DNA from: Proteromonas lacertae
Lineage: Eukaryota
NCBI GenBank assembly: GCA_002245135.1
Contig: NGBS01000920.1
Coordinates: 1-52,519 of the forward strand
Reading direction: 5' to 3'
DNA: 52,519 nucleotides
The position numbers were made by a program, and so were the translations under genes. Positions within the stretch are counted from its first letter, which is position 1; each line of letters begins with the position of its first letter. Shown here one piece after another: positions 1 to 52,519 of this stretch. The notes under the pieces are model-generated. The model was not told the DNA's origin and made no database searches. It worked only from the letters and a program-made list of their open reading frames with translations.

Positions 1-915
1 ATTAATTATTTCTGTTATTCTTTCCAAGTATTCAGTCCAATAAACATCAGGATTATCAACCTTCATAGCTGCTATCTTTTCTTTAATGAATCTATTATAT
101 CTCTCCACTTTACCATTGCATTGTGGGTGTCTAGGCTTGCTATGCGCAATTATAATACCATATTTACTAAGCATATCTTTCATTAAAGCATTTTTGAATT
201 CTTTACCATTATCCATCTGCATAATTTCAGGAGGACCAAAGATTCTTATAAAAGATTGTACATTTTTCACTATTTCTTTATCTGTTTTGCGTTTCTGGGC
301 ATATAACATGATAAATTAGAGTAATGGTCGATGACAGTTAAGATATAATGGTAGAGATCTTCTTCTTTATGTTCGTGTAATCTTCATTACAATTGTCCAT
401 TTCTACAAGATCAATCAAACTCTTTCTCTAGGTCTTGTAACAACAATAGGATGTGTTGGTTGTACTCTTTTAGCCTCCTTAAGTTTAATACAATCATAGC
501 AGGTTGTCAAATAAGCTCTAATCATCTTTCTGTTAATACCATAATAACCATGAACTGGATCATTAATTACATCTCTTAAAGATGATTCTTTACAATGGGC
601 ATTATCTCTATGTAACTTGTCTAAGAAGTCGAATGAATCTTCCAATTTAATGACTTCTCTTCCTTTAAAATACAGTTTACCTGTAGATTCATCGCAAGTG
701 TAATAGCCTCTATTGGCTGAAGTTCCAGCTAAATCATGAAAGAACTTGTACTTATTCTTATCAAAAGCTGCACAATCACGTGTCTTTTTATTGCTCTTTC
801 CTTCGGCTTACCACCTTCTCTGGTTGGTCATTTTTTGCCAGTAACACCTTTATCTTCTCATAATAAAGAGTTTTATGATCGCTCTTTATGACGCTTTCTA
901 GATTTAGAATGTCAG
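1..915 (-). pseudogene. Retroviral-type (Ginger/Gypsy-like) DDE integrase/transposase, frameshifted, running off the window start
   Basis: HHCC zinc domain in ORF 415-645 (LHRDNAH...CYDC). Manual translation downstream through frameshifts gives IDLVEM...YILTVIDHYS...FGPPEIMQMDNGKEFKN...SKPRHPQCNGKVERYNRFIK, a complete rve core. No RT/gag seen. TGTAACA at 1063-1069 could be a Ginger-type TGT terminus. Confidence 0.85.
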
Positions 916-1394
916 CCTATGATAGAGATTATAATAGGAATATATAGAATGATATATATTTATAGAAATTATAGTAGAATAGCTTTTATAGATATTTTAC
1001 TGTGTTATTTTATAATACTCTTACCCCCCCCAAAAAAAATGATTTATTATTTAAGATGTAAGTGTAACAATATTTATAAAAATATATCTTCTTTTTTCTT
1101 TCTTTTGACTATTTTAAATTATACCAATGTAATAATTTACCAATCATTCATTACAATTGTTATATGTGTTGTATTATTATAGTAATCATTCAATACAATT
1201 TACCAATAATTCTTTTTATTTATATAAATTCTGATTATTGAAAATGTATTTTTCATTAATTTGGTATAATATTTCTAGAAGAAGAAAGAATAATTATCAT
1301 CTTATTTTACTATAATTCTTCTAAAACCATTATCAACACAATTCCACTTTAATTTTTTTATTTGTATTTTTCATTTAATTTCTTTTCTTTCTCA

Positions 1395-1715
1395 TATCAT
1401 ATTTTCAATCTTTGCTTCATCTTGGGCACCAACTACTATCTCATCATATTGATCTTCAAATCTTGCTAAATTCATTATAAAGATATTATCTAATGTAAAT
1501 GTCTTGGTTATTGCAATTATCTTTAAAGTTTTGAATTAATATTAAACTCTCTTTGAAATTATCAATCACTTCATAATATACTAGAATTTTCATAAACAAA
1601 GTCTCTTATACGTTTATAAATTGTATAAATATGGGATATGGAGTAATGGGTAGTTTGAATAACATCTCAGTATTTAATAATTCTTCTATCTTTTCATTCA
1701 ACTTTTGTTTATTGA
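1395..1715 (-). pseudogene. Axonemal dynein heavy chain fragments (DNAH10-like tail/linker), internally deleted
   Basis: Manual translation: LLNTEMLFKLPITPYP (~1630-1680) and KTFTLDNIFIMNLARFEDQYDEIVVGAQDEAKIE (~1405-1506). Both resemble dynein heavy chain segments (E-x-LF-x-LPIT-x-YP; TFTL-x-N-x-F-x-M-x-L...EIV-x-x-A-x-x-E-x-x-IE) as recalled. Confidence 0.7.
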
Positions 1716-1724
1716 ATATTTTCT

Positions 1725-4700
1725 ACTGGAAATGCCCAGTATCTACTGTTTGAGTTTCACCTGCTTCAATATCGATTTGGGTTGGTTCTATTGTGAATAT
1801 TCCATCATCATTTTTCATTGACAAATCAACTGTTGCAGAAAACATTCCATTATTACTGAATTAAATTGTTTCACAATTACTAGCTTTTAAAGATGGATTG
1901 TTTTCTCTCATATTTATGTTTTTGCCTATTAATAATTGACCAAATTCATAATATCCTTTGTTCTTTATTTATCTCTTACTTATTATTTGTTGTTCATTCT
2001 TTTGTTTTATTGATTTCATAAATATATCTTTCGGATTTTGATTAATTTTTGGATAATCACAAATACCACTGATTGGAACTTCATACGTTTTATCTTTATT
2101 AACTATCTCAAAGTGGAAACAATAGTTAAATTTACAAGTTTCTAATTATTCAAATGTCACTTTTAATGGCAATTCTTCATCAGGTTCTAATTTCCATCTT
2201 GTGGCATTATTTTCATCTATTAATTTATAATTACTTGTTGATATTAAGGGTTTTCTTGAATTTGCTTCTTAACTAATTGGAATACTACTGGAGGTGGAAC
2301 TTTCCAATCTCCATATGTATTAAACAATGGAACTGTTTCTTTGATTTCTTGAATTATTATATCAATATCACTTTCACCATTGTTATTGATTATATCACAT
2401 AATAAACCAACTCCAAATGGTGGTGGAGGAGGTGGTGGTGGTTTTCTTTTTTACATTTCTATGAGTTTTTATCTCCTTTCTTATCAATTGATTTACTTCT
2501 TTTTCCTCCTTTCTTTGGATCAGATAAAGCTGATCTTTCTTCTACTACTGGTTCTGGTTCTTCAGGTGGTGGTAATTCCACTGCCAATTTATCACCTACA
2601 TTTCTTACTTCAGTTTGAATTACATTATAATCTTTATATTATACAATAAGTTGGTACTCCTTGTACTTTGATTGGAATTGCTAAATCATATCTTCCATAA
2701 GGCAAATCAGATTTCGCTGTAAAACTAGCTGTAAATGTCACTGTTGAACTTTCTGGTAATCTTTTCACTTCATCTGGAGTTAATGTATATCCACTCTCTT
2801 TTAAAGTTCTTCTTTCTATTCCGAAATTCACTGGTAAATTACCTATGTTAGTTATTGTAAATGTCTTCGTCTTGCAATCAATTCGAACTACATTACCAAA
2901 ATCTACTACATAATAAGCTAATGGAAATTCACCTAAATGTAAATTAGATATTTTCTTATTCGCCATTTTTGTTGTTTTGCCTGTTTTATTACTGATATTT
3001 GTTAAACCAGTTTCAGGTGTTTTTGTGGTTTTATCAACTACTCCTTCACTTTTTGAACCATTTATTGATGTTCCATTTAATTCTTTCTCTTTTCGAGCTA
3101 AACATAAATCAACAGGATTTTGATTGTTTATTTCACCTAATAATTAATCAATATAATATAATCTTAATGCTTCAAATTCTCTATCAACTGTGATTTGTAA
3201 TCCTGTTGTATTCTTTCCTGAAGGTAATTTGTTCGTAATTGTTCGTATTTATCATTCTGTTGTGAATTCTTACTTCTGACAGAAACTGATTTTTGACTAT
3301 TTACTCTTGCAGAATACTGTTTCTTGTTTTCATCTTTTTCTTTTTCTTTACATTTTTCTTCTTCTGCATTTGTATTTGCTATAGTTGGTTCTTCACTATG
3401 TGGTGCTAATTCTCCTTCTAGTTTTGGTTCTGGTGGTAATTCTTTTAACCATGTGTTGGTGAATTAACTGGAACTCCATCTACAATTATTGGCTTTTCAG
3501 CTTCAACTGGTTTTTCTTTTTCTTCTTCTGTTGACGGTTGTTCTGGCTGTTGTTGTTGTCTTGCTTCTTCTCCTTCAGTATTTATAATAGTGTTATTATT
3601 ACTTTCATCTATTGAAGATTCCACTACTTCAGGTAAAGATGGTTGTTGTTTGATTGGTGATGGTAAAGCTGGAATGATAATGGATGTTCTGTATTGGATA
3701 ATTCAATCAATCTATCAGCTTCTTCTAAGTAGTATTCCCAATTATCTGGTATTCAGCATCATTCGCTTTGATATTTGCATAAATACCTGTTATATAAAGT
3801 AGAAAATCTATTGGAACATAATGAGCTATTTCTATTGCTAATTTCTCTATTACTGAATCTGGAATTCCTACTCTCATTTTAACAGAGATTCTTTGTTGAT
3901 CATGAGATGGAATTAATCCATTACATGGTGAAACACCAACTAAACCAGGTCGAGATACATTATCAGTTGAGATTTTAAATGGAAAATCTACTGAACCTGT
4001 ATTAAATATATGAAAATCTCTTTCTTCTACTTTCATATAAGGAATTCTACTAAAATCAATATGTTGTTTATCCAATCTATAAGATACTACAGAACTTTCA
4101 CCTTTCATTTTGATATTATAAACTGGTCCTCCATCTACATAACATTTACCCAATGCTCTTGATAATACATGTGGTATTCCAGAATATCTCAAATCCATTT
4201 CTTCACATTCACCTAGTTGTAAAATACCTTGAATTGGAGTGATTTCAAATACTTCATTGATTGGAGATGTTTGATTTTCAGTTTCATCTATTTCTAATTC
4301 CCAATGATCAGGACAAGGAATTGTTCGACGATTTTCAGTTGAAAATAATAATGTTTTTTGAGAATTATTCAATATACAACCAAAATCAAAATCATTTTGA
4401 GATAACCATAAATTGGGAAAGGCAACATCAGCTACACATGGAATTGAATCTTTCTGAGGATAATCTTCATATCTTATATTCAATATTCCATTTATTTTAC
4501 ATGAGATTTTATCATCTTTATAATTTGGATCAAATTCCACTGTCACATTCGTTGATTCATTTGGTTCTAAATGGAATTCATTCATACTCAATAATAATGG
4601 AGCTGCTACACTTATTATCACATCTAAACTCAACGTTGATATATTCTTAAATACAACTGTCTTACTTTGAACTTCGATTTTCTCTTCAGAACATTGAATT

Positions 4701-6155
4701 AATGGATTCATAAAGTTCACTTTTACTTCGGTTTCTTTTGCTTCATTATTTCTTATTTCTCCATCAAATTTCCTCAAACAAGAAAACATTTTCATCACTT
4801 CACAGGGTTTTTCACAACTTCCAGATGTTACAAAATTTCAAGCAGTATTGGGTTTTAATTCGATTGCATTGTGAGTTATAGTAAATATAGCTTCATAAGG
4901 TTTGAATTCATTTCACTTTCCATCTTTGATTTATTGGCTTTAAAAGATTTTTCTTTTTCTGCTGCAGTTTGATTTATCCAAGTTAATCTTTGACTTCTTA
5001 AACCTCGATTTTCTAATAAAAATACTCTTTCGATTGTTCTGTTTGTGAATTGATCACCAAAATTAATTACATCTACTGGATCTTCTCAAAATATTGCTGT
5101 TATTATACATTTAGCTGTAACTGGAAGAATTGCACTATCTCCTTCAGTTATTGCTATGTATATTGTATCTTTATAAGCTGATACATCTTCCAACATACAC
5201 CTAACTACTATCTTTTGAGATTCTTTACTTTGTAATATACCATCAACTATATCAGTATTAAAATAAAATCCTCGTTCAAAATCTAATTTATAAAAAGCTG
5301 GAATTGAAGTTGGATTAGTTATTGTAAATTCTTTTGTATGAGTATCTAAACAAGTTATATCACCAAATTTTATATGATTTAAAGTAGATTTTATCACTGG
5401 TCCAAGTCCATTTGCTTCTAATACTAATACCAATGGAGGATATTGACTGCCAATTATTTGAATATATAATGGAATTCTCATATCACCTAATTTCTCAGGA
5501 TTTAATTAAATTTTAATCATTTGAGTGCCATTGGTCCAATTACTTCTTTCATCTTGTTCTGTTTTCAAATTGAGCATATAAATTGGATTTATTCTTTAAT
5601 GTTAAAGTTCGATAATAAGTATATCTTAAATAATACCATATTTCAATGATTCTTCTAATAATTCTACTTCAGCTACTCGACATTCAGCACTTATTGGAAT
5701 TGTTAATAAAGCTTCACCTGCACTTTCAATATCAATTGCTAAACAATAATCATATACTTTTATTGTTTGAGATATGAAATTGATTTTGATTTTCTCTTCT
5801 CCTTTTGGTAATACTGTTGCTACTGCTCGAATTATTTCGAATTCTTTGTTTAAGTAATTACCATCTTGAGGAACTCGTAAATTGAATATAAATGGAACAG
5901 AGGAAGTATTTCTTAATATCAAATCAGTTGAGTTTAAAAATGCATAACTTACAATACCAAAATCTAGTTTATTCTTATTAAAGAAGAATGTTGGACCAAC
6001 TACATGTCCTTTTATTGTTAATACCACATTATTAGTTGCTCCTTTTAATGCAAATTCAAAATGATCACTAAATTCACCAAGAGTTGAACTTGTATAAGAT
6101 ACTTCGATTGTTACACTTTCTTCTATATCTAATTCACCTTGGTGGAGTAAATAGT
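1725..6155 (-). pseudogene. HYDIN: Hydin (central-pair ASH-repeat protein) pseudogene with stops, frameshifts and internal deletions
   Basis: ORFs 5626-6324 (3' part), 5086-5481, 3725-4798 and 2634-2966 carry Hydin-type ASH repeats (GEFSDHFEF...GHVVGPTFFFN...LDFGIVSYAF; FPNLWLSQNDFDFGCILNN; YVVDFGNVV...PIKVQGVPT). Manual translation near 1750-2210 gives TRWKLEP...GICDYPKINQNP...YEFGQLLIGK. Confidence 0.88.
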
Positions 6156-9100
6156 ACATTTGGTTTAATTGATCCTTCATTGGTAAGTGATACTTCAACC
6201 AATATCTATTCTCAGTATTTTCACATGTCTTTCCATAAGCGATATTTAAAATAAGCTTAAAAGTATCAGCATCAGCATCCCTTCCTTCTAACTTAGCTTG
6301 TCTTCTTAAGTTATGATTCATCATTACAAAATTATGTGCATAATTAGACTCTTTAAATCTGATAATTTTATGAATATGATGTATAACATAGTTATATTTG
6401 TTGTTAAATCACATACTATTTTAGGAACATTTGACTTTAACTTTTTGACTTTATATGGTTTATCAATATTATTTTTAACTTCTGAAACTAATCCTAAAGA
6501 CTCTGCCCATTTCTTTTGTATTTCAGATAAATTATCATAGTCAACTATTTTTCTTTCAGGTAACAAAGGATATTCAGCAAATTTTTTTCTTTCATCGCTA
6601 TTACTAGGAGGAGAAATATCTACTTCCAGAATATATCCATACATATTTTTATTAATCCATTCTGTATTGTAATATTTTTCTCTTTGTTCTTCATAGTAAT
6701 GTAATGATAATATTTTCTTTACATTTTCAGTAGTTGGTTCAATCCATTCAAATTCACTATATGGTAACTTCATGCTAGCCATAGTACTTGGATATAAACT
6801 ATTATAATCCATATACAAAATATATGTTTGATTATCTGGATCCTGTACTTCCTTTTTATTTTTCTCTTGCCATTGTGGTTGATAATGATTCCAAGACTCT
6901 GCATATCTCATACTACCAACCATAGAAATCCCACCTATTAATCCAGAATGTATAAAGTCATAAATATCAGAGTCACTTATTAAATCAATTTTTACATCAC
7001 AATTTTTAAGGAATATACTCCAAGATAAACCAGGTGAACTACAATGCCATAATGGATCCAAAGTAAAATTATTCCATATAACATCTCTAAAATGTTCAAA
7101 TACGCATGTTAAAGTAAGAACATCTAATCTGAGATAAAATAAATTGTAGTCCATTAAGTTATCACATTTAATAACTTTCCATAAAGCCTGACAACTAGCA
7201 TATTCAACATCTGTTACAGTATTATCATCTTTTAGCTTTGAATAGAATGCTTCTTTAGGAGGTAGTTCAAAAGTATTAAAATATTTAGATAATGAATCTA
7301 CATATTCATATGGAAAATATCCTTTAGATAAACACCATTTATGGATAAAAGCATCAATATTCATATCATGATCCAATTTGCCAGGAGCAGAATATTTTTT
7401 ATAAATATCTTCATATACATAACTGAAATATTTTTGATAATTTCCATTATCTCTTTTTGCTTGAGTATATAATGACTTTGTTAAAGAATCTAAAGAACTT
7501 GGTAAGAATTGATATGAGTCCATAAAGTATAATTTGTTGAACTTTATTAATAAAAATTTATTATCTGTTTTGGGTAATACTGATAACTGTGATTTATATT
7601 GTTTTTTGTTTTTATATTTTCTTATTTTGCCATCTTTACATTTAATAATTCTATAAGCAGATTGTTCATCTATTTCATCTATTACATCTTCTAATTCTAA
7701 CAATGCATTAACTTCTTCATTATTAATTTGGATTATTTCACTTTCAGCTTCTTGAGTTTCCATATCACTTAAAGAATCATGTAATGGACTCATACTGAAA
7801 TTATTATTATCATCTTTTTCTTCTTGTTTTTCTTTTCTTAAATTTTTCACATAATCTTTTATTTTATTTGCTGTTATAAAGCCATTAGTATAAGGAGGTA
7901 ATGGAGTAAATGTATCACTATCTTGATGTGGAACAGGAATAGAATTAGTATAACTAGTATTATCATCTTCTTCTTCAGTATCACTATCAGATTCAGTATC
8001 TGAAGCATAATTTACATTAGGATCAATATTATTTTCTTTACAAAATTCATCTCTTAACTTATTATCCCATCTGGACAATCCTCTAATAATGAAATTATTG
8101 TCATAATTTTTGGAATTATGAGCAATACAAGGGATTGGCATATTATTTAAACATACATGGAAGTTACAATTATTACATATTCTACCTATATATTGTCCAC
8201 TAAAGTGGTCGTGGTGTAAAACAGGTTTCTTATTCTTATTCCTATAATCAAATGGTTCTTTACAGTATATGCAATAATTCAATTTATTTTTAGGATCTTC
8301 TCTATTATATCCTATCATTTTTTCAGGATTTTTTAATTTTTCTTCATATAAATCTAATACATCTTTTTGTATTTCCATAAATTTAGCTATTAATCTATCC
8401 TCTAAATCTGTTTCATTATCTTTAGGTGTTTTAAAATCATACTCAATTTTATTAGGATATATATTAGGATATTTTGATACAACATATAAACACCAACTGG
8501 ATAATATATGCTTTGATAATATACCTTTCTCATTTAAAATTGGATCTGTTACTTTCTCCTGATAAACTTCAGTATCCCAATATATTACTATAGGTATTAA
8601 TTGCATATATTTAAAGTTCTTAAATTCTAATTGAATATTTTTCTCAGGGAAATTTCTTATAATACCTTTATGTTGTTGACAATTATATTTTTCATGTTGT
8701 ATTCTTTTTTCATCTGTTGATAATAAAGCAAAACCTGAGTTCGGCGGGGACAGGGACAAAAAGGACATGTCCGGGACATGTCCGGGACAAGAGTATGATA
8801 AAGGACAGTAATTTGTCCCTTTTGTAAACATTAGATATTACCTTTTTGTAATATAAATAAATTATGTGATTTTTTGTTTATTAAAACATTTATAAGTAAG
8901 AATAAAGATAATTAATAATAACATTGATAATCTGGACTACCTTCTTCACTTTGCTCATCATCTTCTTTACTTATTACTTCCACATTAGTAATTTCTCTAT
9001 TTTCATCTTCATCACTTCCTACATTTTGTTCTTATTCTCTCTTATTTCTCTCAACTAATTCATACTTTAATCTCATAATGTTATTAATAGTATCTAAGTT

Positions 9101-9935
9101 TAATCTATTTCTCCTGTATGAATGTATTACTCTTTCGATGGAGAAAATTCTCTCAATAAAAGAGCTTGAACATTAAACATGGTATTGTTGATATAATGTC
9201 ATAGATTTTCTTTAAATCTCTAAAGTATATTTCATATGTTGTAAAGCATATATCGGTTGAAATACTTTCGCGAAAAATGGAAGAAGGTGAATAATATATG
9301 ATATTAAAAATGCAAGAACTCGAGTTAATCAAGCATTTTTTCTTTTTTCTACTTTTTATTTGTATTTAATACAGGCATATTTTATAGTACAAATTAGTGC
9401 AATAATAAGCATGTATTATGTGAAGTTCTGTTATGTGATGAGTGTTTGTAAATGGGGATATTCTTCATTAAACTATACAGAGTTATCTAAGTGGTATAAG
9501 TGGGTTAAATATTATTCATAGATATAGCAAATATGGCTTAAATGGATTTTCAAAAGATATTATTTAGGATATACAAAAATGACTTGAGTATAGTATGTAA
9601 TACTTAATATTAAGCTTATTTAATGCTATTGCAGAATATTTTTATTAAAAAAACAGAAACTTAAACTCAAAAATATAGGACAAAAAAGGACGTGTTAAAC
9701 TACACGTCCCGGGACAAAGAGGACATGTGTAATCAACGAGAAGTTTTCGTGTATGTAAAGGACAAGGGACGGGACAAAACACAAAAATACGTCCCGTTGC
9801 CGAACTCAGAGCAAAACAATAATTACATCTAGGATAACCATTTTTACACTTCTTTCCTTTAGGTATTAATATTACATTTAATTTTGTAATAGTATAATAA
9901 TGTTTTTCATTATATAATAAATTTACAAGTGGATA
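6155..9935 (-). pseudogene. Polinton-type protein-primed DNA polymerase B remnant (truncated at both ends, interrupted by hAT element)
   Basis: ExoI YWDTE, endonuclease-VII-like CIYC...HHDHFSG...CNNCN, ExoII HNSKNYD, KGYFPYEY, motif A YMDYNSLYPS. Motif B KLILNIAYGK lies at the start of ORF 5626-6324. 9810-9935 encodes NEKHYYTI...RCNYCFA, which rejoins the frame across the hAT insertion. Confidence 0.93.
8735..9809 (-). mobile_element. Non-autonomous hAT DNA transposon (1075 bp)
   Basis: Perfect 11-bp TIRs CTGAGTTCGGC (8735-8745) / GCCGAACTCAG (9799-9809). 8-bp TSD AGCAAAAC (8727-8734, 9810-9817). Subterminal GGACA/GGGAC repeats at both ends. 9032-9172 (-) encodes the hAT dimerisation domain CSSSFIERIFSIERVIHSYRRNRLNLDTINNIM. 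Confidence 0.95.
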
Positions 9936-10575
9936 ATATATATATATAACCGTAAGAATATCACTGTATGTGGGTAAACCGTACCAGACTATTCTTAGGT
10001 GCCTTCTACAGGTAAGAATAAGCGATTTGAGTGTGAATTAGTTTTTGGTACGGGTTATACTGGAGCAAGTGGTGAATTTAAAATTGTGTATATATTTTAG
10101 TGTGATAATAAATTATGAGTCAAATTTTAATTTGATGTTTTCAATAGTTTTTAGCATAGGATAATAGAAATAAAGTGTTTAAATAGATAGTTAGCTACCT
10201 GTTCTACCCCGGCAGGGTAGCTACTTTATAGAATAAGAAATGTATTTCTATGTAAGTAAGTAGCGTGTCCTGTGTAGCCTAGCTAGGACTTAGTGATTAA
10301 ATAGTGTGGTGGCCAAGCTACAGAATAAGTTCTTACTTTTTTAGTTATTTTTTTCATTTATCAATTTATTAATGGATTTATATAGTGTAGTTAAAAACAT
10401 TCAAAAGAATTTAAATAGTGTCAAAAATATATATTTAAAGAATTATCTGCAGTATTCTATATTTTTTACTAAATCGAAATTCTGACGAGAAACTGTTGTT
10501 ATAAACAGAAAAAAGAAACAGTTTTGATTTTCCTGATATTTTTGAAAAACCTTTTTTTATCAAAAAAATATAAAT

Positions 10576-10950
10576 ATGTGTGCTTCAGTAAACTTTGCTT
10601 TCTTTTGTTCATTTAGAAATAGTGAAGATTATTTGGACAAGTGTATATGTGGAACATGTAAATTTTACTTATATTTTAACCATAATATAAGTGCAGTTTT
10701 AGATAGTCCATTACCTAAGGAAGAGATAAAGTCTTATAATGAATTCTGTGCTATTTGCCATCAAAAGATGTGGACAAAGTACAGTGATAAGAGATATTAC
10801 ATGATGCTTTTCGATATTAAACCATCAGTAAAACCAAGAGGATTAAATAGACATTATTTTGCAGTGTTTGATAAGTATATTGAGTGGTTAACACTACCTG
10901 AAGGAATGGGAAGTGTTCATTTGAAGAAGAATCCTATGTTGAAACATTAA
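10576..10950 (+). CDS. Hypothetical Cys-rich (possibly Zn-binding) protein
   Basis: 124-aa ORF with CICGTC and CAIC. An acidic tail continues in frame past the TAA to ~11056. Confidence 0.45.
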   Translation: MCASVNFAFFCSFRNSEDYLDKCICGTCKFYLYFNHNISAVLDSPLPKEEIKSYNEFCAICHQKMWTKYSDKRYYMMLFDIKPSVKPRGLNRHYFAVFDKYIEWLTLPEGMGSVHLKKNPMLKH

Positions 10951-11191
10951 GTAAAGAAGAATTATATATTTGATGATAGTGATGATGATGAGGAAGAAGA
11001 AGTACAAGAAGAAGTTAAAGGAAATAATGATCAAACTACGATAAACATAGTCTAAATTTTAAAAACGAATCTTTATCTTAAAATGATTTGGGACAGGGTT
11101 TAAAAATATGCGTAATTTAATAAAAATCACATAACATAATAAAAATATAATAAATTTTATAATAAACATAATAAAATAATCATAATAAAAG

Positions 11192-12018
11192 TTAAAAGAA
11201 ATCTGTAACACCTGTATCTATATAGTCTGTGAAGAATGTTTGCCTTGGTATTGCTAAATAATCTTGTTGAGGGTAACCATTTACTATTATATGTAAATTA
11301 GGTTGATTATTATCATTTTGTAATACATGACTTATTTCAAAATAAGGTCTATTAGTTAATGTATGATATGTATTCTTATCATTTGTAGCTCTTATAGGGA
11401 ATGATTTCCCACTGTATACTTGTAATACTTTATTATAGTATTGTTGTAATAAACCTTCTCTACCATGCTCAGCTTTTATAAAATTTTGAGGTTCAAGACC
11501 ATCACATCCTTCATAATTACATGTAAAACCATCATATAATTTTATCTTCATAAAGTTTTCAAACATTTCTATTTTAGTAGGTATTTTAAATGTATTAGCA
11601 TCACTATCTCATATACCATTAATTCTTCTTTTCGCTGTATAACTAGTATGTTGTTTATGTAAACAATAAGGTTTTGGTACTAAATTTCGAGGTATACGAT
11701 TAACTGTATTATTTATTGAATCACATAGTACAAGTACTTGTTTATTGATTATATCTTTTATTGATTTCAAATATTCTTCTAATTCTAATTTTTTGTATTT
11801 ACTTCTTTAGTAGTATTACTATTTATACTAGTTATTATACTTGATGTTATATCTACTTTATCTTCTGGTGTTATTGATGAAGGAGGTATAACAACTTTAG
11901 ATGCAATATCTGTTGCTAATTTAGCTTCATCAATTAGATTTATTTTATCAGCAATATCATTAGCTAATTTTGTTTGATCTATGTTTAAATCAATAGTTTG
12001 TCTATCCCCAATAAACAT
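11192..12018 (-). pseudogene. Putative fiber/spike-like virion protein of A, disrupted
   Basis: ORFs 11785-12018 and 11192-11566 join via a frameshift in an A-run near 11790 and one in-frame TGA near 11609. N-terminal repeat KLANDIA/KLATDIA. Same position downstream of the ATPase as 35958-36824 in B. Confidence 0.45.
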
Positions 12019-12062
12019 TTTTTGTATTAATAAACAATAAAATAACAAAATTAATAAAAACA

Positions 12063-12824
12063 TCAAGAAACTTCAGAATGGTCTTCAATCAATATATTGA
12101 AGTTAGCTCTAAACACTTTTTTAACATTATCAATATATAAGAAGTTATATTGTGGCTTAGTAACAGCTAAATATAACTCTTTAAATGTTTCATATTCAGG
12201 TATCCATATATTCAATGAGTTGTATAAGTCAAACAAATTTCTATTACTCAATCCATAAAATGTTAAACAATAATCTACTTGTGATCTTGCTGAAGGTACT
12301 ATATCAGTAATATATTGACTACTAATTATAATTTTTGATTTTAAATGTCTATTTTCTTTCATTAATACTGGTATGATATTAGCTGTTTTCAACTCTAAAC
12401 TAAGATCATCAAATATTATAATATGTTCTGCATACTCAAAATTATCTTTGTTTGTATCATCAATTGATTTCATTAACTTCTCTACTAAATTATCTCCTGA
12501 GTAAGGTTCAAATAATGAATCATTTTCATCATAACTAATTTCATTATAATCTAATAACTCTTTAATTGAATCATATATCCTATCTTGTTTAATTGTGCCT
12601 ACGAAAAAATGTACATGTTGTTTTTTCTTATATTTTGGATCTATAATATGTCTTAATATATTGTATATCAAAGTAGTTTTCCCACTGTTCTTACGAGCTA
12701 CAATAAATATATTGCAGAAAGGCTCATTAAAGTAATCATAACCCAGAATTTTCTTAGGATCAAAAGACTCACCACCATCAACAGGTTCAATTTGTATATT
12801 ATTTATTTTTTCAAATTTAAACAT
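12063..12824 (-). CDS. A32-like (FtsK/HerA) DNA packaging ATPase, element A
   Basis: Walker A variant ARKNSGKTT, Walker B IIIFDD, Arg finger ENRHLK, sensor ISSQY. Confidence 0.92.
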   Translation of the reverse strand: MFKFEKINNIQIEPVDGGESFDPKKILGYDYFNEPFCNIFIVARKNSGKTTLIYNILRHIIDPKYKKKQHVHFFVGTIKQDRIYDSIKELLDYNEISYDENDSLFEPYSGDNLVEKLMKSIDDTNKDNFEYAEHIIIFDDLSLELKTANIIPVLMKENRHLKSKIIISSQYITDIVPSARSQVDYCLTFYGLSNRNLFDLYNSLNIWIPEYETFKELYLAVTKPQYNFLYIDNVKKVFRANFNILIEDHSEVS

Positions 12825-12894
12825 AGTACGTGTATTTATTATGTAGTGAGAAATCAAAAAATAAAAATAGAAGTCAATAATAAAGTATTATTAC

Positions 12895-14341
12895 TTATAC
12901 TACTTTTTCAACACCCCTTGGTCCAATAATCAATTGTTTACCTGTAATTATGTAGAATTTATGATGAATAGTTCTATTTCTGTTTTCATCCTCATCATCT
13001 GGATTATCTTTTCTAGCATCAAAGTTACGGTTTGAACAATCTAATGTTATTTTTAAATCACTCGATAAATCTTTACCAGCTCTTAATTTTAATTCAGTTA
13101 ATCGATCAGTACTGAAATTTAGAACATCAAAAAATGTTTTGGGAAATGAATATATATTACATTTATCATATAATGTATTTTGAATAATATTTCTCATATA
13201 TTCCCAAGTTTGATATTTTGCAGGATATAAATAATCAGGTGTATAAACGAAATCATTTATTTGCCATCTTATTCTATCTTGATCTTGATCAAAAGGAATA
13301 GGATCTCTTTTATATGCATCATTATAATATGCTCTGTACAATATAAATTTAACATAACTTCCAATGCTACTATTAATACTGAAGTTATAGTTAAAAGTAT
13401 TACTACCTGGAATTGGATCTTTAGTGATTTGAACTATGTTAAAATCAGTAAAGTCAATAGGATGATGAGTTGAATAATTAATGGTATTAGCATTACATGT
13501 TGGATCTTTATTGTAACAAATGTAAAGTCTAGGATTAATAATTTTCATTCCTACATGCTGTTGCCATGAATTAATCCAAACAGAACCATTGCTATGATGA
13601 ATCCAATTCATTATAGGAGCAAATGTGAATTGAATATAAATGACTTCACCAAAATAAATATCATTCTTCAAAGCTAATATGGTATTATAGAAATCTGCAA
13701 AATGAAATCTACAGTATAGTTTTCCATGTAATATATCTTCTGTTGTTCCCATTTCTTCCCAATAATTCCAAACACCTCCATTTTGCATTTAAAGTAGAAT
13801 TAGAATTACATATAGTTGTTTCAGCTATTTTATTATTTCTAATGCGTAAGCCATCAAATAAATATTCATAATAATGATAATCTTTTATATCATAAGGATA
13901 TTGATTTGCAATTTGATGTGCTAAATCTCTATATTCGTTATAACTAGTATCAAGATCACATAACAATGTTCCTATTTTGTTGTATACTTTGATAGTTCCA
14001 AAATTCATTGAATTCTTTAAATTTATATGATCTAACATTTTACCACTAGTAGAATCAGTTGCAGGTGTAATAGGTAATTTCCAATTACCTGAATCTGCAG
14101 CAGCATGAGCTCTAGTTTGACCTGTAGTATAATCTAATATGAATTCAAAATAGCTTTTTGATAAGTTAACACAATTATCACCAGATATTTCAAATGTAAT
14201 TGAATCACTGTTTGAGTTTGTAGATAAAACAGTTTCATTTCTGCTTTGGTTAGGTGTAACTAAAATATGATTGTAGACAGGTATATAAGCTGGCACAATG
14301 CTTTCATGTTTTTGTGAATTAGGTACAGCAGTGATTGACAT
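12895..14341 (-). pseudogene. Major capsid protein (double jelly-roll expected), element A, one frameshift
   Basis: ORFs 13709-14341 and 12895-13788 join by a 1-nt shift in GCAAAATGG near 13783. Collinear with the intact 493-aa copy at 37800-39281 (FEISGDNCVNLSKSYFEF; FYNTILALKNDIYFGE; RWQINDFVYTPD). Lies between ATPase and minor capsid. Confidence 0.8.
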
Positions 14342-14395
14342 ATTTTATGTTATTTTTTAAAAATCAAAAAATGCTTAAAAATAGCAAGAAATTTA

Positions 14396-15367
14396 TTAAT
14401 ACAAAATAATCTCAAAATAAATAGGTAAGTTATTTAAATCAATTGCATAGCCATCTTGTTGAGAGACTGTTATCTTCATTCGTTGATATTCGTGATATTG
14501 CATCTTTTTAGCTGTCCATTCAATTTGTGGATTAGTGAATGTAGTATATTCTGCATTTATATCAGTTATAGGTATATTTGCTAAAACCATTGAATTCTCA
14601 CCACTATTAACCCAGTCACATCTAATTTGTATGAATGACGCCCATAGTAAAGAAGGCTGATTTGGTAACAATTTATAATAATATATAAAATCATTACTGA
14701 AATATGCATCACTTATATGATTTGCATGATAAATTGATATACTTTTATTTATTTCATCTAAGCCAAATAACTTATATGCTAAGTTAGGGAATTCTATAGT
14801 AAAGTCTGTAAAGTAATATTTTCCGAAATGAGTAATATAATTAAATTGTAACTTTAATCTATTTTCTGAAGTATTATCAAATTGAAGTACTTCTACTTGA
14901 TCATCTACTTTACGAAATGGAAATCTATTTGCAAAATCTTCATCAGGTAATGGTATTACTCCATTATCAAATGCATAAAAAGTAAAATCTAAGATATTTC
15001 TAGCAAAAAAATCTAATAATTCTTTTCCTGTATAATTTCTTTGAGGTATTTTAATATCAATAGTTCTATTATAAGGTCCATTTTGGTTTTCAGGTTTTGA
15101 CCATTCTTCACGATCTGTTATTTGTGTATTTCTGCAACTGTAATAAGTAAAATTAAAGAGTATATGATCATTTACTTCATCTTGTACTGTATAGAAGTTA
15201 TTTGGAATAACTGCAGTAATTAAACTCATATATTGATATTTTTCAGTTATAGTTGGAGTATTAATACATCTTGTCCATCTATTTGAAAATTTTGAATCAT
15301 AGTCTGATGTAGTTAAGAACAATGATCTTCTATTGCTTAAAACATTACTGCCATCTTTAGGTTGCAT
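14396..15367 (-). CDS. Minor capsid (penton-like) protein, element A
   Basis: SLITAVIPNNFYTV, IKIPQRNYT, VLANIPI, C-terminal QQDGYAIDLNNLPIYFEIILY. This pattern is typical of Polinton/virophage single jelly-roll minor capsids; three paralogues in the window. Confidence 0.82.
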   Translation of the reverse strand: MQPKDGSNVLSNRRSLFLTTSDYDSKFSNRWTRCINTPTITEKYQYMSLITAVIPNNFYTVQDEVNDHILFNFTYYSCRNTQITDREEWSKPENQNGPYNRTIDIKIPQRNYTGKELLDFFARNILDFTFYAFDNGVIPLPDEDFANRFPFRKVDDQVEVLQFDNTSENRLKLQFNYITHFGKYYFTDFTIEFPNLAYKLFGLDEINKSISIYHANHISDAYFSNDFIYYYKLLPNQPSLLWASFIQIRCDWVNSGENSMVLANIPITDINAEYTTFTNPQIEWTAKKMQYHEYQRMKITVSQQDGYAIDLNNLPIYFEIILY

Positions 15368-15444
15368 TATGTTTTATAATTGTTGAGAAATATTAAAATA
15401 TAATTTTATTTGAATTATTCTTTAATTTATATATTGATATATAT

Positions 15445-18243
15445 ATGCAACCACAACCTCAAGTTAACAATTCAAATGATGAAGAAGATGAACCAACAGA
15501 TGATGATTATGAATATGAAGAAGATGAAGATAATGTACCTATTGATATGAACAGAATAAGACATAGAAGAAGACATAGAAGGAATCAAGTCATACCATTT
15601 CAAGATATAAGCGAAGATGATTTGAATAACTATGTGAATCAAGAAGTGAAAAGATTTAACAAAGCATTAATCATTCAATATAGACTTTTTCCAATAGGTT
15701 GGCCAAATCATGAGTTTAATAGAATATATAATTTTTATGATGAACATATGAAAATGTTTAATTGGTGTAAGAATTTATTTGTAACAGGTCCTTTTGCGCA
15801 TGGTAAACCATTAGAAGCTTATAATCCAAAATTAACAGGAAATGAAAATTCTGCTAATGCAAGAGAATGTGGAATTTTTAAAACTCGTATAGCAGATGGT
15901 ATTGATAAATTGTGTATGGCATCTGATTTTATATTACAAAGAAATCCATTTGTTGTTTTACACCCAAAAGAAAGAATAGGTGTTACACAGCTTGAAAATA
16001 GAAGAATTAAAAAAACACATTATGAAATTGATGAAAGACATCCAGAACCAGAAAATGATTTTAACATAATGAATAATGAACATTATAATAGTGCAGCTGA
16101 AATAAGAGCAGAAAATGTTATACAAAATAGACATGATAATATGGTAAGAGGAGTATTAGTAAATGCAGACAATGGAAGTAATGATAATAACAATAATAAC
16201 AACAATGGAAATAATAACAATGATAATTATGAAAATAATAACAACAATGCAAATTATGATATAATTAGCTTTTGTGATTCTCTGAAAGATAAGTTAAAGT
16301 TTTATATAGGTCGTTTAATGAGAACTAAATTTTGGTATTTAACAAATCAAAAAGAAGTAACAGCTTATTCAATTGCATTAATCATATACAACTGTGTAAC
16401 TGATTTGTATATATTAGCTTTATATTATATACCAATATTAAAAGATAAGTTAAGTGGTAATTATCAAAATGATAATGAATATACTTTACCATATCATCCT
16501 GATAGAAGTAATTTTACGGGATTACCAGATGGTGATAATAGAACTGGATATAGATATAACTATTTAGCAACTATACAAAAAATATTATCAGAAGCTCATG
16601 TACCACAAGGACAAATCAATACAAATATATTTGCTAATCCTATAACTTTTAGAATGAATAGAGCTTTAGATACACAACTTAACCGTCAAATTAAACATAG
16701 AAGATCAGTTCCAGCTTATGTTGGAATGAATGTTGCAGATCATAGAAATTGGAGATATGTTGCACCAGCTAATTATCCTCCTGCTCATCCGTCAATTACT
16801 GCAGATTTGATTGATAGAAATGTTAATGCATTTTATAATGCATCACCTGCAAATAGTGATAGTGAAGATAATGATAATAATCCATCAAGTAGTGATACTG
16901 AAGAAGATTCAGACACTTATGATCTTGGTGATATGAGTAATCAAATACCACCGCCTCCTTTGCCACCAAGACCTATACCAGCAAGAACTATTCAACAACC
17001 ACCTCCACCTCCTCCTGTATTAAATGTATCTAGATCTAATGTAATTAGTTTAAGTAATCAATTTAATCCTCGTCATCTTATACCATCTGATAGATTTTCA
17101 TTTTTAGTACCAGATGATTTGCTTAATGCTATACCAAATCCAAATAGAGACTTTAATAAATCTCATAGATTTTTAGCTAATAGAGAAAATGGTGCAAAAA
17201 TAGGTGTAACTAGGATAATACAAGAGTTTTATACACAATTGCTAACAAATAATGGTAAAATCTATTCAATTGATGCATTTATACATAATCATAATCCACC
17301 TTGTACAATTGTAGATGAAAATTCAAGCAAGAGTTATATGTTCTTTACTGATTGGGTTAGAGAAGAAAACATCAATTTACCTTTATTACCTAGATCTAAA
17401 TATAATGCAACTGAAGTAAATGATATACCTCAAAATTACAGTAGTATCAATATGATGTTTTATGGATATGATTACAATAGAAATATATATTCATATACTG
17501 GTTTATTAGAATATTGGTTAAAGAATCATCGAGGAACACCATTTAATGAAAGACAAGCTAAGCAGGAAATATACATATATAATCCATGTATCAATATTCT
17601 ATCAGATGATGAAGAGGAAAATAAAAACATAAAAGTATTAATAGGTATGGATTATGATAAAAATTGGCCTAACGATAAAAAAATCAAATGTAAACAAATC
17701 AAAGTAATAGTATCTCAAGAAAGTGATAGAGCATGGTATGTAATAAGTGATCCAATGTTTGATTATATGTCATGCGATATACCAGGTGATGGAATTCACA
17801 AATTCTATAACTATCCATTCTTTGTTAAGATAGGAGATACAGTAGAATTGATAGTACCAGTATCTTTGAAAGATAATATTTATGTATTAAAAGATGCAAG
17901 ATTAGATGATAAAGATGAAAATAATTATTTAAAAATTGATGATTATATGAGAAATGCAAATCGAGATAGTATTAATCAAAGAGCTATTGATGATAGAGAA
18001 ACAGCTAAGCGTAGAATACAAGGTTTAGGTAAAAAGCGTAGAAGAAAAACACAATCATTAATGAAATTGTATACTAAATTGTTTACACACAATAATAAAA
18101 AGAAAAAGAATAAAAATTATATAGTTTTAAATTTTGATTCTAACATTTTAGCTCTTTTTTCTCCTTTTAATGAATTAAAATTTGTTGCTTGCACAAATGA
18201 TTTGTTATTTACTATGATATCAACTAAAAACAAAATTGCATGA
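15445..18243 (+). CDS. Large hypothetical protein (932 aa) between minor capsid and protease
   Basis: Long intact ORF with acidic, Asn-rich and Pro-rich linkers. Shares a helical segment with 46265-49501. The 3' end overlaps the protease, so the original stop may have been near 18110. Confidence 0.8.
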   Translation: MQPQPQVNNSNDEEDEPTDDDYEYEEDEDNVPIDMNRIRHRRRHRRNQVIPFQDISEDDLNNYVNQEVKRFNKALIIQYRLFPIGWPNHEFNRIYNFYDEHMKMFNWCKNLFVTGPFAHGKPLEAYNPKLTGNENSANARECGIFKTRIADGIDKLCMASDFILQRNPFVVLHPKERIGVTQLENRRIKKTHYEIDERHPEPENDFNIMNNEHYNSAAEIRAENVIQNRHDNMVRGVLVNADNGSNDNNNNNNNGNNNNDNYENNNNNANYDIISFCDSLKDKLKFYIGRLMRTKFWYLTNQKEVTAYSIALIIYNCVTDLYILALYYIPILKDKLSGNYQNDNEYTLPYHPDRSNFTGLPDGDNRTGYRYNYLATIQKILSEAHVPQGQINTNIFANPITFRMNRALDTQLNRQIKHRRSVPAYVGMNVADHRNWRYVAPANYPPAHPSITADLIDRNVNAFYNASPANSDSEDNDNNPSSSDTEEDSDTYDLGDMSNQIPPPPLPPRPIPARTIQQPPPPPPVLNVSRSNVISLSNQFNPRHLIPSDRFSFLVPDDLLNAIPNPNRDFNKSHRFLANRENGAKIGVTRIIQEFYTQLLTNNGKIYSIDAFIHNHNPPCTIVDENSSKSYMFFTDWVREENINLPLLPRSKYNATEVNDIPQNYSSINMMFYGYDYNRNIYSYTGLLEYWLKNHRGTPFNERQAKQEIYIYNPCINILSDDEEENKNIKVLIGMDYDKNWPNDKKIKCKQIKVIVSQESDRAWYVISDPMFDYMSCDIPGDGIHKFYNYPFFVKIGDTVELIVPVSLKDNIYVLKDARLDDKDENNYLKIDDYMRNANRDSINQRAIDDRETAKRRIQGLGKKRRRKTQSLMKLYTKLFTHNNKKKKNKNYIVLNFDSNILALFSPFNELKFVACTNDLLFTMISTKNKIA

Positions 18244-18677
18244 TAACCACATCTTACACTATCAACTCTTTGATTTTTAACTCTATTTATTTTAATCTTA
18301 TATTCATCATTAGGATATTATTTTAATTTTGTTAAATCTTTATAAAACTTTGTTATTTGTTTAGGTTTATCTCCAAAACTATCATAGTACATTATCCTCC
18401 TAGTATTATTGTTAACACATAAACTAACCCAATGACCTATTTTACTTACAGGATCTTTAGTTGTATTAGTACAAAGTATAACACACCAAACATTTTCATT
18501 TTTATATAGTTGACCTATTTTGCTTAGTTCATCCCATAGTATAACACCTTTAAAATATTTTAGTAGTCTAGGAAACATTTTTTTAATGATCTTTTCAATA
18601 TCAAAATTTGAGAGTGCATCTTCTTTATGTAAATCACCTGTACCTATATAGTCATTTGTGATATATCTTTTAAACAT
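18117..18677 (-). pseudogene. Adenain/Ulp1-like (clan CE) maturation cysteine protease, element A, one in-frame TAA
   Basis: IGHWVSL and YYDSFG in the ORF. Reading through the TAA at 18318-18320 gives KNQRVDSVRCGYHAILFL...KFKTI*, matching the B and C copies. Confidence 0.9.
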
Positions 18678-18714
18678 TATATAATTAATAACTATAAGAA
18701 TTTATTGAATATCA

Positions 18715-18734
18715 ATTCATTTGATAAATTCTTA
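18715..18734 (+). promoter_or_regulatory. Candidate promoter motif ATTCATTTGATAAATTCTTA
   Basis: Identical 20-mer at 19535-19554 and an 18/20 copy at 46232-46251. Each starts 33-56 nt upstream of a + strand ATG. Confidence 0.55.
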
Positions 18735-18770
18735 ACGTTTTTTAATATATATATTTATGTTATTTAATTA

Positions 18771-19514
18771 ATGGGTAAGTTTAAAGATTGGTTAAAAAAA
18801 TCTAAAATTCTATCTAGCGCAGCTAGTTTAATACCTTTTGCTGGACCAGCTATTAGTAACAGTATAGAGAATATGGGATATGGTAAGAGAAGGCGTAGAG
18901 GTAGGGTTGCAAGACATAGAGTTACTAGAATGTCACAATTTACACCTGATGGTAGATTCTTAGGTGATACTTCATCTATGACTGGTGGTGGAACTGTTAA
19001 GTTTAGGACAAAATCTGGTAAAGTTGTTTCATTTCATACTAGAAAACGGAAGGGAGCTGGTTTAGGTAGTTTGTTTAAGAAAGGATGGAATAAAATAAGA
19101 AAAATAGCTACAAAAGACAATATTACAAGAGGTATTGAGAAAGCTAAAGAGATAAATAACACTTTAAAAGATAAGAAATATATTAGTAATATATCAGGTA
19201 AGGTAGGTGACATTGCAACAAAATTAGGTTTTAATAAAGTTGGTGATATAGCAAATAATATAAGTTCCACTGCTAGTAACTATGGTTATGGAAAACGTAG
19301 AAGACATAGAGGCGGTAAAAGATTTGGACAAAATGGTGGACTTAGATTACCAATGAATGGTGGTAGTAAAATACGTAGTATAGCTATTACTAAACCTCCT
19401 AGCAATAGGCCTATTTTAAATGGATTAGCTAAACCTTGTGGATTTAACCATAGAGGTTTATACAATCCACAAAACAGTTTACAAAGCTTTTTAGCTTACA
19501 AGTTAACAACATAA
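18771..19514 (+). CDS. Basic core/membrane-lytic precursor protein (PX/pVI/pVII-like), element A
   Basis: Repeated GYG-KRRR, MTGG and MNGG sites, plus the amphipathic helix KGAG-LGSLFKKGWNKIRKIA. Confidence 0.7.
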   Translation: MGKFKDWLKKSKILSSAASLIPFAGPAISNSIENMGYGKRRRRGRVARHRVTRMSQFTPDGRFLGDTSSMTGGGTVKFRTKSGKVVSFHTRKRKGAGLGSLFKKGWNKIRKIATKDNITRGIEKAKEINNTLKDKKYISNISGKVGDIATKLGFNKVGDIANNISSTASNYGYGKRRRHRGGKRFGQNGGLRLPMNGGSKIRSIAITKPPSNRPILNGLAKPCGFNHRGLYNPQNSLQSFLAYKLTT

Positions 19515-19584
19515 ACTTTGTTATTGATTTTATTATTCATTTGATAAATTCTTATTGTTTTTTTATATATTTAATAATAACATA

Positions 19585-20046
19585 ATGTATAACAATCGTT
19601 ATAGCAGATACACTAGAGATTACTATGAAGATGATAGTGATTCATCTTCTGATGATGATTATTCATATGACACTCCACTAGCTAGAGATATGAGTAAAAC
19701 CGATAGACAGATTGCAGAATTGTTATATAACTTAAATCATAGTAATGATAGAGCTACTCCATAATCTAATTCTAAATTAAGTGAAGAGACTAGAAAGAAA
19801 AGAGCTGAAAATTTAGCCAAAGCAAGAGAAGCAAGAATGAGCAAATTAAAAAACAAACAAGATACAAGTAATATATATTTAGAGCAGCAGCAACAACAAC
19901 AACCACAAAAATCAAAATCAATTAGGTTACCAGGTGATAGTGATCCATTTGCACAAACAAAACAAAGTAATGGTAGTGGTTTAAAAATACCACCACCTAA
20001 TGCACCTATGCCTGGTGATAATGCTGTGATGCCAGTTTATTTTTAA
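19585..20046 (+). pseudogene. Acidic/basic virion-module protein, one in-frame TAA (19762-19764)
   Basis: ORFs 19555-19764 and 19837-20046 are in one frame. Homologous to 50592-51095 (DRQIAELLYNLN vs DLQILSQLQGLN; LAKAREAR vs LEKARKAK; PPNAP vs PKNAP). Confidence 0.7.
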
Positions 20047-20107
20047 TTAAAATTTATATTCATTAAATTCTTTATATATTTCAATATATATTTTTTGTTT
20101 ATATATT

Positions 20108-23100
20108 ATGTCAAAACCCAAAAATAAAAAGAGTTTAAAAGAAGCTTTAACTAAACAGTTATTGAAACGTATTAAAAGAAGAGCTAAAGTAAATCGATTT
20201 AACAAAGCTTTGAAAAAGAAAATAAGTAAATCAGTAGGTGTAAGAGTAAATGAAGAAAGTATTATGAGGAATAGAATGAGAGAAGCAGCTTATAGCAATT
20301 TCAATTTGGATCAAGTAGCAACGCAAAATGATTTGAAAATGTTACCAATTTTGTTAGCAGATAAATCATTAACAAAGGAAAAGAAATTAGCATTACAGAG
20401 TTATTATGATGCATTAAAAAGTGGACAAATAACAGCTAAAAACAGAGATTCATTTTTTGGTCCAGTTCAATCTGCACTATTAAAATCATTACCTTATGAT
20501 AGTTATAAAAGTGTGAATGATAATTTAGCTTATATCAAAAATGTTATGCCTGCTTTGCCTGGAGGAGGAAGTAGTTTGAATGGTGATTTAGCAGTTGCTA
20601 TTGCAAATGAATTAGCTAAACGGAGGCATCTCTAATCCATATAGCAGCTCTAAGATAGGAAGTGTACCACCTCCACCACCTCCACGTTTTGGAGGACCTC
20701 CTGGAGGATTTGGTAGTTATCCTCCCCCACCTCCTCCACCTGGTCCAGGAAGCTATATACCACCTCCTACTCCTAGTAGTAAATCTGGTAGTAGTGGTGG
20801 TACATCAATATTACCAGGATCATCACTTCCTCCACCTTCACCTCCATCATCATCAATGTCAGTTCCATCAGCTGCACCACCTTCACCTTCGCCTACGCCT
20901 TCACCTCCATCTTCGCCATCACCACCACCACCTGCTCCATCAGGACCACCTGCTCCAACAGGTCCATCTTCTGAAGAAATTAAATTACAGAAAAAACTAG
21001 ATGTTGTAACAAAAGAGGCTGATAAATATAGAAATATGATAACTGATATATTAAAAGAAAAAGATGAAGCTTAAGCTGCTTATAATAAATTTAAAGCAGA
21101 TACTGCAGCAGAGATAAAAAAGTTTAATAAAGAACATGCTGATGATAAAGCAGCACAACAACAGAATTATGATAATATGGTTAAAATAAAGCAAATGAAG
21201 CTGAAAGAATAAAAAATGAATTGAATCAAGCTAAATTAAAGTATGATAATGCAAATAAAAAATTGAATGCTTATGAAAAAGCAGAATTATCGTTACAAAA
21301 CAAAATAACTGATTTACAAAGTAAAGTAAATGATTTAAATGATCAAAATATGAAATATCAAAGTGATATATCTAATTTAGCTGCCAAAAATAATATTTAT
21401 CAAAATCAAATAAATGATTTAAATGAAATAATTAACTAGTCAAAATAAGGATTATTTAAATGAAATAGAAAAAATGAAAGTGAATATATCTTCATATCAG
21501 TCAGAAATACAAGGTTTAAAAACAACATTAACAGAAGCTAAAGGAAATGAACAAAAAAAGAAACTTTGAATATAATGATTTACTTAATGAATATAAAAAA
21601 TATAAAAAGGATCATGATCCTACTGGTGGTCATCAACTAACTGTTAATGAAAGAAAACAATTAAATGATTTAGAATTAGAATTAATAACTAAAAGAAGTG
21701 AATTAAACATAGCAGCACAAGAAAAAATAGCTCTGCAGAATAATTTAAAAACTCTTAGAAATGATAGAGATAATTAAATTACTGAAAATACTTCTTATAA
21801 GGATATGGTAGATTGTTTAAAACAACAAAAAGAAGAAATTAATAAATAATTCGAAAGTAACAAGATTCAATTAAACAATAAAGAAAATATTCTTGAAGAA
21901 TTTAAAATTAAGCATAAATTATATGCTCAGAAATATAATGAAGAAAGCTATCAAGAATTAAAGAGTTTATATGAAAAACAAATTAGAGAATTAAAACAAC
22001 AGAATGAGGAGTTGAAAAATGCAAATAATCAAAATAAAAGAGAATTAAATTTAGCACTAAATAATGCAGAAAGTCTCAAAACACAATATATACAAAGTTT
22101 AAATAAAAAAGATGAAGAATTAAAAGCATTAGAAGAAATCAAAAATAAAATTGTTAGTGATTATAATACATATAAAGAGGATTACCCATACAGTAAAGCT
22201 GAAGTACAACAAAATGTAACAAATTTAAATAGTAGAATAAATGAATTACAAAGAGAAAAAGAACAAAATTTAATTCAATATAATACAATAAATGATAAAT
22301 TGTCAATAAGAGAAAATGAAATGTTATCACTAAAAATGAATCATGAACAAGCTGAAAAAGATTTAACTAGTCTTCAAGAAAGCTATAATGCTATATCTGA
22401 GGAATTGCAAAATACTAGAGATAAAGATAAAACACAATTCAGCTGTAGAAGAAAATGCATTATTACAAAAAAATTAAATGAAACTTTATTAGTAGGTTAA
22501 CAGTCATTAAAAAATAAACAACATGAAATAGAATACATAAAGAATGAAGCAATCAAAGCTCTTAAAGGAAATGATGCAACTTATCAAAAAAACATGCAAC
22601 AATTATTAAAAAAAATGGAGGAAGAAAAATCAGTTTATGAAGCTCAGTTAGCAAGTGTAATGAATAATGCAAATAAACCTTCTTATAATGATTTAGGACT
22701 TGTACAATATCCCATGATGAATGATTTAATATACAATGAGCCAACTTTAGATTTAACAATACCAAATCCAGTTAATACAGATATAGTCAATCCTGACTTA
22801 TTACAGCGACCTAATAATATTGTTCCAGCTATTAATGAAGAATCAGATGACATTAACCTTCCGCCAAATAAAGAAAGTATTGATGATAAACTGAAAAGAA
22901 TAAACAAATACTTTGATAATTTGAAAGAATATAATGAAAAATATAGTAATAGACCAGAAGAACCTGTAAAATTAGATCCAAATACTTTAACTTATAATCA
23001 AGTGAGGAAGTTTATAGAGAGACGTAAGGCAATAATAAAAAATATAGAACGTAGTACAGTAAATAAAGATTTAGATATGAATAGAACTACTAATAGAATG

Positions 23101-23234
23101 AGAAGAAGAGAAAAGGTTAGAGAAAATATTATAAATTCAGTGAAAACAAGATTAAATAGAATGGCTCAAAATTTATAGTAACTGCAAATGTACCTCAATT
23201 TGTACCTCAATATGAAGAGGTGTCAGTATTTTAA
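20108..23234 (+). pseudogene. ~1000-aa protein (basic N-terminus, Pro/Gly-rich linker, long coiled coil), disrupted
   Basis: Consecutive ORFs join via in-frame TAAs (21072, 21775, 21847, 22498) and small shifts, mostly in A-runs (~20620, ~21185, ~21435, ~21555, ~23170). N-terminus resembles those of 51136+ and 31668-32201. Confidence 0.7.
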
Positions 23235-23267
23235 AAGAAAAATAAATATATAAGTATTAATTAATTA

Positions 23268-26200
23268 TTATTTTTTATATCCATATGGCAATGTATTGTA
23301 TTTATCAAAAAAATATCTTTTATCATCATAATAGGTTAAGCCAGTTTTGTTTTGTACTGTTGTATAAACATTATGATGTATTGATTTGATTTGACATACT
23401 TCATATTTTTGACTTTTACTAGCACCTTCAACAAAATCATTGTATATGTCATAAGTTATTTTTCTAGAAACTTTCACATTAATACCTTTACAACGATTGT
23501 CAGTATTTGTATTATTATCAGATTCATCATTCACTTTCTCCTTTTCGTATATATAACATTTTGATTTTAATCCTATAAACTTTGTTATAACATACAGGTT
23601 TTTATTATTCTTATCCTGCTCTTCAAATTTTAATCGATTCAATGTACCTGGATGAACAGCTCTATGTATATCTAACTTATATTTTTCTAAATAGGGATTT
23701 TTCAAATTACTTCCATCAATCCAATTATTAAAGATAGGATCCTCTAAGTCTTTAAAAATATCATTAGTTTCAACTGAGAAAAGTAAACTATCAGTATCAG
23801 TCATACATAGTGTTAGTTTATCAGAACCATATTTTTTATCTAATACATCATACCAATATTTTTGCATTTTGAGTTTAGACAGTGCTAAGATAACCATTCC
23901 AATTTGTATAGGTTTATTAATTTCATATAGCTTCTTATGAAAATGTGCAATTCTTAAATCACCTTCAATAATGATAAAGTCTTTAAACCATGGATCACTT
24001 GCAGCATTAATCATTTGGTCTTCATTAGTAATTAAAGAAATGTTACTTCTCTTTTCAACACGTTCCATAAATTTACCGTATAAACTATTCATTAATTTCT
24101 TTATATAGTCTGCAGTAGTATTTTGATTGTTTTCTTTAGCTTGAACTCTTTTTTGTACCATTGTATTAATATATTTACCCATATATAGACCTTCAGTAAA
24201 TCTCATTATTCTATACACTTTACCCACTTTATAGCCATGTTCAACTGCAAACTTCAAATTTTGGTAGTGTATTATATATTTTTCTTTAGGATACAAATCA
24301 GTTATTAATTTTTCAGTAGCATGGTAAGTGCCTCTTTCTTTATATATAATACCAAGATTTTCAGCTCTTTCAGTTTGTATATCAGATAACCATTCTTTAG
24401 GTATTTTCTTCCTTTCAGGTAGTAATGGGTATTCTTTAAACTTGTCTTGTAGTTCTATAGGTAATTCGATATCAACTTCCAATATATAACCAAAATCATT
24501 ATTCTCCAATCTATCTTGATCCATTTCTTCATAATATGGCAAATCAAGTATACTTTCTAATGTAATAGAATTTGGATCAATAAATTCAAAGTCATCTAAA
24601 GGCATTTTACAAGAAGCCATAACTGAAGGGTATAAAGAATTGTAGTCTTGATATAATAAGAATTTACTAGGTAAAGTTTCATCATAATTTTTCATAAATT
24701 TGTTATTTGCATCTTCCTTGCGCTTACCAATATATGATAATCCACCGTATAGACCATTCAATATAAAATCATAGTATTCAGGTTCACAAAATAATTTAAG
24801 TTCCACATCAGATACATGTAAGAATAGATCAAGTGATAAGCTGGGTAATGAAATATACCAACAAGGATCTATGTGAAAAGTATCAAATATATTATCTCTA
24901 AAATCATTAAATATAGACTGAAGGATATAAACATCAATTTTCAAGTAAAATAAATTGTATTCACGTATATTATCAAATCCAAATATTTGATTTACTTCCA
25001 TAGCAAAATCAAATTCTTCAGGTTTAATAGTTTCATTATCATTCAATTTAGACTTAAAATCATCTATAGTAAGATCTTTGAAATTTTCTTCAAAAGCTTC
25101 AAGAGATGTCATATGCTCATATGGAAAATAATTCTTTTGAAGTAAGTATTTTTCAATATTTTCATCATCTAGGTAATGTCCATTATATTCTTTAAAATTC
25201 TCATAAATTGTTTTGAATTTTTCTTTCTTAGTATTATTTAATTCTGCTGTAATTTTTAGATCATTAGTTAAATTTGCTAAAGAACCTGCTAAGAATAAAT
25301 AACTGTCAATAAACACCAAATTTTTGTATTGTATACACTTATAGTTTTCATCTGTATTAGGTATAATATTGAGCGGACTATTAGTTATTGCAGCAAATTT
25401 GGCTAATTCCTTTACTATGAAATGCTGGTCATATTTCATAGCATTGTGACCTATTATTGGTACTTTTAATTTTTTTATATCAATATTAAGATTCTCATTA
25501 CTACCAATTGAAGCAATATAATGGCCTGTGAAATGATCATGGTGAAGTACCTTTATATGATCAATAGAATTAAATGGTTTACCACAAAAGTCACATTTTC
25601 TCTTTTTATTATGTATATCCTTAGCTATTTCATCTCCATCAAAAGGTTTAGGATTAGCTAGTCTATAATTGTAAACTGTACATATTTGATCGTATATATT
25701 TAATATATCCAATACAAAATCATTTTCAATATTATGATCCTCATTTTGTTTATATTTAATCACAGTAAAACTATTTATATCTGGTATTTTACTATCTACA
25801 TAGATACAGTAGGAATAAAGCTTATGCCTAGCCATAATAGATTGCTCAGTTTTTGATAATTCTATTCTAGTATCATTATTATCTATTTCTTCCATAGATT
25901 TATATCTACTTAAATTCAATTCATTATCATATGGTACAAAATAAGTTTCAGTATCATAATACATAACAACTGGCAATGTTTGGAGGTGAGTCCAATGTCT
26001 AAATTTTAAGTATGATTTTTCTTTATCATCTTTATCAGGGAATAATCTTAATACATTCTCTTTATCTTGACAGTCATATATTTGGTGACTATTAAAGGAT
26101 CCATCATCGTAAGTATAGAAGAGACAATATGGACACACAAATATATTATTAGTATTATTCTTTTTATCTATCATTTTTCTAAATAGAGCAGGTAAGGTAT

Positions 26201-27335
26201 TTATTGTTAAATAGTGTGAATTTCCATCTTCATTTTCTATTAGCAATAGATTTACAACACTATATTTTTTAGATTTCTTTTGTTTAGATAAATGAATGGG
26301 TAAGAATATTTCTTCTTTATCTTTAGCTATATCAATATAAAATATATTCACATTTAGTCGATTCTTTGTTTCAAACTTATCAATAGATTCATTGTCTGTA
26401 GCATCAACAGGGAATGTTAACATACTCCAATCATGTTTCTTTTCATACATTTTGTATTTTTCAGGTTTATCTTTATTACATTGGAAATTATTAGAATATA
26501 ATGAACATAGTACACTCCACTTAAAACATTTATTATCTTCATTTATTACATTTGTCAAACATCTATGACCTTGAAGTTTAGCAGGTAAAACAATAAAACT
26601 GCTTCCACGTATTACTTTAAATTTTGTTACATATAATTCAATAGTATTTACTTTAGCAAAAGTAAGACCACTTTGAGGATGATTTGAATCATCTTCTGAT
26701 ATTTGTGTAAATATATTCTCCAGTATAGTTTGTATTTCACCTACAGTAGACATTTTTGTTATTTCACATAGTCTTCTACGACTAAATATAGAAACTTCAT
26801 CATCACTGTCAGTAGACTCATCAGGTATATAAATTGAACGTACAATAAAGAAGAATTTGATCATATTCATAGTATCAGCTAGTTCATGTAATATATCTTT
26901 GATATCACTATTATTAACAAAATCATGATAACATTGTTGTGGTGTATTGTAATTTCTATTGTTATAATTGAAAACCCATTTCCTGGTAACACCTTGAGAT
27001 GATTTATCAACTTCTCTAGCATCACGTATTCTATCATCAAATCTTTGATTTTGGTTAGGTTTTGGTAGGGAAGAAGGCATTAATCCACCAAAGAATGTAT
27101 CACTGATTATTGGTATATCATTATTGTATCTTTTTTTATTTTGAATAGCATCTGTACTAAATAATGGCGCTAATCTTCGTTTTGGAGCTGCTTCTGGTGG
27201 TGGAGGTGCAGGTGCTTCATCTATATGTTTATGTTTATGATGATGGTGATGCTTATACTTATGATGTTTATTTTTATTAAAAGTTTGTTCTAGAAGCTTA
27301 AAAAATGCTTTAAATGCTTTATATAGACAAAACAT
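23268..27335 (-). CDS. Intact protein-primed family B DNA polymerase (terminal protein region, OTU-like protease, Zn finger, exonuclease with EndoVII-like insert, polymerase)
   Basis: IRGSSFIVLP, NEDNKCFKWSVL...SHYLTI, CPYC...H...C, YYDTET, HNAMKYD, YQDYNSLYPS (A), KKLMNSLYGK (B), MTDTDSL (C), GLKSKCY, CKG, DDKRYF...TLPYGY. Confidence 0.97.
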   Translation of the reverse strand: MFCLYKAFKAFFKLLEQTFNKNKHHKYKHHHHHKHKHIDEAPAPPPPEAAPKRRLAPLFSTDAIQNKKRYNNDIPIISDTFFGGLMPSSLPKPNQNQRFDDRIRDAREVDKSSQGVTRKWVFNYNNRNYNTPQQCYHDFVNNSDIKDILHELADTMNMIKFFFIVRSIYIPDESTDSDDEVSIFSRRRLCEITKMSTVGEIQTILENIFTQISEDDSNHPQSGLTFAKVNTIELYVTKFKVIRGSSFIVLPAKLQGHRCLTNVINEDNKCFKWSVLCSLYSNNFQCNKDKPEKYKMYEKKHDWSMLTFPVDATDNESIDKFETKNRLNVNIFYIDIAKDKEEIFLPIHLSKQKKSKKYSVVNLLLIENEDGNSHYLTINTLPALFRKMIDKKNNTNNIFVCPYCLFYTYDDGSFNSHQIYDCQDKENVLRLFPDKDDKEKSYLKFRHWTHLQTLPVVMYYDTETYFVPYDNELNLSRYKSMEEIDNNDTRIELSKTEQSIMARHKLYSYCIYVDSKIPDINSFTVIKYKQNEDHNIENDFVLDILNIYDQICTVYNYRLANPKPFDGDEIAKDIHNKKRKCDFCGKPFNSIDHIKVLHHDHFTGHYIASIGSNENLNIDIKKLKVPIIGHNAMKYDQHFIVKELAKFAAITNSPLNIIPNTDENYKCIQYKNLVFIDSYLFLAGSLANLTNDLKITAELNNTKKEKFKTIYENFKEYNGHYLDDENIEKYLLQKNYFPYEHMTSLEAFEENFKDLTIDDFKSKLNDNETIKPEEFDFAMEVNQIFGFDNIREYNLFYLKIDVYILQSIFNDFRDNIFDTFHIDPCWYISLPSLSLDLFLHVSDVELKLFCEPEYYDFILNGLYGGLSYIGKRKEDANNKFMKNYDETLPSKFLLYQDYNSLYPSVMASCKMPLDDFEFIDPNSITLESILDLPYYEEMDQDRLENNDFGYILEVDIELPIELQDKFKEYPLLPERKKIPKEWLSDIQTERAENLGIIYKERGTYHATEKLITDLYPKEKYIIHYQNLKFAVEHGYKVGKVYRIMRFTEGLYMGKYINTMVQKRVQAKENNQNTTADYIKKLMNSLYGKFMERVEKRSNISLITNEDQMINAASDPWFKDFIIIEGDLRIAHFHKKLYEINKPIQIGMVILALSKLKMQKYWYDVLDKKYGSDKLTLCMTDTDSLLFSVETNDIFKDLEDPIFNNWIDGSNLKNPYLEKYKLDIHRAVHPGTLNRLKFEEQDKNNKNLYVITKFIGLKSKCYIYEKEKVNDESDNNTNTDNRCKGINVKVSRKITYDIYNDFVEGASKSQKYEVCQIKSIHHNVYTTVQNKTGLTYYDDKRYFFDKYNTLPYGYKK

Positions 27336-27351
27336 ATGGTTATTTAAACAA

Positions 27352-27740
27352 ACGATAATAATGAAAGAAGGGGGGAAATGAGTACAATTTGAAACCCCTA
27401 TTTTTTTTGTATTTTTTGTATTGATTTCCCCCTATGTGTTTTTTGTCCGTTTCATTATCAAACCATTATTCAAGCTTACATTATTTTTCGCTTTTCTGTT
27501 TGAATTTAAACAAAAATAATTATTCCATTTGAATCCTCATCTTATGATGAATCTATTTATGTTGTTAGTTCAAATTATAGAAAGTGAATGACATATAATT
27601 TCAAAAAATAATTCAATAAAAACAATCTCAATAGGATGGTCAACACATGGTGTGATATGACACCATATAGTGACCATCCTATGTAATAAAAAAAAAAAAA
27701 TGGAGTTCAAGTCAAATCTCGAAATGCATCTATTTTTCTA
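27352..27740 (+). repeat. Left copy of imperfect inverted repeat, with 52-nt hairpin (27631-27682)
   Basis: ATAATAATGAAAGAA, CCCCTATGTGTTTTTTGTCCGTTTCA, the hairpin and TGGAGTTCAAGTCAAATCTCGAAATGCATCTATTTTTCTA all have reverse-complement counterparts, in mirrored order, at 43762-44133. Confidence 0.88.
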
Positions 27741-27851
27741 TTATTGATATTTCTTATAAGACTTGTTATAATGCTAATTAATTATGTAAATTATGAAAAC
27801 AACACTCCCACACAAACACAATATATCATTTGAACCAATTAGGACCAGAGA

Positions 27852-28653
27852 TTAATAATCATTTTGGTACTCTGGCTCCTCATCATCATCATCTACTATG
27901 AATTGTGAGAAGTTATTATCATCATCATCATCTTCCTCTGTAGTACTATCTTCTTGTTTTTGGTTTTTGGTTGAAATGTTTTTTTGATTTATTTTCTTTC
28001 TTTTGAATCTTGGAGCTTTAGATGTACTGCACTTTCTTTTTGTGGATACCACCTTTAACAACTTGTTGTTGTCATCATCATCATTATAATCATCATCATT
28101 CAGGTTATCAAACAACGATGCTATAGAGACTTTACTACTTACTATACTTTCAGCAGTACTTCTGTAAACTATATCTCCTTTCGAATTCTTGTTTTCTTCT
28201 TTTTCGCATTTTGCTAAATCGTTGTCACCGAAATGTATGATATACATACAAGTCAGTTCCACCATGTCCTCCATTGCATGGTCAAGCATACGATCATACT
28301 ATTGATTCAAAATTGAAATATATATTAATTGGATATACGATGCTTTTGTCCAGATCCTCTTTATACATGATATTACATAGCAGGACAGACATCAACACTC
28401 TGGACATTTTTAATCTTTCATGTCGATCATCAATCTTTTCAATTTCTGTGAATCTTTTGTACCATGTAGTGAAACGCCTTATACTGAAGCTACCATTCCA
28501 GCTATAGACATATAATAATATATTATACCTATATCGTTGCAAATCTTTCTCATGTTCTACAATCGTCTTAAAATTCTCACATAAAATTTTATAGACGCTC
28601 GGATTTGGATCATTGATGAAGCTGTTTTTGTATAGCAACTTCCAGTTGCTCAT
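27852..28653 (-). CDS. Spliced hypothetical protein (gene X, copy 1; 244 aa); exons 28653-28529, 28501-28339, 28298-27852
   Basis: GT-AG introns 28502-28528 (27 nt) and 28299-28338 (40 nt). Splicing joins ORFs 28294-28695 and 27852-28289 and gives colinear alignment with copy 2. Acidic/basic (NLS-like) tail. Confidence 0.85.
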
Positions 28654-28829
28654 AATAAGTGAATTGAAAGGAAAATAACGTTGAACAATGAACAAATGTT
28701 ATATGTATATATGAAACGGATATATATATTTTTTAATGTTGTTATAAAGACATATAACTCTATTAATTTAGATAATAATCATAATGAAATGAATTTCATT
28801 ATTACTTTTGTTTTTTGTTTTTGGACCAT

Positions 28830-30116
28830 ATGTTTAGCACTAATAGTTACGATCCACATTTATACAGCTCATATAGCAACCAGAACCCATATCCTGTCAA
28901 ACCGTTACCTACAAATGGTAACCTATCACTTGCAACATATATTAACCATGGAGCACCGAATATTACACATCCAACAAGAGAGGCTTCGTATGAAGACCAA
29001 ATGTCAAACCAAATTGCCCAATATCGATCACGCTTAGATGAACTATATAAAAAATATTATTACCTTAATGAAAATGAATTTGTCAAAATGACACAACATT
29101 TGTCTAGTATGAATGATATAGCTCCACCACCAGATGTAGTACGTGAATACTTAAGGAGACAACCTGGAAAACAAATTGTTGATTTCAAATATAAAAAAAA
29201 TAATCCATTCGCAACTATCAAGAAGCCTGGGTACTTCCAAATGGATATTGTGTTTTTCTTACCTGATATGGAACATTTGTATTTTATCGAAATGAATTCA
29301 AGAAAAGTATGGGCAATATTTATGCCTAATAAATATGGTGATATTACATTGGATGCATTTCAGAAGTGGTATTATGAAACAGATGCCTATGGAAACAAAA
29401 CACATAAAAATGTGGTAAGTATCCTATCAGAAGCTGATGCTAGTTTTTCAAATATCAAGAAGTTATGTGATGCTGAAGGAATATCATATTTTCAAAAAGA
29501 TGGTTCAGAGCATAAAATAGAGTCATTATTGGATAGATCAGTGAGTGTGATAAAAAGATTGTTGTACAAACACTTGGTGGATCTGGGATATGATGCACCT
29601 ACATATATGGCAGATATTGATCACAATGATAAGCATATTATACCAGATATGAATTATAAATTAAAACTCGATAGTATAATACAGGAAGTGATAGATGACT
29701 ATAACAACAAGCCATTACCAGGAATTAAAGGATATACACCAAATGAAGTATTCCATAGTCCAGAATTACAAAAACAAATATTACAAAAATCAATTAACTA
29801 CAACTTAAAGAATTATGAAAAATTGGACCATACTGGTCAAAATTTCGAAGTAGGTGATTTGGTGAGATTCAAAGAGAGAAGATGTAAAATGGATAAGAAC
29901 ATATACTGGTCAGACAATGTATATAAGATAATCAAGAAAAATCGATATTCATACAATTTAGGTGATATCAATGGGAATGACATTCAAGGTTTTTAATTAA
30001 TTCGATTCAAACACTATGAGTTGCAGTTAGTGAGAAAAGATGATGCACTAACCACATGGTTTAGAAAAATACTGGAGAGACCCAAGAGAAAGAAGGGAGA
30101 CAAATCAATATTGTAA
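28830..30116 (+). CDS. Polinton-type retroviral-like integrase with atypical catalytic residues; in-frame TAA at 29994-29996 near the C-terminus
   Basis: YFQMDIVF, LYFIEMNSRKVWAIFMPNK, YNNKPLPGIKGYTPNEV, FEVGDLVRF, WSDNVYKI. After the TAA the frame continues RFKHYELQLV. Confidence 0.85.
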
Positions 30117-30363
30117 CGAATAAATTTTTATTATGCTATATATTGTATATGTTGTTTTTTATTATTGGGTATTGGATAGACTAGCTACGATGAGGGCTGC
30201 GTTTCTAATTTATAATTATTTATTTATTTATTAAATTAATTTCACAAGGAATTTATGGAAGTGTAATAATTTCTACTTGGATGTGTTGTTTAATATTGCG
30301 CCATTGAAATTCGGCTTGAATCATCCTGGCATGGTATATCTAAATGCCCTTTTTTTATTTAAT

Positions 30364-30459
30364 TGGGATCTGATAGACTGTGCAAGGAAAAAAGAGTCAT
30401 GCAGCTGGCATTAGTGGTTCGATTCCTAGCACAGACTATTAGTAATCCCATTCTTTTTT
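30364..30459 (+). ncRNA. Candidate Pol III hairpin RNA (adenovirus VA-RNA-like)
   Basis: Long terminal stem 30364-30389 / 30423-30450. Perfect B box GGTTCGATTCC at 30416-30426 (about +53). T6 at 30454-30459. No tRNA cloverleaf evident. Confidence 0.55.
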
Positions 30460-30495
30460 AATTTCTTTTTTTTAAAAATATTTTATTTTTTATAT

Positions 30496-30903
30496 ATGCT
30501 TACACTACCACCACAGATTGAATATAAATTACCAGAACTTGAATCCAAGGTAACAAAGAAATATCATTTAAGTGGTCCAGACAGATACTTGGATTTGTAT
30601 AGCCTACAATTCCTTATATTTTTTTATCATCGAAAACCTATATATCAATGGTATTTTGAGTTAACACACAAAATGATTAACATGATCATGAGTCAACTTT
30701 TGATATTAGTGTTTGTAGGTCCTTGTGACTTAGGAGATAGAGATAGACCCAAAGTTACATACACACCAACAATGAAAAAAGTAATCATTAGAATGCCACA
30801 AAGACACTTTAATGGTAAGATGCCAATATTCTTCAAATGTACTCATATGGATAGAGAGATGATAGAATATATTGAAACTCATACAATATTTCACCACACA
30901 TAA
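30496..30903 (+). CDS. Hypothetical protein
   Basis: 135-aa ATG ORF, convergent with the protease; no recognised motif. Confidence 0.5.
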   Translation: MLTLPPQIEYKLPELESKVTKKYHLSGPDRYLDLYSLQFLIFFYHRKPIYQWYFELTHKMINMIMSQLLILVFVGPCDLGDRDRPKVTYTPTMKKVIIRMPQRHFNGKMPIFFKCTHMDREMIEYIETHTIFHHT

Positions 30904-30949
30904 AAAAAACAGAAAAAAAAATAATTAAGTAATAATTTTATATTATATA

Positions 30950-31633
30950 TTATATTAATCCAAATTGTTTTTTCATTAACCTAATTTTTGCTTCACCTAC
31001 TATTGTATTATAGTCAGTAGCCTTTTTGAAACTACACTGATCTCTTAAAATATTTTTCAAAAAATTAATAGCAAAAAAACCACAGTTGGCAGTATTTGAA
31101 TTTTGATTCTGTACTCCATTGATTTTAAGTTCATACTTTTCATTATGATACTTCTTTAATTTTTTCAAATTTTTTTTAAATTCTTCCAAGTGTTGAGGAT
31201 CTTCACCAAATGAATCATAGTACAGGAATTGCTTCTTGATATTGTCAACTACTAAAGCCACCCAATGACCTATAGAATCAAGGCTAGCTTGTGTGGTGAG
31301 TGTATTGATTATGATTCCCCATTGATTCTTCTTTTTGGGTATAGGAAGTACAAGCTCGTCCCAGCAGAACACTCCCATGAACTTTCCATGGAAATTATTG
31401 AACTCATTTTTCACAATTAACTCTATATCAAAGTTCGATAAGGCATCTGAAGTGATACTGTTATACAAAACTTTCCTACGTGAAATTAATTTCTTTACTT
31501 TTTTATTATTTCCATTACCTATTCCAAAGTAACTCATAGCTTCACTGAGTTGTTTTCCTTTATCATCTTTAGCATCAGTTGACGGCTGTACTTTAATATC
31601 TGTTTCTGCTTTAGGAGTAATCAATTTATTCAA
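30950..31633 (-). CDS. Adenain-like maturation cysteine protease, element B
   Basis: IGHWVAL, YYDSFG, VQNQNSNTANCGFFAINFL: His/Asp/Cys catalytic residues plus oxyanion Gln. Confidence 0.93.
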   Translation of the reverse strand: MNKLITPKAETDIKVQPSTDAKDDKGKQLSEAMSYFGIGNGNNKKVKKLISRRKVLYNSITSDALSNFDIELIVKNEFNNFHGKFMGVFCWDELVLPIPKKKNQWGIIINTLTTQASLDSIGHWVALVVDNIKKQFLYYDSFGEDPQHLEEFKKNLKKLKKYHNEKYELKINGVQNQNSNTANCGFFAINFLKNILRDQCSFKKATDYNTIVGEAKIRLMKKQFGLI

Positions 31634-31667
31634 CTTCTACTATTATATATATAAATTAACATGAATT

Positions 31668-32201
31668 TTATACCATTTGCTGCATTTGTGACATCTTGAT
31701 TTGGTTAATTGGATTACTCATATACTCACCCATCTGCATCCTAGTCTTTGCACTTGCTTGAGCCATTTCATTGTAATTAGGTCTATTCATATTCACATAC
31801 ATGTTAGGACCAAACAAATGCTGATCATCAATCTCTCTTAAACTATTAGCAAGCGGTATAGCCATTGCATTACCTTCATGTAATGATGTAGATAACATAG
31901 AATCGATTGCATTCTGTCTCTCTAAAAATTTTTGCTCATCATTCAATTTACGAATATCACCTTCATTAGGAGGAGTGTCTTTAGAATTCAATTTAGTAAT
32001 CTCATCTTTTATTTCATTTAAACGACTGTTTCTCATATCCACTAAATCTTTCGCATTTTCTCTATAAAAATTATTATATAAACTCTGATAATATTTGTCA
32101 TGTCCTTTATATCCTTCACCTCTCCGTATCTTCTTCCTTTTGCCTTTACCTCTCATCCGAGCAAACACAGCAAGTAGTATTTTCTTATTTAGTTTTTTCA
32201 T
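31668..32201 (-). CDS. Basic-N-terminus virion-module protein
   Basis: MRGKGKRKKIRRGEG N-terminus followed by a coiled coil. Positional and weak sequence equivalent of 20108+ and 51136+. Confidence 0.65.
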   Translation of the reverse strand: MKKLNKKILLAVFARMRGKGKRKKIRRGEGYKGHDKYYQSLYNNFYRENAKDLVDMRNSRLNEIKDEITKLNSKDTPPNEGDIRKLNDEQKFLERQNAIDSMLSTSLHEGNAMAIPLANSLREIDDQHLFGPNMYVNMNRPNYNEMAQASAKTRMQMGEYMSNPINQIKMSQMQQMV

Positions 32202-32269
32202 AATAACTTAATAGAAAATAAAAAACAATTTAATTATAATAATAATGTGTAATATAAGTATTATTAATA

Positions 32270-32884
32270 TTATTGAACATAAACAGGCTCGATAGGCTCG
32301 CCTTGTATTTCTCTACCTGCAATATCATTACCGAATGGTTTATCTTCTTCTGGTTCTGGTTCTTTTACTTTCTCTATTTTCTCTTTCTTAGGATTTGAAC
32401 TCTTTTCTAATTTCTTCATATATTTGCCTAATTGATCTCTAGTTTCTTTCAAAGCTATTTGTAATTCAGCTTTTGTCATACGACTAGGAGGAGGTAATGA
32501 TGAGTCCCTATCCTTTTTGCTATTTTTTCTACCACCACCACGTTTGGACTTTGGCTCGTCTAAAGCATTTGATTTTTGTTTCTTGCTAGATCTTCTTTTG
32601 GATCTCTCATGTGATCTTGATCTTGATCTGGATTTATGGGAGTGTTTTTTACCTTTTTTTGAATTTTTATGAGATGATGATCCATCATTCTGTAATATGT
32701 TGTATATATCCTTTGGAGAGAATTGTGATAGTAATTCATTGATCATAGCATCGCTTGGTTCAGCTTCTGCGATTTTTGGTTTGGACATCTTGGAATCATT
32801 TTCATTTATTGACTCTACTTCACTATCAGACTCATCAGTAGAACTATCATCACTCACATATTCAGTTGATTCAGTATCACTCAT
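32270..32884 (-). CDS. Acidic/RS-rich basic virion-module protein
   Basis: Acidic N-terminus, SRSRSRS tract, C-terminal EPVYVQ resembling MPVYF (A) and APFY (C). Confidence 0.7.
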   Translation of the reverse strand: MSDTESTEYVSDDSSTDESDSEVESINENDSKMSKPKIAEAEPSDAMINELLSQFSPKDIYNILQNDGSSSHKNSKKGKKHSHKSRSRSRSHERSKRRSSKKQKSNALDEPKSKRGGGRKNSKKDRDSSLPPPSRMTKAELQIALKETRDQLGKYMKKLEKSSNPKKEKIEKVKEPEPEEDKPFGNDIAGREIQGEPIEPVYVQ

Positions 32885-32976
32885 TATTTATTTCTATGTT
32901 ATGAAAAATAAAATTAACAAAAAAACAATGAAAATAATAATAATATAAGTATTATTAGCATTATTAAAAGTCAAGC

Positions 32977-33270
32977 TTACATTCGAGCCACCTTTGATTT
33001 TAAATATGCGTTCAATAATGCTTGTTGATTACTCCCACCTCCATTGAATGGTAATCTACCTCTTCCTGACCTACGTCTTCTACGACCAAATCCCATTGTT
33101 GATAATCCATCTGCGATATCGTTCTTTCCAAATTCCCTAGCTATTTTGGATGCTATTTTATGATCCTTTGCCCAGTTAAATGCTTTGGAACCCCAATTTT
33201 TTAACTTACCCCAAAATGAACCACCCCTTCTTCCATAAACGCATCTACGTCTTCTACCACCTTTTGGCAT
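32977..33270 (-). CDS. Small basic core protein with pVI-like amphipathic helix
   Basis: RRGG-SFWGKLKNWGSKAFNWAK; MGFG-RRRRR. Confidence 0.7.
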   Translation of the reverse strand: MPKGGRRRRCVYGRRGGSFWGKLKNWGSKAFNWAKDHKIASKIAREFGKNDIADGLSTMGFGRRRRRSGRGRLPFNGGGSNQQALLNAYLKSKVARM

Positions 33271-33329
33271 TATGTTATTTCGAATGAAAATAAAGAAATA
33301 CGATTAAAATAGAAAAAAATAAAATTAGA

Positions 33330-33817
33330 CTAGAAAACTCTAATCTTATTGTCAATATATCGATTATCGAGACTATTACTACTTTTACGTCTTTTACCAG
33401 AACCAGTCTTTTTCTTTGCTAACAAAAATTTCGGTATAGTGCTTGGACCACCTAACATCTTTACAGCAAATGGATTAGCCATTCCACCATTTTTTAAATA
33501 GGGCATACTGCCTGACCACCACTAATTACACTTTTTACTTCCTTTGGTATCTTTGCATTCTTAACTTTATTCCAAAAAGAACCACCACTTATACCACCAT
33601 CATAATTCCATTCTGCTTGTCCACCTCTTCTTCTACGTTTTCTACCATATCCTACATTGGATACAACATTACCTAAGGCTGGACCTACACCTGGGATTAA
33701 ACTAGCTGCTGTTGATAAAATTTTTGTTTTCTTAAAGAAATTCTTTACTCCATCCCAGAACTTGCCTTTACCTATGATATACTTACGATATTTCGCTTTT
33801 GAACTTCTTTTAACCAT
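33330..33817 (-). pseudogene. Second core/pVI-like precursor of B, frameshifted near 33500-33515
   Basis: IIGKG-KFWDGVKNFFKKTKILSTAASLIPGVGPAL closely matches the N-terminus of 18771. The shifted frame continues NGGMANPFAVKMLGG...LDNRYIDNKIRVF* to 33330. Confidence 0.65.
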
Positions 33818-33855
33818 AATTTGAGATAATTATATTTTTGAGTGATAATATAGTC

Positions 33856-33877
33856 AATAATATCAATATTGTCATTA
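33856..33877. promoter_or_regulatory. Candidate bidirectional promoter motif of element B
   Basis: AATAATATCAATATTGTCATTA has a 21/22 copy at 40306-40327. Both lie between divergent start codons and contain the palindrome CAATATTG. Confidence 0.5.
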
Positions 33878-33891
33878 TAGCCGTTTTTAAT

Positions 33892-34251
33892 ATGTCAGCT
33901 GGTCCAATACCTCAAATAACTTTTAATAGTGGTGTTGCATATCAACAAGATGGTCAACACCCTCAATATCTACCACAACAACAACCGAATCAACAATCGC
34001 AACAATCGGTACAAAATGATCAACAAACTCAAGTACTGAAAACACTCGAAACATTACCTCCAGAGGCACAACAGATGTTAAAGAGTATTAATCCATGGAC
34101 ATTCAAGGAAGCACAAGCTATATTAAATAAATTGGCAGATGAAGTGTTAATGGAGAGAAATCAAACATCAATACAACAACAACAGCCATACCCAGTACAG
34201 AATTTAACTCCTGTGCAATATGCTAGACAAAATATGACATTAATAGGTTAA
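33892..34251 (+). CDS. Gln-rich hypothetical protein
   Basis: ATG at 33892 within ORF 33838-34251; Q/P-rich. Confidence 0.6.
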   Translation: MSAGPIPQITFNSGVAYQQDGQHPQYLPQQQPNQQSQQSVQNDQQTQVLKTLETLPPEAQQMLKSINPWTFKEAQAILNKLADEVLMERNQTSIQQQQPYPVQNLTPVQYARQNMTLIG

Positions 34252-34310
34252 TAATTAACATAATATCAATATTTGAAATATATTCGTTTCATTTTATTAT
34301 TTTTTGTATA

Positions 34311-34778
34311 TTGTGTTCTATGGATTCAAACAACCATAATACCATACACGTTATAGGCATAATGGGTAAATCAAATGATCAAGACCAAAAGAAAGAAAAT
34401 TTAGAAGATAAGAAAATGCGATTCAGTCAAAAAAGAAAAAGAGAGAATGATTATTTAGATAATGTGTATAAGTACTTATATGGAGAAGCAGAATGTACTG
34501 ACGATGAATCAGATGACTATGATCCTGAAGATGATCCAAATGCAAGTGATGTTGATAGTAATGGTAATTTAAAGGATTTCATTGCATATAGTGAAGATGA
34601 AAATGACGCTGAATCGAATATGGAGCAGGATGATTATGATAGCGATAATGATCAATGGTATGATGTATATGATATTCCTGAAATTGTGAATGACAATGAT
34701 AATAAGATACATATCATCAAGAGAAAATTATTAAGTACTATATCTGAATCATTAGATGAATTAGTACCACAAAAATAA
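34311..34778 (+). CDS. Acidic hypothetical protein
   Basis: D/E-rich ORF with KRKR and DSNGNLKDFI. Confidence 0.6.
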   Translation: MCSMDSNNHNTIHVIGIMGKSNDQDQKKENLEDKKMRFSQKRKRENDYLDNVYKYLYGEAECTDDESDDYDPEDDPNASDVDSNGNLKDFIAYSEDENDAESNMEQDDYDSDNDQWYDVYDIPEIVNDNDNKIHIIKRKLLSTISESLDELVPQK

Positions 34779-34910
34779 CATAAGCATTTGGTCAAGCCAA
34801 ACATGCAATGTGACGATTCAAAAAACCTTGATAAAGAAGAAGATTTAGAAGATCTTTAAGTGTTAAGTGATTAAACGTAATTACTTTATTTTTTTTAATT
34901 AATTATTTTT

Positions 34911-35555
34911 TTGCTTATTATGAACACTATACCACCATTACAACATACTGACTCACCTAAAAGTATCGTTAAACCTCTAGATTTCACTGAATTAGAAAGA
35001 GCATTGCCGATTGAAGATGCTGTAAAACCAGTATGTCTATTCAATGAGAAAGATGTAAAGAAAATGGATGTGCATACATATAAAGCTAATTTAGATGTTT
35101 TGGAGCATAGTGAGAGAGCAATATGTGATTGTGAGGGACATGCTGGTTTAGCATTACCAATTGGTGAAGAGAGTTTACCACGTGTGAAATTCAATATAAC
35201 TCAAATTCAGCATATTTTAGAAATTTTTAAAGAATCTCTAACTCATTATAGAATTCAAACAAGATTTTTTAATCTCAGTGTAGAAGATTGTATAGAGGTG
35301 AGTAATAGAGTAGAAGATGCTATAAAATTATGTTTGAAAGATACTGTTCCGTACTGTGCAGTAAAAGTTGGAGTTCATAATGTGTTAATATGCCTATGGG
35401 AACGTATACGTAATAATGAAAAAGAAGGAAATCACTATGAGTTGGTGCATTTTGAAAGGGAGTTAGATGAGTATGAGCGGTTAATATGGAACGTGTATCA
35501 TTGTCTTTGTAAATTTGTGGGAGTCATATCAAAAAGAGAATACTATAGACCGTAA
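34911..35555 (+). CDS. Hypothetical globular protein
   Basis: 214-aa ORF of complex composition; no family recognised. Confidence 0.65.
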   Translation: MLIMNTIPPLQHTDSPKSIVKPLDFTELERALPIEDAVKPVCLFNEKDVKKMDVHTYKANLDVLEHSERAICDCEGHAGLALPIGEESLPRVKFNITQIQHILEIFKESLTHYRIQTRFFNLSVEDCIEVSNRVEDAIKLCLKDTVPYCAVKVGVHNVLICLWERIRNNEKEGNHYELVHFERELDEYERLIWNVYHCLCKFVGVISKREYYRP

Positions 35556-35650
35556 TTAATTAATTAATTAATGGTTACTATTATTATAATAATTATAATT
35601 ACTTCTCATTATTTCTTCCAAGTTATTTATTTTATGAGTGTCAGTGTGAT

Positions 35651-35950
35651 TTGAGAATTAGACAGATAACTGTATTAGATAAGAAGGATAAAGAAAAATA
35701 CACTATTATCCCAAAATTTGAGGCGCATAGCAGTATCAAGAAATTTGAGCAAAAACTTGAGAAGGAGAAGGAGGATGATGAGGATCAGTGTGCTGAGAAT
35801 CAGGATGTAGATGACATAGATTTAGAGAATATGTATACACAACCTGCAGATTATGATATTATTCCAGTACCAACAACACCTGCTCCGATGAAAAGAAGAA
35901 CTGAGAGTGATAATCAAAACCAACAATACAAGAGAAACAAGAAGAATTAA
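35651..35950 (+). CDS. Small acidic hypothetical protein
   Basis: 99-aa ORF; start uncertain. Confidence 0.45.
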   Translation: MRIRQITVLDKKDKEKYTIIPKFEAHSSIKKFEQKLEKEKEDDEDQCAENQDVDDIDLENMYTQPADYDIIPVPTTPAPMKRRTESDNQNQQYKRNKKN

Positions 35951-35957
35951 TTATTTT

Positions 35958-36824
35958 TTAAAAATCAAATGCATCATCTTTATTAAATATAACATTATTA
36001 CCATATGGAAATATTATTTTTTGTGGGATTAGAATACAATTACCTTCAAAGTTATCCACATTATGTTCTGTAGTAGGATTTTTCATACTAAAACTACATA
36101 TATCACGAGTAATTTCAAAAAAGCATACTTGATGATGCCCACTTAATGACTCAAAAAATATATCTATTCTTGGTACATTATTTATAAAACTTAAATATTT
36201 GTTTAAAAATTTTTCTACATCTGGAGTTAAGATTGAATTAATTATTAGTTCGCTTGTTATTATTTTAACAGGATTTAGTATTTCTATTTGCAAATATGTT
36301 TGAAAAGCTGCATATCTTACAAAGCAATAACAGTTTGGTAAAACTTGTCTTGCTTGAACAATTTCTAATTGACCATCTACAGATTTTAATATCATGTTAT
36401 TTTCACCCATAGAACTCCATTTTATACGATTCTCCATTTTCCATGAACTATCTTGATATTCACTTCGATATCCTATATAGTACATTATACTATTGACATT
36501 ATAAGCAATTGAATTAGCATCACCATAAATTGTAGAATATAAAATAGATAACATATCATGTATGCTCTTTTCCCAGCTCTCTAATTTGGTCTTTCCAATG
36601 ACATTCACAATTCCATCAATTTTCTCACTAGTTGCACTATCAATACCACCACCTGATCCAGATGATCCTCCTGTACCACTATTCTTGATATCGACCAACA
36701 TTTCTCTAATCGATTTAGCATCTCCAACTTTTTCTCCCAAATTGCTTGTAATCGATGTCAGTGCCCTCGTGACAGGTGTTAGATCTGTTGATACAGCTTG
36801 TTTTTTAATAGGACGACCAAACAT
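35958..36824 (-). CDS. Putative fiber/spike-like virion protein, element B
   Basis: Likely ATG at 36824 (MFGRP). Helical stalk, GTGGSSGSGGG hinge, beta-rich C-terminus. Directly downstream of the ATPase. Confidence 0.5.
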   Translation of the reverse strand: MFGRPIKKQAVSTDLTPVTRALTSITSNLGEKVGDAKSIREMLVDIKNSGTGGSSGSGGGIDSATSEKIDGIVNVIGKTKLESWEKSIHDMLSILYSTIYGDANSIAYNVNSIMYYIGYRSEYQDSSWKMENRIKWSSMGENNMILKSVDGQLEIVQARQVLPNCYCFVRYAAFQTYLQIEILNPVKIITSELIINSILTPDVEKFLNKYLSFINNVPRIDIFFESLSGHHQVCFFEITRDICSFSMKNPTTEHNVDNFEGNCILIPQKIIFPYGNNVIFNKDDAFDF

Positions 36825-36879
36825 AAAATATAGCAAAATAAACAAAAAAAATATATTAGTGACAATATGGGGATTATTA

Positions 36880-37737
36880 TTATTCCGAATCGCTGGGATA
36901 ACTTGATGAATCAGTGGACTCATCATCGCTGCTATAGGAAATGAGGTGATCATATTTATTATTGTGATTATATCTATTATTACTATTATCTCTAATTCTA
37001 CTATCAAAATTCACTCTAAATTCATGATTATATAAATCGATATATAAAAATGAGTGATTACTCTGTTTGGTTGCATAATCATAATATGATTTGAAAACAT
37101 CGAAATCAATCCATATATCCAAACTTGCATACAAATTTCTTAAATTAGCCATACTCAGGTTTTTGAATACCAAACAGTAATCAAGCTGTAAACGAACAGA
37201 GGGAGTAATGTCAGTGACATATTGACTTGATATAATTACTTTTGACTTGTAATGACGGTTTGACTTAAGTAATTTAGAAACGGATTTATTTCTTAAATCA
37301 AATGATATATCATCGAATATAAATATATTCTCTGGGTAATCATAATTATCTTTGTCTATATCTTTGATATTATCTAATACTGCATCCAATATATTCACTC
37401 TATCTTCATTCACTACTGAATCATAGCAATGGTACTCAATTTGGTTATACTTGAGCATATCAGTGATTTTCTCATATATAATATCCTTGGATATAGTTGC
37501 AACGAAAAAATACACTACTTGGTCATATCCCTTTTTTAACAAGTGTTGGATCATATTAAATATAAGTGTAGTCTTACCACTGTTTTTCTTAGCTAAAATA
37601 AATATGTTGCAGAAAGGCTCCTGAAAATAGTCATATCCAAGGACACTATCTTTGGAGCGTTTTCCACATCCTTTGACTACTGTCTCAACAGGATTTATGA
37701 CTATGTTGTTTATTTTTTCTAAATTAACTTTACTCAT
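36880..37737 (-). CDS. A32-like DNA packaging ATPase, element B
   Basis: AKKNSGKTT, IFIFDD, SNRHYK, ISSQY. Clear paralogue of 12063-12824. Confidence 0.93.
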   Translation of the reverse strand: MSKVNLEKINNIVINPVETVVKGCGKRSKDSVLGYDYFQEPFCNIFILAKKNSGKTTLIFNMIQHLLKKGYDQVVYFFVATISKDIIYEKITDMLKYNQIEYHCYDSVVNEDRVNILDAVLDNIKDIDKDNYDYPENIFIFDDISFDLRNKSVSKLLKSNRHYKSKVIISSQYVTDITPSVRLQLDYCLVFKNLSMANLRNLYASLDIWIDFDVFKSYYDYATKQSNHSFLYIDLYNHEFRVNFDSRIRDNSNNRYNHNNKYDHLISYSSDDESTDSSSYPSDSE

Positions 37738-37799
37738 AACAAAAATAACAAAAACATAATTATAAGAAATATAACCGTTATCGATATTATGATTATTTT

Positions 37800-39281
37800 T
37801 TAAACTACACTTACAATACCACTTCCATTAATAGTGACCATACGTCCAGTGATGATATAGAAACGATGAGTGATATCATTATTAGTAAAGTCATTCTTAC
37901 CAGGTGTTGAAAATTCAAAGGTTATTTTCAAATCAGTAGCCAAAGGTCTACCTGCCTGGTTCTTAATATTGTCCAAATCCTTAGAGCCAAAATTCAATAT
38001 CTCAAAGAACTTGTCATTGAACTTCTTATCTTTTCTGAATATATCAAACCATGAGTCTTGGAAATATTCACGGACAGTCATATAGCTATCATAATATTGC
38101 ATAAGTGTATAATCTGGCTGATAGACAAAGTCATTGATCATCCATCTGAATTGTGCATTTTCAGGTACATGTGCATATCTTTTTAATGATTCTATCCATG
38201 GCCTATAGATAATGTAACGAACAAATGGTCCATTGGAACTATTCAATGTGAATGAATAATTGAATATGCCAGATCCACCTGATGGTACAACAATTTGATG
38301 GCATCTGAAATCATTGAATTGAATAGGTTTTGATAAACAATATTGTTTGGTATTATTGTTGCATTGAGTATCCTTGTTGATATAAGCATAAAATTTAAAA
38401 TTCTTAAATGTCATATTTTTAATACCACCATTCCTATCCCATGCTATAACATTATTTAAATCTTCAAAGCCATTTTCATCAATACAATATTCGATTGGTG
38501 TATATGATTTCAAATTTCCATAATTTGCTTTAGTTTGGAATCGAATGCATATATACATTCTCTCTCCAAAGAATACATCGCTCTTTAATGCAGCAAATGT
38601 ATTGTAAAATTTACCTAACTGTAATTTGAAATGTAATGTCTTTTTATTCTTATATTGAATAGCACTAGTTACTTTTTCATCACTTTCATTATAAATCTCT
38701 ACAGTATTAGTAAATTCATCATCTTCCGTTTCTTTATCCATTTTCCATTTATTAACATCTTGAATAAGATAACTGTGTTCATCGTTACTCCAATCTAATT
38801 GTATTCCATCATAGTAATTGTCTTGATAGAATATATCGCATCTCTTTCTAACTAATTCATCCATAAATACACGATATGGTTCATACGAATCATCAAGCTT
38901 GACCAGATCTGTTCCAGTCTGGTTACAAATTCTAAAAGAGGCCAAGCCAAACCCTTCTTTAATTCCTCCAATTGTACTTGGATATAAATCATCATCTTTA
39001 TTTATAAGTTTCTTACTTAAATCTGCTCTAACAGCACCTACTTCTGAACCTTTTGCTACTGGTTCTGTTTCTACATCTATATCGAATTGGATATATGACT
39101 TAGCGAGATTAATGATATTATCTCCACTTATCTCCCATCTAATCTCTTCTGTATACGTGTTATCACTTAGAGTATATTCTGATGTTGATCCCATCGGAGT
39201 CAATCTCACATAATTATAGAAGGGTAGCATCACAGGGACATCTACACCATGTTTCTGTTCTTTTGGAATAGATAAAGCCAT
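37800..39281 (-). CDS. Major capsid protein (double jelly-roll expected), element B, intact 493 aa
   Basis: IRWEISGDNIINLAKSYIQFDI resembles the Polinton MCP N-terminal strand motif. Size, beta-rich composition and position between ATPase and minor capsid agree. Confidence 0.85.
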   Translation of the reverse strand: MALSIPKEQKHGVDVPVMLPFYNYVRLTPMGSTSEYTLSDNTYTEEIRWEISGDNIINLAKSYIQFDIDVETEPVAKGSEVGAVRADLSKKLINKDDDLYPSTIGGIKEGFGLASFRICNQTGTDLVKLDDSYEPYRVFMDELVRKRCDIFYQDNYYDGIQLDWSNDEHSYLIQDVNKWKMDKETEDDEFTNTVEIYNESDEKVTSAIQYKNKKTLHFKLQLGKFYNTFAALKSDVFFGERMYICIRFQTKANYGNLKSYTPIEYCIDENGFEDLNNVIAWDRNGGIKNMTFKNFKFYAYINKDTQCNNNTKQYCLSKPIQFNDFRCHQIVVPSGGSGIFNYSFTLNSSNGPFVRYIIYRPWIESLKRYAHVPENAQFRWMINDFVYQPDYTLMQYYDSYMTVREYFQDSWFDIFRKDKKFNDKFFEILNFGSKDLDNIKNQAGRPLATDLKITFEFSTPGKNDFTNNDITHRFYIITGRMVTINGSGIVSVV

Positions 39282-39313
39282 TAGAAAACAAAAAGAATAA
39301 AGAAATATAAAAA

Positions 39314-40273
39314 TTAGACTTTAAATACAACAATATCTAAATTAAACTCAATATTATCAAGATTAAGTTCATAGCCATTTTGTTGAGTAATCTGAATAGT
39401 GATCATACCATTGTTATAGGTATTATTAAATCTCTTCGATGTATTCAATATGTCATTATTCTGATATGTAATAAATGGTAACTCAGGATTTGAAACGGGT
39501 ATATTTTCTAATACATTTGAATCCTGCATAATATTCACTATGTCTAATCTAATGGATATAGAATTAACCCATATCAAAGAAGGACGAAATGGTAATTGAG
39601 TAAATGGGAATGGCTTAACCATAATTTCTTGTTGATTCTCTGGTTCTTCAGATGGAATATATTCTTTAAAACAACACCAGTAATTGTTTTTGGGTATACC
39701 TAATATTTTGTAACTAAGATCTTTGGTGATGATCTCTAATTTTTCTATCCAATATACTGGGTCCTTTTCATAGTATATAATATTCATATCATTAGCTACC
39801 TCAATATGATATGTTTGATTATCATCGAAATTGTCTATACGAAATAAATCTCCTTTTCCTTGTATAATAGACACATGTGAACCTTCAGTATTATATGAAG
39901 TATCATTTATTCCAAAAACATCATATGTCATATTTTTTACTAAATTATTGATCATACTTAATATCTGAGTTTCATCATAGAATCCTTCTGGTATTTTGAG
40001 GTGTTTTATGATGTTTGGATACTTTGGTGTATCTACTTGAACATCATGTCTCCATCCCAATGTGAATACTAGTGAAAACTCATCATTTGTTTCTTCCTGT
40101 ATAGTTGGGAATGAATTGGGTATAACAGCATGTAATAAGCTGACATGAGTATAATCATCATCGAATGATTGCAATTTTAATGTCTTCTTATACTTGTTTC
40201 CTCCGCCCATGGAATCAGATAATACAATCATATCAGAATTTAAGTAGTACACACGATGATTCGAAACTAACAT
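39314..40273 (-). CDS. Minor capsid (penton-like) protein, element B
   Basis: VSLLHAVIPNSF, LKIPEGFY, VLENIPV, ITIQITQQNGYELNLDN. Confidence 0.82.
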   Translation of the reverse strand: MLVSNHRVYYLNSDMIVLSDSMGGGNKYKKTLKLQSFDDDYTHVSLLHAVIPNSFPTIQEETNDEFSLVFTLGWRHDVQVDTPKYPNIIKHLKIPEGFYDETQILSMINNLVKNMTYDVFGINDTSYNTEGSHVSIIQGKGDLFRIDNFDDNQTYHIEVANDMNIIYYEKDPVYWIEKLEIITKDLSYKILGIPKNNYWCCFKEYIPSEEPENQQEIMVKPFPFTQLPFRPSLIWVNSISIRLDIVNIMQDSNVLENIPVSNPELPFITYQNNDILNTSKRFNNTYNNGMITIQITQQNGYELNLDNIEFNLDIVVFKV

Positions 40274-40358
40274 AAGATAAAATCTATTTTGAAAATAAAT
40301 TCGTTAATAATGTCAATATTGTCATTATTAGTATTAATTACACTTTTATTTTTTAAAA

Positions 40359-40964
40359 ATGAATAACGATCAGGAGCATAAATATCGTACTGTGCCTTAT
40401 AACTTTTGGAACTCTGATAAACAAATACTCATTAATTGCTTTAGAAAGGATGGCAAAATGAGGGCGCCAACTAAATCGAAATTATGGAATTTGATATGTG
40501 GTGATAAAAAGGAATTAACTTATAGTGAGATCAGATATATACTCAAATACGTCGATGAACAGTATAGATTAGACTTGGAATATAGATTCAAAAATGGATG
40601 TTGGTGGGATGAGAGTAAAGAGAAATTAATTCAAAGATTAGGTATTTCTGATGTAGATGAGACTGTGCGCATTACACCTAATATGTTCCTTGAGTGTGTT
40701 AACAAGATTAAGGAGAAAAGAAACCCATCCTTTGAAAAAACTCATCAATTATTAGAAAGTATTATTATGATGAATCATGAAGCTAATATATTACCTCCTC
40801 CTCCTCCTCCTAATGATAGTAGTAATAAAGAAATAGAAGAAATACAAGTCAAGCTTGAAAATGACAATGACAATGTCAATCTCACAGATTATGACTTATC
40901 TCCAATATCACCAAGATCCATTAAGGATGAATATATTAATAATAACCAATGTCTTGTAAGTTAG
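40359..40964 (+). CDS. Hypothetical protein
   Basis: 201-aa ATG ORF with globular N-terminus and poly-Pro linker. Confidence 0.65.
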   Translation: MNNDQEHKYRTVPYNFWNSDKQILINCFRKDGKMRAPTKSKLWNLICGDKKELTYSEIRYILKYVDEQYRLDLEYRFKNGCWWDESKEKLIQRLGISDVDETVRITPNMFLECVNKIKEKRNPSFEKTHQLLESIIMMNHEANILPPPPPPNDSSNKEIEEIQVKLENDNDNVNLTDYDLSPISPRSIKDEYINNNQCLVS

Positions 40965-41055
40965 TTTATTGATAATAAATACATTACTTTGATTAATTTT
41001 GTTTTCTTATATAAGATTCTCATAAACACACATTGACTTTGATGTAATAACTGTT

Positions 41056-41268
41056 TTGCTTTCAGTTCTCGTATTTGTATCGTATATGATAGCTTTGGCT
41101 CTTTTCAAATACTTAAAGGCACACAATTGTATTCCAAACAATACAGACATAGAAGAACTTAGAAATAATATAGATGCCATGATGAATAAAGGGTTAGAAC
41201 ATGATAAGACACTTAAGGATATTCAGTCTCTTATTGAAATCACTAAACAAAGGAAAATGACTATTTAA
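41056..41268 (+). CDS. Small protein with hydrophobic N-terminus and coiled coil
   Basis: 70-aa ORF; start uncertain. Confidence 0.4.
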   Translation: MLSVLVFVSYMIALALFKYLKAHNCIPNNTDIEELRNNIDAMMNKGLEHDKTLKDIQSLIEITKQRKMTI

Positions 41269-41328
41269 TTATTTTTTAATTTTTATATTATATTATTATA
41301 TTATGTTGTTTTTATTTTTGGTTAAACT

Positions 41329-41430
41329 TGTATCTTACAACTGGCCCAAGTTGTAAGATACATCACAATTCAAGTTACAACTGGCGCCAGTTGTAACTTA
41401 TATTACAATTCAAGTTGCAAAGTGGCGGCC
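41329..41430. repeat. Array of palindromic units with 40-bp period
   Basis: 14-bp perfect stem 41329-41342 / 41349-41362. Perfect 28-bp palindrome 41372-41399. Degenerate third unit from ~41412. Confidence 0.9.
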
Positions 41431-41504
41431 GGATATAGCAATACCAAACACCAAAAACAAACACACATAACATTACATAAAAAAAGAATATATATAGAAT
41501 TACT

Positions 41505-41876
41505 TTAATTATCCATATTAGGAACTGGAATACCATACTGATAATGCCTGCCATTATGCACAACAATACGATGTGGATCATTCTTTGGCGCGGCTCGTGG
41601 ACCGGCTCGTCTTGGTTTACGTTTTGCTCTATCTTTACTTCCTTTTGGTCTTCCTCTTTGTTTAGGTGGATTAGCAGCTAATAATCGTTCATACATTTTC
41701 ATTAATTGTCTATATTGTAATTTAACTTTTGTTTTGTTTTGTAGTGCATTCTTTACTTTGTCTCTATACAAATCATAGCTCTTTCTCCATTTACTCCTGT
41801 TAACTGATTTAGGAATATATGTATTCCAGTCTTTACTAATTTTAAACCCTTTTGGCCATCCTTCATAATAAGACAT
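41505..41876 (-). CDS. Basic AT-hook DNA-binding protein
   Basis: PKQRGRPKGSK AT-hook followed by KRKPRR. Confidence 0.65.
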   Translation of the reverse strand: MSYYEGWPKGFKISKDWNTYIPKSVNRSKWRKSYDLYRDKVKNALQNKTKVKLQYRQLMKMYERLLAANPPKQRGRPKGSKDRAKRKPRRAGPRAAPKNDPHRIVVHNGRHYQYGIPVPNMDN

Positions 41877-41981
41877 GTTGTGATTTTTTATAATTGATAT
41901 TATTTAAAATATAGTAACTATTAATAGTATGTTTATCAAACAAAAACAAACATATATAATAATAATAGAATTTTTAAGTAT

Positions 41982-42428
41982 TTAATCAGAGTCACTACTA
42001 CTACTACTACTAATTCCATCAGCAACATTTCTATCAACTGGATGTATGTGATAAAAATTCCCTCCATTCCATTGATAACTCATATGATGAAAAACATATT
42101 TTTTAAATTTTTGAGGAATACAATCACCATCTGCATACTCATGTTCTCCATTTCTTAATTTTCTATTCATTACTAATATTGAAGCTCTTCTGTCATACCC
42201 ATAGGTTTTGAGGTTTATCATTAATTGATCACCATGATGTCTATAATCACCTAGTACTTCTGGATCATTTCTATTAGTTCTGAGTGAACCACATATAAAC
42301 ACCTTTACTTTATTTCTTTTTAATATTTTCATTGTTTTAATTGGAAATTGAATGACCCATCTATGTGCTCTATTGTCTCTATATCTATGAATGTAAAAAG
42401 CATATTCACCGTTAGGTTGTCTAAGCAC
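41982..42428 (-). CDS. Hypothetical His/Arg-rich protein
   Basis: 148-aa ORF; 5' end probably frameshifted. Confidence 0.5.
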   Translation of the reverse strand: MLRQPNGEYAFYIHRYRDNRAHRWVIQFPIKTMKILKRNKVKVFICGSLRTNRNDPEVLGDYRHHGDQLMINLKTYGYDRRASILVMNRKLRNGEHEYADGDCIPQKFKKYVFHHMSYQWNGGNFYHIHPVDRNVADGISSSSSSDSD

Positions 42429-42863
42429 ATATTATATGTTAAATGGTCAGGCATATTCTTTGTATTTTTTGCTATTATATATATTATTAAATTTTTATGG
42501 GTCTAATCAATAAAGTTATTGTTTGTTTAGTAATACAAATGTTTGAGGTTTGTTAAAAAAATAATATCTCACGATCCATTGACATAATGAATAATCTGAT
42601 GTGTTTCTTATTATATGGCATATTATGAGCAATCGATTGATATAGTTAGATTTCATATATGTTTCATAATCAAAGATGATTTAGATTATTGCCTGAAATG
42701 AGATATTGATATAATTGAGATGGGTATATACCCTAGTAAGTATATATAATTTATAGTTAGCTAAAGTCAATTTGTTTTGTAACAAGAGTACAAAATTTTA
42801 ATGTATTGATCAAGCTATAAAGTTTGACATTTTTCTATTTGATTTAAGTTTTTTGCAGTACAT

Positions 42864-43497
42864 ATGAATAGTGAGATTAAAACAGTTACTGTCTACAAAA
42901 GACAGTTCAATTCAAGAGTAATGAACAATGTATTTCAAGTGCAATTATATAATTTGGAGATGATCTTTAAAGCAAGGAATAAGCTAAGTCGTTATAGGTA
43001 TATTTTATATCTATATATTTTATAGATATAATGGAAAGTTTTTATGCTCAAGTTTAAAAGATTATGTTGAAAGATTTAGAAGACTTCCCTTAAAATTGAC
43101 AAGAAAATCACAGGTTGATGAATACAAGAAGCTTTTAAGCATAATTATGTTCAATTGTCACTATTACCCTAAATCTAAAAAATCATTTGTATATTTATAT
43201 ATCTATATATTTATATATTATAAATAGGTTGATAGAGCATTAGATTACTTTATTTACGATCTACTCCATGAATTAAATATATCTTCTGTAGAATTTGGAG
43301 ATGATGATTATCCATCAAACAGTATAAGTGAATATGAAGATGATAATGGAAACACTAAAGTTAATTTTATTTCTGGTGAAGGTATCAAAACAGTTGTTGA
43401 AGTAGTTGTAAAAGATTTAATAGACAATGTTTTGAAAAAGTTCAAGAAGCCAAGAAAACTTTATGACGACATAGAAGTATTTGACATTGATGAATAG
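42864..43497 (+). CDS. Spliced hypothetical protein (gene X, copy 2; 188 aa); exons 42864-42997, 43026-43188, 43228-43497
   Basis: Absent from the ORF track. GT-AG introns 42998-43025 (28 nt) and 43189-43227 (39 nt) restore one uninterrupted frame homologous to copy 1. Confidence 0.88.
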
Positions 43498-43761
43498 GAC
43501 TGCTAATTAAGTCCTTAAAATTTATTATTATATAAATTTCAATAAAAAATATTATATATCAAAATAGTGTTTGTTTGGGGTTATTATAAGTGTATGTATA
43601 TATGCGTAGCTAATTATACGCAAAATTTGTTTTTATTAAATTAGATTTCGATTATAGTCAAACATAAATAATAAATACATAGAAAGATAGAGAAAAAGAA
43701 AACAAATCAATTGATATATTTATAATGTATTCAAACTAATCCTAGCTCTAACTATAACACT

Positions 43762-44133
43762 TAGAAAAATAGATGCGTTTCGAGATTTGACTTGAACTCC
43801 ATTTTTTTTTTGTTTTTTTTTATTACATAGGATGGTCACCATATGTTGTCATATCACACAGTATGGTGGCCATCCTATCTATCATTGTTTTTTGAAACTT
43901 TTTAAGAAAATTAAATTTCGATTATGATCAGAAAGTCAAACTAAGGGCATATATGAGCCCAGCATAAATAGAGAAATCGATTGATATATTTATTATGCAT
44001 TAAAAACGTTTCTAAGGGTGAAAAAACAATATGGGGTTATGTATATTATAAAACGGATATTTTTTTGAAACGGAAAAAACAATAGGGGGTTATGTATAGG
44101 TATACATAACCACCTTTCTTTCATTATTATGTT
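43762..44133 (-). repeat. Right copy of imperfect inverted repeat, with 52-nt hairpin (43827-43878)
   Basis: Reverse-complement similarity to 27352-27740. Its outer edge coincides with the truncation point of the element C MCP. Confidence 0.88.
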
Positions 44134-45209
44134 GTAAGCATTTTCTGCATTTGATAATATGAATCCTGATTGTTTACGTATAAGAAATCAGGAGTATAAA
44201 CAAAATCGTTTAATAACCATCTAAATCTAGTATCAGGATGATCAAAAGATACTGTTTGTTCATCATTATCTACTGCAGTATACAATATATACTTAACATA
44301 AGGACCAATACTTGAATCAATTGTAAAATTGTACTGGAAATGATTAGTAGCTGTTGAATTAGTAACTGTTGTTTGGACAATATTAAAATCATTAAAATCA
44401 ATAGGATGACGATATACCCAATTTAAAGTATTGGCATTACAATCAGGATCAGTATTGTAACAAGCATATAATTCCAAATTAAATAAATCTACTTTTGGTT
44501 ATATCATATCATGATCACCTGGACCTTTTTCTGCCATGCATGTTTTAGATCTAGGTCCAAAAGTAAATTGAATGAAAATCTTCTCTCCAAAGAACATATC
44601 ATTGGATAAACTCAATATGGTATTATATAATTCTCCTAATATCATTCTAACTTTGCATATATTTGCATTATCTTCCAAAGGAATATCTTTAGTAGGACAA
44701 TTTGAACTACTAAATCCAGTTACTGTTCTGTTCTTTATTTCCCATCTTCCTGCTTGGTTATTCCATTCTTTATGTATACCAGTAAATAATTTACTATTTT
44801 GATCAAAATAGTTATCATCAATAATTACTTTCTTGGCTAATTGTGCTGCAATATCTCTATAATCATTATACTGAAAATCCAAATCACATATCAAGGAACC
44901 AGTAATATTATACACTCTAATTGTGGATAAATTGAAAGTATTAAAGAGGATTACTGTAGGATTTTCAACACCTTGAATATCCTCTGCTTTATCCCAATAG
45001 AATTTTTGTTCCCATTCCATATAGGATTGAGACAAATTAATACAATTATCAGGAGATAACTCGAATGTAACAGTATTTGAGGAATTACTTTCCTGCAAAG
45101 TAATAACATCTCTTGTTTGATTAGGAGTAATACGTATCCAATGTTGTTCTGGTTTAAAAACTTGGATATCACTTGAATATTTTTGAGATGTAGGAATTGA
45201 TAATGACAT
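44127..45209 (-). pseudogene. Major capsid protein of C: in-frame TAA at 44499-44501 and C-terminal truncation
   Basis: ORFs 44499-45230 and 44127-44477 are in frame and align with the A and B MCPs. The protein ends at YYQMQKMLTT, lacking the final FF-x-x-LNF...FYIITG region. Confidence 0.85.
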
Positions 45210-45253
45210 TATGTTATTTAAAAACAACAAGAATTTTTAGAATAATAAAAGAA

Positions 45254-46207
45254 TTAAAAAATAAGAATTTCTAAGCATAAAGTTACTTCATCCAAACTAA
45301 TTCCATAGCCATCCTCCTGAGAAAGGGATATTGTTATTAAATCATTTTGATGATAACCTATTCTTCTAGCAGTTAATTTAGGATTAGGATTGTTATATAC
45401 TATATAAGGTTCTTCAAATCTTTCAATAGGTATATTTGCCAAAACATTAGAATCCTCATCCTGATTGACAGTATCGAATCTTATCTGCAATTGACTTACT
45501 GATATTAAGGTTGGTCTGCAAGGAAATTCATATTTTTGAGGATTTGAAATGATTCCATTAATCACTTTTGTATTTGTTATTTCACTTTCATCATATTTCT
45601 TTTTCCATAAAACTATCTTTATATCTCTATGATCTTCACCAAATAATTTGAATATATTATTCAGAAGTTCCATCCAAATATCCTCTACCCATATAAACTT
45701 TTGAGGAATTGGTGCTTCATGCGATTTGAATACATACTTTATCTTATAGTCTAAATCTAACTTATTCTTTCTATTAATACTTATAATATTTGCAGGATCA
45801 ATTAGTTCATTTGGTAGTATTATATCATCTTTAATATAAGGAAATCTTCTCAAAAATCCTTCATTTATAACATTGAGGATTTCATCCTCTGAATAGTATC
45901 CTAAAGGAATACGAATATTATTATCATATGATATAGTTTGTAAAGGATCTATTTTTCCTGAATCTGGATCTATTTGTAATTCTTCTCCGTGTATATGGAT
46001 TTTAAAGTAGTTATTAATGTCGAGTTGGATTGTTGGAAATGTATTACTAATTGATGCAGACAATAATGTAATATTACGGTATCGTTCATCAACGCTGGGA
46101 ACGCGTATGGTTCTATGGTATTCATCATGAGGAAGTTAGGGATCATAATCTTTTGTATTTACTATAAGCTTACGTTCAATATTATTAAAATCTTTCTTCT
46201 TTTGCAT
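45254..46207 (-). pseudogene. Minor capsid protein of C with one in-frame TAA (46136-46138)
   Basis: ATG at 46207 gives MQKKKDFNNIERKLIVNTKDYDP*LPHDEY...LLSASISNTFPTIQ, then RIPLGYY, VLANIPI, SQEDGYGISLD. Confidence 0.82.
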
Positions 46208-46264
46208 AATTTTAAAGAAATCTTAAAATAAATTCATTTAACAAATTCTTACTATTTTTGAAAC

Positions 46265-49200
46265 ATGTACCGTAATAATATAGGACCTCCTAATATGTCG
46301 CTATTTAATGCGATAAATCCTCCAAATCCAAATAATTATCCTCCAGTAAATCAAAATCCTCCCAATTTAGATCAGAATATTGCATATAAAGGACGTAATT
46401 TAGCTACAAATCCAAGATTTATTGCAGCACAACAGAGAGTGCCTATAGGACCAGGTATAAGTGATATGGGAAGATTGTATGAAGTTCCTACTGATAAAAG
46501 GATAATATTTTTAAATGCTGACAAAAAACCCTTTGATTCTCGTATTACTAATGGTAGATCTTCAGCATTTCATGATGCTTTATTAACTCTTTTAAAGCAA
46601 GGTACTTTGGCTAATTTACATGAAGGAGTTTATCCTATATCAGATGATTTTACTCACACAAATGTTATACCGGTTACTTTTCAAAGTAGACATATGTGGC
46701 ATCAATACAGAAAAAGAGTAGAAAAAATAATTATGAGACAGGCGGACTGCAATTATTGGCTTTTTTATATATACCAAAAATTAGATCATTACAGATTCGA
46801 TGGTACACAACCAGTAGATGGTGATAATGCTTATGTTGAGGATTTGAGGATTGGTACTTATGGAAGTGAATTTTTCAGAAAGTTAGATTTCGGATTAGTA
46901 TATGATAGATTTTACAGATTCATTAACAAAGTGTTTGTTCCTACAATTAAATTATGGAAATCGGATGCTTATTTGAATGAAAAAAAGAATGTAGCATGTT
47001 ATGCTATCCATAATATGATGTATATGGTGGTTAGGCATTTAGTAACTATAAGAGAATATTATGAAAGTTTGTTTCCTAATAGAGAGTTAAATAAAAAAAG
47101 GCAAAGAAGAGATCCTGCTCAATTAAGAATAGATATAGAGAAAACATTAAATAAAAATTTCAATATTCCTAATACTTTAGAATACGGAAGAGCATTAGGA
47201 GCAAAATGGAATCAAAACACTGTTAATGCTCAAGATAATCAAAGAAATAGACAACAGCAATTTGATGATCAAGCAAATCATTATGGACAAAATTGGTGGA
47301 CTCCACATTGGTGGACAAATATGAATAATGCTCAACAAAATATTCCTAATAATAACAATAGAGATGCTCGATATGTTCCAGCTACAACAAAGGAAAAATT
47401 ACATTATCTTAAATACAAACTTTTATCCTTTGCTAGGAAATTTCTTTTATGTAAACTTATATTTGCTCAAGATCAAAATGAATTAACTACATTAGCTATG
47501 CATGCTATAGTAAAAACAGAAGTAGGAATGATAGTGTATATTACAAAGATGATAAGTAATTTAGATATATCTGTAAATCAAGTTCCAGGAAGGAGAGTAG
47601 CAAATCCTATAGATATTCCTAATTTCAGTTTAGATTATGAATTTGATGATAGAGTATATAGAAGATATCCTCATCGTCTATATGGATCTATGAGAGTAAC
47701 TGTTAAAGCTGTTAATGATAATCCTCATAATTATCCTAAACCAAGAATATATATTGGAAATCCTTTAGATTGGCCTTATTTTGGAACTACACGAAATCCA
47801 TCCCCAACTTATAGAGGAGCCTGGTATTGGTATCCTACAGTTCCTAGATATGTGGATGCTCAATTAGGAGGTAGAGAATATATTGCTATGCCTGGCAAAT
47901 TACATCCAAATCCATGGAGAAGAGGTCCAGAGGAAAATTATAGAGGACATAGAGGAAATATAGAAAATCAGAATAAAGTGATGCCTTATATGAGACGTCC
48001 TGATTGGAATTATCCTAATCATACTGATATTCAACAAAAGACTGCACCTTATTGGGAAAATAAGATATTCTTTAATCGAAATAATAATATTCAAGGACCT
48101 ACTAGAAATGATGATAAATGGAAACAACCAGGTGCTGATGCAGCTGTTCCAGGACATTCAAGAGCATATGGAGATCCTGTATTTAAGAATTTAGATGAAA
48201 ATGGGAATATTCGAGGTAAATTTGGTCCTTTGGAAGGTCCTTTAGATTATAAAGAATATGGTAATCCTATTAGCGCTGAAATGATATCAGCTATGGGAAA
48301 TCAACGTGCTAGATATACTTGGCAAAATTTACCTGCAAATAGACAAGGAAGTTGGGGTAGCGGACAATGGTATTGTCCTCATTTACAAGATGGAGATGGT
48401 AGATATTATACATATGTTCCAGATATATTAAAAATAGAAGATTGGACTCATGACAGATATCCTAATGCTAATTTTTATGCTTTATTTAAGTATATGAGAT
48501 TACCTTATATTCCCGAAGATCATCCAATATTTGAAATGCTGCCAGGTATAGATCCTGCAAATAATCATCAATGGACTATAATTGATGTAAATGTTCCACC
48601 AAGTATGAATCAAAGAGAATGGCCATATATATGGAGAAGAAAATTAGGAGTAAATAGAATGTATTTACCACCTCCAGGATGGTTACCAAAAGGTATTACT
48701 GAACATCAATTACAAAATATGTACTATGATGTATTCTTAAATAAGTATAAAAATATGAATCAAGCAGATAAACTTGAATGGGGAACATACATAGGAACTC
48801 AACAACCTTTAGAGAGAATAGCAAGAGGATATTATGGAGGTGCACGACAACCAAATGAAATGAATAGAGAGATAATTACTGTTAATAATGAATATTTGCA
48901 AAATATATTTGGAGATTATCAAATTAATCCAGAAGAGAATAGAATGACATTAGATAAAAATGAAGCATCAAATTTAAATGCAGAGGAAATAGTTAAAGTG
49001 GATCAAGATATTACAAATGATGCAAGTAAAAATTGGCAACCACAAGAAGCTCATTATACTAAAGAATTGGATAAGAGTGAAATGATGAAAACAGCAGCAC
49101 AAAAAACAGATGAAGATTTTAGAAGTGCTTTAGATAATAATAATAATAATCCTCCTCCTCCAGAAGAACAAGCTCCTCCACCTCCACCTCCTCCTGTACA

Positions 49201-49501
49201 AGAAGAGGATGATGAGGATATAACTCCTATTAAAGTAAAAAGAGGAAGAAGTGATGTTAATGAAGAAGATGAAGAAGAAAGGAAGAAAAGAAGAATAGTA
49301 TATAATGATGAAGGCGATGTTGTTCAAGAGGATGATGATGATCAAATGGATGAAGATGATGATTTAGATGATCCTAATATCCGACCTCAAGATGTATTCG
49401 CAGAAGAGGATAATAGACAAAAAAGAAAACGAAGTGAAGCTGTTTTTGATGAGGATGATGTAAATGAAGAACCAATAAAAAGAGTTAAAATAAAACATTA
49501 A
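46265..49501 (+). CDS. Large hypothetical protein (1078 aa), positional homologue of 15445-18243
   Basis: Intact ORF with a W/Y/P/G/N-rich middle and an acidic tail with basic NLS-like clusters. Confidence 0.85.
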   Translation: MYRNNIGPPNMSLFNAINPPNPNNYPPVNQNPPNLDQNIAYKGRNLATNPRFIAAQQRVPIGPGISDMGRLYEVPTDKRIIFLNADKKPFDSRITNGRSSAFHDALLTLLKQGTLANLHEGVYPISDDFTHTNVIPVTFQSRHMWHQYRKRVEKIIMRQADCNYWLFYIYQKLDHYRFDGTQPVDGDNAYVEDLRIGTYGSEFFRKLDFGLVYDRFYRFINKVFVPTIKLWKSDAYLNEKKNVACYAIHNMMYMVVRHLVTIREYYESLFPNRELNKKRQRRDPAQLRIDIEKTLNKNFNIPNTLEYGRALGAKWNQNTVNAQDNQRNRQQQFDDQANHYGQNWWTPHWWTNMNNAQQNIPNNNNRDARYVPATTKEKLHYLKYKLLSFARKFLLCKLIFAQDQNELTTLAMHAIVKTEVGMIVYITKMISNLDISVNQVPGRRVANPIDIPNFSLDYEFDDRVYRRYPHRLYGSMRVTVKAVNDNPHNYPKPRIYIGNPLDWPYFGTTRNPSPTYRGAWYWYPTVPRYVDAQLGGREYIAMPGKLHPNPWRRGPEENYRGHRGNIENQNKVMPYMRRPDWNYPNHTDIQQKTAPYWENKIFFNRNNNIQGPTRNDDKWKQPGADAAVPGHSRAYGDPVFKNLDENGNIRGKFGPLEGPLDYKEYGNPISAEMISAMGNQRARYTWQNLPANRQGSWGSGQWYCPHLQDGDGRYYTYVPDILKIEDWTHDRYPNANFYALFKYMRLPYIPEDHPIFEMLPGIDPANNHQWTIIDVNVPPSMNQREWPYIWRRKLGVNRMYLPPPGWLPKGITEHQLQNMYYDVFLNKYKNMNQADKLEWGTYIGTQQPLERIARGYYGGARQPNEMNREIITVNNEYLQNIFGDYQINPEENRMTLDKNEASNLNAEEIVKVDQDITNDASKNWQPQEAHYTKELDKSEMMKTAAQKTDEDFRSALDNNNNNPPPPEEQAPPPPPPPVQEEDDEDITPIKVKRGRSDVNEEDEEERKKRRIVYNDEGDVVQEDDDDQMDEDDDLDDPNIRPQDVFAEEDNRQKRKRSEAVFDEDDVNEEPIKRVKIKH

Positions 49502-49507
49502 TTATTA

Positions 49508-50077
49508 TTATATTTTTCTAAACTTGGTGGCTAATAACCTTGCTCTTTCCTCTCCTTTTACTGTATTGAAATTTGTTGCATCAACGAATGATAGGTTATG
49601 CAATAAAATATCTCTTAAAAATAAAATAGCATGATATCCACAAGTGGACGTTGTTATCCTTTGATTAACAACTCCATTTATTTTCAGCTTATAATCTTGT
49701 TGAGGATCTGCTTTAAGATGCTTGATATACTTAACAAAGGACTTGGTATGTTCTGGCTTTTCTCCAAAACTATCATAATAAAGGAATTGATGTTTATCAT
49801 TATCAATTACCAAACTCACCCAATGACCAATCTTTTCAGGAGGATCCTTCCTCTTCAAAGTACATATTATTACTCCCCACTTATTCAAATTCAGTTTAGG
49901 AATGCTCTTAATTTCATCCCATAAAAACACTCCCCCAAACCTACTTAACATTTCAGGAAAGTTTGATTTTATTACTTTAGGAATATCATAGTTAGATAAA
50001 GCCATGTCATATGGTTTCTTGGATTTTTCACCATGTCCATATACTCTGTTATTAGTAAAGCATAAACGTAGTTTCAT
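49508..50077 (-). CDS. Adenain-like maturation cysteine protease, element C
   Basis: IGHWVSL, YYDSFG, VNQRITTSTCGYHAILFL. Confidence 0.93.
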   Translation of the reverse strand: MKLRLCFTNNRVYGHGEKSKKPYDMALSNYDIPKVIKSNFPEMLSRFGGVFLWDEIKSIPKLNLNKWGVIICTLKRKDPPEKIGHWVSLVIDNDKHQFLYYDSFGEKPEHTKSFVKYIKHLKADPQQDYKLKINGVVNQRITTSTCGYHAILFLRDILLHNLSFVDATNFNTVKGEERARLLATKFRKI

Positions 50078-50152
50078 CCTAAAAATTGCAAGAAAATGAG
50101 AAATGAATTCATTTTTAATTTTCTATTCATATTTGAAAACAACCAATCACAT

Positions 50153-50551
50153 ATGAATGTTTTAGGTGGGCGTAAACGACGTTATCGAAGAGGTAGATCC
50201 GTTTCAAGAAGAAGAAGAGGACGAAGAGGAAGATCAAGTGGAAGGTACAAGTTTGGCTTGATGGGTAAACTTATAAGACATGAAGTACCGAATACAATGT
50301 TTCGAGGATTGAAGAAAGGAAGAGGAAAAGTAACTGAAGTTGCAAGCAAAGCTTTAGATATCATGAAGGTATTAGGGTTAGGAAAAGTTAGAGGAGGAAT
50401 AAGATTTGGCGTAAATGGAGGTAGAAGACGTAGAAGAAGAGGCAGTCGAGCAAGAAGACATAGACATCGTACATACTGTATAAAAGGAGGAGCACATACA
50501 AGTATTCCTATGAAATTAAATAATTTCCTTTTAAGTAAAATCTCATCTTAA
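50153..50551 (+). CDS. Arg-rich protamine-like core protein precursor, element C
   Basis: VLGG-RKRR, LGLG, VRGG, VNGG-RRRRRR, IKGG; C-terminal LNNFLLSKISS. Confidence 0.75.
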   Translation: MNVLGGRKRRYRRGRSVSRRRRGRRGRSSGRYKFGLMGKLIRHEVPNTMFRGLKKGRGKVTEVASKALDIMKVLGLGKVRGGIRFGVNGGRRRRRRGSRARRHRHRTYCIKGGAHTSIPMKLNNFLLSKISS

Positions 50552-50591
50552 ATTTTTATTATTATTTTTATTTTTGTTTTTCTATATAAAA

Positions 50592-51095
50592 ATGAATCCA
50601 TATTACAATAACAATAGAAATCAATCATATTATCAGAATTACGATGATGGATTTTATGATGATTATTACGATGATGATGACTATTTATCTAAAAGTGCTC
50701 AAATAGACTTACAAATACTAAGTCAATTACAAGGATTGAACAGTGCATTTCAAACAGCATCTACTGCTCCTAGGAGAAAGCTTACATCAGAACAATATAA
50801 GAATAGGATTAAAAGTTTAGAAAAAGCTCGAAAAGCAAAAAAGGAAAAAACTAAAAAAACTGCTCCAAAAAAGAAAGTTGTAGAAGTAAGTTCAAGTGAG
50901 GATGAGGATGAGGAATCTAAAAAGTCAGTAGAGAGTGAAGGATCAGATGAAGAGGAAATTACAGAAAAGAAATCCTCTGATAAAAGCAAATTAAAGGATC
51001 CTCCAAAGAATGCTCCAATTGGTGAAGCCAAAGTAGAAAAAATTAACGGAATTATTATAGATCCTAGTAAGGAAGCATTTGCTCCATTTTATTAA
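50592..51095 (+). CDS. Acidic/basic virion-module protein, element C
   Basis: Homologous to 19585-20046. Confidence 0.72.
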   Translation: MNPYYNNNRNQSYYQNYDDGFYDDYYDDDDYLSKSAQIDLQILSQLQGLNSAFQTASTAPRRKLTSEQYKNRIKSLEKARKAKKEKTKKTAPKKKVVEVSSSEDEDEESKKSVESEGSDEEEITEKKSSDKSKLKDPPKNAPIGEAKVEKINGIIIDPSKEAFAPFY

Positions 51096-51135
51096 AATTT
51101 ATATTTTTAATTCATTTTTGTTTTTCTTGGGTAAT

Positions 51136-52453
51136 ATGAAAAAATCAAATATTATTAACAAATTGATCACTGAATTGGCAAAAAGAGTATCTTCTAGGAT
51201 AGGCAAGAGATCTCATAAAAGAAAATACAAAAGAAAATTAAATAAAAGTTTCAAGAGATTAGCATATGATATGGATGCTCCTGAATTAGTATACAATGTT
51301 AACCAATCTAGATTGGATCATTTACAAGGAATGCAATTCGATAGCCAATTACAGAAAATAAATGAACTGAAAAACAACTTAATAGATATTAATAAAAAAA
51401 TAACAGACTATGAAGGAATGGAATCTCTACCAGTTAATGAGGATAATAAAGATGAAATCTTCAAAAGAGAACAAGAAATGATAAAATTAAATTTAGGAAA
51501 ACAAAGATTAGAAAATCAATTGAAGATGATGAAAGGAGGATTTATGTTTGGAGCTTCTGATCCTCTAACAAGAAGTGTTCCATATGGAAGGACAGGAAGT
51601 ATAAGAGATTCTTTATTACCAAGAATGTATGATCCTAAATCAATTCCTACAGGAGGATTAAATTATGATCCTTTAAAAGATGGAGTTGGAGATGCAGATA
51701 TAAGTAATTTTTTAAAAAGTAATTTTTAATTCTTATTATATTTTGTTTATAGGTTTGAATGAAAGAAATGAGGACAATTCTCGAAATATCAAGATTAATA
51801 AACTTATAGTTGAAAATTCCTATCCTTCTATCAATATTGTTCCTCCAGAAAGACCTCTTACAGTTCAACAAACACCTACTTTTACAACTCCGATTGCAAC
51901 TTTAGGAAGAACAACAGAAACTCCAATATCCTCTTTTGTAAATGAAAGAAAATTATCTGGAAATGTATATTGAACCAAAGAATTATTTTCTATCAAAAAC
52001 TTCAGGGTATGCTCAAACAGATGAACCTCAGTTGTTAAAACATTGGGTTAATCCTTCAGTTAATTTACCACCTCCTGAAAGATCATTTAGTACAGGAGGA
52101 AACTAATACAAATCCTCCTCCTGAATATAAAGATGCACAAACAGATGTGTATAAACCATTTCCTCCACCTCCTCCAGAAACTAAAACTGCAAGTACTATG
52201 TTTGATCCTCCAGCCTTTTCAACCAAAATGGAGTATTATGAATCGTCCTATAAAAAATTACATTACTCCAGATGATCCTCATTATGAAAATTATATTGCA
52301 CAAATGAATAGACAAGCAACATATAATCATGCTGTATTAGATCATCCTAGATATATGACACCAGAACAAAGAGCAAAATATAGTATACCTGATATCAATG
52401 AGATGGGACAAAGATATGATAATTTAGAAAAGAAAAATTCTCATTATTTTTAA
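51136..52453 (+). pseudogene. Basic-N-terminus/Pro-rich protein of C, with a probable 34-nt intron and later frameshifts
   Basis: GTAATTTTT...GTTTATAG (51719-51752) joins ORFs 51079-51729 and 51743-51973 in frame. Further shifts near 51970, 52100 and 52210. Confidence 0.6.
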
Positions 52454-52519
52454 AATACATCAAAATACAAAATCCAGATTTTCCGTTATTAACCAATCAA
52501 ATGTTAGCAATTAAAATTT

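What the first reader, a model, noticed from the sequence alone, without database searches (positions are those of the whole stretch)
18771..50551. Adenovirus-like maturation system: core polyproteins with adenain sites exposing pVI-like lytic helices and protamine-like peptides
Seen: the basic ORFs near each protease (18771-19514, 32977-33270, 33330-33817, 50153-50551) are strings of modules separated by Gly motifs. Several match the adenovirus protease consensus (M/I/L)xGG|x or (M/I/L)xGx|G exactly: MTGG, MNGG, ISGG (twice), IIGK|G, IKGG. MRGK|G (31668), MKGG (51136 gene) and IQGL|G (15445 ORF) also fit. Predicted products begin with amphipathic helices (SFWGKLKNWGSKAFNWAK, KFWDGVKNFFKK, LGSLFKKGWNKIRKIA) resembling the adenovirus pVI membrane-lytic N-terminus, or with Arg runs like pVII/mu. 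The module set is one gene in A, two genes in B and reduced in C. Inference: infectious virions with endosome-lytic entry; also a source of candidate membrane-active peptides.
Basis: partly seen in the sequence, partly recalled or inferred. Interest (0 to 1): 0.7.

Follow-up and report, generated by a model that had tools for sequence, protein, structure and literature searches.

The report
Virophage capsid tail as separate gene
Small, very basic genes beside the proteases of these integrated DNA viruses are free-standing, repeated relatives of the tail that virophages carry on their capsid protein; they are likely cut by the viral protease into DNA-binding peptides and two-faced helices predicted to bind membrane or capsid, which makes them an adenovirus-like, but not adenovirus-derived, packing and entry kit.

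Summary
The basic ORFs, Gly motifs and amphipathic helices are real, but the closest system is the virophage capsid tail, not adenovirus pVI/pVII. The window holds three Polinton-like elements. Their basic ORFs belong to a widespread family (229 clusters at E<=1e-3) of stand-alone proteins with 1-5 modules: Arg run, GG|x or Gx|G, amphipathic helix, G(Y/F/L)|G, Arg run. A family profile's best hit in the whole PDB is the C-terminal domain of mavirus major capsid protein (E=0.0089), with two cuts mapped by mass spectrometry (GG|S, GY|G; PMC6048507) in register with the module borders. Against three other virophage tails: HH probability 97.8%; against eight pVI: 4.3%. The capsid proteins here and in related contigs have no tail, so the tail looks split off as its own gene. 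Cutting, packaging and membrane lysis are inferred, not shown. A and C are degraded; B lacks a polymerase within its repeats.

The parts
18771..19514 (+). Element A core gene, 247 aa: module 1 (res 1-38), Arg run, module 2 (res ~97-174), Arg run, xNGG repeats, conserved C-terminal peptide
   Evidence: profile scores; hydrophobic moments
32977..33270 (-). Element B core gene B2, 97 aa: Arg run-RRGG|helix...GF|G-Arg run-FNGG|C-terminal peptide; the cleanest single module
   Evidence: weak pVI hit
33494..33817 (-). Element B core gene B1, 107 aa: one module homologous to A module 1, then GG-spaced short peptides
33330..33506 (-). B1b, 58 aa, overlapping B1 in another frame; GG sites, basic, ends in Phe like many family members; B1/B1b look like one broken gene (inferred)
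50153..50551 (+). Element C core gene, 132 aa: long Arg run, GG sites and the clade's C-terminal peptide, but no scoring module; a lineage variant, since a 67% identical relative exists
30950..31537 (-). Element B clan CE cysteine protease, 195 aa from first Met (frame open to 31633); His91, Asp108, Gln145, Cys152 present
   Evidence: Pfam C48 and C5 above cut-off; alignments; model pLDDT 68.6, Foldseek hits NEDP1, adenovirus protease (best TM 0.60), I7L, pS273R
49508..50077 (-). Element C protease, 189 aa, His/Asp/Gln/Cys present
18318..18677 (-). Element A protease, interrupted by an in-frame stop after His/Asp and before Gln/Cys
37800..39281 (-). Element B major capsid protein, 493 aa, double jelly roll, no basic C-terminal tail
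   Evidence: low-confidence model (pLDDT 45.7) whose top Foldseek hits are Sputnik and mavirus MCP, then PBCV-1; no module score
12895..14341 (-). Element A major capsid gene, in two frames; C-terminal end tailless like B
44127..45209 (-). Element C major capsid gene, with in-frame stops and no recognisable last part
36880..37737 (-). Element B packaging ATPase (A copy at 12063-12824)
   Evidence: A copy has Pox_A32 above cut-off; A-B E=1e-70, closest to ATPases of L017, L043, L061, L064
39314..40273 (-). Element B penton-position gene (A copy 14396-15367; broken C copy ~45254-46200); penton identity inferred from position and size
27633..27740 (.). Left terminal inverted repeat of element B, starting AG, with internal hairpin
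43762..43876 (.). Right terminal inverted repeat of element B

Best explanation
These genes are free-standing, sometimes repeated homologues of the C-terminal domain of the virophage major capsid protein, in Polinton-like viruses whose own capsid protein has no such tail; they are likely packaged inside the particle and likely cut by the neighbouring clan CE protease at GG|x and G(Y/F/x)|G into Arg-rich peptides predicted to bind DNA and an amphipathic helix predicted to act on membranes at entry. Shown: modular anatomy, conservation, homology to the virophage tail, tailless capsid genes, intact catalytic residues in B and C, gene linkage. Inferred from mavirus (PMC6048507): cutting at those sites, with a relaxed P4 (mavirus accepts Val and Lys there). 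Inferred further: before cutting, the precursor tethers DNA to the capsid wall and may supply in trans the assembly help that the mavirus tail gives in cis; after cutting, the genome is released and the helix is free. Rough odds: homology 0.9, cutting in virions 0.75, membrane activity used in entry 0.45.
For: Blind PDB search with a 38-member profile holding no capsid protein: best of 177,635 sequences is mavirus MCP 6g45_A residues 516-597, E=0.0089; read against the fragment limits in PMC6048507 (chain has 4 extra residues), the mapped cuts after 516 (GG|S) and 567 (GY|G) fall on the two module borders. Module alignment against three virophage tails: probability 97.8%, E=6.9e-13; HMM 51, 38, 10 bits, 0 of 100 shuffles each. 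A profile from the window and 12 close relatives alone scores two of three tails above all 300 shuffles (19.4, 10.5 bits). None of 9 candidate capsid proteins from the window and 6 module-bearing contigs scores with the module; the 3 virophage ones do. 5 of 5 contigs over 14 kb with a stand-alone module also encode the protease; in L003, L006 and L022 the module genes lie between capsid and protease genes. In the family, 44% of 252 post-border 18-mers exceed the 95th background percentile of hydrophobic moment against 4.8% of shuffles.
Against: No cut, packaging, DNA binding or membrane activity was tested. The mavirus hit is modest (19.5 bits) and the second hit, HIV Tat (E=0.074), shows how much the GYG-Arg run alone can score. 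The third virophage tail scores 1.3 bits with the window-only profile (2 of 300 shuffles reach it). The wider profiles descend from a search that included P0008, which had led to the first virophage contig, so they are not fully independent. PMC6048507 could not detect the tail fragments in native mavirus virions, and its membrane role is a proposal. Capsid identity in L003, L006, L022 is by size and position (no match to the window MCP). Contigs were picked by the module, so linkage is not a two-way test. C's gene lacks the helix module. A and C are degraded, and B1 is broken.
Confidence: 0.68

Rival explanations
1. Same origin and cutting, but the helix is a capsid-binding scaffold or cement element only; it has no membrane-lytic role, and entry uses another route (for example engulfment with a helper giant virus).
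For: PMC6048507 passages show a scaffolding role of the mavirus tail in assembly and only predict the lytic helix. The most conserved part of the module is the second half (KxxKxIS...G(Y/F)G), not the N-terminal helix; A's first module and C have weak moments. B has no polymerase within its repeats, so it depends on something else.
Against: Three window helices are cationic (+4 to +5), Trp/Phe-rich and in the top 4% by moment; the three virophage tails are in the top 0.5%, which fits lipid-binding peptides.
Confidence: 0.3
2. One reading: true homologues of adenovirus pVI (helix) and pVII/mu (Arg runs), cut with adenain specificity, giving endosome-lytic virions.
For: B2 residues 14-62 find three pVI chains among 5 PDB hits, best E=0.43, 41 ungapped columns; a pVI N-terminal profile gives B2 15.3 bits and 7 of 266 modules over 10 bits against 0 shuffled and 0 reversed; 31 of 159 family proteins have W(S/N/D/G)G(I/L/V)K, as pVI does; 54 of 159 end in Phe, as pVI does; the protease model has its best TM-score with adenovirus protease; window sites fit the N/Q-extended consensus (13 vs 5.0).
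Against: Module HMM gives no signal on 8 pVI (best 0.9 bits; 7-87 of 100 shuffles reach it); profile-profile probability 4.3%, score 16.2 against a column-shuffle maximum of 16.0; the pVI hit vanishes with family profiles; no Pfam MCPVI match in 38 members; P4 is M/I/L at 44 of 252 and 37 of 300 borders, R/K at 144 of 252. The query was trimmed after seeing the weak hit.
Confidence: 0.2
3. The motifs are a chance product of Gly- and Arg-rich low-complexity sequence in decaying elements.
For: With 14% Gly, shuffles already give 23 of the 31 GG|x or Gx|G sites (100 of 5000 reach 31). Several genes of A and C are broken.
Against: Border glycines are invariant or nearly so in 38 divergent proteins; 229 clusters share the module; register with mapped mavirus cuts.
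Confidence: 0.03

Closest known systems
Virophage (mavirus, Sputnik-type) major capsid protein C-terminal domain, cut by the virophage cysteine protease (PMC6048507, passages and supplement passages read)
   Same: Homologous sequence; GG|X and GY|G borders in register; first fragment with amphipathic helix, later fragments basic; clan CE protease, A32 ATPase and jelly-roll capsids alongside.
   Different: Here it is a separate gene, often repeated (1-5 modules by motif count, 1-2 in this window) or duplicated, with much longer Arg runs and a conserved terminal peptide; the capsid protein is tailless and not in the Pfam Sputnik MCP families.
Adenovirus pVI, pVII, pX/mu and adenain (PMC7998265, passages read)
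   Same: Separate core precursor genes next to capsid and protease genes; Gly-Gly-type sites; amphipathic helix right after a cut; protamine-like peptides; frequent terminal Phe.
   Different: No significant homology; P4 rule not kept; one module combines helix and Arg run; no Cys-containing pVIc-type peptide in the window's termini.
Adintovirus Cupiennin / PLA2X / GasderminX and adomavirus LO6 ('Macc' class) (PMC8502044, 10.1101/341131, PMC11071296; passages read)
   Same: Earlier proposals of membrane-active, protease-cut core proteins in polinton relatives; LO6 was found in cut form in virions.
   Different: Those are animal-associated and were linked to pX/pVI or venom peptides, not to the virophage tail; whether Cupiennin is the same family was not tested (no sequences on hand).
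Gossevirus (GKS1) group of Polinton-like viruses (PMC7805220, PMC10120064, 10.64898/2026.06.19.733378; passages read)
   Same: Protist PLVs with a cysteine protease as core gene and a capsid model closest to Sputnik's, as found here.
   Different: Membership not tested; the passages seen name no substrate for the protease.

Membership tests
Virophage MCP C-terminal domain homologues | Profile-level sequence similarity to virophage tails | tested here: met
Virophage MCP C-terminal domain homologues | GG|X and GX|G sites in the same places | tested here: met
   mapped mavirus cuts in register with module borders
Virophage MCP C-terminal domain homologues | Amphipathic first fragment and basic later fragments | tested here: met
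   met for A module 2, B1, B2; not for A module 1 or C
Virophage MCP C-terminal domain homologues | Fused to a Sputnik-type capsid protein | tested here: not met
   stand-alone ORFs; window MCP tailless, no Pfam PF21915/PF22031 match. The elements are therefore not filed as virophages.
Virophage MCP C-terminal domain homologues | Cut by the virus's own protease in virions | not testable with these tools
   needs biochemistry
Adenovirus pVI | Sequence homology (Pfam MCPVI PF02993, profile match) | tested here: not met
   0 of 38 members match Pfam MCPVI at E<=1; HH probability 4.3%, module HMM no signal on 8 pVI; residual short likeness at helix start is inconclusive
Adenovirus pVI | Amphipathic helix exposed after a Gly-Gly cut | tested here: met
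   predicted only
Adenovirus pVI | C-terminal protease cofactor peptide with Cys and terminal aromatic | tested here: not met
   window termini have no such Cys-Phe end; family often ends in Phe (54 of 159), so a cofactor role is not excluded
Adenovirus pVI | Membrane lysis | not testable with these tools
   needs liposome or cell assay
Adenovirus pVII / pX (mu) | Sequence homology | tested here: not met
   no Pfam match for the window ORFs or 38 family members; no PDB hit. Only composition is alike.
Adenain-type processing | Conserved (M/I/L)xGG|x or (M/I/L)xGx|G sites | tested here: not met
   modest excess in the window (8 vs 3.3) but P4 not conserved across the family
Clan CE viral cysteine protease | His-Asp-Gln-Cys residues and fold | tested here: met
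   B and C; A is interrupted
Polinton-like virus | Double jelly-roll MCP, A32 ATPase, terminal inverted repeats | tested here: met
   (capsid model low confidence)
Polinton (Maverick) in the strict sense | pPolB and rve integrase inside one pair of repeats | tested here: inconclusive
   both PolB genes (6324-8831, 23268-27335) lie outside B's repeats; 28830-29996 looks integrase-like by eye but has no Pfam match
Gossevirus (GKS1) group | MCP in the Gossevirus cluster | not tested
   no reference sequences on hand

The most novel reading that the evidence does not exclude
The module is the common ancestor of the internal proteins of this whole virus lineage: a capsid tail in virophages, a free repeated gene in protease-bearing Polinton-like viruses, and the source of adenovirus pVI (helix after GG, terminal Phe peptide) with pVII/mu-like Arg peptides. 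Adenovirus-style maturation and membrane-lytic entry would then predate adenoviruses and run in abundant protist viruses.
Probability: 0.25. Interest if true: 0.85.

Novelty: new variant of a known kind. Interest (0 to 1): 0.62.

Why it matters
Protease-bearing Polinton-like viruses have tailless capsid proteins, so their protease had no evident substrate in the passages read. This family supplies one, with cut sites predictable from a biochemically mapped homologue, and is unannotated in Pfam despite at least 229 clusters. It shows a capsid domain switching between fused and free form, the same arrangement adenoviruses use, and makes two open points testable with small proteins: whether the virophage tail helix is lytic, and whether its scaffolding job can be done in trans. 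It also gives a marker gene for finding such viruses in metagenomes.

Tried and rejected
No whole genome is held, so copy number and host were not established. Sequencing-run search for 30000-34000: none was listed, no RNA holder listed. PDB sequence searches with A's protein and alignments A1, A2 gave nothing significant. The ESM Atlas gave only sub-0.9 unnamed clusters for A's protein. Scans for loci close to the window's own core or protease genes found none, so the neighbours of the closest relatives (P0001-P0007, P0010-P0014) are unknown. Of 126 loci screened, 16 had a profile hit; three (L019, L067, L117) were judged chance motif matches and dropped, L001/L002 are one contig. P0144 (760-aa repeat) and P0009 (the window's own protein) were dropped before family counts. 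A non-standard genetic code was considered because three in-frame stops are TAA and rejected: conserved protein ends also use TAA and host exons are long without it. No complex prediction of protease with B2 was obtained, and the wide structural search was not run; both leave nothing for or against. A direct test against adintovirus Cupiennin was not possible. Literature: nine searches and passage look-ups found no description of a stand-alone virophage-tail gene; subscription papers, bioRxiv supplements and the figure of aligned tails in PMC6048507 were not visible, and any of these may bear on novelty.
Full report
Setting. The window is AT-rich eukaryotic DNA. Its left 6 kb holds fragments of a Hydin/CFAP65-like ciliary gene, broken by stops and frame changes, with long uninterrupted stretches; this suggests a flagellated, intron-poor host, probably a protist (inference; not established, no genome held). 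The rest is three related virus-like gene sets. B lies between inverted repeats at 27633-27740 and 43762-43876. Each set has a capsid gene, a penton-position gene, a protease and basic genes; A and B have an A32 ATPase. B's capsid protein gave a poor model (pLDDT 45.7) whose five hits at E<=0.001 are all double jelly-roll capsids, led by Sputnik and mavirus. B's protease is clan CE with all catalytic residues.

Check of the observation. The ORFs and motifs are there, except that 33330-33817 is two overlapping ORFs. Strict adenain sites are modestly in excess (8 against 3.3; 61 of 5000 shuffles), more so with the N/Q-extended consensus quoted in PMC6048507 (13 against 5.0; 6 of 5000). Relatives show which sites matter. 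In eight relatives of A's protein and five of B2 the M of MTGG and the I of IIGK|G are not kept; what is kept is a basic run ending in GG or GxG before a helix, G(Y/F)G plus an Arg run after it, and xNGG before a terminal peptide.

The family. A profile of 12 sequences found 229 representatives at E<=0.001 among 1.84 billion, of which the best 150 were listed. They are stand-alone basic proteins of 69-471 residues, apart from one spurious repeat (output partly cut). Among 159 proteins counted, 57 have one border motif, 50 two, 28 three, 10 four, 5 five and 9 none; 54 end in Phe against 3.2% background. At 300 C-borders P1 is Tyr, Leu or Phe and P4 is M/I/L in 37; at 252 N-borders P4 is M/I/L in 44 and R/K in 144. 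The window's proteins form a subgroup with their own terminal peptide, shared by A, B2 and C. No Pfam family covers them.

The link to virophages. A distant relative, P0008, matched the tail of a Sputnik-type capsid protein at 67% identity. PMC6048507 (passages) reports that mavirus protease cuts the capsid tail at three GG|X sites and one GY|G, that such sites recur in 10 of 12 virophage capsid proteins, that the first fragment has a predicted amphipathic helix proposed for endosome rupture, that later fragments are basic and proposed to hold DNA, and that the tail helps assembly. A profile of 38 single-module proteins, none a capsid protein, found the mavirus tail as its best PDB hit (E=0.0089), with GG|S and GY|G on the module borders; in that alignment the residues at P4 of the mavirus cuts are Val and Lys, which also fail the adenain rule. 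Three more tails match the family at 97.8% probability. The least circular test, a profile from the window and 12 close relatives, passes two of three tails.

Split, not fused. The window's capsid proteins end without a tail, as do seven candidate capsid proteins from six contigs carrying the stand-alone gene. All five such contigs over 14 kb encode the protease, in two of them fused to a larger protein; three shorter ones examined (L017, L064, L073) show none. In L003 and L022 the order is capsid, module gene(s), protease. The ATPases of L017, L043, L061 and L064 are close to the window's (E 1e-26 to 1e-44) and the L043 capsid matches weakly (59.7%); the L003 capsid does not, so the free gene occurs in at least two capsid lineages.

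The adenovirus question. Eight pVI sequences were fetched and confirmed by Pfam for two. The module profile sees nothing in them; profile against profile gives 4.3% over 16 columns. In reverse, the pVI profile gives B2 15.3 bits and a small excess among modules (7 of 266 over 10 bits; none in shuffled or reversed sets), and B2 alone finds pVI at E=0.43-1.4. This is a hint confined to the helix start. The system works like adenovirus core maturation; it is not shown to be descended from or ancestral to it.

Mechanism. Most likely the precursor is packaged with its helix part against the capsid wall and its Arg runs on the DNA; the protease cuts at the borders, loosening the genome and freeing the helix, which may breach the vacuole membrane. 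Homology and anatomy are shown; packaging, cutting, DNA binding and lysis are inferred, the last weakly. These copies are not evidence of current infectivity: A has a split capsid gene, a stopped protease and a broken polymerase, C has stopped capsid and penton-position genes, B has a broken B1 and no polymerase inside its repeats.

Prior work. Membrane-active, protease-cut core proteins were already proposed for adintoviruses and adomaviruses (PMC8502044, 10.1101/341131, PMC11071296; passages). Gosseviruses are described as protease-bearing PLVs with Sputnik-like capsid models (PMC10120064, PMC7805220, 10.64898/2026.06.19.733378; passages). Adenovirus facts come from PMC7998265 (passages). 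Passages of PMC11161782, PMC12220804, 10.64898/2026.10.13.758929, 10.1101/2025.10.09.676808 and 10.1101/2025.02.07.637071 added nothing on this family. Nine searches found no account of the free-standing tail. Earlier notes of this scan had nothing at this place or sequence; some describe Gly-Gly-fenced Arg tags in giant viruses, a similar theme, untested here.

Verdict. Real, conserved, and re-filed: a new free-standing variant of the virophage capsid tail. Interest 0.62.

Noticed in passing
window 27633-43876: Element B (16.2 kb) has full capsid, ATPase and protease genes but no polymerase between its terminal repeats; the repeats contain a hairpin and no clean target-site duplication was seen. 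It may have inserted into element C, whose polymerase could be 23268-27335.
   Followed up: partly
window 5626-6324 (-): One open frame joins a PolB motif-bearing stretch directly to Hydin-like sequence near 6200: a deletion, rearrangement or assembly join between element A and the host gene.
   Followed up: no
window 15445-18243 (+): The 932-aa ORF ends in IQGL|G plus a Lys/Arg run, like a module border; a possible cleavable basic tag. The 1078-aa ORF at the same position in C is not detectably similar.
   Followed up: partly
window 20108-20635, 31668-32201, 51136-51729: Genes at the same position after the core gene all start with a very basic 40 residues (+13 to +16) yet show no pairwise similarity; preceded by acidic/Tyr-rich genes (19585, 32270, 50592).
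   Followed up: partly
window 20640-23178 (+): A long proline-rich then coiled-coil coding region broken into several frames.
   Followed up: no
window 1-800 (-): rve integrase fragments of a separate element at the window edge.
   Followed up: no
L043 10728-14759 and L061 2552-4207: The maturation protease is fused to large uncharacterised proteins (1343 and 551 aa).
   Followed up: no
L003 6379-9848: Two tandem tailless capsid-like genes precede the module gene and protease.
   Followed up: no
family proteins P0017-P0161: Many end in a short peptide after the last GG with a terminal (K/R)F, a candidate protease cofactor or capsid-binding end.
   Followed up: partly

Follow-up and report, generated by a model that had tools for sequence, protein, structure and literature searches.

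Two diverged copies of an orphan gene with very probable tiny spliceosomal introns near the ends of a polymerase-less Polinton-like element in Proteromonas lacertae

Does an integrated Polinton-like virus of a protist carry a gene that is read through the host spliceosome? The question is raised by contig NGBS01000920.1 of Proteromonas lacertae (assembly GCA_002245135.1), analysed here over a window of 52,519 nt (the whole stretch, positions 1–52,519 of the forward strand). A preliminary description had reported in it two highly diverged copies of one gene, each with two tiny GT–AG introns at the same positions. We refer to this gene as gene X, to the element around it as element B and to the neighbouring elements as A and C.

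Results

Gene X copies share the positions and phases of probable introns

Copy 1 lies on the reverse strand and is formed by exon 1 (28653–28529, 125 nt), exon 2 (28501–28339, 163 nt) and exon 3 (28298–27852, 447 nt; a last conserved segment followed by an acidic/basic tail), separated by putative introns of 27 nt (28528–28502, phase 2) and 40 nt (28338–28299, phase 0). Copy 2, on the forward strand, has exons at 42864–42997 (134 nt), 43026–43188 (again 163 nt) and 43228–43497 (270 nt), with putative introns of 28 nt (42998–43025, phase 2) and 39 nt (43189–43227, phase 0, with an in-frame TAG at its end). Spliced, the frames are open over 244 and 188 aa, and alignment of the two proteins, which covers exon sequence from all three segments, is gapless over 117 residues at 25% identity (9/36, 12/54 and 8/26 by exon segment). 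Its local score of 142 compares with a mean of 38.5 and a maximum of 71 in 2,000 shuffles; among ungapped offsets the best scores 116 and the runner-up −33, with both junctions at the best offset. The reported coincidence of intron positions in diverged copies is thus borne out. Nucleotide identity at the three codon positions is 38, 54 and 27%, a signature of selection on the gene X protein, and third positions are saturated between the copies, in keeping with the earlier suggestion that the introns were kept over a long divergence. Full-length comparison of gene X involves these two copies only.

All four stretches begin with GTATA, end with TAG and are 82–92% AT, against 64–74% in gene X exons. 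They have the GT..AG ends of U2-type introns, and their removal restores a conserved frame. The splice model ranked first among 283 open-frame models for copy 1 and 28 for copy 2. Copy 2 has no ATG-to-stop model with zero or one intron and no entry of at least 90 aa in the open reading frame list, confirming that it has no ORF unless spliced. Intron 1 of copy 1, whose length is a multiple of three, lacks a stop and reads through in frame; its call is based on alignment (score 142, or 134 without the intron), position and composition. The one relative, P0001 (93%), keeps the residues straddling all four copy 1 splice sites and the same stop.

Sense-strand, AT-rich GTATA..TAG sites are absent from the 22,080 nt of other viral ORFs in the window, against four in gene X, and the core genes of element B are intron-free, as expected from the description of Polinton core genes as intronless. 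A simple gene finder trained without gene X recovered three of the four introns (both in copy 2 and the second in copy 1, missing copy 1 intron 1), with an intron model set up after these introns had been seen; it also called seven further introns, mostly doubtful. From sequence, the four stretches are very likely spliceosomal introns, and if the splicing is real then gene X is transcribed in the nucleus. A host spliceosome tuned to very short introns, as proposed earlier, may be involved; the window contains no intron of a host gene for comparison. A ciliate code with reassigned stops was ruled out, as ORFs of up to 1,355 aa are open under the standard code.

Gene X copies lie near both ends of one Polinton-like element

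Both copies sit near the ends of a single 16.8-kb Polinton-like element B (27355–44130). Its inferred left terminus (27355–27375, forward strand) matches the inverted right end at 19 of 21 nt and lies 20 nt upstream of the start of a neighbouring pPolB; its inferred right terminus (44110–44130, reverse strand) interrupts, at 44130, a capsid gene that belongs to a neighbouring element. A 13-nt terminal motif occurs exactly twice in the window, in inverted orientation, and homology stops there. Apart from the terminal nucleotides and a 160-nt block at 82%, the inverted ends are degenerate, with patchy similarity. Neither the 6-bp target-site duplication of Polintons and Mavericks nor any other of 5–8 bp is present within 3 nt of the ends.

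The gene set supports the Polinton-like setting proposed earlier. Element B encodes a double jelly-roll major capsid protein (37800–39281, reverse; model pTM 0.66, Foldseek E 1e-9 to PBCV-1 and iridovirus capsids), for which a search of viral contigs gave no relatives, and an adjoining probable minor capsid (penton) protein (39314–40273, reverse), whose homologs stand beside capsid genes in related loci. The A32-like packaging ATPase (36880–37737, reverse) has 86 homologs, many with PF04665, and is 47% identical to the window's Pox_A32 protein; in a tree built by a quick method the window's two ATPases and 16 Logan proteins form their own clade. Also present are a Ulp1/adenain-like cysteine protease (30950–31537, reverse; Pfam C48 1.8e-8, C5 1.8e-5) and, divergent from copy 1, an integrase-like ORF (28830–29996, forward), which has no Pfam match itself but aligns weakly (pairwise E 2e-4) with a Pfam rve protein of locus L068, with D at the third acidic position. 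The capsid, ATPase and maturation protease are those expected of the Polinton-like supergroup. No pPolB lies within element B, both pPolB genes of the window being outside 27355–44130, and its scanned ORFs (longest 493 aa) gave no Pfam match to an SF1/SF3 helicase or primase. No core gene is duplicated between the ends.

Each gene X copy is followed by a non-coding block of ~160 nt with a strong hairpin, kept far better than the gene itself: 27590–27740 (reverse) beyond copy 1, with a 55-nt hairpin at 27631–27685, and 43762–43919 (forward) beyond copy 2, 82% identical to the left block, with its hairpin at 43827–43881. The hairpin has no Rfam match at E 1 and is not a tRNA, and between the two blocks compared none of 39 pairs shows a two-sided change. 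The block probably acts as a cis signal of the element ends or gives rise to a small RNA from them. A TATATA box stands upstream of both gene X copies, a feature of only 4 of 20 element B genes; TATA boxes precede 6 of 14 genes in the neighbouring elements.

Gene X is an orphan

A homologous-protein search and a representative library returned P0001 alone. Among 1.84 billion representatives no cellular homolog was found (with a query that lacked exon 3 and retained the intron codons), nor did the search of viral contigs return gene X. Across 87 loci, tblastn and a two-sequence profile gave nothing (best domain E 1.2), and a conserved 20-mer had no match in metagenome contigs; two viral matches to an 18-mer, devoid of other similarity, were dropped as chance. 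Pfam, NCBIfam and PDB sequences likewise gave no match (Atlas best 0.83). The 119-aa unspliced frame of copy 1 is predicted to form a helical bundle (pLDDT 57.6); this partial model had no BFVD match at E 0.001 and resembles generic helical bundles only, a vinculin tail match (VIA best Z 8.4, rmsd 2.9, 90 aligned) being within noise for such folds. Both exon 3 translations carry basic clusters and acidic C-termini.

An analogy to adenovirus E1A/E4 had been drawn. Pfam, PDB and BFVD gave no match in its favour, with a partial, low-confidence model. Adenovirus E1A and E4 are read inward; the gene X copies, by contrast, point outward to the termini of element B, and the analogy is a loose one.

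Discussion

We favour, with moderate confidence, a reading in which gene X is an orphan accessory gene of a single integrated Polinton-like element that lacks a polymerase, with one copy near each end and ~25% identity between them. Both copies very likely carry the same pair of tiny inherited introns, and their product probably acts as a regulator in the nucleus, the gene being transcribed by host RNA polymerase II and its transcript spliced by the host during the integrated state of the element. An ancestral gene X with both introns would have been duplicated together with the terminal region. It would then be transcribed in the nucleus from the integrated element and spliced there by the host; the helical N-terminal domain of the product may bind a partner and the basic/acidic tail could serve nuclear import and activation. 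A role in latency or early control is our best guess from composition and analogy.

The same stretches might instead be AT-rich insertions or frameshifts in a decaying, unspliced gene. Frameshifts and stops do occur nearby, in elements A and C and in a Hydin piece; intron 1 of copy 1 can be read through, and when its peptide is aligned with that of intron 1 of copy 2 the score is +18, in low-complexity (Y/I/L) sequence. Decay would nevertheless have to account for four GT–AG stretches that share two homologous codon positions and whose removal in each case yields a gapless frame, for the absence of similar stretches from 22 kb of other ORFs and for the otherwise intact listed ORFs of element B, and we regard it as highly improbable. 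A spliced gene X could also be cargo acting on the host rather than a viral regulator. The place of copy 1, flanked by the left end on one side and the integrase-like gene on the other, is the one at which Widen et al. (10.1101/2022.07.12.499685) describe intron-containing cargo, and a Hydin–pPolB fusion in the window shows that host–viral joins arise. Such cargo in nematodes has raised GC, which is not seen here, since gene X (34% and 28%) lies within or near the 29–39% range of element B; the lack of a cellular homolog among 1.84 billion representatives, searched with a query that had the intron codons but not exon 3, also speaks against cargo. The two copies, placed alike at the termini, have diverged to saturation, which implies that the gene has long been part of the virus lineage. 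We therefore consider cargo unlikely.

Element B itself may be asymmetric by nature, or it may have arisen when two insertions from diverged subfamilies fused. Under fusion gene X would be the same spliced gene, each parent having had its own in symmetric terminal repeats, and a deletion that removed the polymerase would have brought together the left half of the first insertion and the right half of the second. The missing target-site duplication, the patchy ends and the mismatched flanks (pPolB of element A on the left, the capsid gene of element C on the right) all suit such an event, as does an ATPase family with many subfamilies at 47–89%. The lack of a replicase is also suggestive: a pPolB, helicase or primase-type match was found in nine of nine long related loci with a scanned candidate, apart from three with tested ORFs of fibre-like or unassigned type. 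Against fusion, the genes between the ends are complementary, with no duplicate and no visibly cut gene, there is no step in GC or GC3, and one promoter-like motif is present in both halves; the mismatched flanks are explained equally well if two members of an asymmetric family recombined. We judge fusion possible but the less probable origin. It bears on the two copies of the preliminary description: they are homologous, yet not just counterparts from two viruses. One is placed within the left end and the other within the right end of a single element whose genes are non-redundant, and they would be orthologs from two viruses only if fusion occurred.

Gene X is a variant on known themes, since genes with introns have been described close to the ends of Mavericks, as have viral latency genes rich in introns. 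Element B shares with Polintons and Mavericks, as described by Barreat & Katzourakis (PMC8097293) and Krupovic et al. (PMC5499653), a DJR capsid, A32 ATPase, Ulp1-like protease, 17-kb size, nested integration and core genes without introns, and more tentatively the integrase-like gene; it differs in lacking pPolB and a TSD, and in its degenerate ends and probably spliced orphan at both. Vertebrate Mavericks are reported to lack introns. In nematode Mavericks (10.1101/2022.07.12.499685) the intron-bearing cargo is found at one end and encodes a protease or kinase of host type, rich in GC. Like copy 1 it has introns and sits between terminus and integrase beside intronless core genes, whereas gene X is an orphan of element-like GC, present at both ends, with probable introns of 27–40 nt kept through saturated divergence.

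Other protist viruses offer partial parallels. Protist endogenous PLVs share the morphogenetic module and the multi-family invasion of a protist genome (Bellas et al., PMC10120064; Chase et al., PMC9356565); both papers take such elements to be free of introns and call genes in an intron-blind way, by which gene X would be missed. The punuivirus (10.64898/2026.10.09.758095), with its latency genes, carries host-type introns (mean 176 nt, RNA-verified) in a subset of non-structural genes and is likewise an integrated protist virus, but is a giant virus with no homology to the small element B, whose introns are predicted from sequence. Dinoflagellate PLVs and the intron-rich mirusviruses also have spliceosomal introns, in the former as introners, young transposon insertions (PMC12166617), and in the latter enriched in virion genes (PMC12768974); the probable introns of gene X are instead ancient and very short, and occur only in a gene outside the core set. 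The word 'intron' is absent from Bellas & Sommaruga 2026, and none of the papers listed in the literature searches, judged by title or text passages, describes tiny introns conserved in a PLV gene near a terminus.

Intron-blind surveys of protist endogenous viruses would miss copy 2. Splicing of an accessory gene is a sign that transcription takes place in the nucleus and depends on the host, a point relevant to separating Polinton-like viruses with nuclear replication from those that rely on a giant virus. A satellite life style would also be suggested by an element that lacks a polymerase and has paralogous genes at its termini. Taken further, element B might represent a replicase-free, helper-dependent Polinton-like lineage of a short-intron protist. 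Each end would then bear a copy of a host-spliced latency regulator, duplicated long ago, with a conserved hairpin RNA or origin behind it, and host splicing would gate the switch between integrated and productive states; we consider this extended scenario unlikely.

A further observation concerns the Hydin sequence in the window, where one piece is fused to a pPolB fragment as a host–viral join. A Hydin search among longer proteins found nothing. Comparison with two sets of structure entries gave about equal scores, a weak argument against an animal or green-algal host: the three Hydin pieces scored 181, 124 and 52 bits against 7n6g/7sqc, which we take to be Chlamydomonas Hydin entries, versus 158, 135 and 50 bits against 9ijj, presumably the mouse entry.

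Probable splicing of gene X

Gene X, an orphan gene present in two diverged copies, was proposed in the preliminary description to carry two GT-AG introns in each: 27 and 40 nt in copy 1 (28653–27852, − strand) and 28 and 39 nt in copy 2 (42864–43497, + strand). We reproduced all of the described coordinates, lengths, phases and junction peptides for both copies. The spliced frames encode 244 and 188 amino acids, respectively, and their alignment scores 142, against a maximum of 71 in 2000 shuffles. A conserved gapless core of 117 residues (29 identical) draws on each of the three exon segments, with a best offset score of 116 and a runner-up of −33. Nucleotide identity between the copies is 38, 54 and 27% at codon positions 1, 2 and 3, a sequence pattern that indicates a protein under selection whose silent sites are saturated.

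For copy 1, enumerating every GT-AG intron of 18–90 nt yielded 283 models with an open frame, 4 of them with a single intron; for copy 2 it yielded 28, each containing at least two introns. The proposed intron pair ranks first among the models of each copy, and does so again when the top 150 of the 283 copy 1 models are ranked jointly with all 28 of copy 2. Comparable sense-strand intron-like sites are absent from 15 other viral ORFs (22,080 nt). A Markov gene finder, trained without gene X and given intron rules set in knowledge of its introns, returned 51 models, of which 7 contained introns. Of the four gene X introns it found three, both in copy 2 and the second in copy 1; the first intron of copy 1 went undetected, and seven further introns were called, mostly spanning stops in decayed regions. 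Intron 1 of copy 1 is the weakest of the four, being in frame and stop-free and adding 8 score points; only 1.6% of 7816 ORF windows have a lower coding score. P0001, the single database relative of gene X (93% identical), differs from copy 1 in 5 of the 96 residues encoded by exons and in 3 of the 23 encoded by introns, with splice-site residues unchanged, a pattern compatible with the splice model, not decisive for it. On these sequence comparisons, splicing of both copies at the proposed introns is very probable, and the twin gene with its predicted introns is a real feature, well supported by sequence.

A T-rich tract at 42810–42860 (+) ends in CAG just before the start codon of copy 2 and might supply the acceptor site of an intron in that copy's 5′ UTR. 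An intron-like GTATA..TAG spacer lies at 31673–31634 (−), at the end of gene 31668–32201; acceptors at 37 or 40 nt give an in-frame join to ~33 codons of coding character that precede the ATG of the protease, possibly marking a third spliced gene of element B. The AT-rich 34-nt GT-AG stretch at 51719–51752 (+), at the end of gene 51136–51729, would on removal link that gene to an ATG-less frame (51753–51973), or it may be no more than spacer sequence of a decayed element.

Ends, content and origin of element B

DNA 3′ of the two gene X copies is homologous in inverted orientation, with a 160-nt block at 82% and patchy similarity beyond it as far as the terminal 21 nt, 19 of which match. The 13-nt core of this terminus has exactly two occurrences in the window. 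The right end, at 44130, interrupts a capsid gene of the neighbour; on the left, 20 nt separate the end from the start of a pPolB downstream of it that continues from element A. From this terminal homology and the end positions, element B, the integrated Polinton-like element that contains both copies, spans 27355–44130. It carries copy 1, integrase-like, protease and arginine-rich core-like genes, an ORF that we read as fibre-like, an ATPase, an MCP modelled as a double jelly roll, a probable penton protein gene and copy 2. None of these genes is duplicated between the ends, and the ORFs scanned gave no polymerase or helicase match.

The 160-nt block holds a hairpin of 55 nt, with z-scores of −6.5 and −7.4 on the X-sense strand and a stability that none of 200 shuffles equalled. 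In the four base pairs that survive substitution, the change is on one side only and involves G-U; compensatory changes on both sides are absent. Rfam and tRNA searches gave no match to the hairpin. Conservation of the block far exceeds that of gene X, which suggests a cis signal or small RNA.

No target-site duplication was found at the ends of element B, and its flanks come from different elements; some rearrangement has therefore occurred. On balance, we read element B as a single asymmetric element. A deletion joining two subfamilies would also fit, but the genes complement one another and their composition does not change abruptly, and for this reason we favour recombination of two copies from a single asymmetric family as the source of the flanks.

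The integrase-like ORF (28830–29996, +) has D in place of the catalytic E of related integrases, and a chromodomain match was not found in it. A CAATATT-type motif recurs at 33857, 34260 and 40307, upstream of divergent structural gene clusters. Partly palindromic tandem 40-nt repeats between convergent genes (41320–41425) are a possible origin or binding site. Upstream of ORF 30496, a GGTTCGATTCC box at 30395–30435 (+) resembles a Pol III B-box; it drew no tRNA call.

Possible role of the gene X protein

Family, sequence and structure searches placed the gene X protein in no known family and gave no specific fold; a partial model is predicted to be all-helical. Exon 3 of both copies encodes basic clusters and a terminal acidic tail. 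Retention of intron 2 in either copy is predicted to bring a stop after a hydrophobic tail of 12–14 residues, losing the acidic/basic region. A TATATA box, shared by 4 of 20 element B genes, lies upstream of both copies, whereas several structural gene clusters have a different motif; TATA at 6 of 14 genes in neighbouring elements weakens this contrast. Host Pol II would transcribe gene X, the host spliceosome would remove its introns, and the protein would act as a regulator in the nucleus, either while the element is integrated or early on. We propose such a regulatory role only tentatively.

Relation to known elements

Vertebrate Mavericks are reported to lack introns (PMC8097293), and surveys of protist elements presume their absence (PMC10120064, PMC9356565). 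Published work also describes intron-bearing cargo between TIR and integrase in nematode Mavericks (10.1101/2022.07.12.499685), introners in dinoflagellate PLVs (PMC12166617), intron-rich punuivirus latency genes (10.64898/2026.10.09.758095) and intron-rich mirusviruses (PMC12768974). Element B stands out by its conserved, very short introns, by carrying paralogs at its two ends without a polymerase, and by a terminal hairpin that is also conserved. The definition of Polintons includes pPolB (PMC5499653); element B lacks it and is therefore assigned no more narrowly than to the Polinton-like supergroup.

The window is AT-rich eukaryotic DNA using the standard code, filled by nested Polinton-like elements with 2 pPolB, 2 A32-like ATPases, 3 proteases, 3 capsid genes and 1 integrase-like ORF. 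Its ATPases and 16 Logan proteins form a clade of their own. An intronless Hydin fragment (1700–6324, −), with stops and frameshifts and an in-frame fusion to a pPolB piece at ~6140, implies that the host has cilia or flagella; it scores about equally against algal and mouse reference entries. The host is likely a protist. The pPolB at 6324–9940 is interrupted by a MITE-like, hAT-like insertion of ~1.1 kb (8733–9821), whose ends are inverted over 11 nt and which is accompanied by an 8-bp duplication. A degraded rve integrase remnant at 1–900 (−) comes from a separate transposon.

Follow-up and report, generated by a model that had tools for sequence, protein, structure and literature searches.

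The window, by which we mean the whole 52.5-kb stretch of DNA analyzed here, contains three Polinton-like modules plus two pPolB genes. In the middle module, integrase, protease, packaging ATPase, and capsid genes are all present, as in Polintons/Mavericks (for a general definition of Polintons, see the nematode Polinton preprint, 10.1101/2023.08.22.554363). The retroviral-type integrase gene (positions 28830 to 30117, plus strand) has a frame that is broken near 29994, and its C-terminal homology runs on in another frame up to 30117. Six homologues were found at 44 to 56%, and the integrase model matched HIV, visna, and foamy intasome chains (best E value, 4.7e-07). A spacer of 378 nt (30118 to 30495) separates this gene from a 135-amino-acid (aa) open reading frame (ORF) of unknown function (30496 to 30903, plus strand), for which we found no Pfam family and no paralogue in the window. 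The minus strand encodes an adenain/Ulp1-type maturation protease (30950 to 31537; PF02902, E value of 1.8e-08; PF00770, E value of 1.8e-05), the packaging ATPase (36880 to 37737; 49% identity to a Pox_A32-matching paralogue at 12063 to 12824), the major capsid protein (37800 to 39281), and a probable minor capsid protein (39314 to 40273) assigned from position alone. The Atlas neighbors of the major capsid protein, which had 17 relatives, were double-jelly-roll capsid clusters, under the tool's recognition mark; one of these clusters was mostly Parabasalia, which serves as a lead. The protein relatives of the module were Logan entries, and those of the integrase (44 to 56% identity) come from contigs 1.5 to 3.7 kb long.

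The earlier note on this DNA had placed a hairpin gene in this region "inside element B." The spacer does lie within a Polinton-like module, but the repeats that seem to bracket it (27419 to 27739 and 43763 to 44098) more likely belong to the elements on either side, as their ends. These inverted repeats are 69% alike and are best kept at a sharp inner edge (..CT at 27739 and AG.. at 43763). With AG...CT termini taken as element ends, the first repeat probably closes the left element, and the second probably opens the right one. Repeat comparison within the window found no ends (terminal inverted repeats [TIRs] or target site duplications) belonging to the middle module itself. Each of the two repeats contains a 52- to 58-nt palindrome approximately 55 nt inside the edge, with stems that differ yet are still paired. 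Both pPolB genes lie outside 27740 to 43762; the broken pPolB gene at 6324 to 8831 might be the polymerase of the middle module, split off by the left element.

The window also carries a HYDIN gene, confirmed by Atlas and PDB, and the host is thus a flagellate-capable eukaryote. This gene (about 2600 to 6200) is fragmented and has no clear introns. Next to it, the ORF at 5626 to 6324 starts with a pPolB motif segment that is fused in frame to a HYDIN fragment, which is either a deletion junction or an assembly join. An insert of ∼1.07 kb (8730 to 9815), with inverted ends and GGGACA-type subterminal repeats, breaks the start of the first pPolB gene and is DNA-transposon-like, and a second, different integrase-like reading frame, broken and on the minus strand, occupies positions 1 to 800. 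Small basic Arg/Gly-rich proteins with GG motifs, which are probable protease-cut core proteins, are encoded at 32977 to 33817, 18771 to 19514, and 50096 to 50551; the segments 33494 to 33817 and 18771 to 19514 are 55% alike across 38 residues. In the left element, where the protease and core genes diverge, an A/T-rich imperfect palindrome (18678 to 18751) separates the two; a 39-nt part of it recurs at 19535 to 19573. At 41329 to 41399, two adjoining near-perfect palindromes (34 and 28 nt; z of about −5.9 on both strands) fill part of a spacer between convergent genes.

Two hairpin units behind the integrase gene

The feature described in the earlier note is real and larger than first reported, since the 378-nt spacer between the integrase gene and the 135-aa ORF holds two hairpin units. 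The hairpin of the first reading (here, unit 2) has a longer twin directly upstream (unit 1), which was absent from that reading and was found by folding the spacer. No ORF of at least 80 aa crosses 30118 to 30495, and five of the six frames are repeatedly stopped; one plus-strand frame is open for about 80 codons, over unit 1 only. A coding explanation of the spacer was rejected on these grounds.

Unit 2 (30365 to 30459, plus strand; predicted RNA, ∼93 nt) consists of a terminal stem (30364 to 30389 paired with 30423 to 30450), a small apical stem, TTC, and T6. The pairing of the terminal stem is exactly as first claimed, with 23 Watson-Crick pairs, 1 G-T pair, 2 mismatches (both A-A), and a 2-nt bulge, and it encloses an interior of 33 nt. 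RNA folding, proposed earlier as a check, gave −35.7 kcal/mol (z, −5.11; 0 of 200 shuffles equal), and in a scan of all 52.5 kb in steps of 20, this was the 100-nt segment with the lowest energy. Because the minus strand folds too (−31.3; z, −4.74), folding does not fix the strand for unit 2 alone. With DNA parameters, the unit reached only −17.5.

A consensus B box, GGTTCGATTCC, lies within unit 2 (30416 to 30426, plus strand), 60 nt beyond the unit 1 terminator. Its distance from the 5′ end, first given as about 53 nt, is +53 counted from T30364 (+52 in unit 2). It is the sole GGTTCGANNCC in the window, with 0.04 expected from base composition; the looser pattern GGTTCRANNCC occurs twice in the window, the second time at 11490 within an ORF. 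The T run that was said to follow the stem immediately is present as T6 at 30454 to 30459, but TTC intervenes, so that the run begins 3 nt past the stem. A T6 within 3 nt has a background of 1.4% of intergenic positions. T8 (30466 to 30473) follows 6 nt on, and the two runs together (30454 to 30473, plus strand) make a candidate Pol III terminator and back-up; the 135-aa ORF starts 37 nt past T6. The A box is as weak as described, with no candidate near +8 to +20 among the top 8 scores for the consensus used here. The best A-box score (7 of 8 positions) overlaps the B box of unit 2 and, because of this overlap, cannot serve alongside it. A collapsed-tRNA origin, suggested by the A-box-like 12-mer that overlaps the B box, was rejected; its 7 of 8 positions include two letters common with the B box and do not go beyond chance (estimate, about 0.08).

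Unit 1 (30167 to 30356, plus strand; predicted RNA, ∼187 nt) begins 50 nt past the end of the integrase gene. Its 39-nt 5′ arm (30167 to 30205) pairs with 30306 to 30349, and T7 (30350 to 30356) stands directly past the stem. The stem, aligned with transitions scored alike, comprises 28 Watson-Crick pairs, 8 G-T, 0 A-C, and 3 other oppositions, and it surrounds a 100-nt, A/U-rich interior (48% T) with eight TTT triplets. Folding gave a z of −3.80 on the plus strand versus −0.53 on the minus strand. This strand difference of 26 kcal/mol was matched by 1 of 200 dinucleotide shuffles, which themselves favor the plus strand by 14.6 kcal/mol. A worn B-box-like motif (30313 to 30323, plus strand), located roughly where unit 2 has its B box, keeps 6 of 9 fixed positions.

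The two units, which stand head to tail, share a layout: a YGGG start, TATAT at exactly −30, and a closing T6 or T7 run. In unit 1, the candidate TATA element is TATATAT (30137 to 30143, plus strand), and in unit 2, TATAT (30335 to 30339, plus strand) is embedded in the 3′ arm of unit 1. The counterpart of the latter site in the 3′ arm of unit 2 is lost, and no gene stands behind unit 2. TATAT at exactly −30 has a background of 0.8% per site; TATA anywhere between −32 and −28 is found at 7.8% of sites, the intergenic DNA being T-rich and TATA-rich. Positions −34 to −24 are identical in 9 of 11 places (P = 0.006 versus random intergenic pairs). The octamer GATAGACT stands in the box A position at +9 in unit 1 (30175 to 30182, plus strand) and at +8 in unit 2 (30372 to 30379, plus strand). 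It is not a consensus box A and agrees with at most 6 of 8 consensus positions. It occurs twice in the window, once per unit, with 1.8 occurrences expected anywhere.

When the arms were anchored at the stem base, the 5′ arms were more similar than expected (P = 0.0015, or 0.009 with GGG fixed), as were the 3′ arms (P = 0.004, or 0.027), these two similarities not being independent. An unanchored arm-by-arm scan found the similarity of the units no higher than the window background, and the joint scan matched the 5′ arm of unit 1 to the 3′ arm of unit 2, with no separate score for unit 1. Across 24 aligned stem columns, 14 have the same pair, 4 are changed on both sides, 2 are changed on a single side, and the other 4 form a pair in just one of the units; these counts come from two sequences, each folded alone. 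MAFFT misaligned the units owing to the 100-nt interior. The octamer is identical on the 5′ strand, and its pairing partners differ at 4 of 8 positions.

Both stems combined have 9 G-T and 0 A-C oppositions (0.002, one-sided, if equally likely), which points to a plus-strand RNA; the excess could also arise from a mutation bias (C to T and A to G) acting on one strand. Neither unit contains TTTT. Shuffling the interior of unit 1 gave this outcome in 2.2% of cases, and among 362 intergenic 100-mers as rich in T, 39 likewise lacked TTTT.

We ranked all 440 T5 or longer runs of both strands by the stem closing on the run, and the two units took ranks 2 and 4; ranks 1 and 3 went to hairpins in element ends. 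Similarly, among 1,776 pyrimidine-purine starts with TATA at −32 to −28, exactly the two units passed the full descriptor (stem energy of −20 or lower, with the 5′ end paired and T5 no more than 4 nt away), which was written after the units were seen. As a control, 120 viral loci with the motif TATA..GGG..GATAGAC, which are chance motif matches with full flanks for 80 of the 120, yielded no stem (−20 or better) with a T5 tail and no B box. Such units were not found in the two neighboring elements of the window, nor was there a further copy of either unit within its 52.5 kb. Two candidate equivalents in the left element (9965 to 10065 and 10195 to 10345) were dismissed, with z values of −0.9 and 0.0 on the plus strand.

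Searches for relatives and comparison with known RNAs

Searches for sister DNA returned no relative in viral contigs (integrase, protease, capsid, ATPase, and pPolB queries plus two DNA patterns), in metagenome contigs (integrase and capsid alignments), or in genome contigs (capsid and ATPase alignments), and blastn against phage records gave no match. The Pol III reading rests on one locus. An exact 19-nt match to unit 2 in L001 was rejected as a relative; it corresponds to the 3′ portion of a phage tRNA-like gene (L001, 1966 to 2042) that is otherwise unlike unit 2. The T arm and 3′ end of that gene share the 19 nt by chance, and its T stem looks imperfect. For the check advised earlier, the exclusion of a tRNA or SINE, ARAGORN gave 0 genes and Rfam no match. 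No Rfam family reached an E value of ≤1 over the window, and between 30100 and 30500 none came near its gathering score (the best, mir-1542, had 22.9 of 70 bits). A search of the window for targets of the units gave no near-complementary site; the best duplex reached −20 to −24, compared with −44 to −54 for a perfect match.

The earlier note knew of no description of such RNAs in Polintons, which agrees with our literature searches, in which none appeared among the papers listed. The adintovirus paper (PMC8502044) has 0 occurrences of the relevant terms. A survey of 8,300 Polinton-like genomes used Rfam and ARAGORN and, in the parts concerned with RNA genes, reports only those classes (PMC12220804); because of these tools, the survey would be blind to the present units.

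The adenovirus virus-associated (VA) RNAs I and II, named in the first reading, are among the closest comparisons. Like the present units, they are a tandem pair, likely from duplication, in a DNA virus lineage of the protein-primed type (PMC7589676, PMC6599070). They also share an internal B box (perfect in unit 2 and worn in unit 1), an oligo-U end, a G start, and 5′ and 3′ ends that are paired in a long imperfect terminal stem (PMC7589676). VA-II originated as a duplicate of VA-I and is better suited to Dicer and ADAR (PMC6599070), and the VA terminal stem is handled by Exportin-5 and Dicer (PMC7589676). In contrast, VA RNA is ∼160 nt long, versus ∼93 and ∼187 nt here (PMC7589676). The GGGU/ACCC tetrastem, the central pseudoknot, and the three domains of VA RNA are not found in the units; neither contains ACCC, and the fold of unit 2 is a terminal stem with a small apical stem, unlike the three-domain VA RNA. 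The units further differ in having no Rfam match, no consensus box A, and TATAT at −30. Thus, of the claim of a VA-RNA-like Pol III hairpin gene, the layout finds support and is strengthened by the twin unit, the TATAT at −30, the absence of internal TTTT, and the G-T bias, but the VA RNAs serve only as an analogy. The suggested antagonism of double-stranded RNA (dsRNA) sensing, read as a PKR-type role, has no basis because the host, given the HYDIN gene, is a flagellate eukaryote. To our knowledge, PKR is confined to vertebrates.

Other systems share different parts of the layout. EBER1 and EBER2 of Epstein-Barr virus (EBV) are likewise tandem Pol III RNAs with internal boxes and an upstream TATA-like element (PMC8223928, PMC4378190), although the units resemble them neither in sequence nor by Rfam, unit 2 is roughly half as long, and their other upstream elements were not seen here. 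In bovine leukemia virus (BLV), the ends of the pre-miRNAs are set by Pol III (PMC4378190); this is again an integrating element, and common to both are hairpins whose ends Pol III would set directly by where it starts and stops, leaving them fit for export and dicing. The difference is that the present units have larger interiors (33 and 100 nt) rather than a simple loop and that the carrier is a DNA virus-like element rather than a retrovirus. The Saccharomyces SNR6 gene combines a TATA element at −30 and T7 with a box A and, 202 bp away from the latter, a box B outside the gene (PMC9136082). Unit 1, in the arrangement that we infer, resembles SNR6 in three ways: TATA stands at −30, a T run separates it from the start, and a B box follows the terminator. 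However, SNR6 encodes U6 snRNA and has a working box A, whereas here the distant B box lies within a second gene.

Competing explanations

Both units could be miniature inverted-repeat transposable elements (MITEs) of Pangu-like PHIS transposons that landed in an A/T-rich spacer, with the stems being decayed TIRs and the B box and T runs being due to chance or carried along. Pangu elements have TIRs of 11 to 40 bp, usually starting with AG or GG, and 5′-ANT-3′ target duplications (PMC4482050). Unit 2, with its GG ends, 25-bp arms, and ANT flanks, fits this description and reads ATT|GGG...CCC|ATT, where the ATT at 30362 to 30364 and the ATT at 30450 to 30452 (together 30362 to 30452) would be a possible 3-bp target site duplication. 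Both units start with GGG and end with CCC, related families would likewise change on both arms, and the window has other inserted elements (8730 to 9815). The flanks of unit 1, however, are ATT and TTT, without a duplication, and ATT stands at 4.5 to 7.4% of positions by chance. Neutral decay of a DNA repeat should yield G-T and A-C alike, whereas the bias here is one-sided (9 versus 0), and a MITE would not be expected to have the promoter- and terminator-like signals seen, namely, a perfect B box, twin TATAT elements at −30, and no internal TTTT. No more copies exist in the 52.5 kb, and the Pangu elements are listed from plants, fungi, and animals (PMC4482050). We consider the transposon explanation, which the earlier note had itself raised and which is the main rival, unlikely. 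A role at the DNA level, in which the hairpins would arise in single strands displaced as the DNA is replicated or packaged, with the B box being a TFIIIC anchor or boundary without a transcript, seems very improbable to us. Unit 2 folds on both strands, its A box is weak, and the elements have other strong palindromes (27631 to 27682, 43824 to 43881, and 41329 to 41399; z of about −6 to −7). Yet those palindromes fold equally on both strands and have short loops, whereas unit 1 is one-sided, with 8 G-T oppositions and a 100-nt interior, and the DNA-parameter energy of unit 2 given above is weak.

Two further explanations concern other kinds of RNA. The hairpins might be structures of a Pol II transcript running on from the integrase gene, acting as a 3′-end signal, a stability element, or a pri-miRNA-like precursor. 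Unit 1 does lie on the same strand, 50 nt past the integrase stop, the G-T bias would suit any plus-strand RNA, and terminator hairpins are found on giant-virus, virophage, and transpoviron genes (PMC7031253). Against this, none of the 31 ORFs that we examined has a comparable stem within 70 nt past its stop (the best, −21.5, overlaps the next ORF, and the rest are −13.1 or weaker), so that no general hairpin rule applies. Nor would such a transcript account for the B box, the twin TATAT at −30, or the absence of TTTT, and we regard the Pol II explanation as improbable. Slightly more doubtful again is the idea that the element captured and duplicated a Pol III gene or SINE of its host (vault-, Y-, or 7SL-like) that does nothing for it. 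Like unit 2, vault RNA is about 95 nt long and has a terminal stem, a U tail, and a B box close to the 3′ end. Vault RNA is a cellular type 2 gene (PMC8223928), and Polinton-like viruses carry host-type tRNA, snRNA, and snoRNA genes (PMC12220804). Neither an Rfam family nor an ARAGORN gene was found for the units, though, and the strong differences between the two, both of which retain their stem and terminator, suggest that they are maintained within the element.

A putative Pol III hairpin-RNA pair

We best read the sequence as two Pol III genes, derived by duplication, for hairpin RNAs of about 187 and 93 nt, which would act on host silencing, and we give this full reading about an even chance. 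It appears fairly probable that at least unit 2 belongs to the element as a gene transcribed by Pol III. In such a pair, TFIIIC would bind the B box of unit 2, TFIIIB would be placed with the help of the −30 TATA element, and transcription would run from the first G to the T run in each unit. Unit 2 would use its TATA element, the weak box A region, and the internal B box. Unit 1 keeps only a worn B box (6 of 9) and would depend on its TATA element and on the B box of unit 2, which lies ∼240 bp downstream of the +9 motif and the start region (about +250) and 60 nt past the unit 1 terminator. The TATAT at −30 in both units may compensate for the weak box A.

With imperfect stems of 24 to 36 bp, paired 5′ ends, and short U tails, the predicted RNAs might be handled like pre-miRNAs or VA terminal stems, and they could soak up or feed Dicer/Argonaute-type proteins that would otherwise silence the element. 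Host small RNAs keep Polintons in check in at least one protist: in Trichomonas, they cover most Maverick genes, which are silent (PMC7845603). Because of this coverage, a decoy or guide role against silencing would be the likeliest use. Even supposing that the units are transcribed, however, the probability of such a role would hardly exceed one half.

The viral Pol III RNAs known so far come from few vertebrate viruses (PMC4378190), and the literature that we searched gave no description of a counter-measure RNA of Polintons against silencing. A broader proposition, which we offer as doubtful but possible, is that Polintons of a unicellular host have their own duplicated Pol III dsRNA-mimic RNAs, served by one shared B box, with which they would suppress or exploit RNA silencing; the VA-type strategy would then come from the ancestral Polinton stock of adenoviruses and be older than PKR. 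The twin layout predicts two starts, two stops, and one B box needed for both units. If real, such a pair of element-encoded hairpin RNAs would provide a testable handle on the dealings of Polintons with silencing and on the origin of VA-type RNAs.
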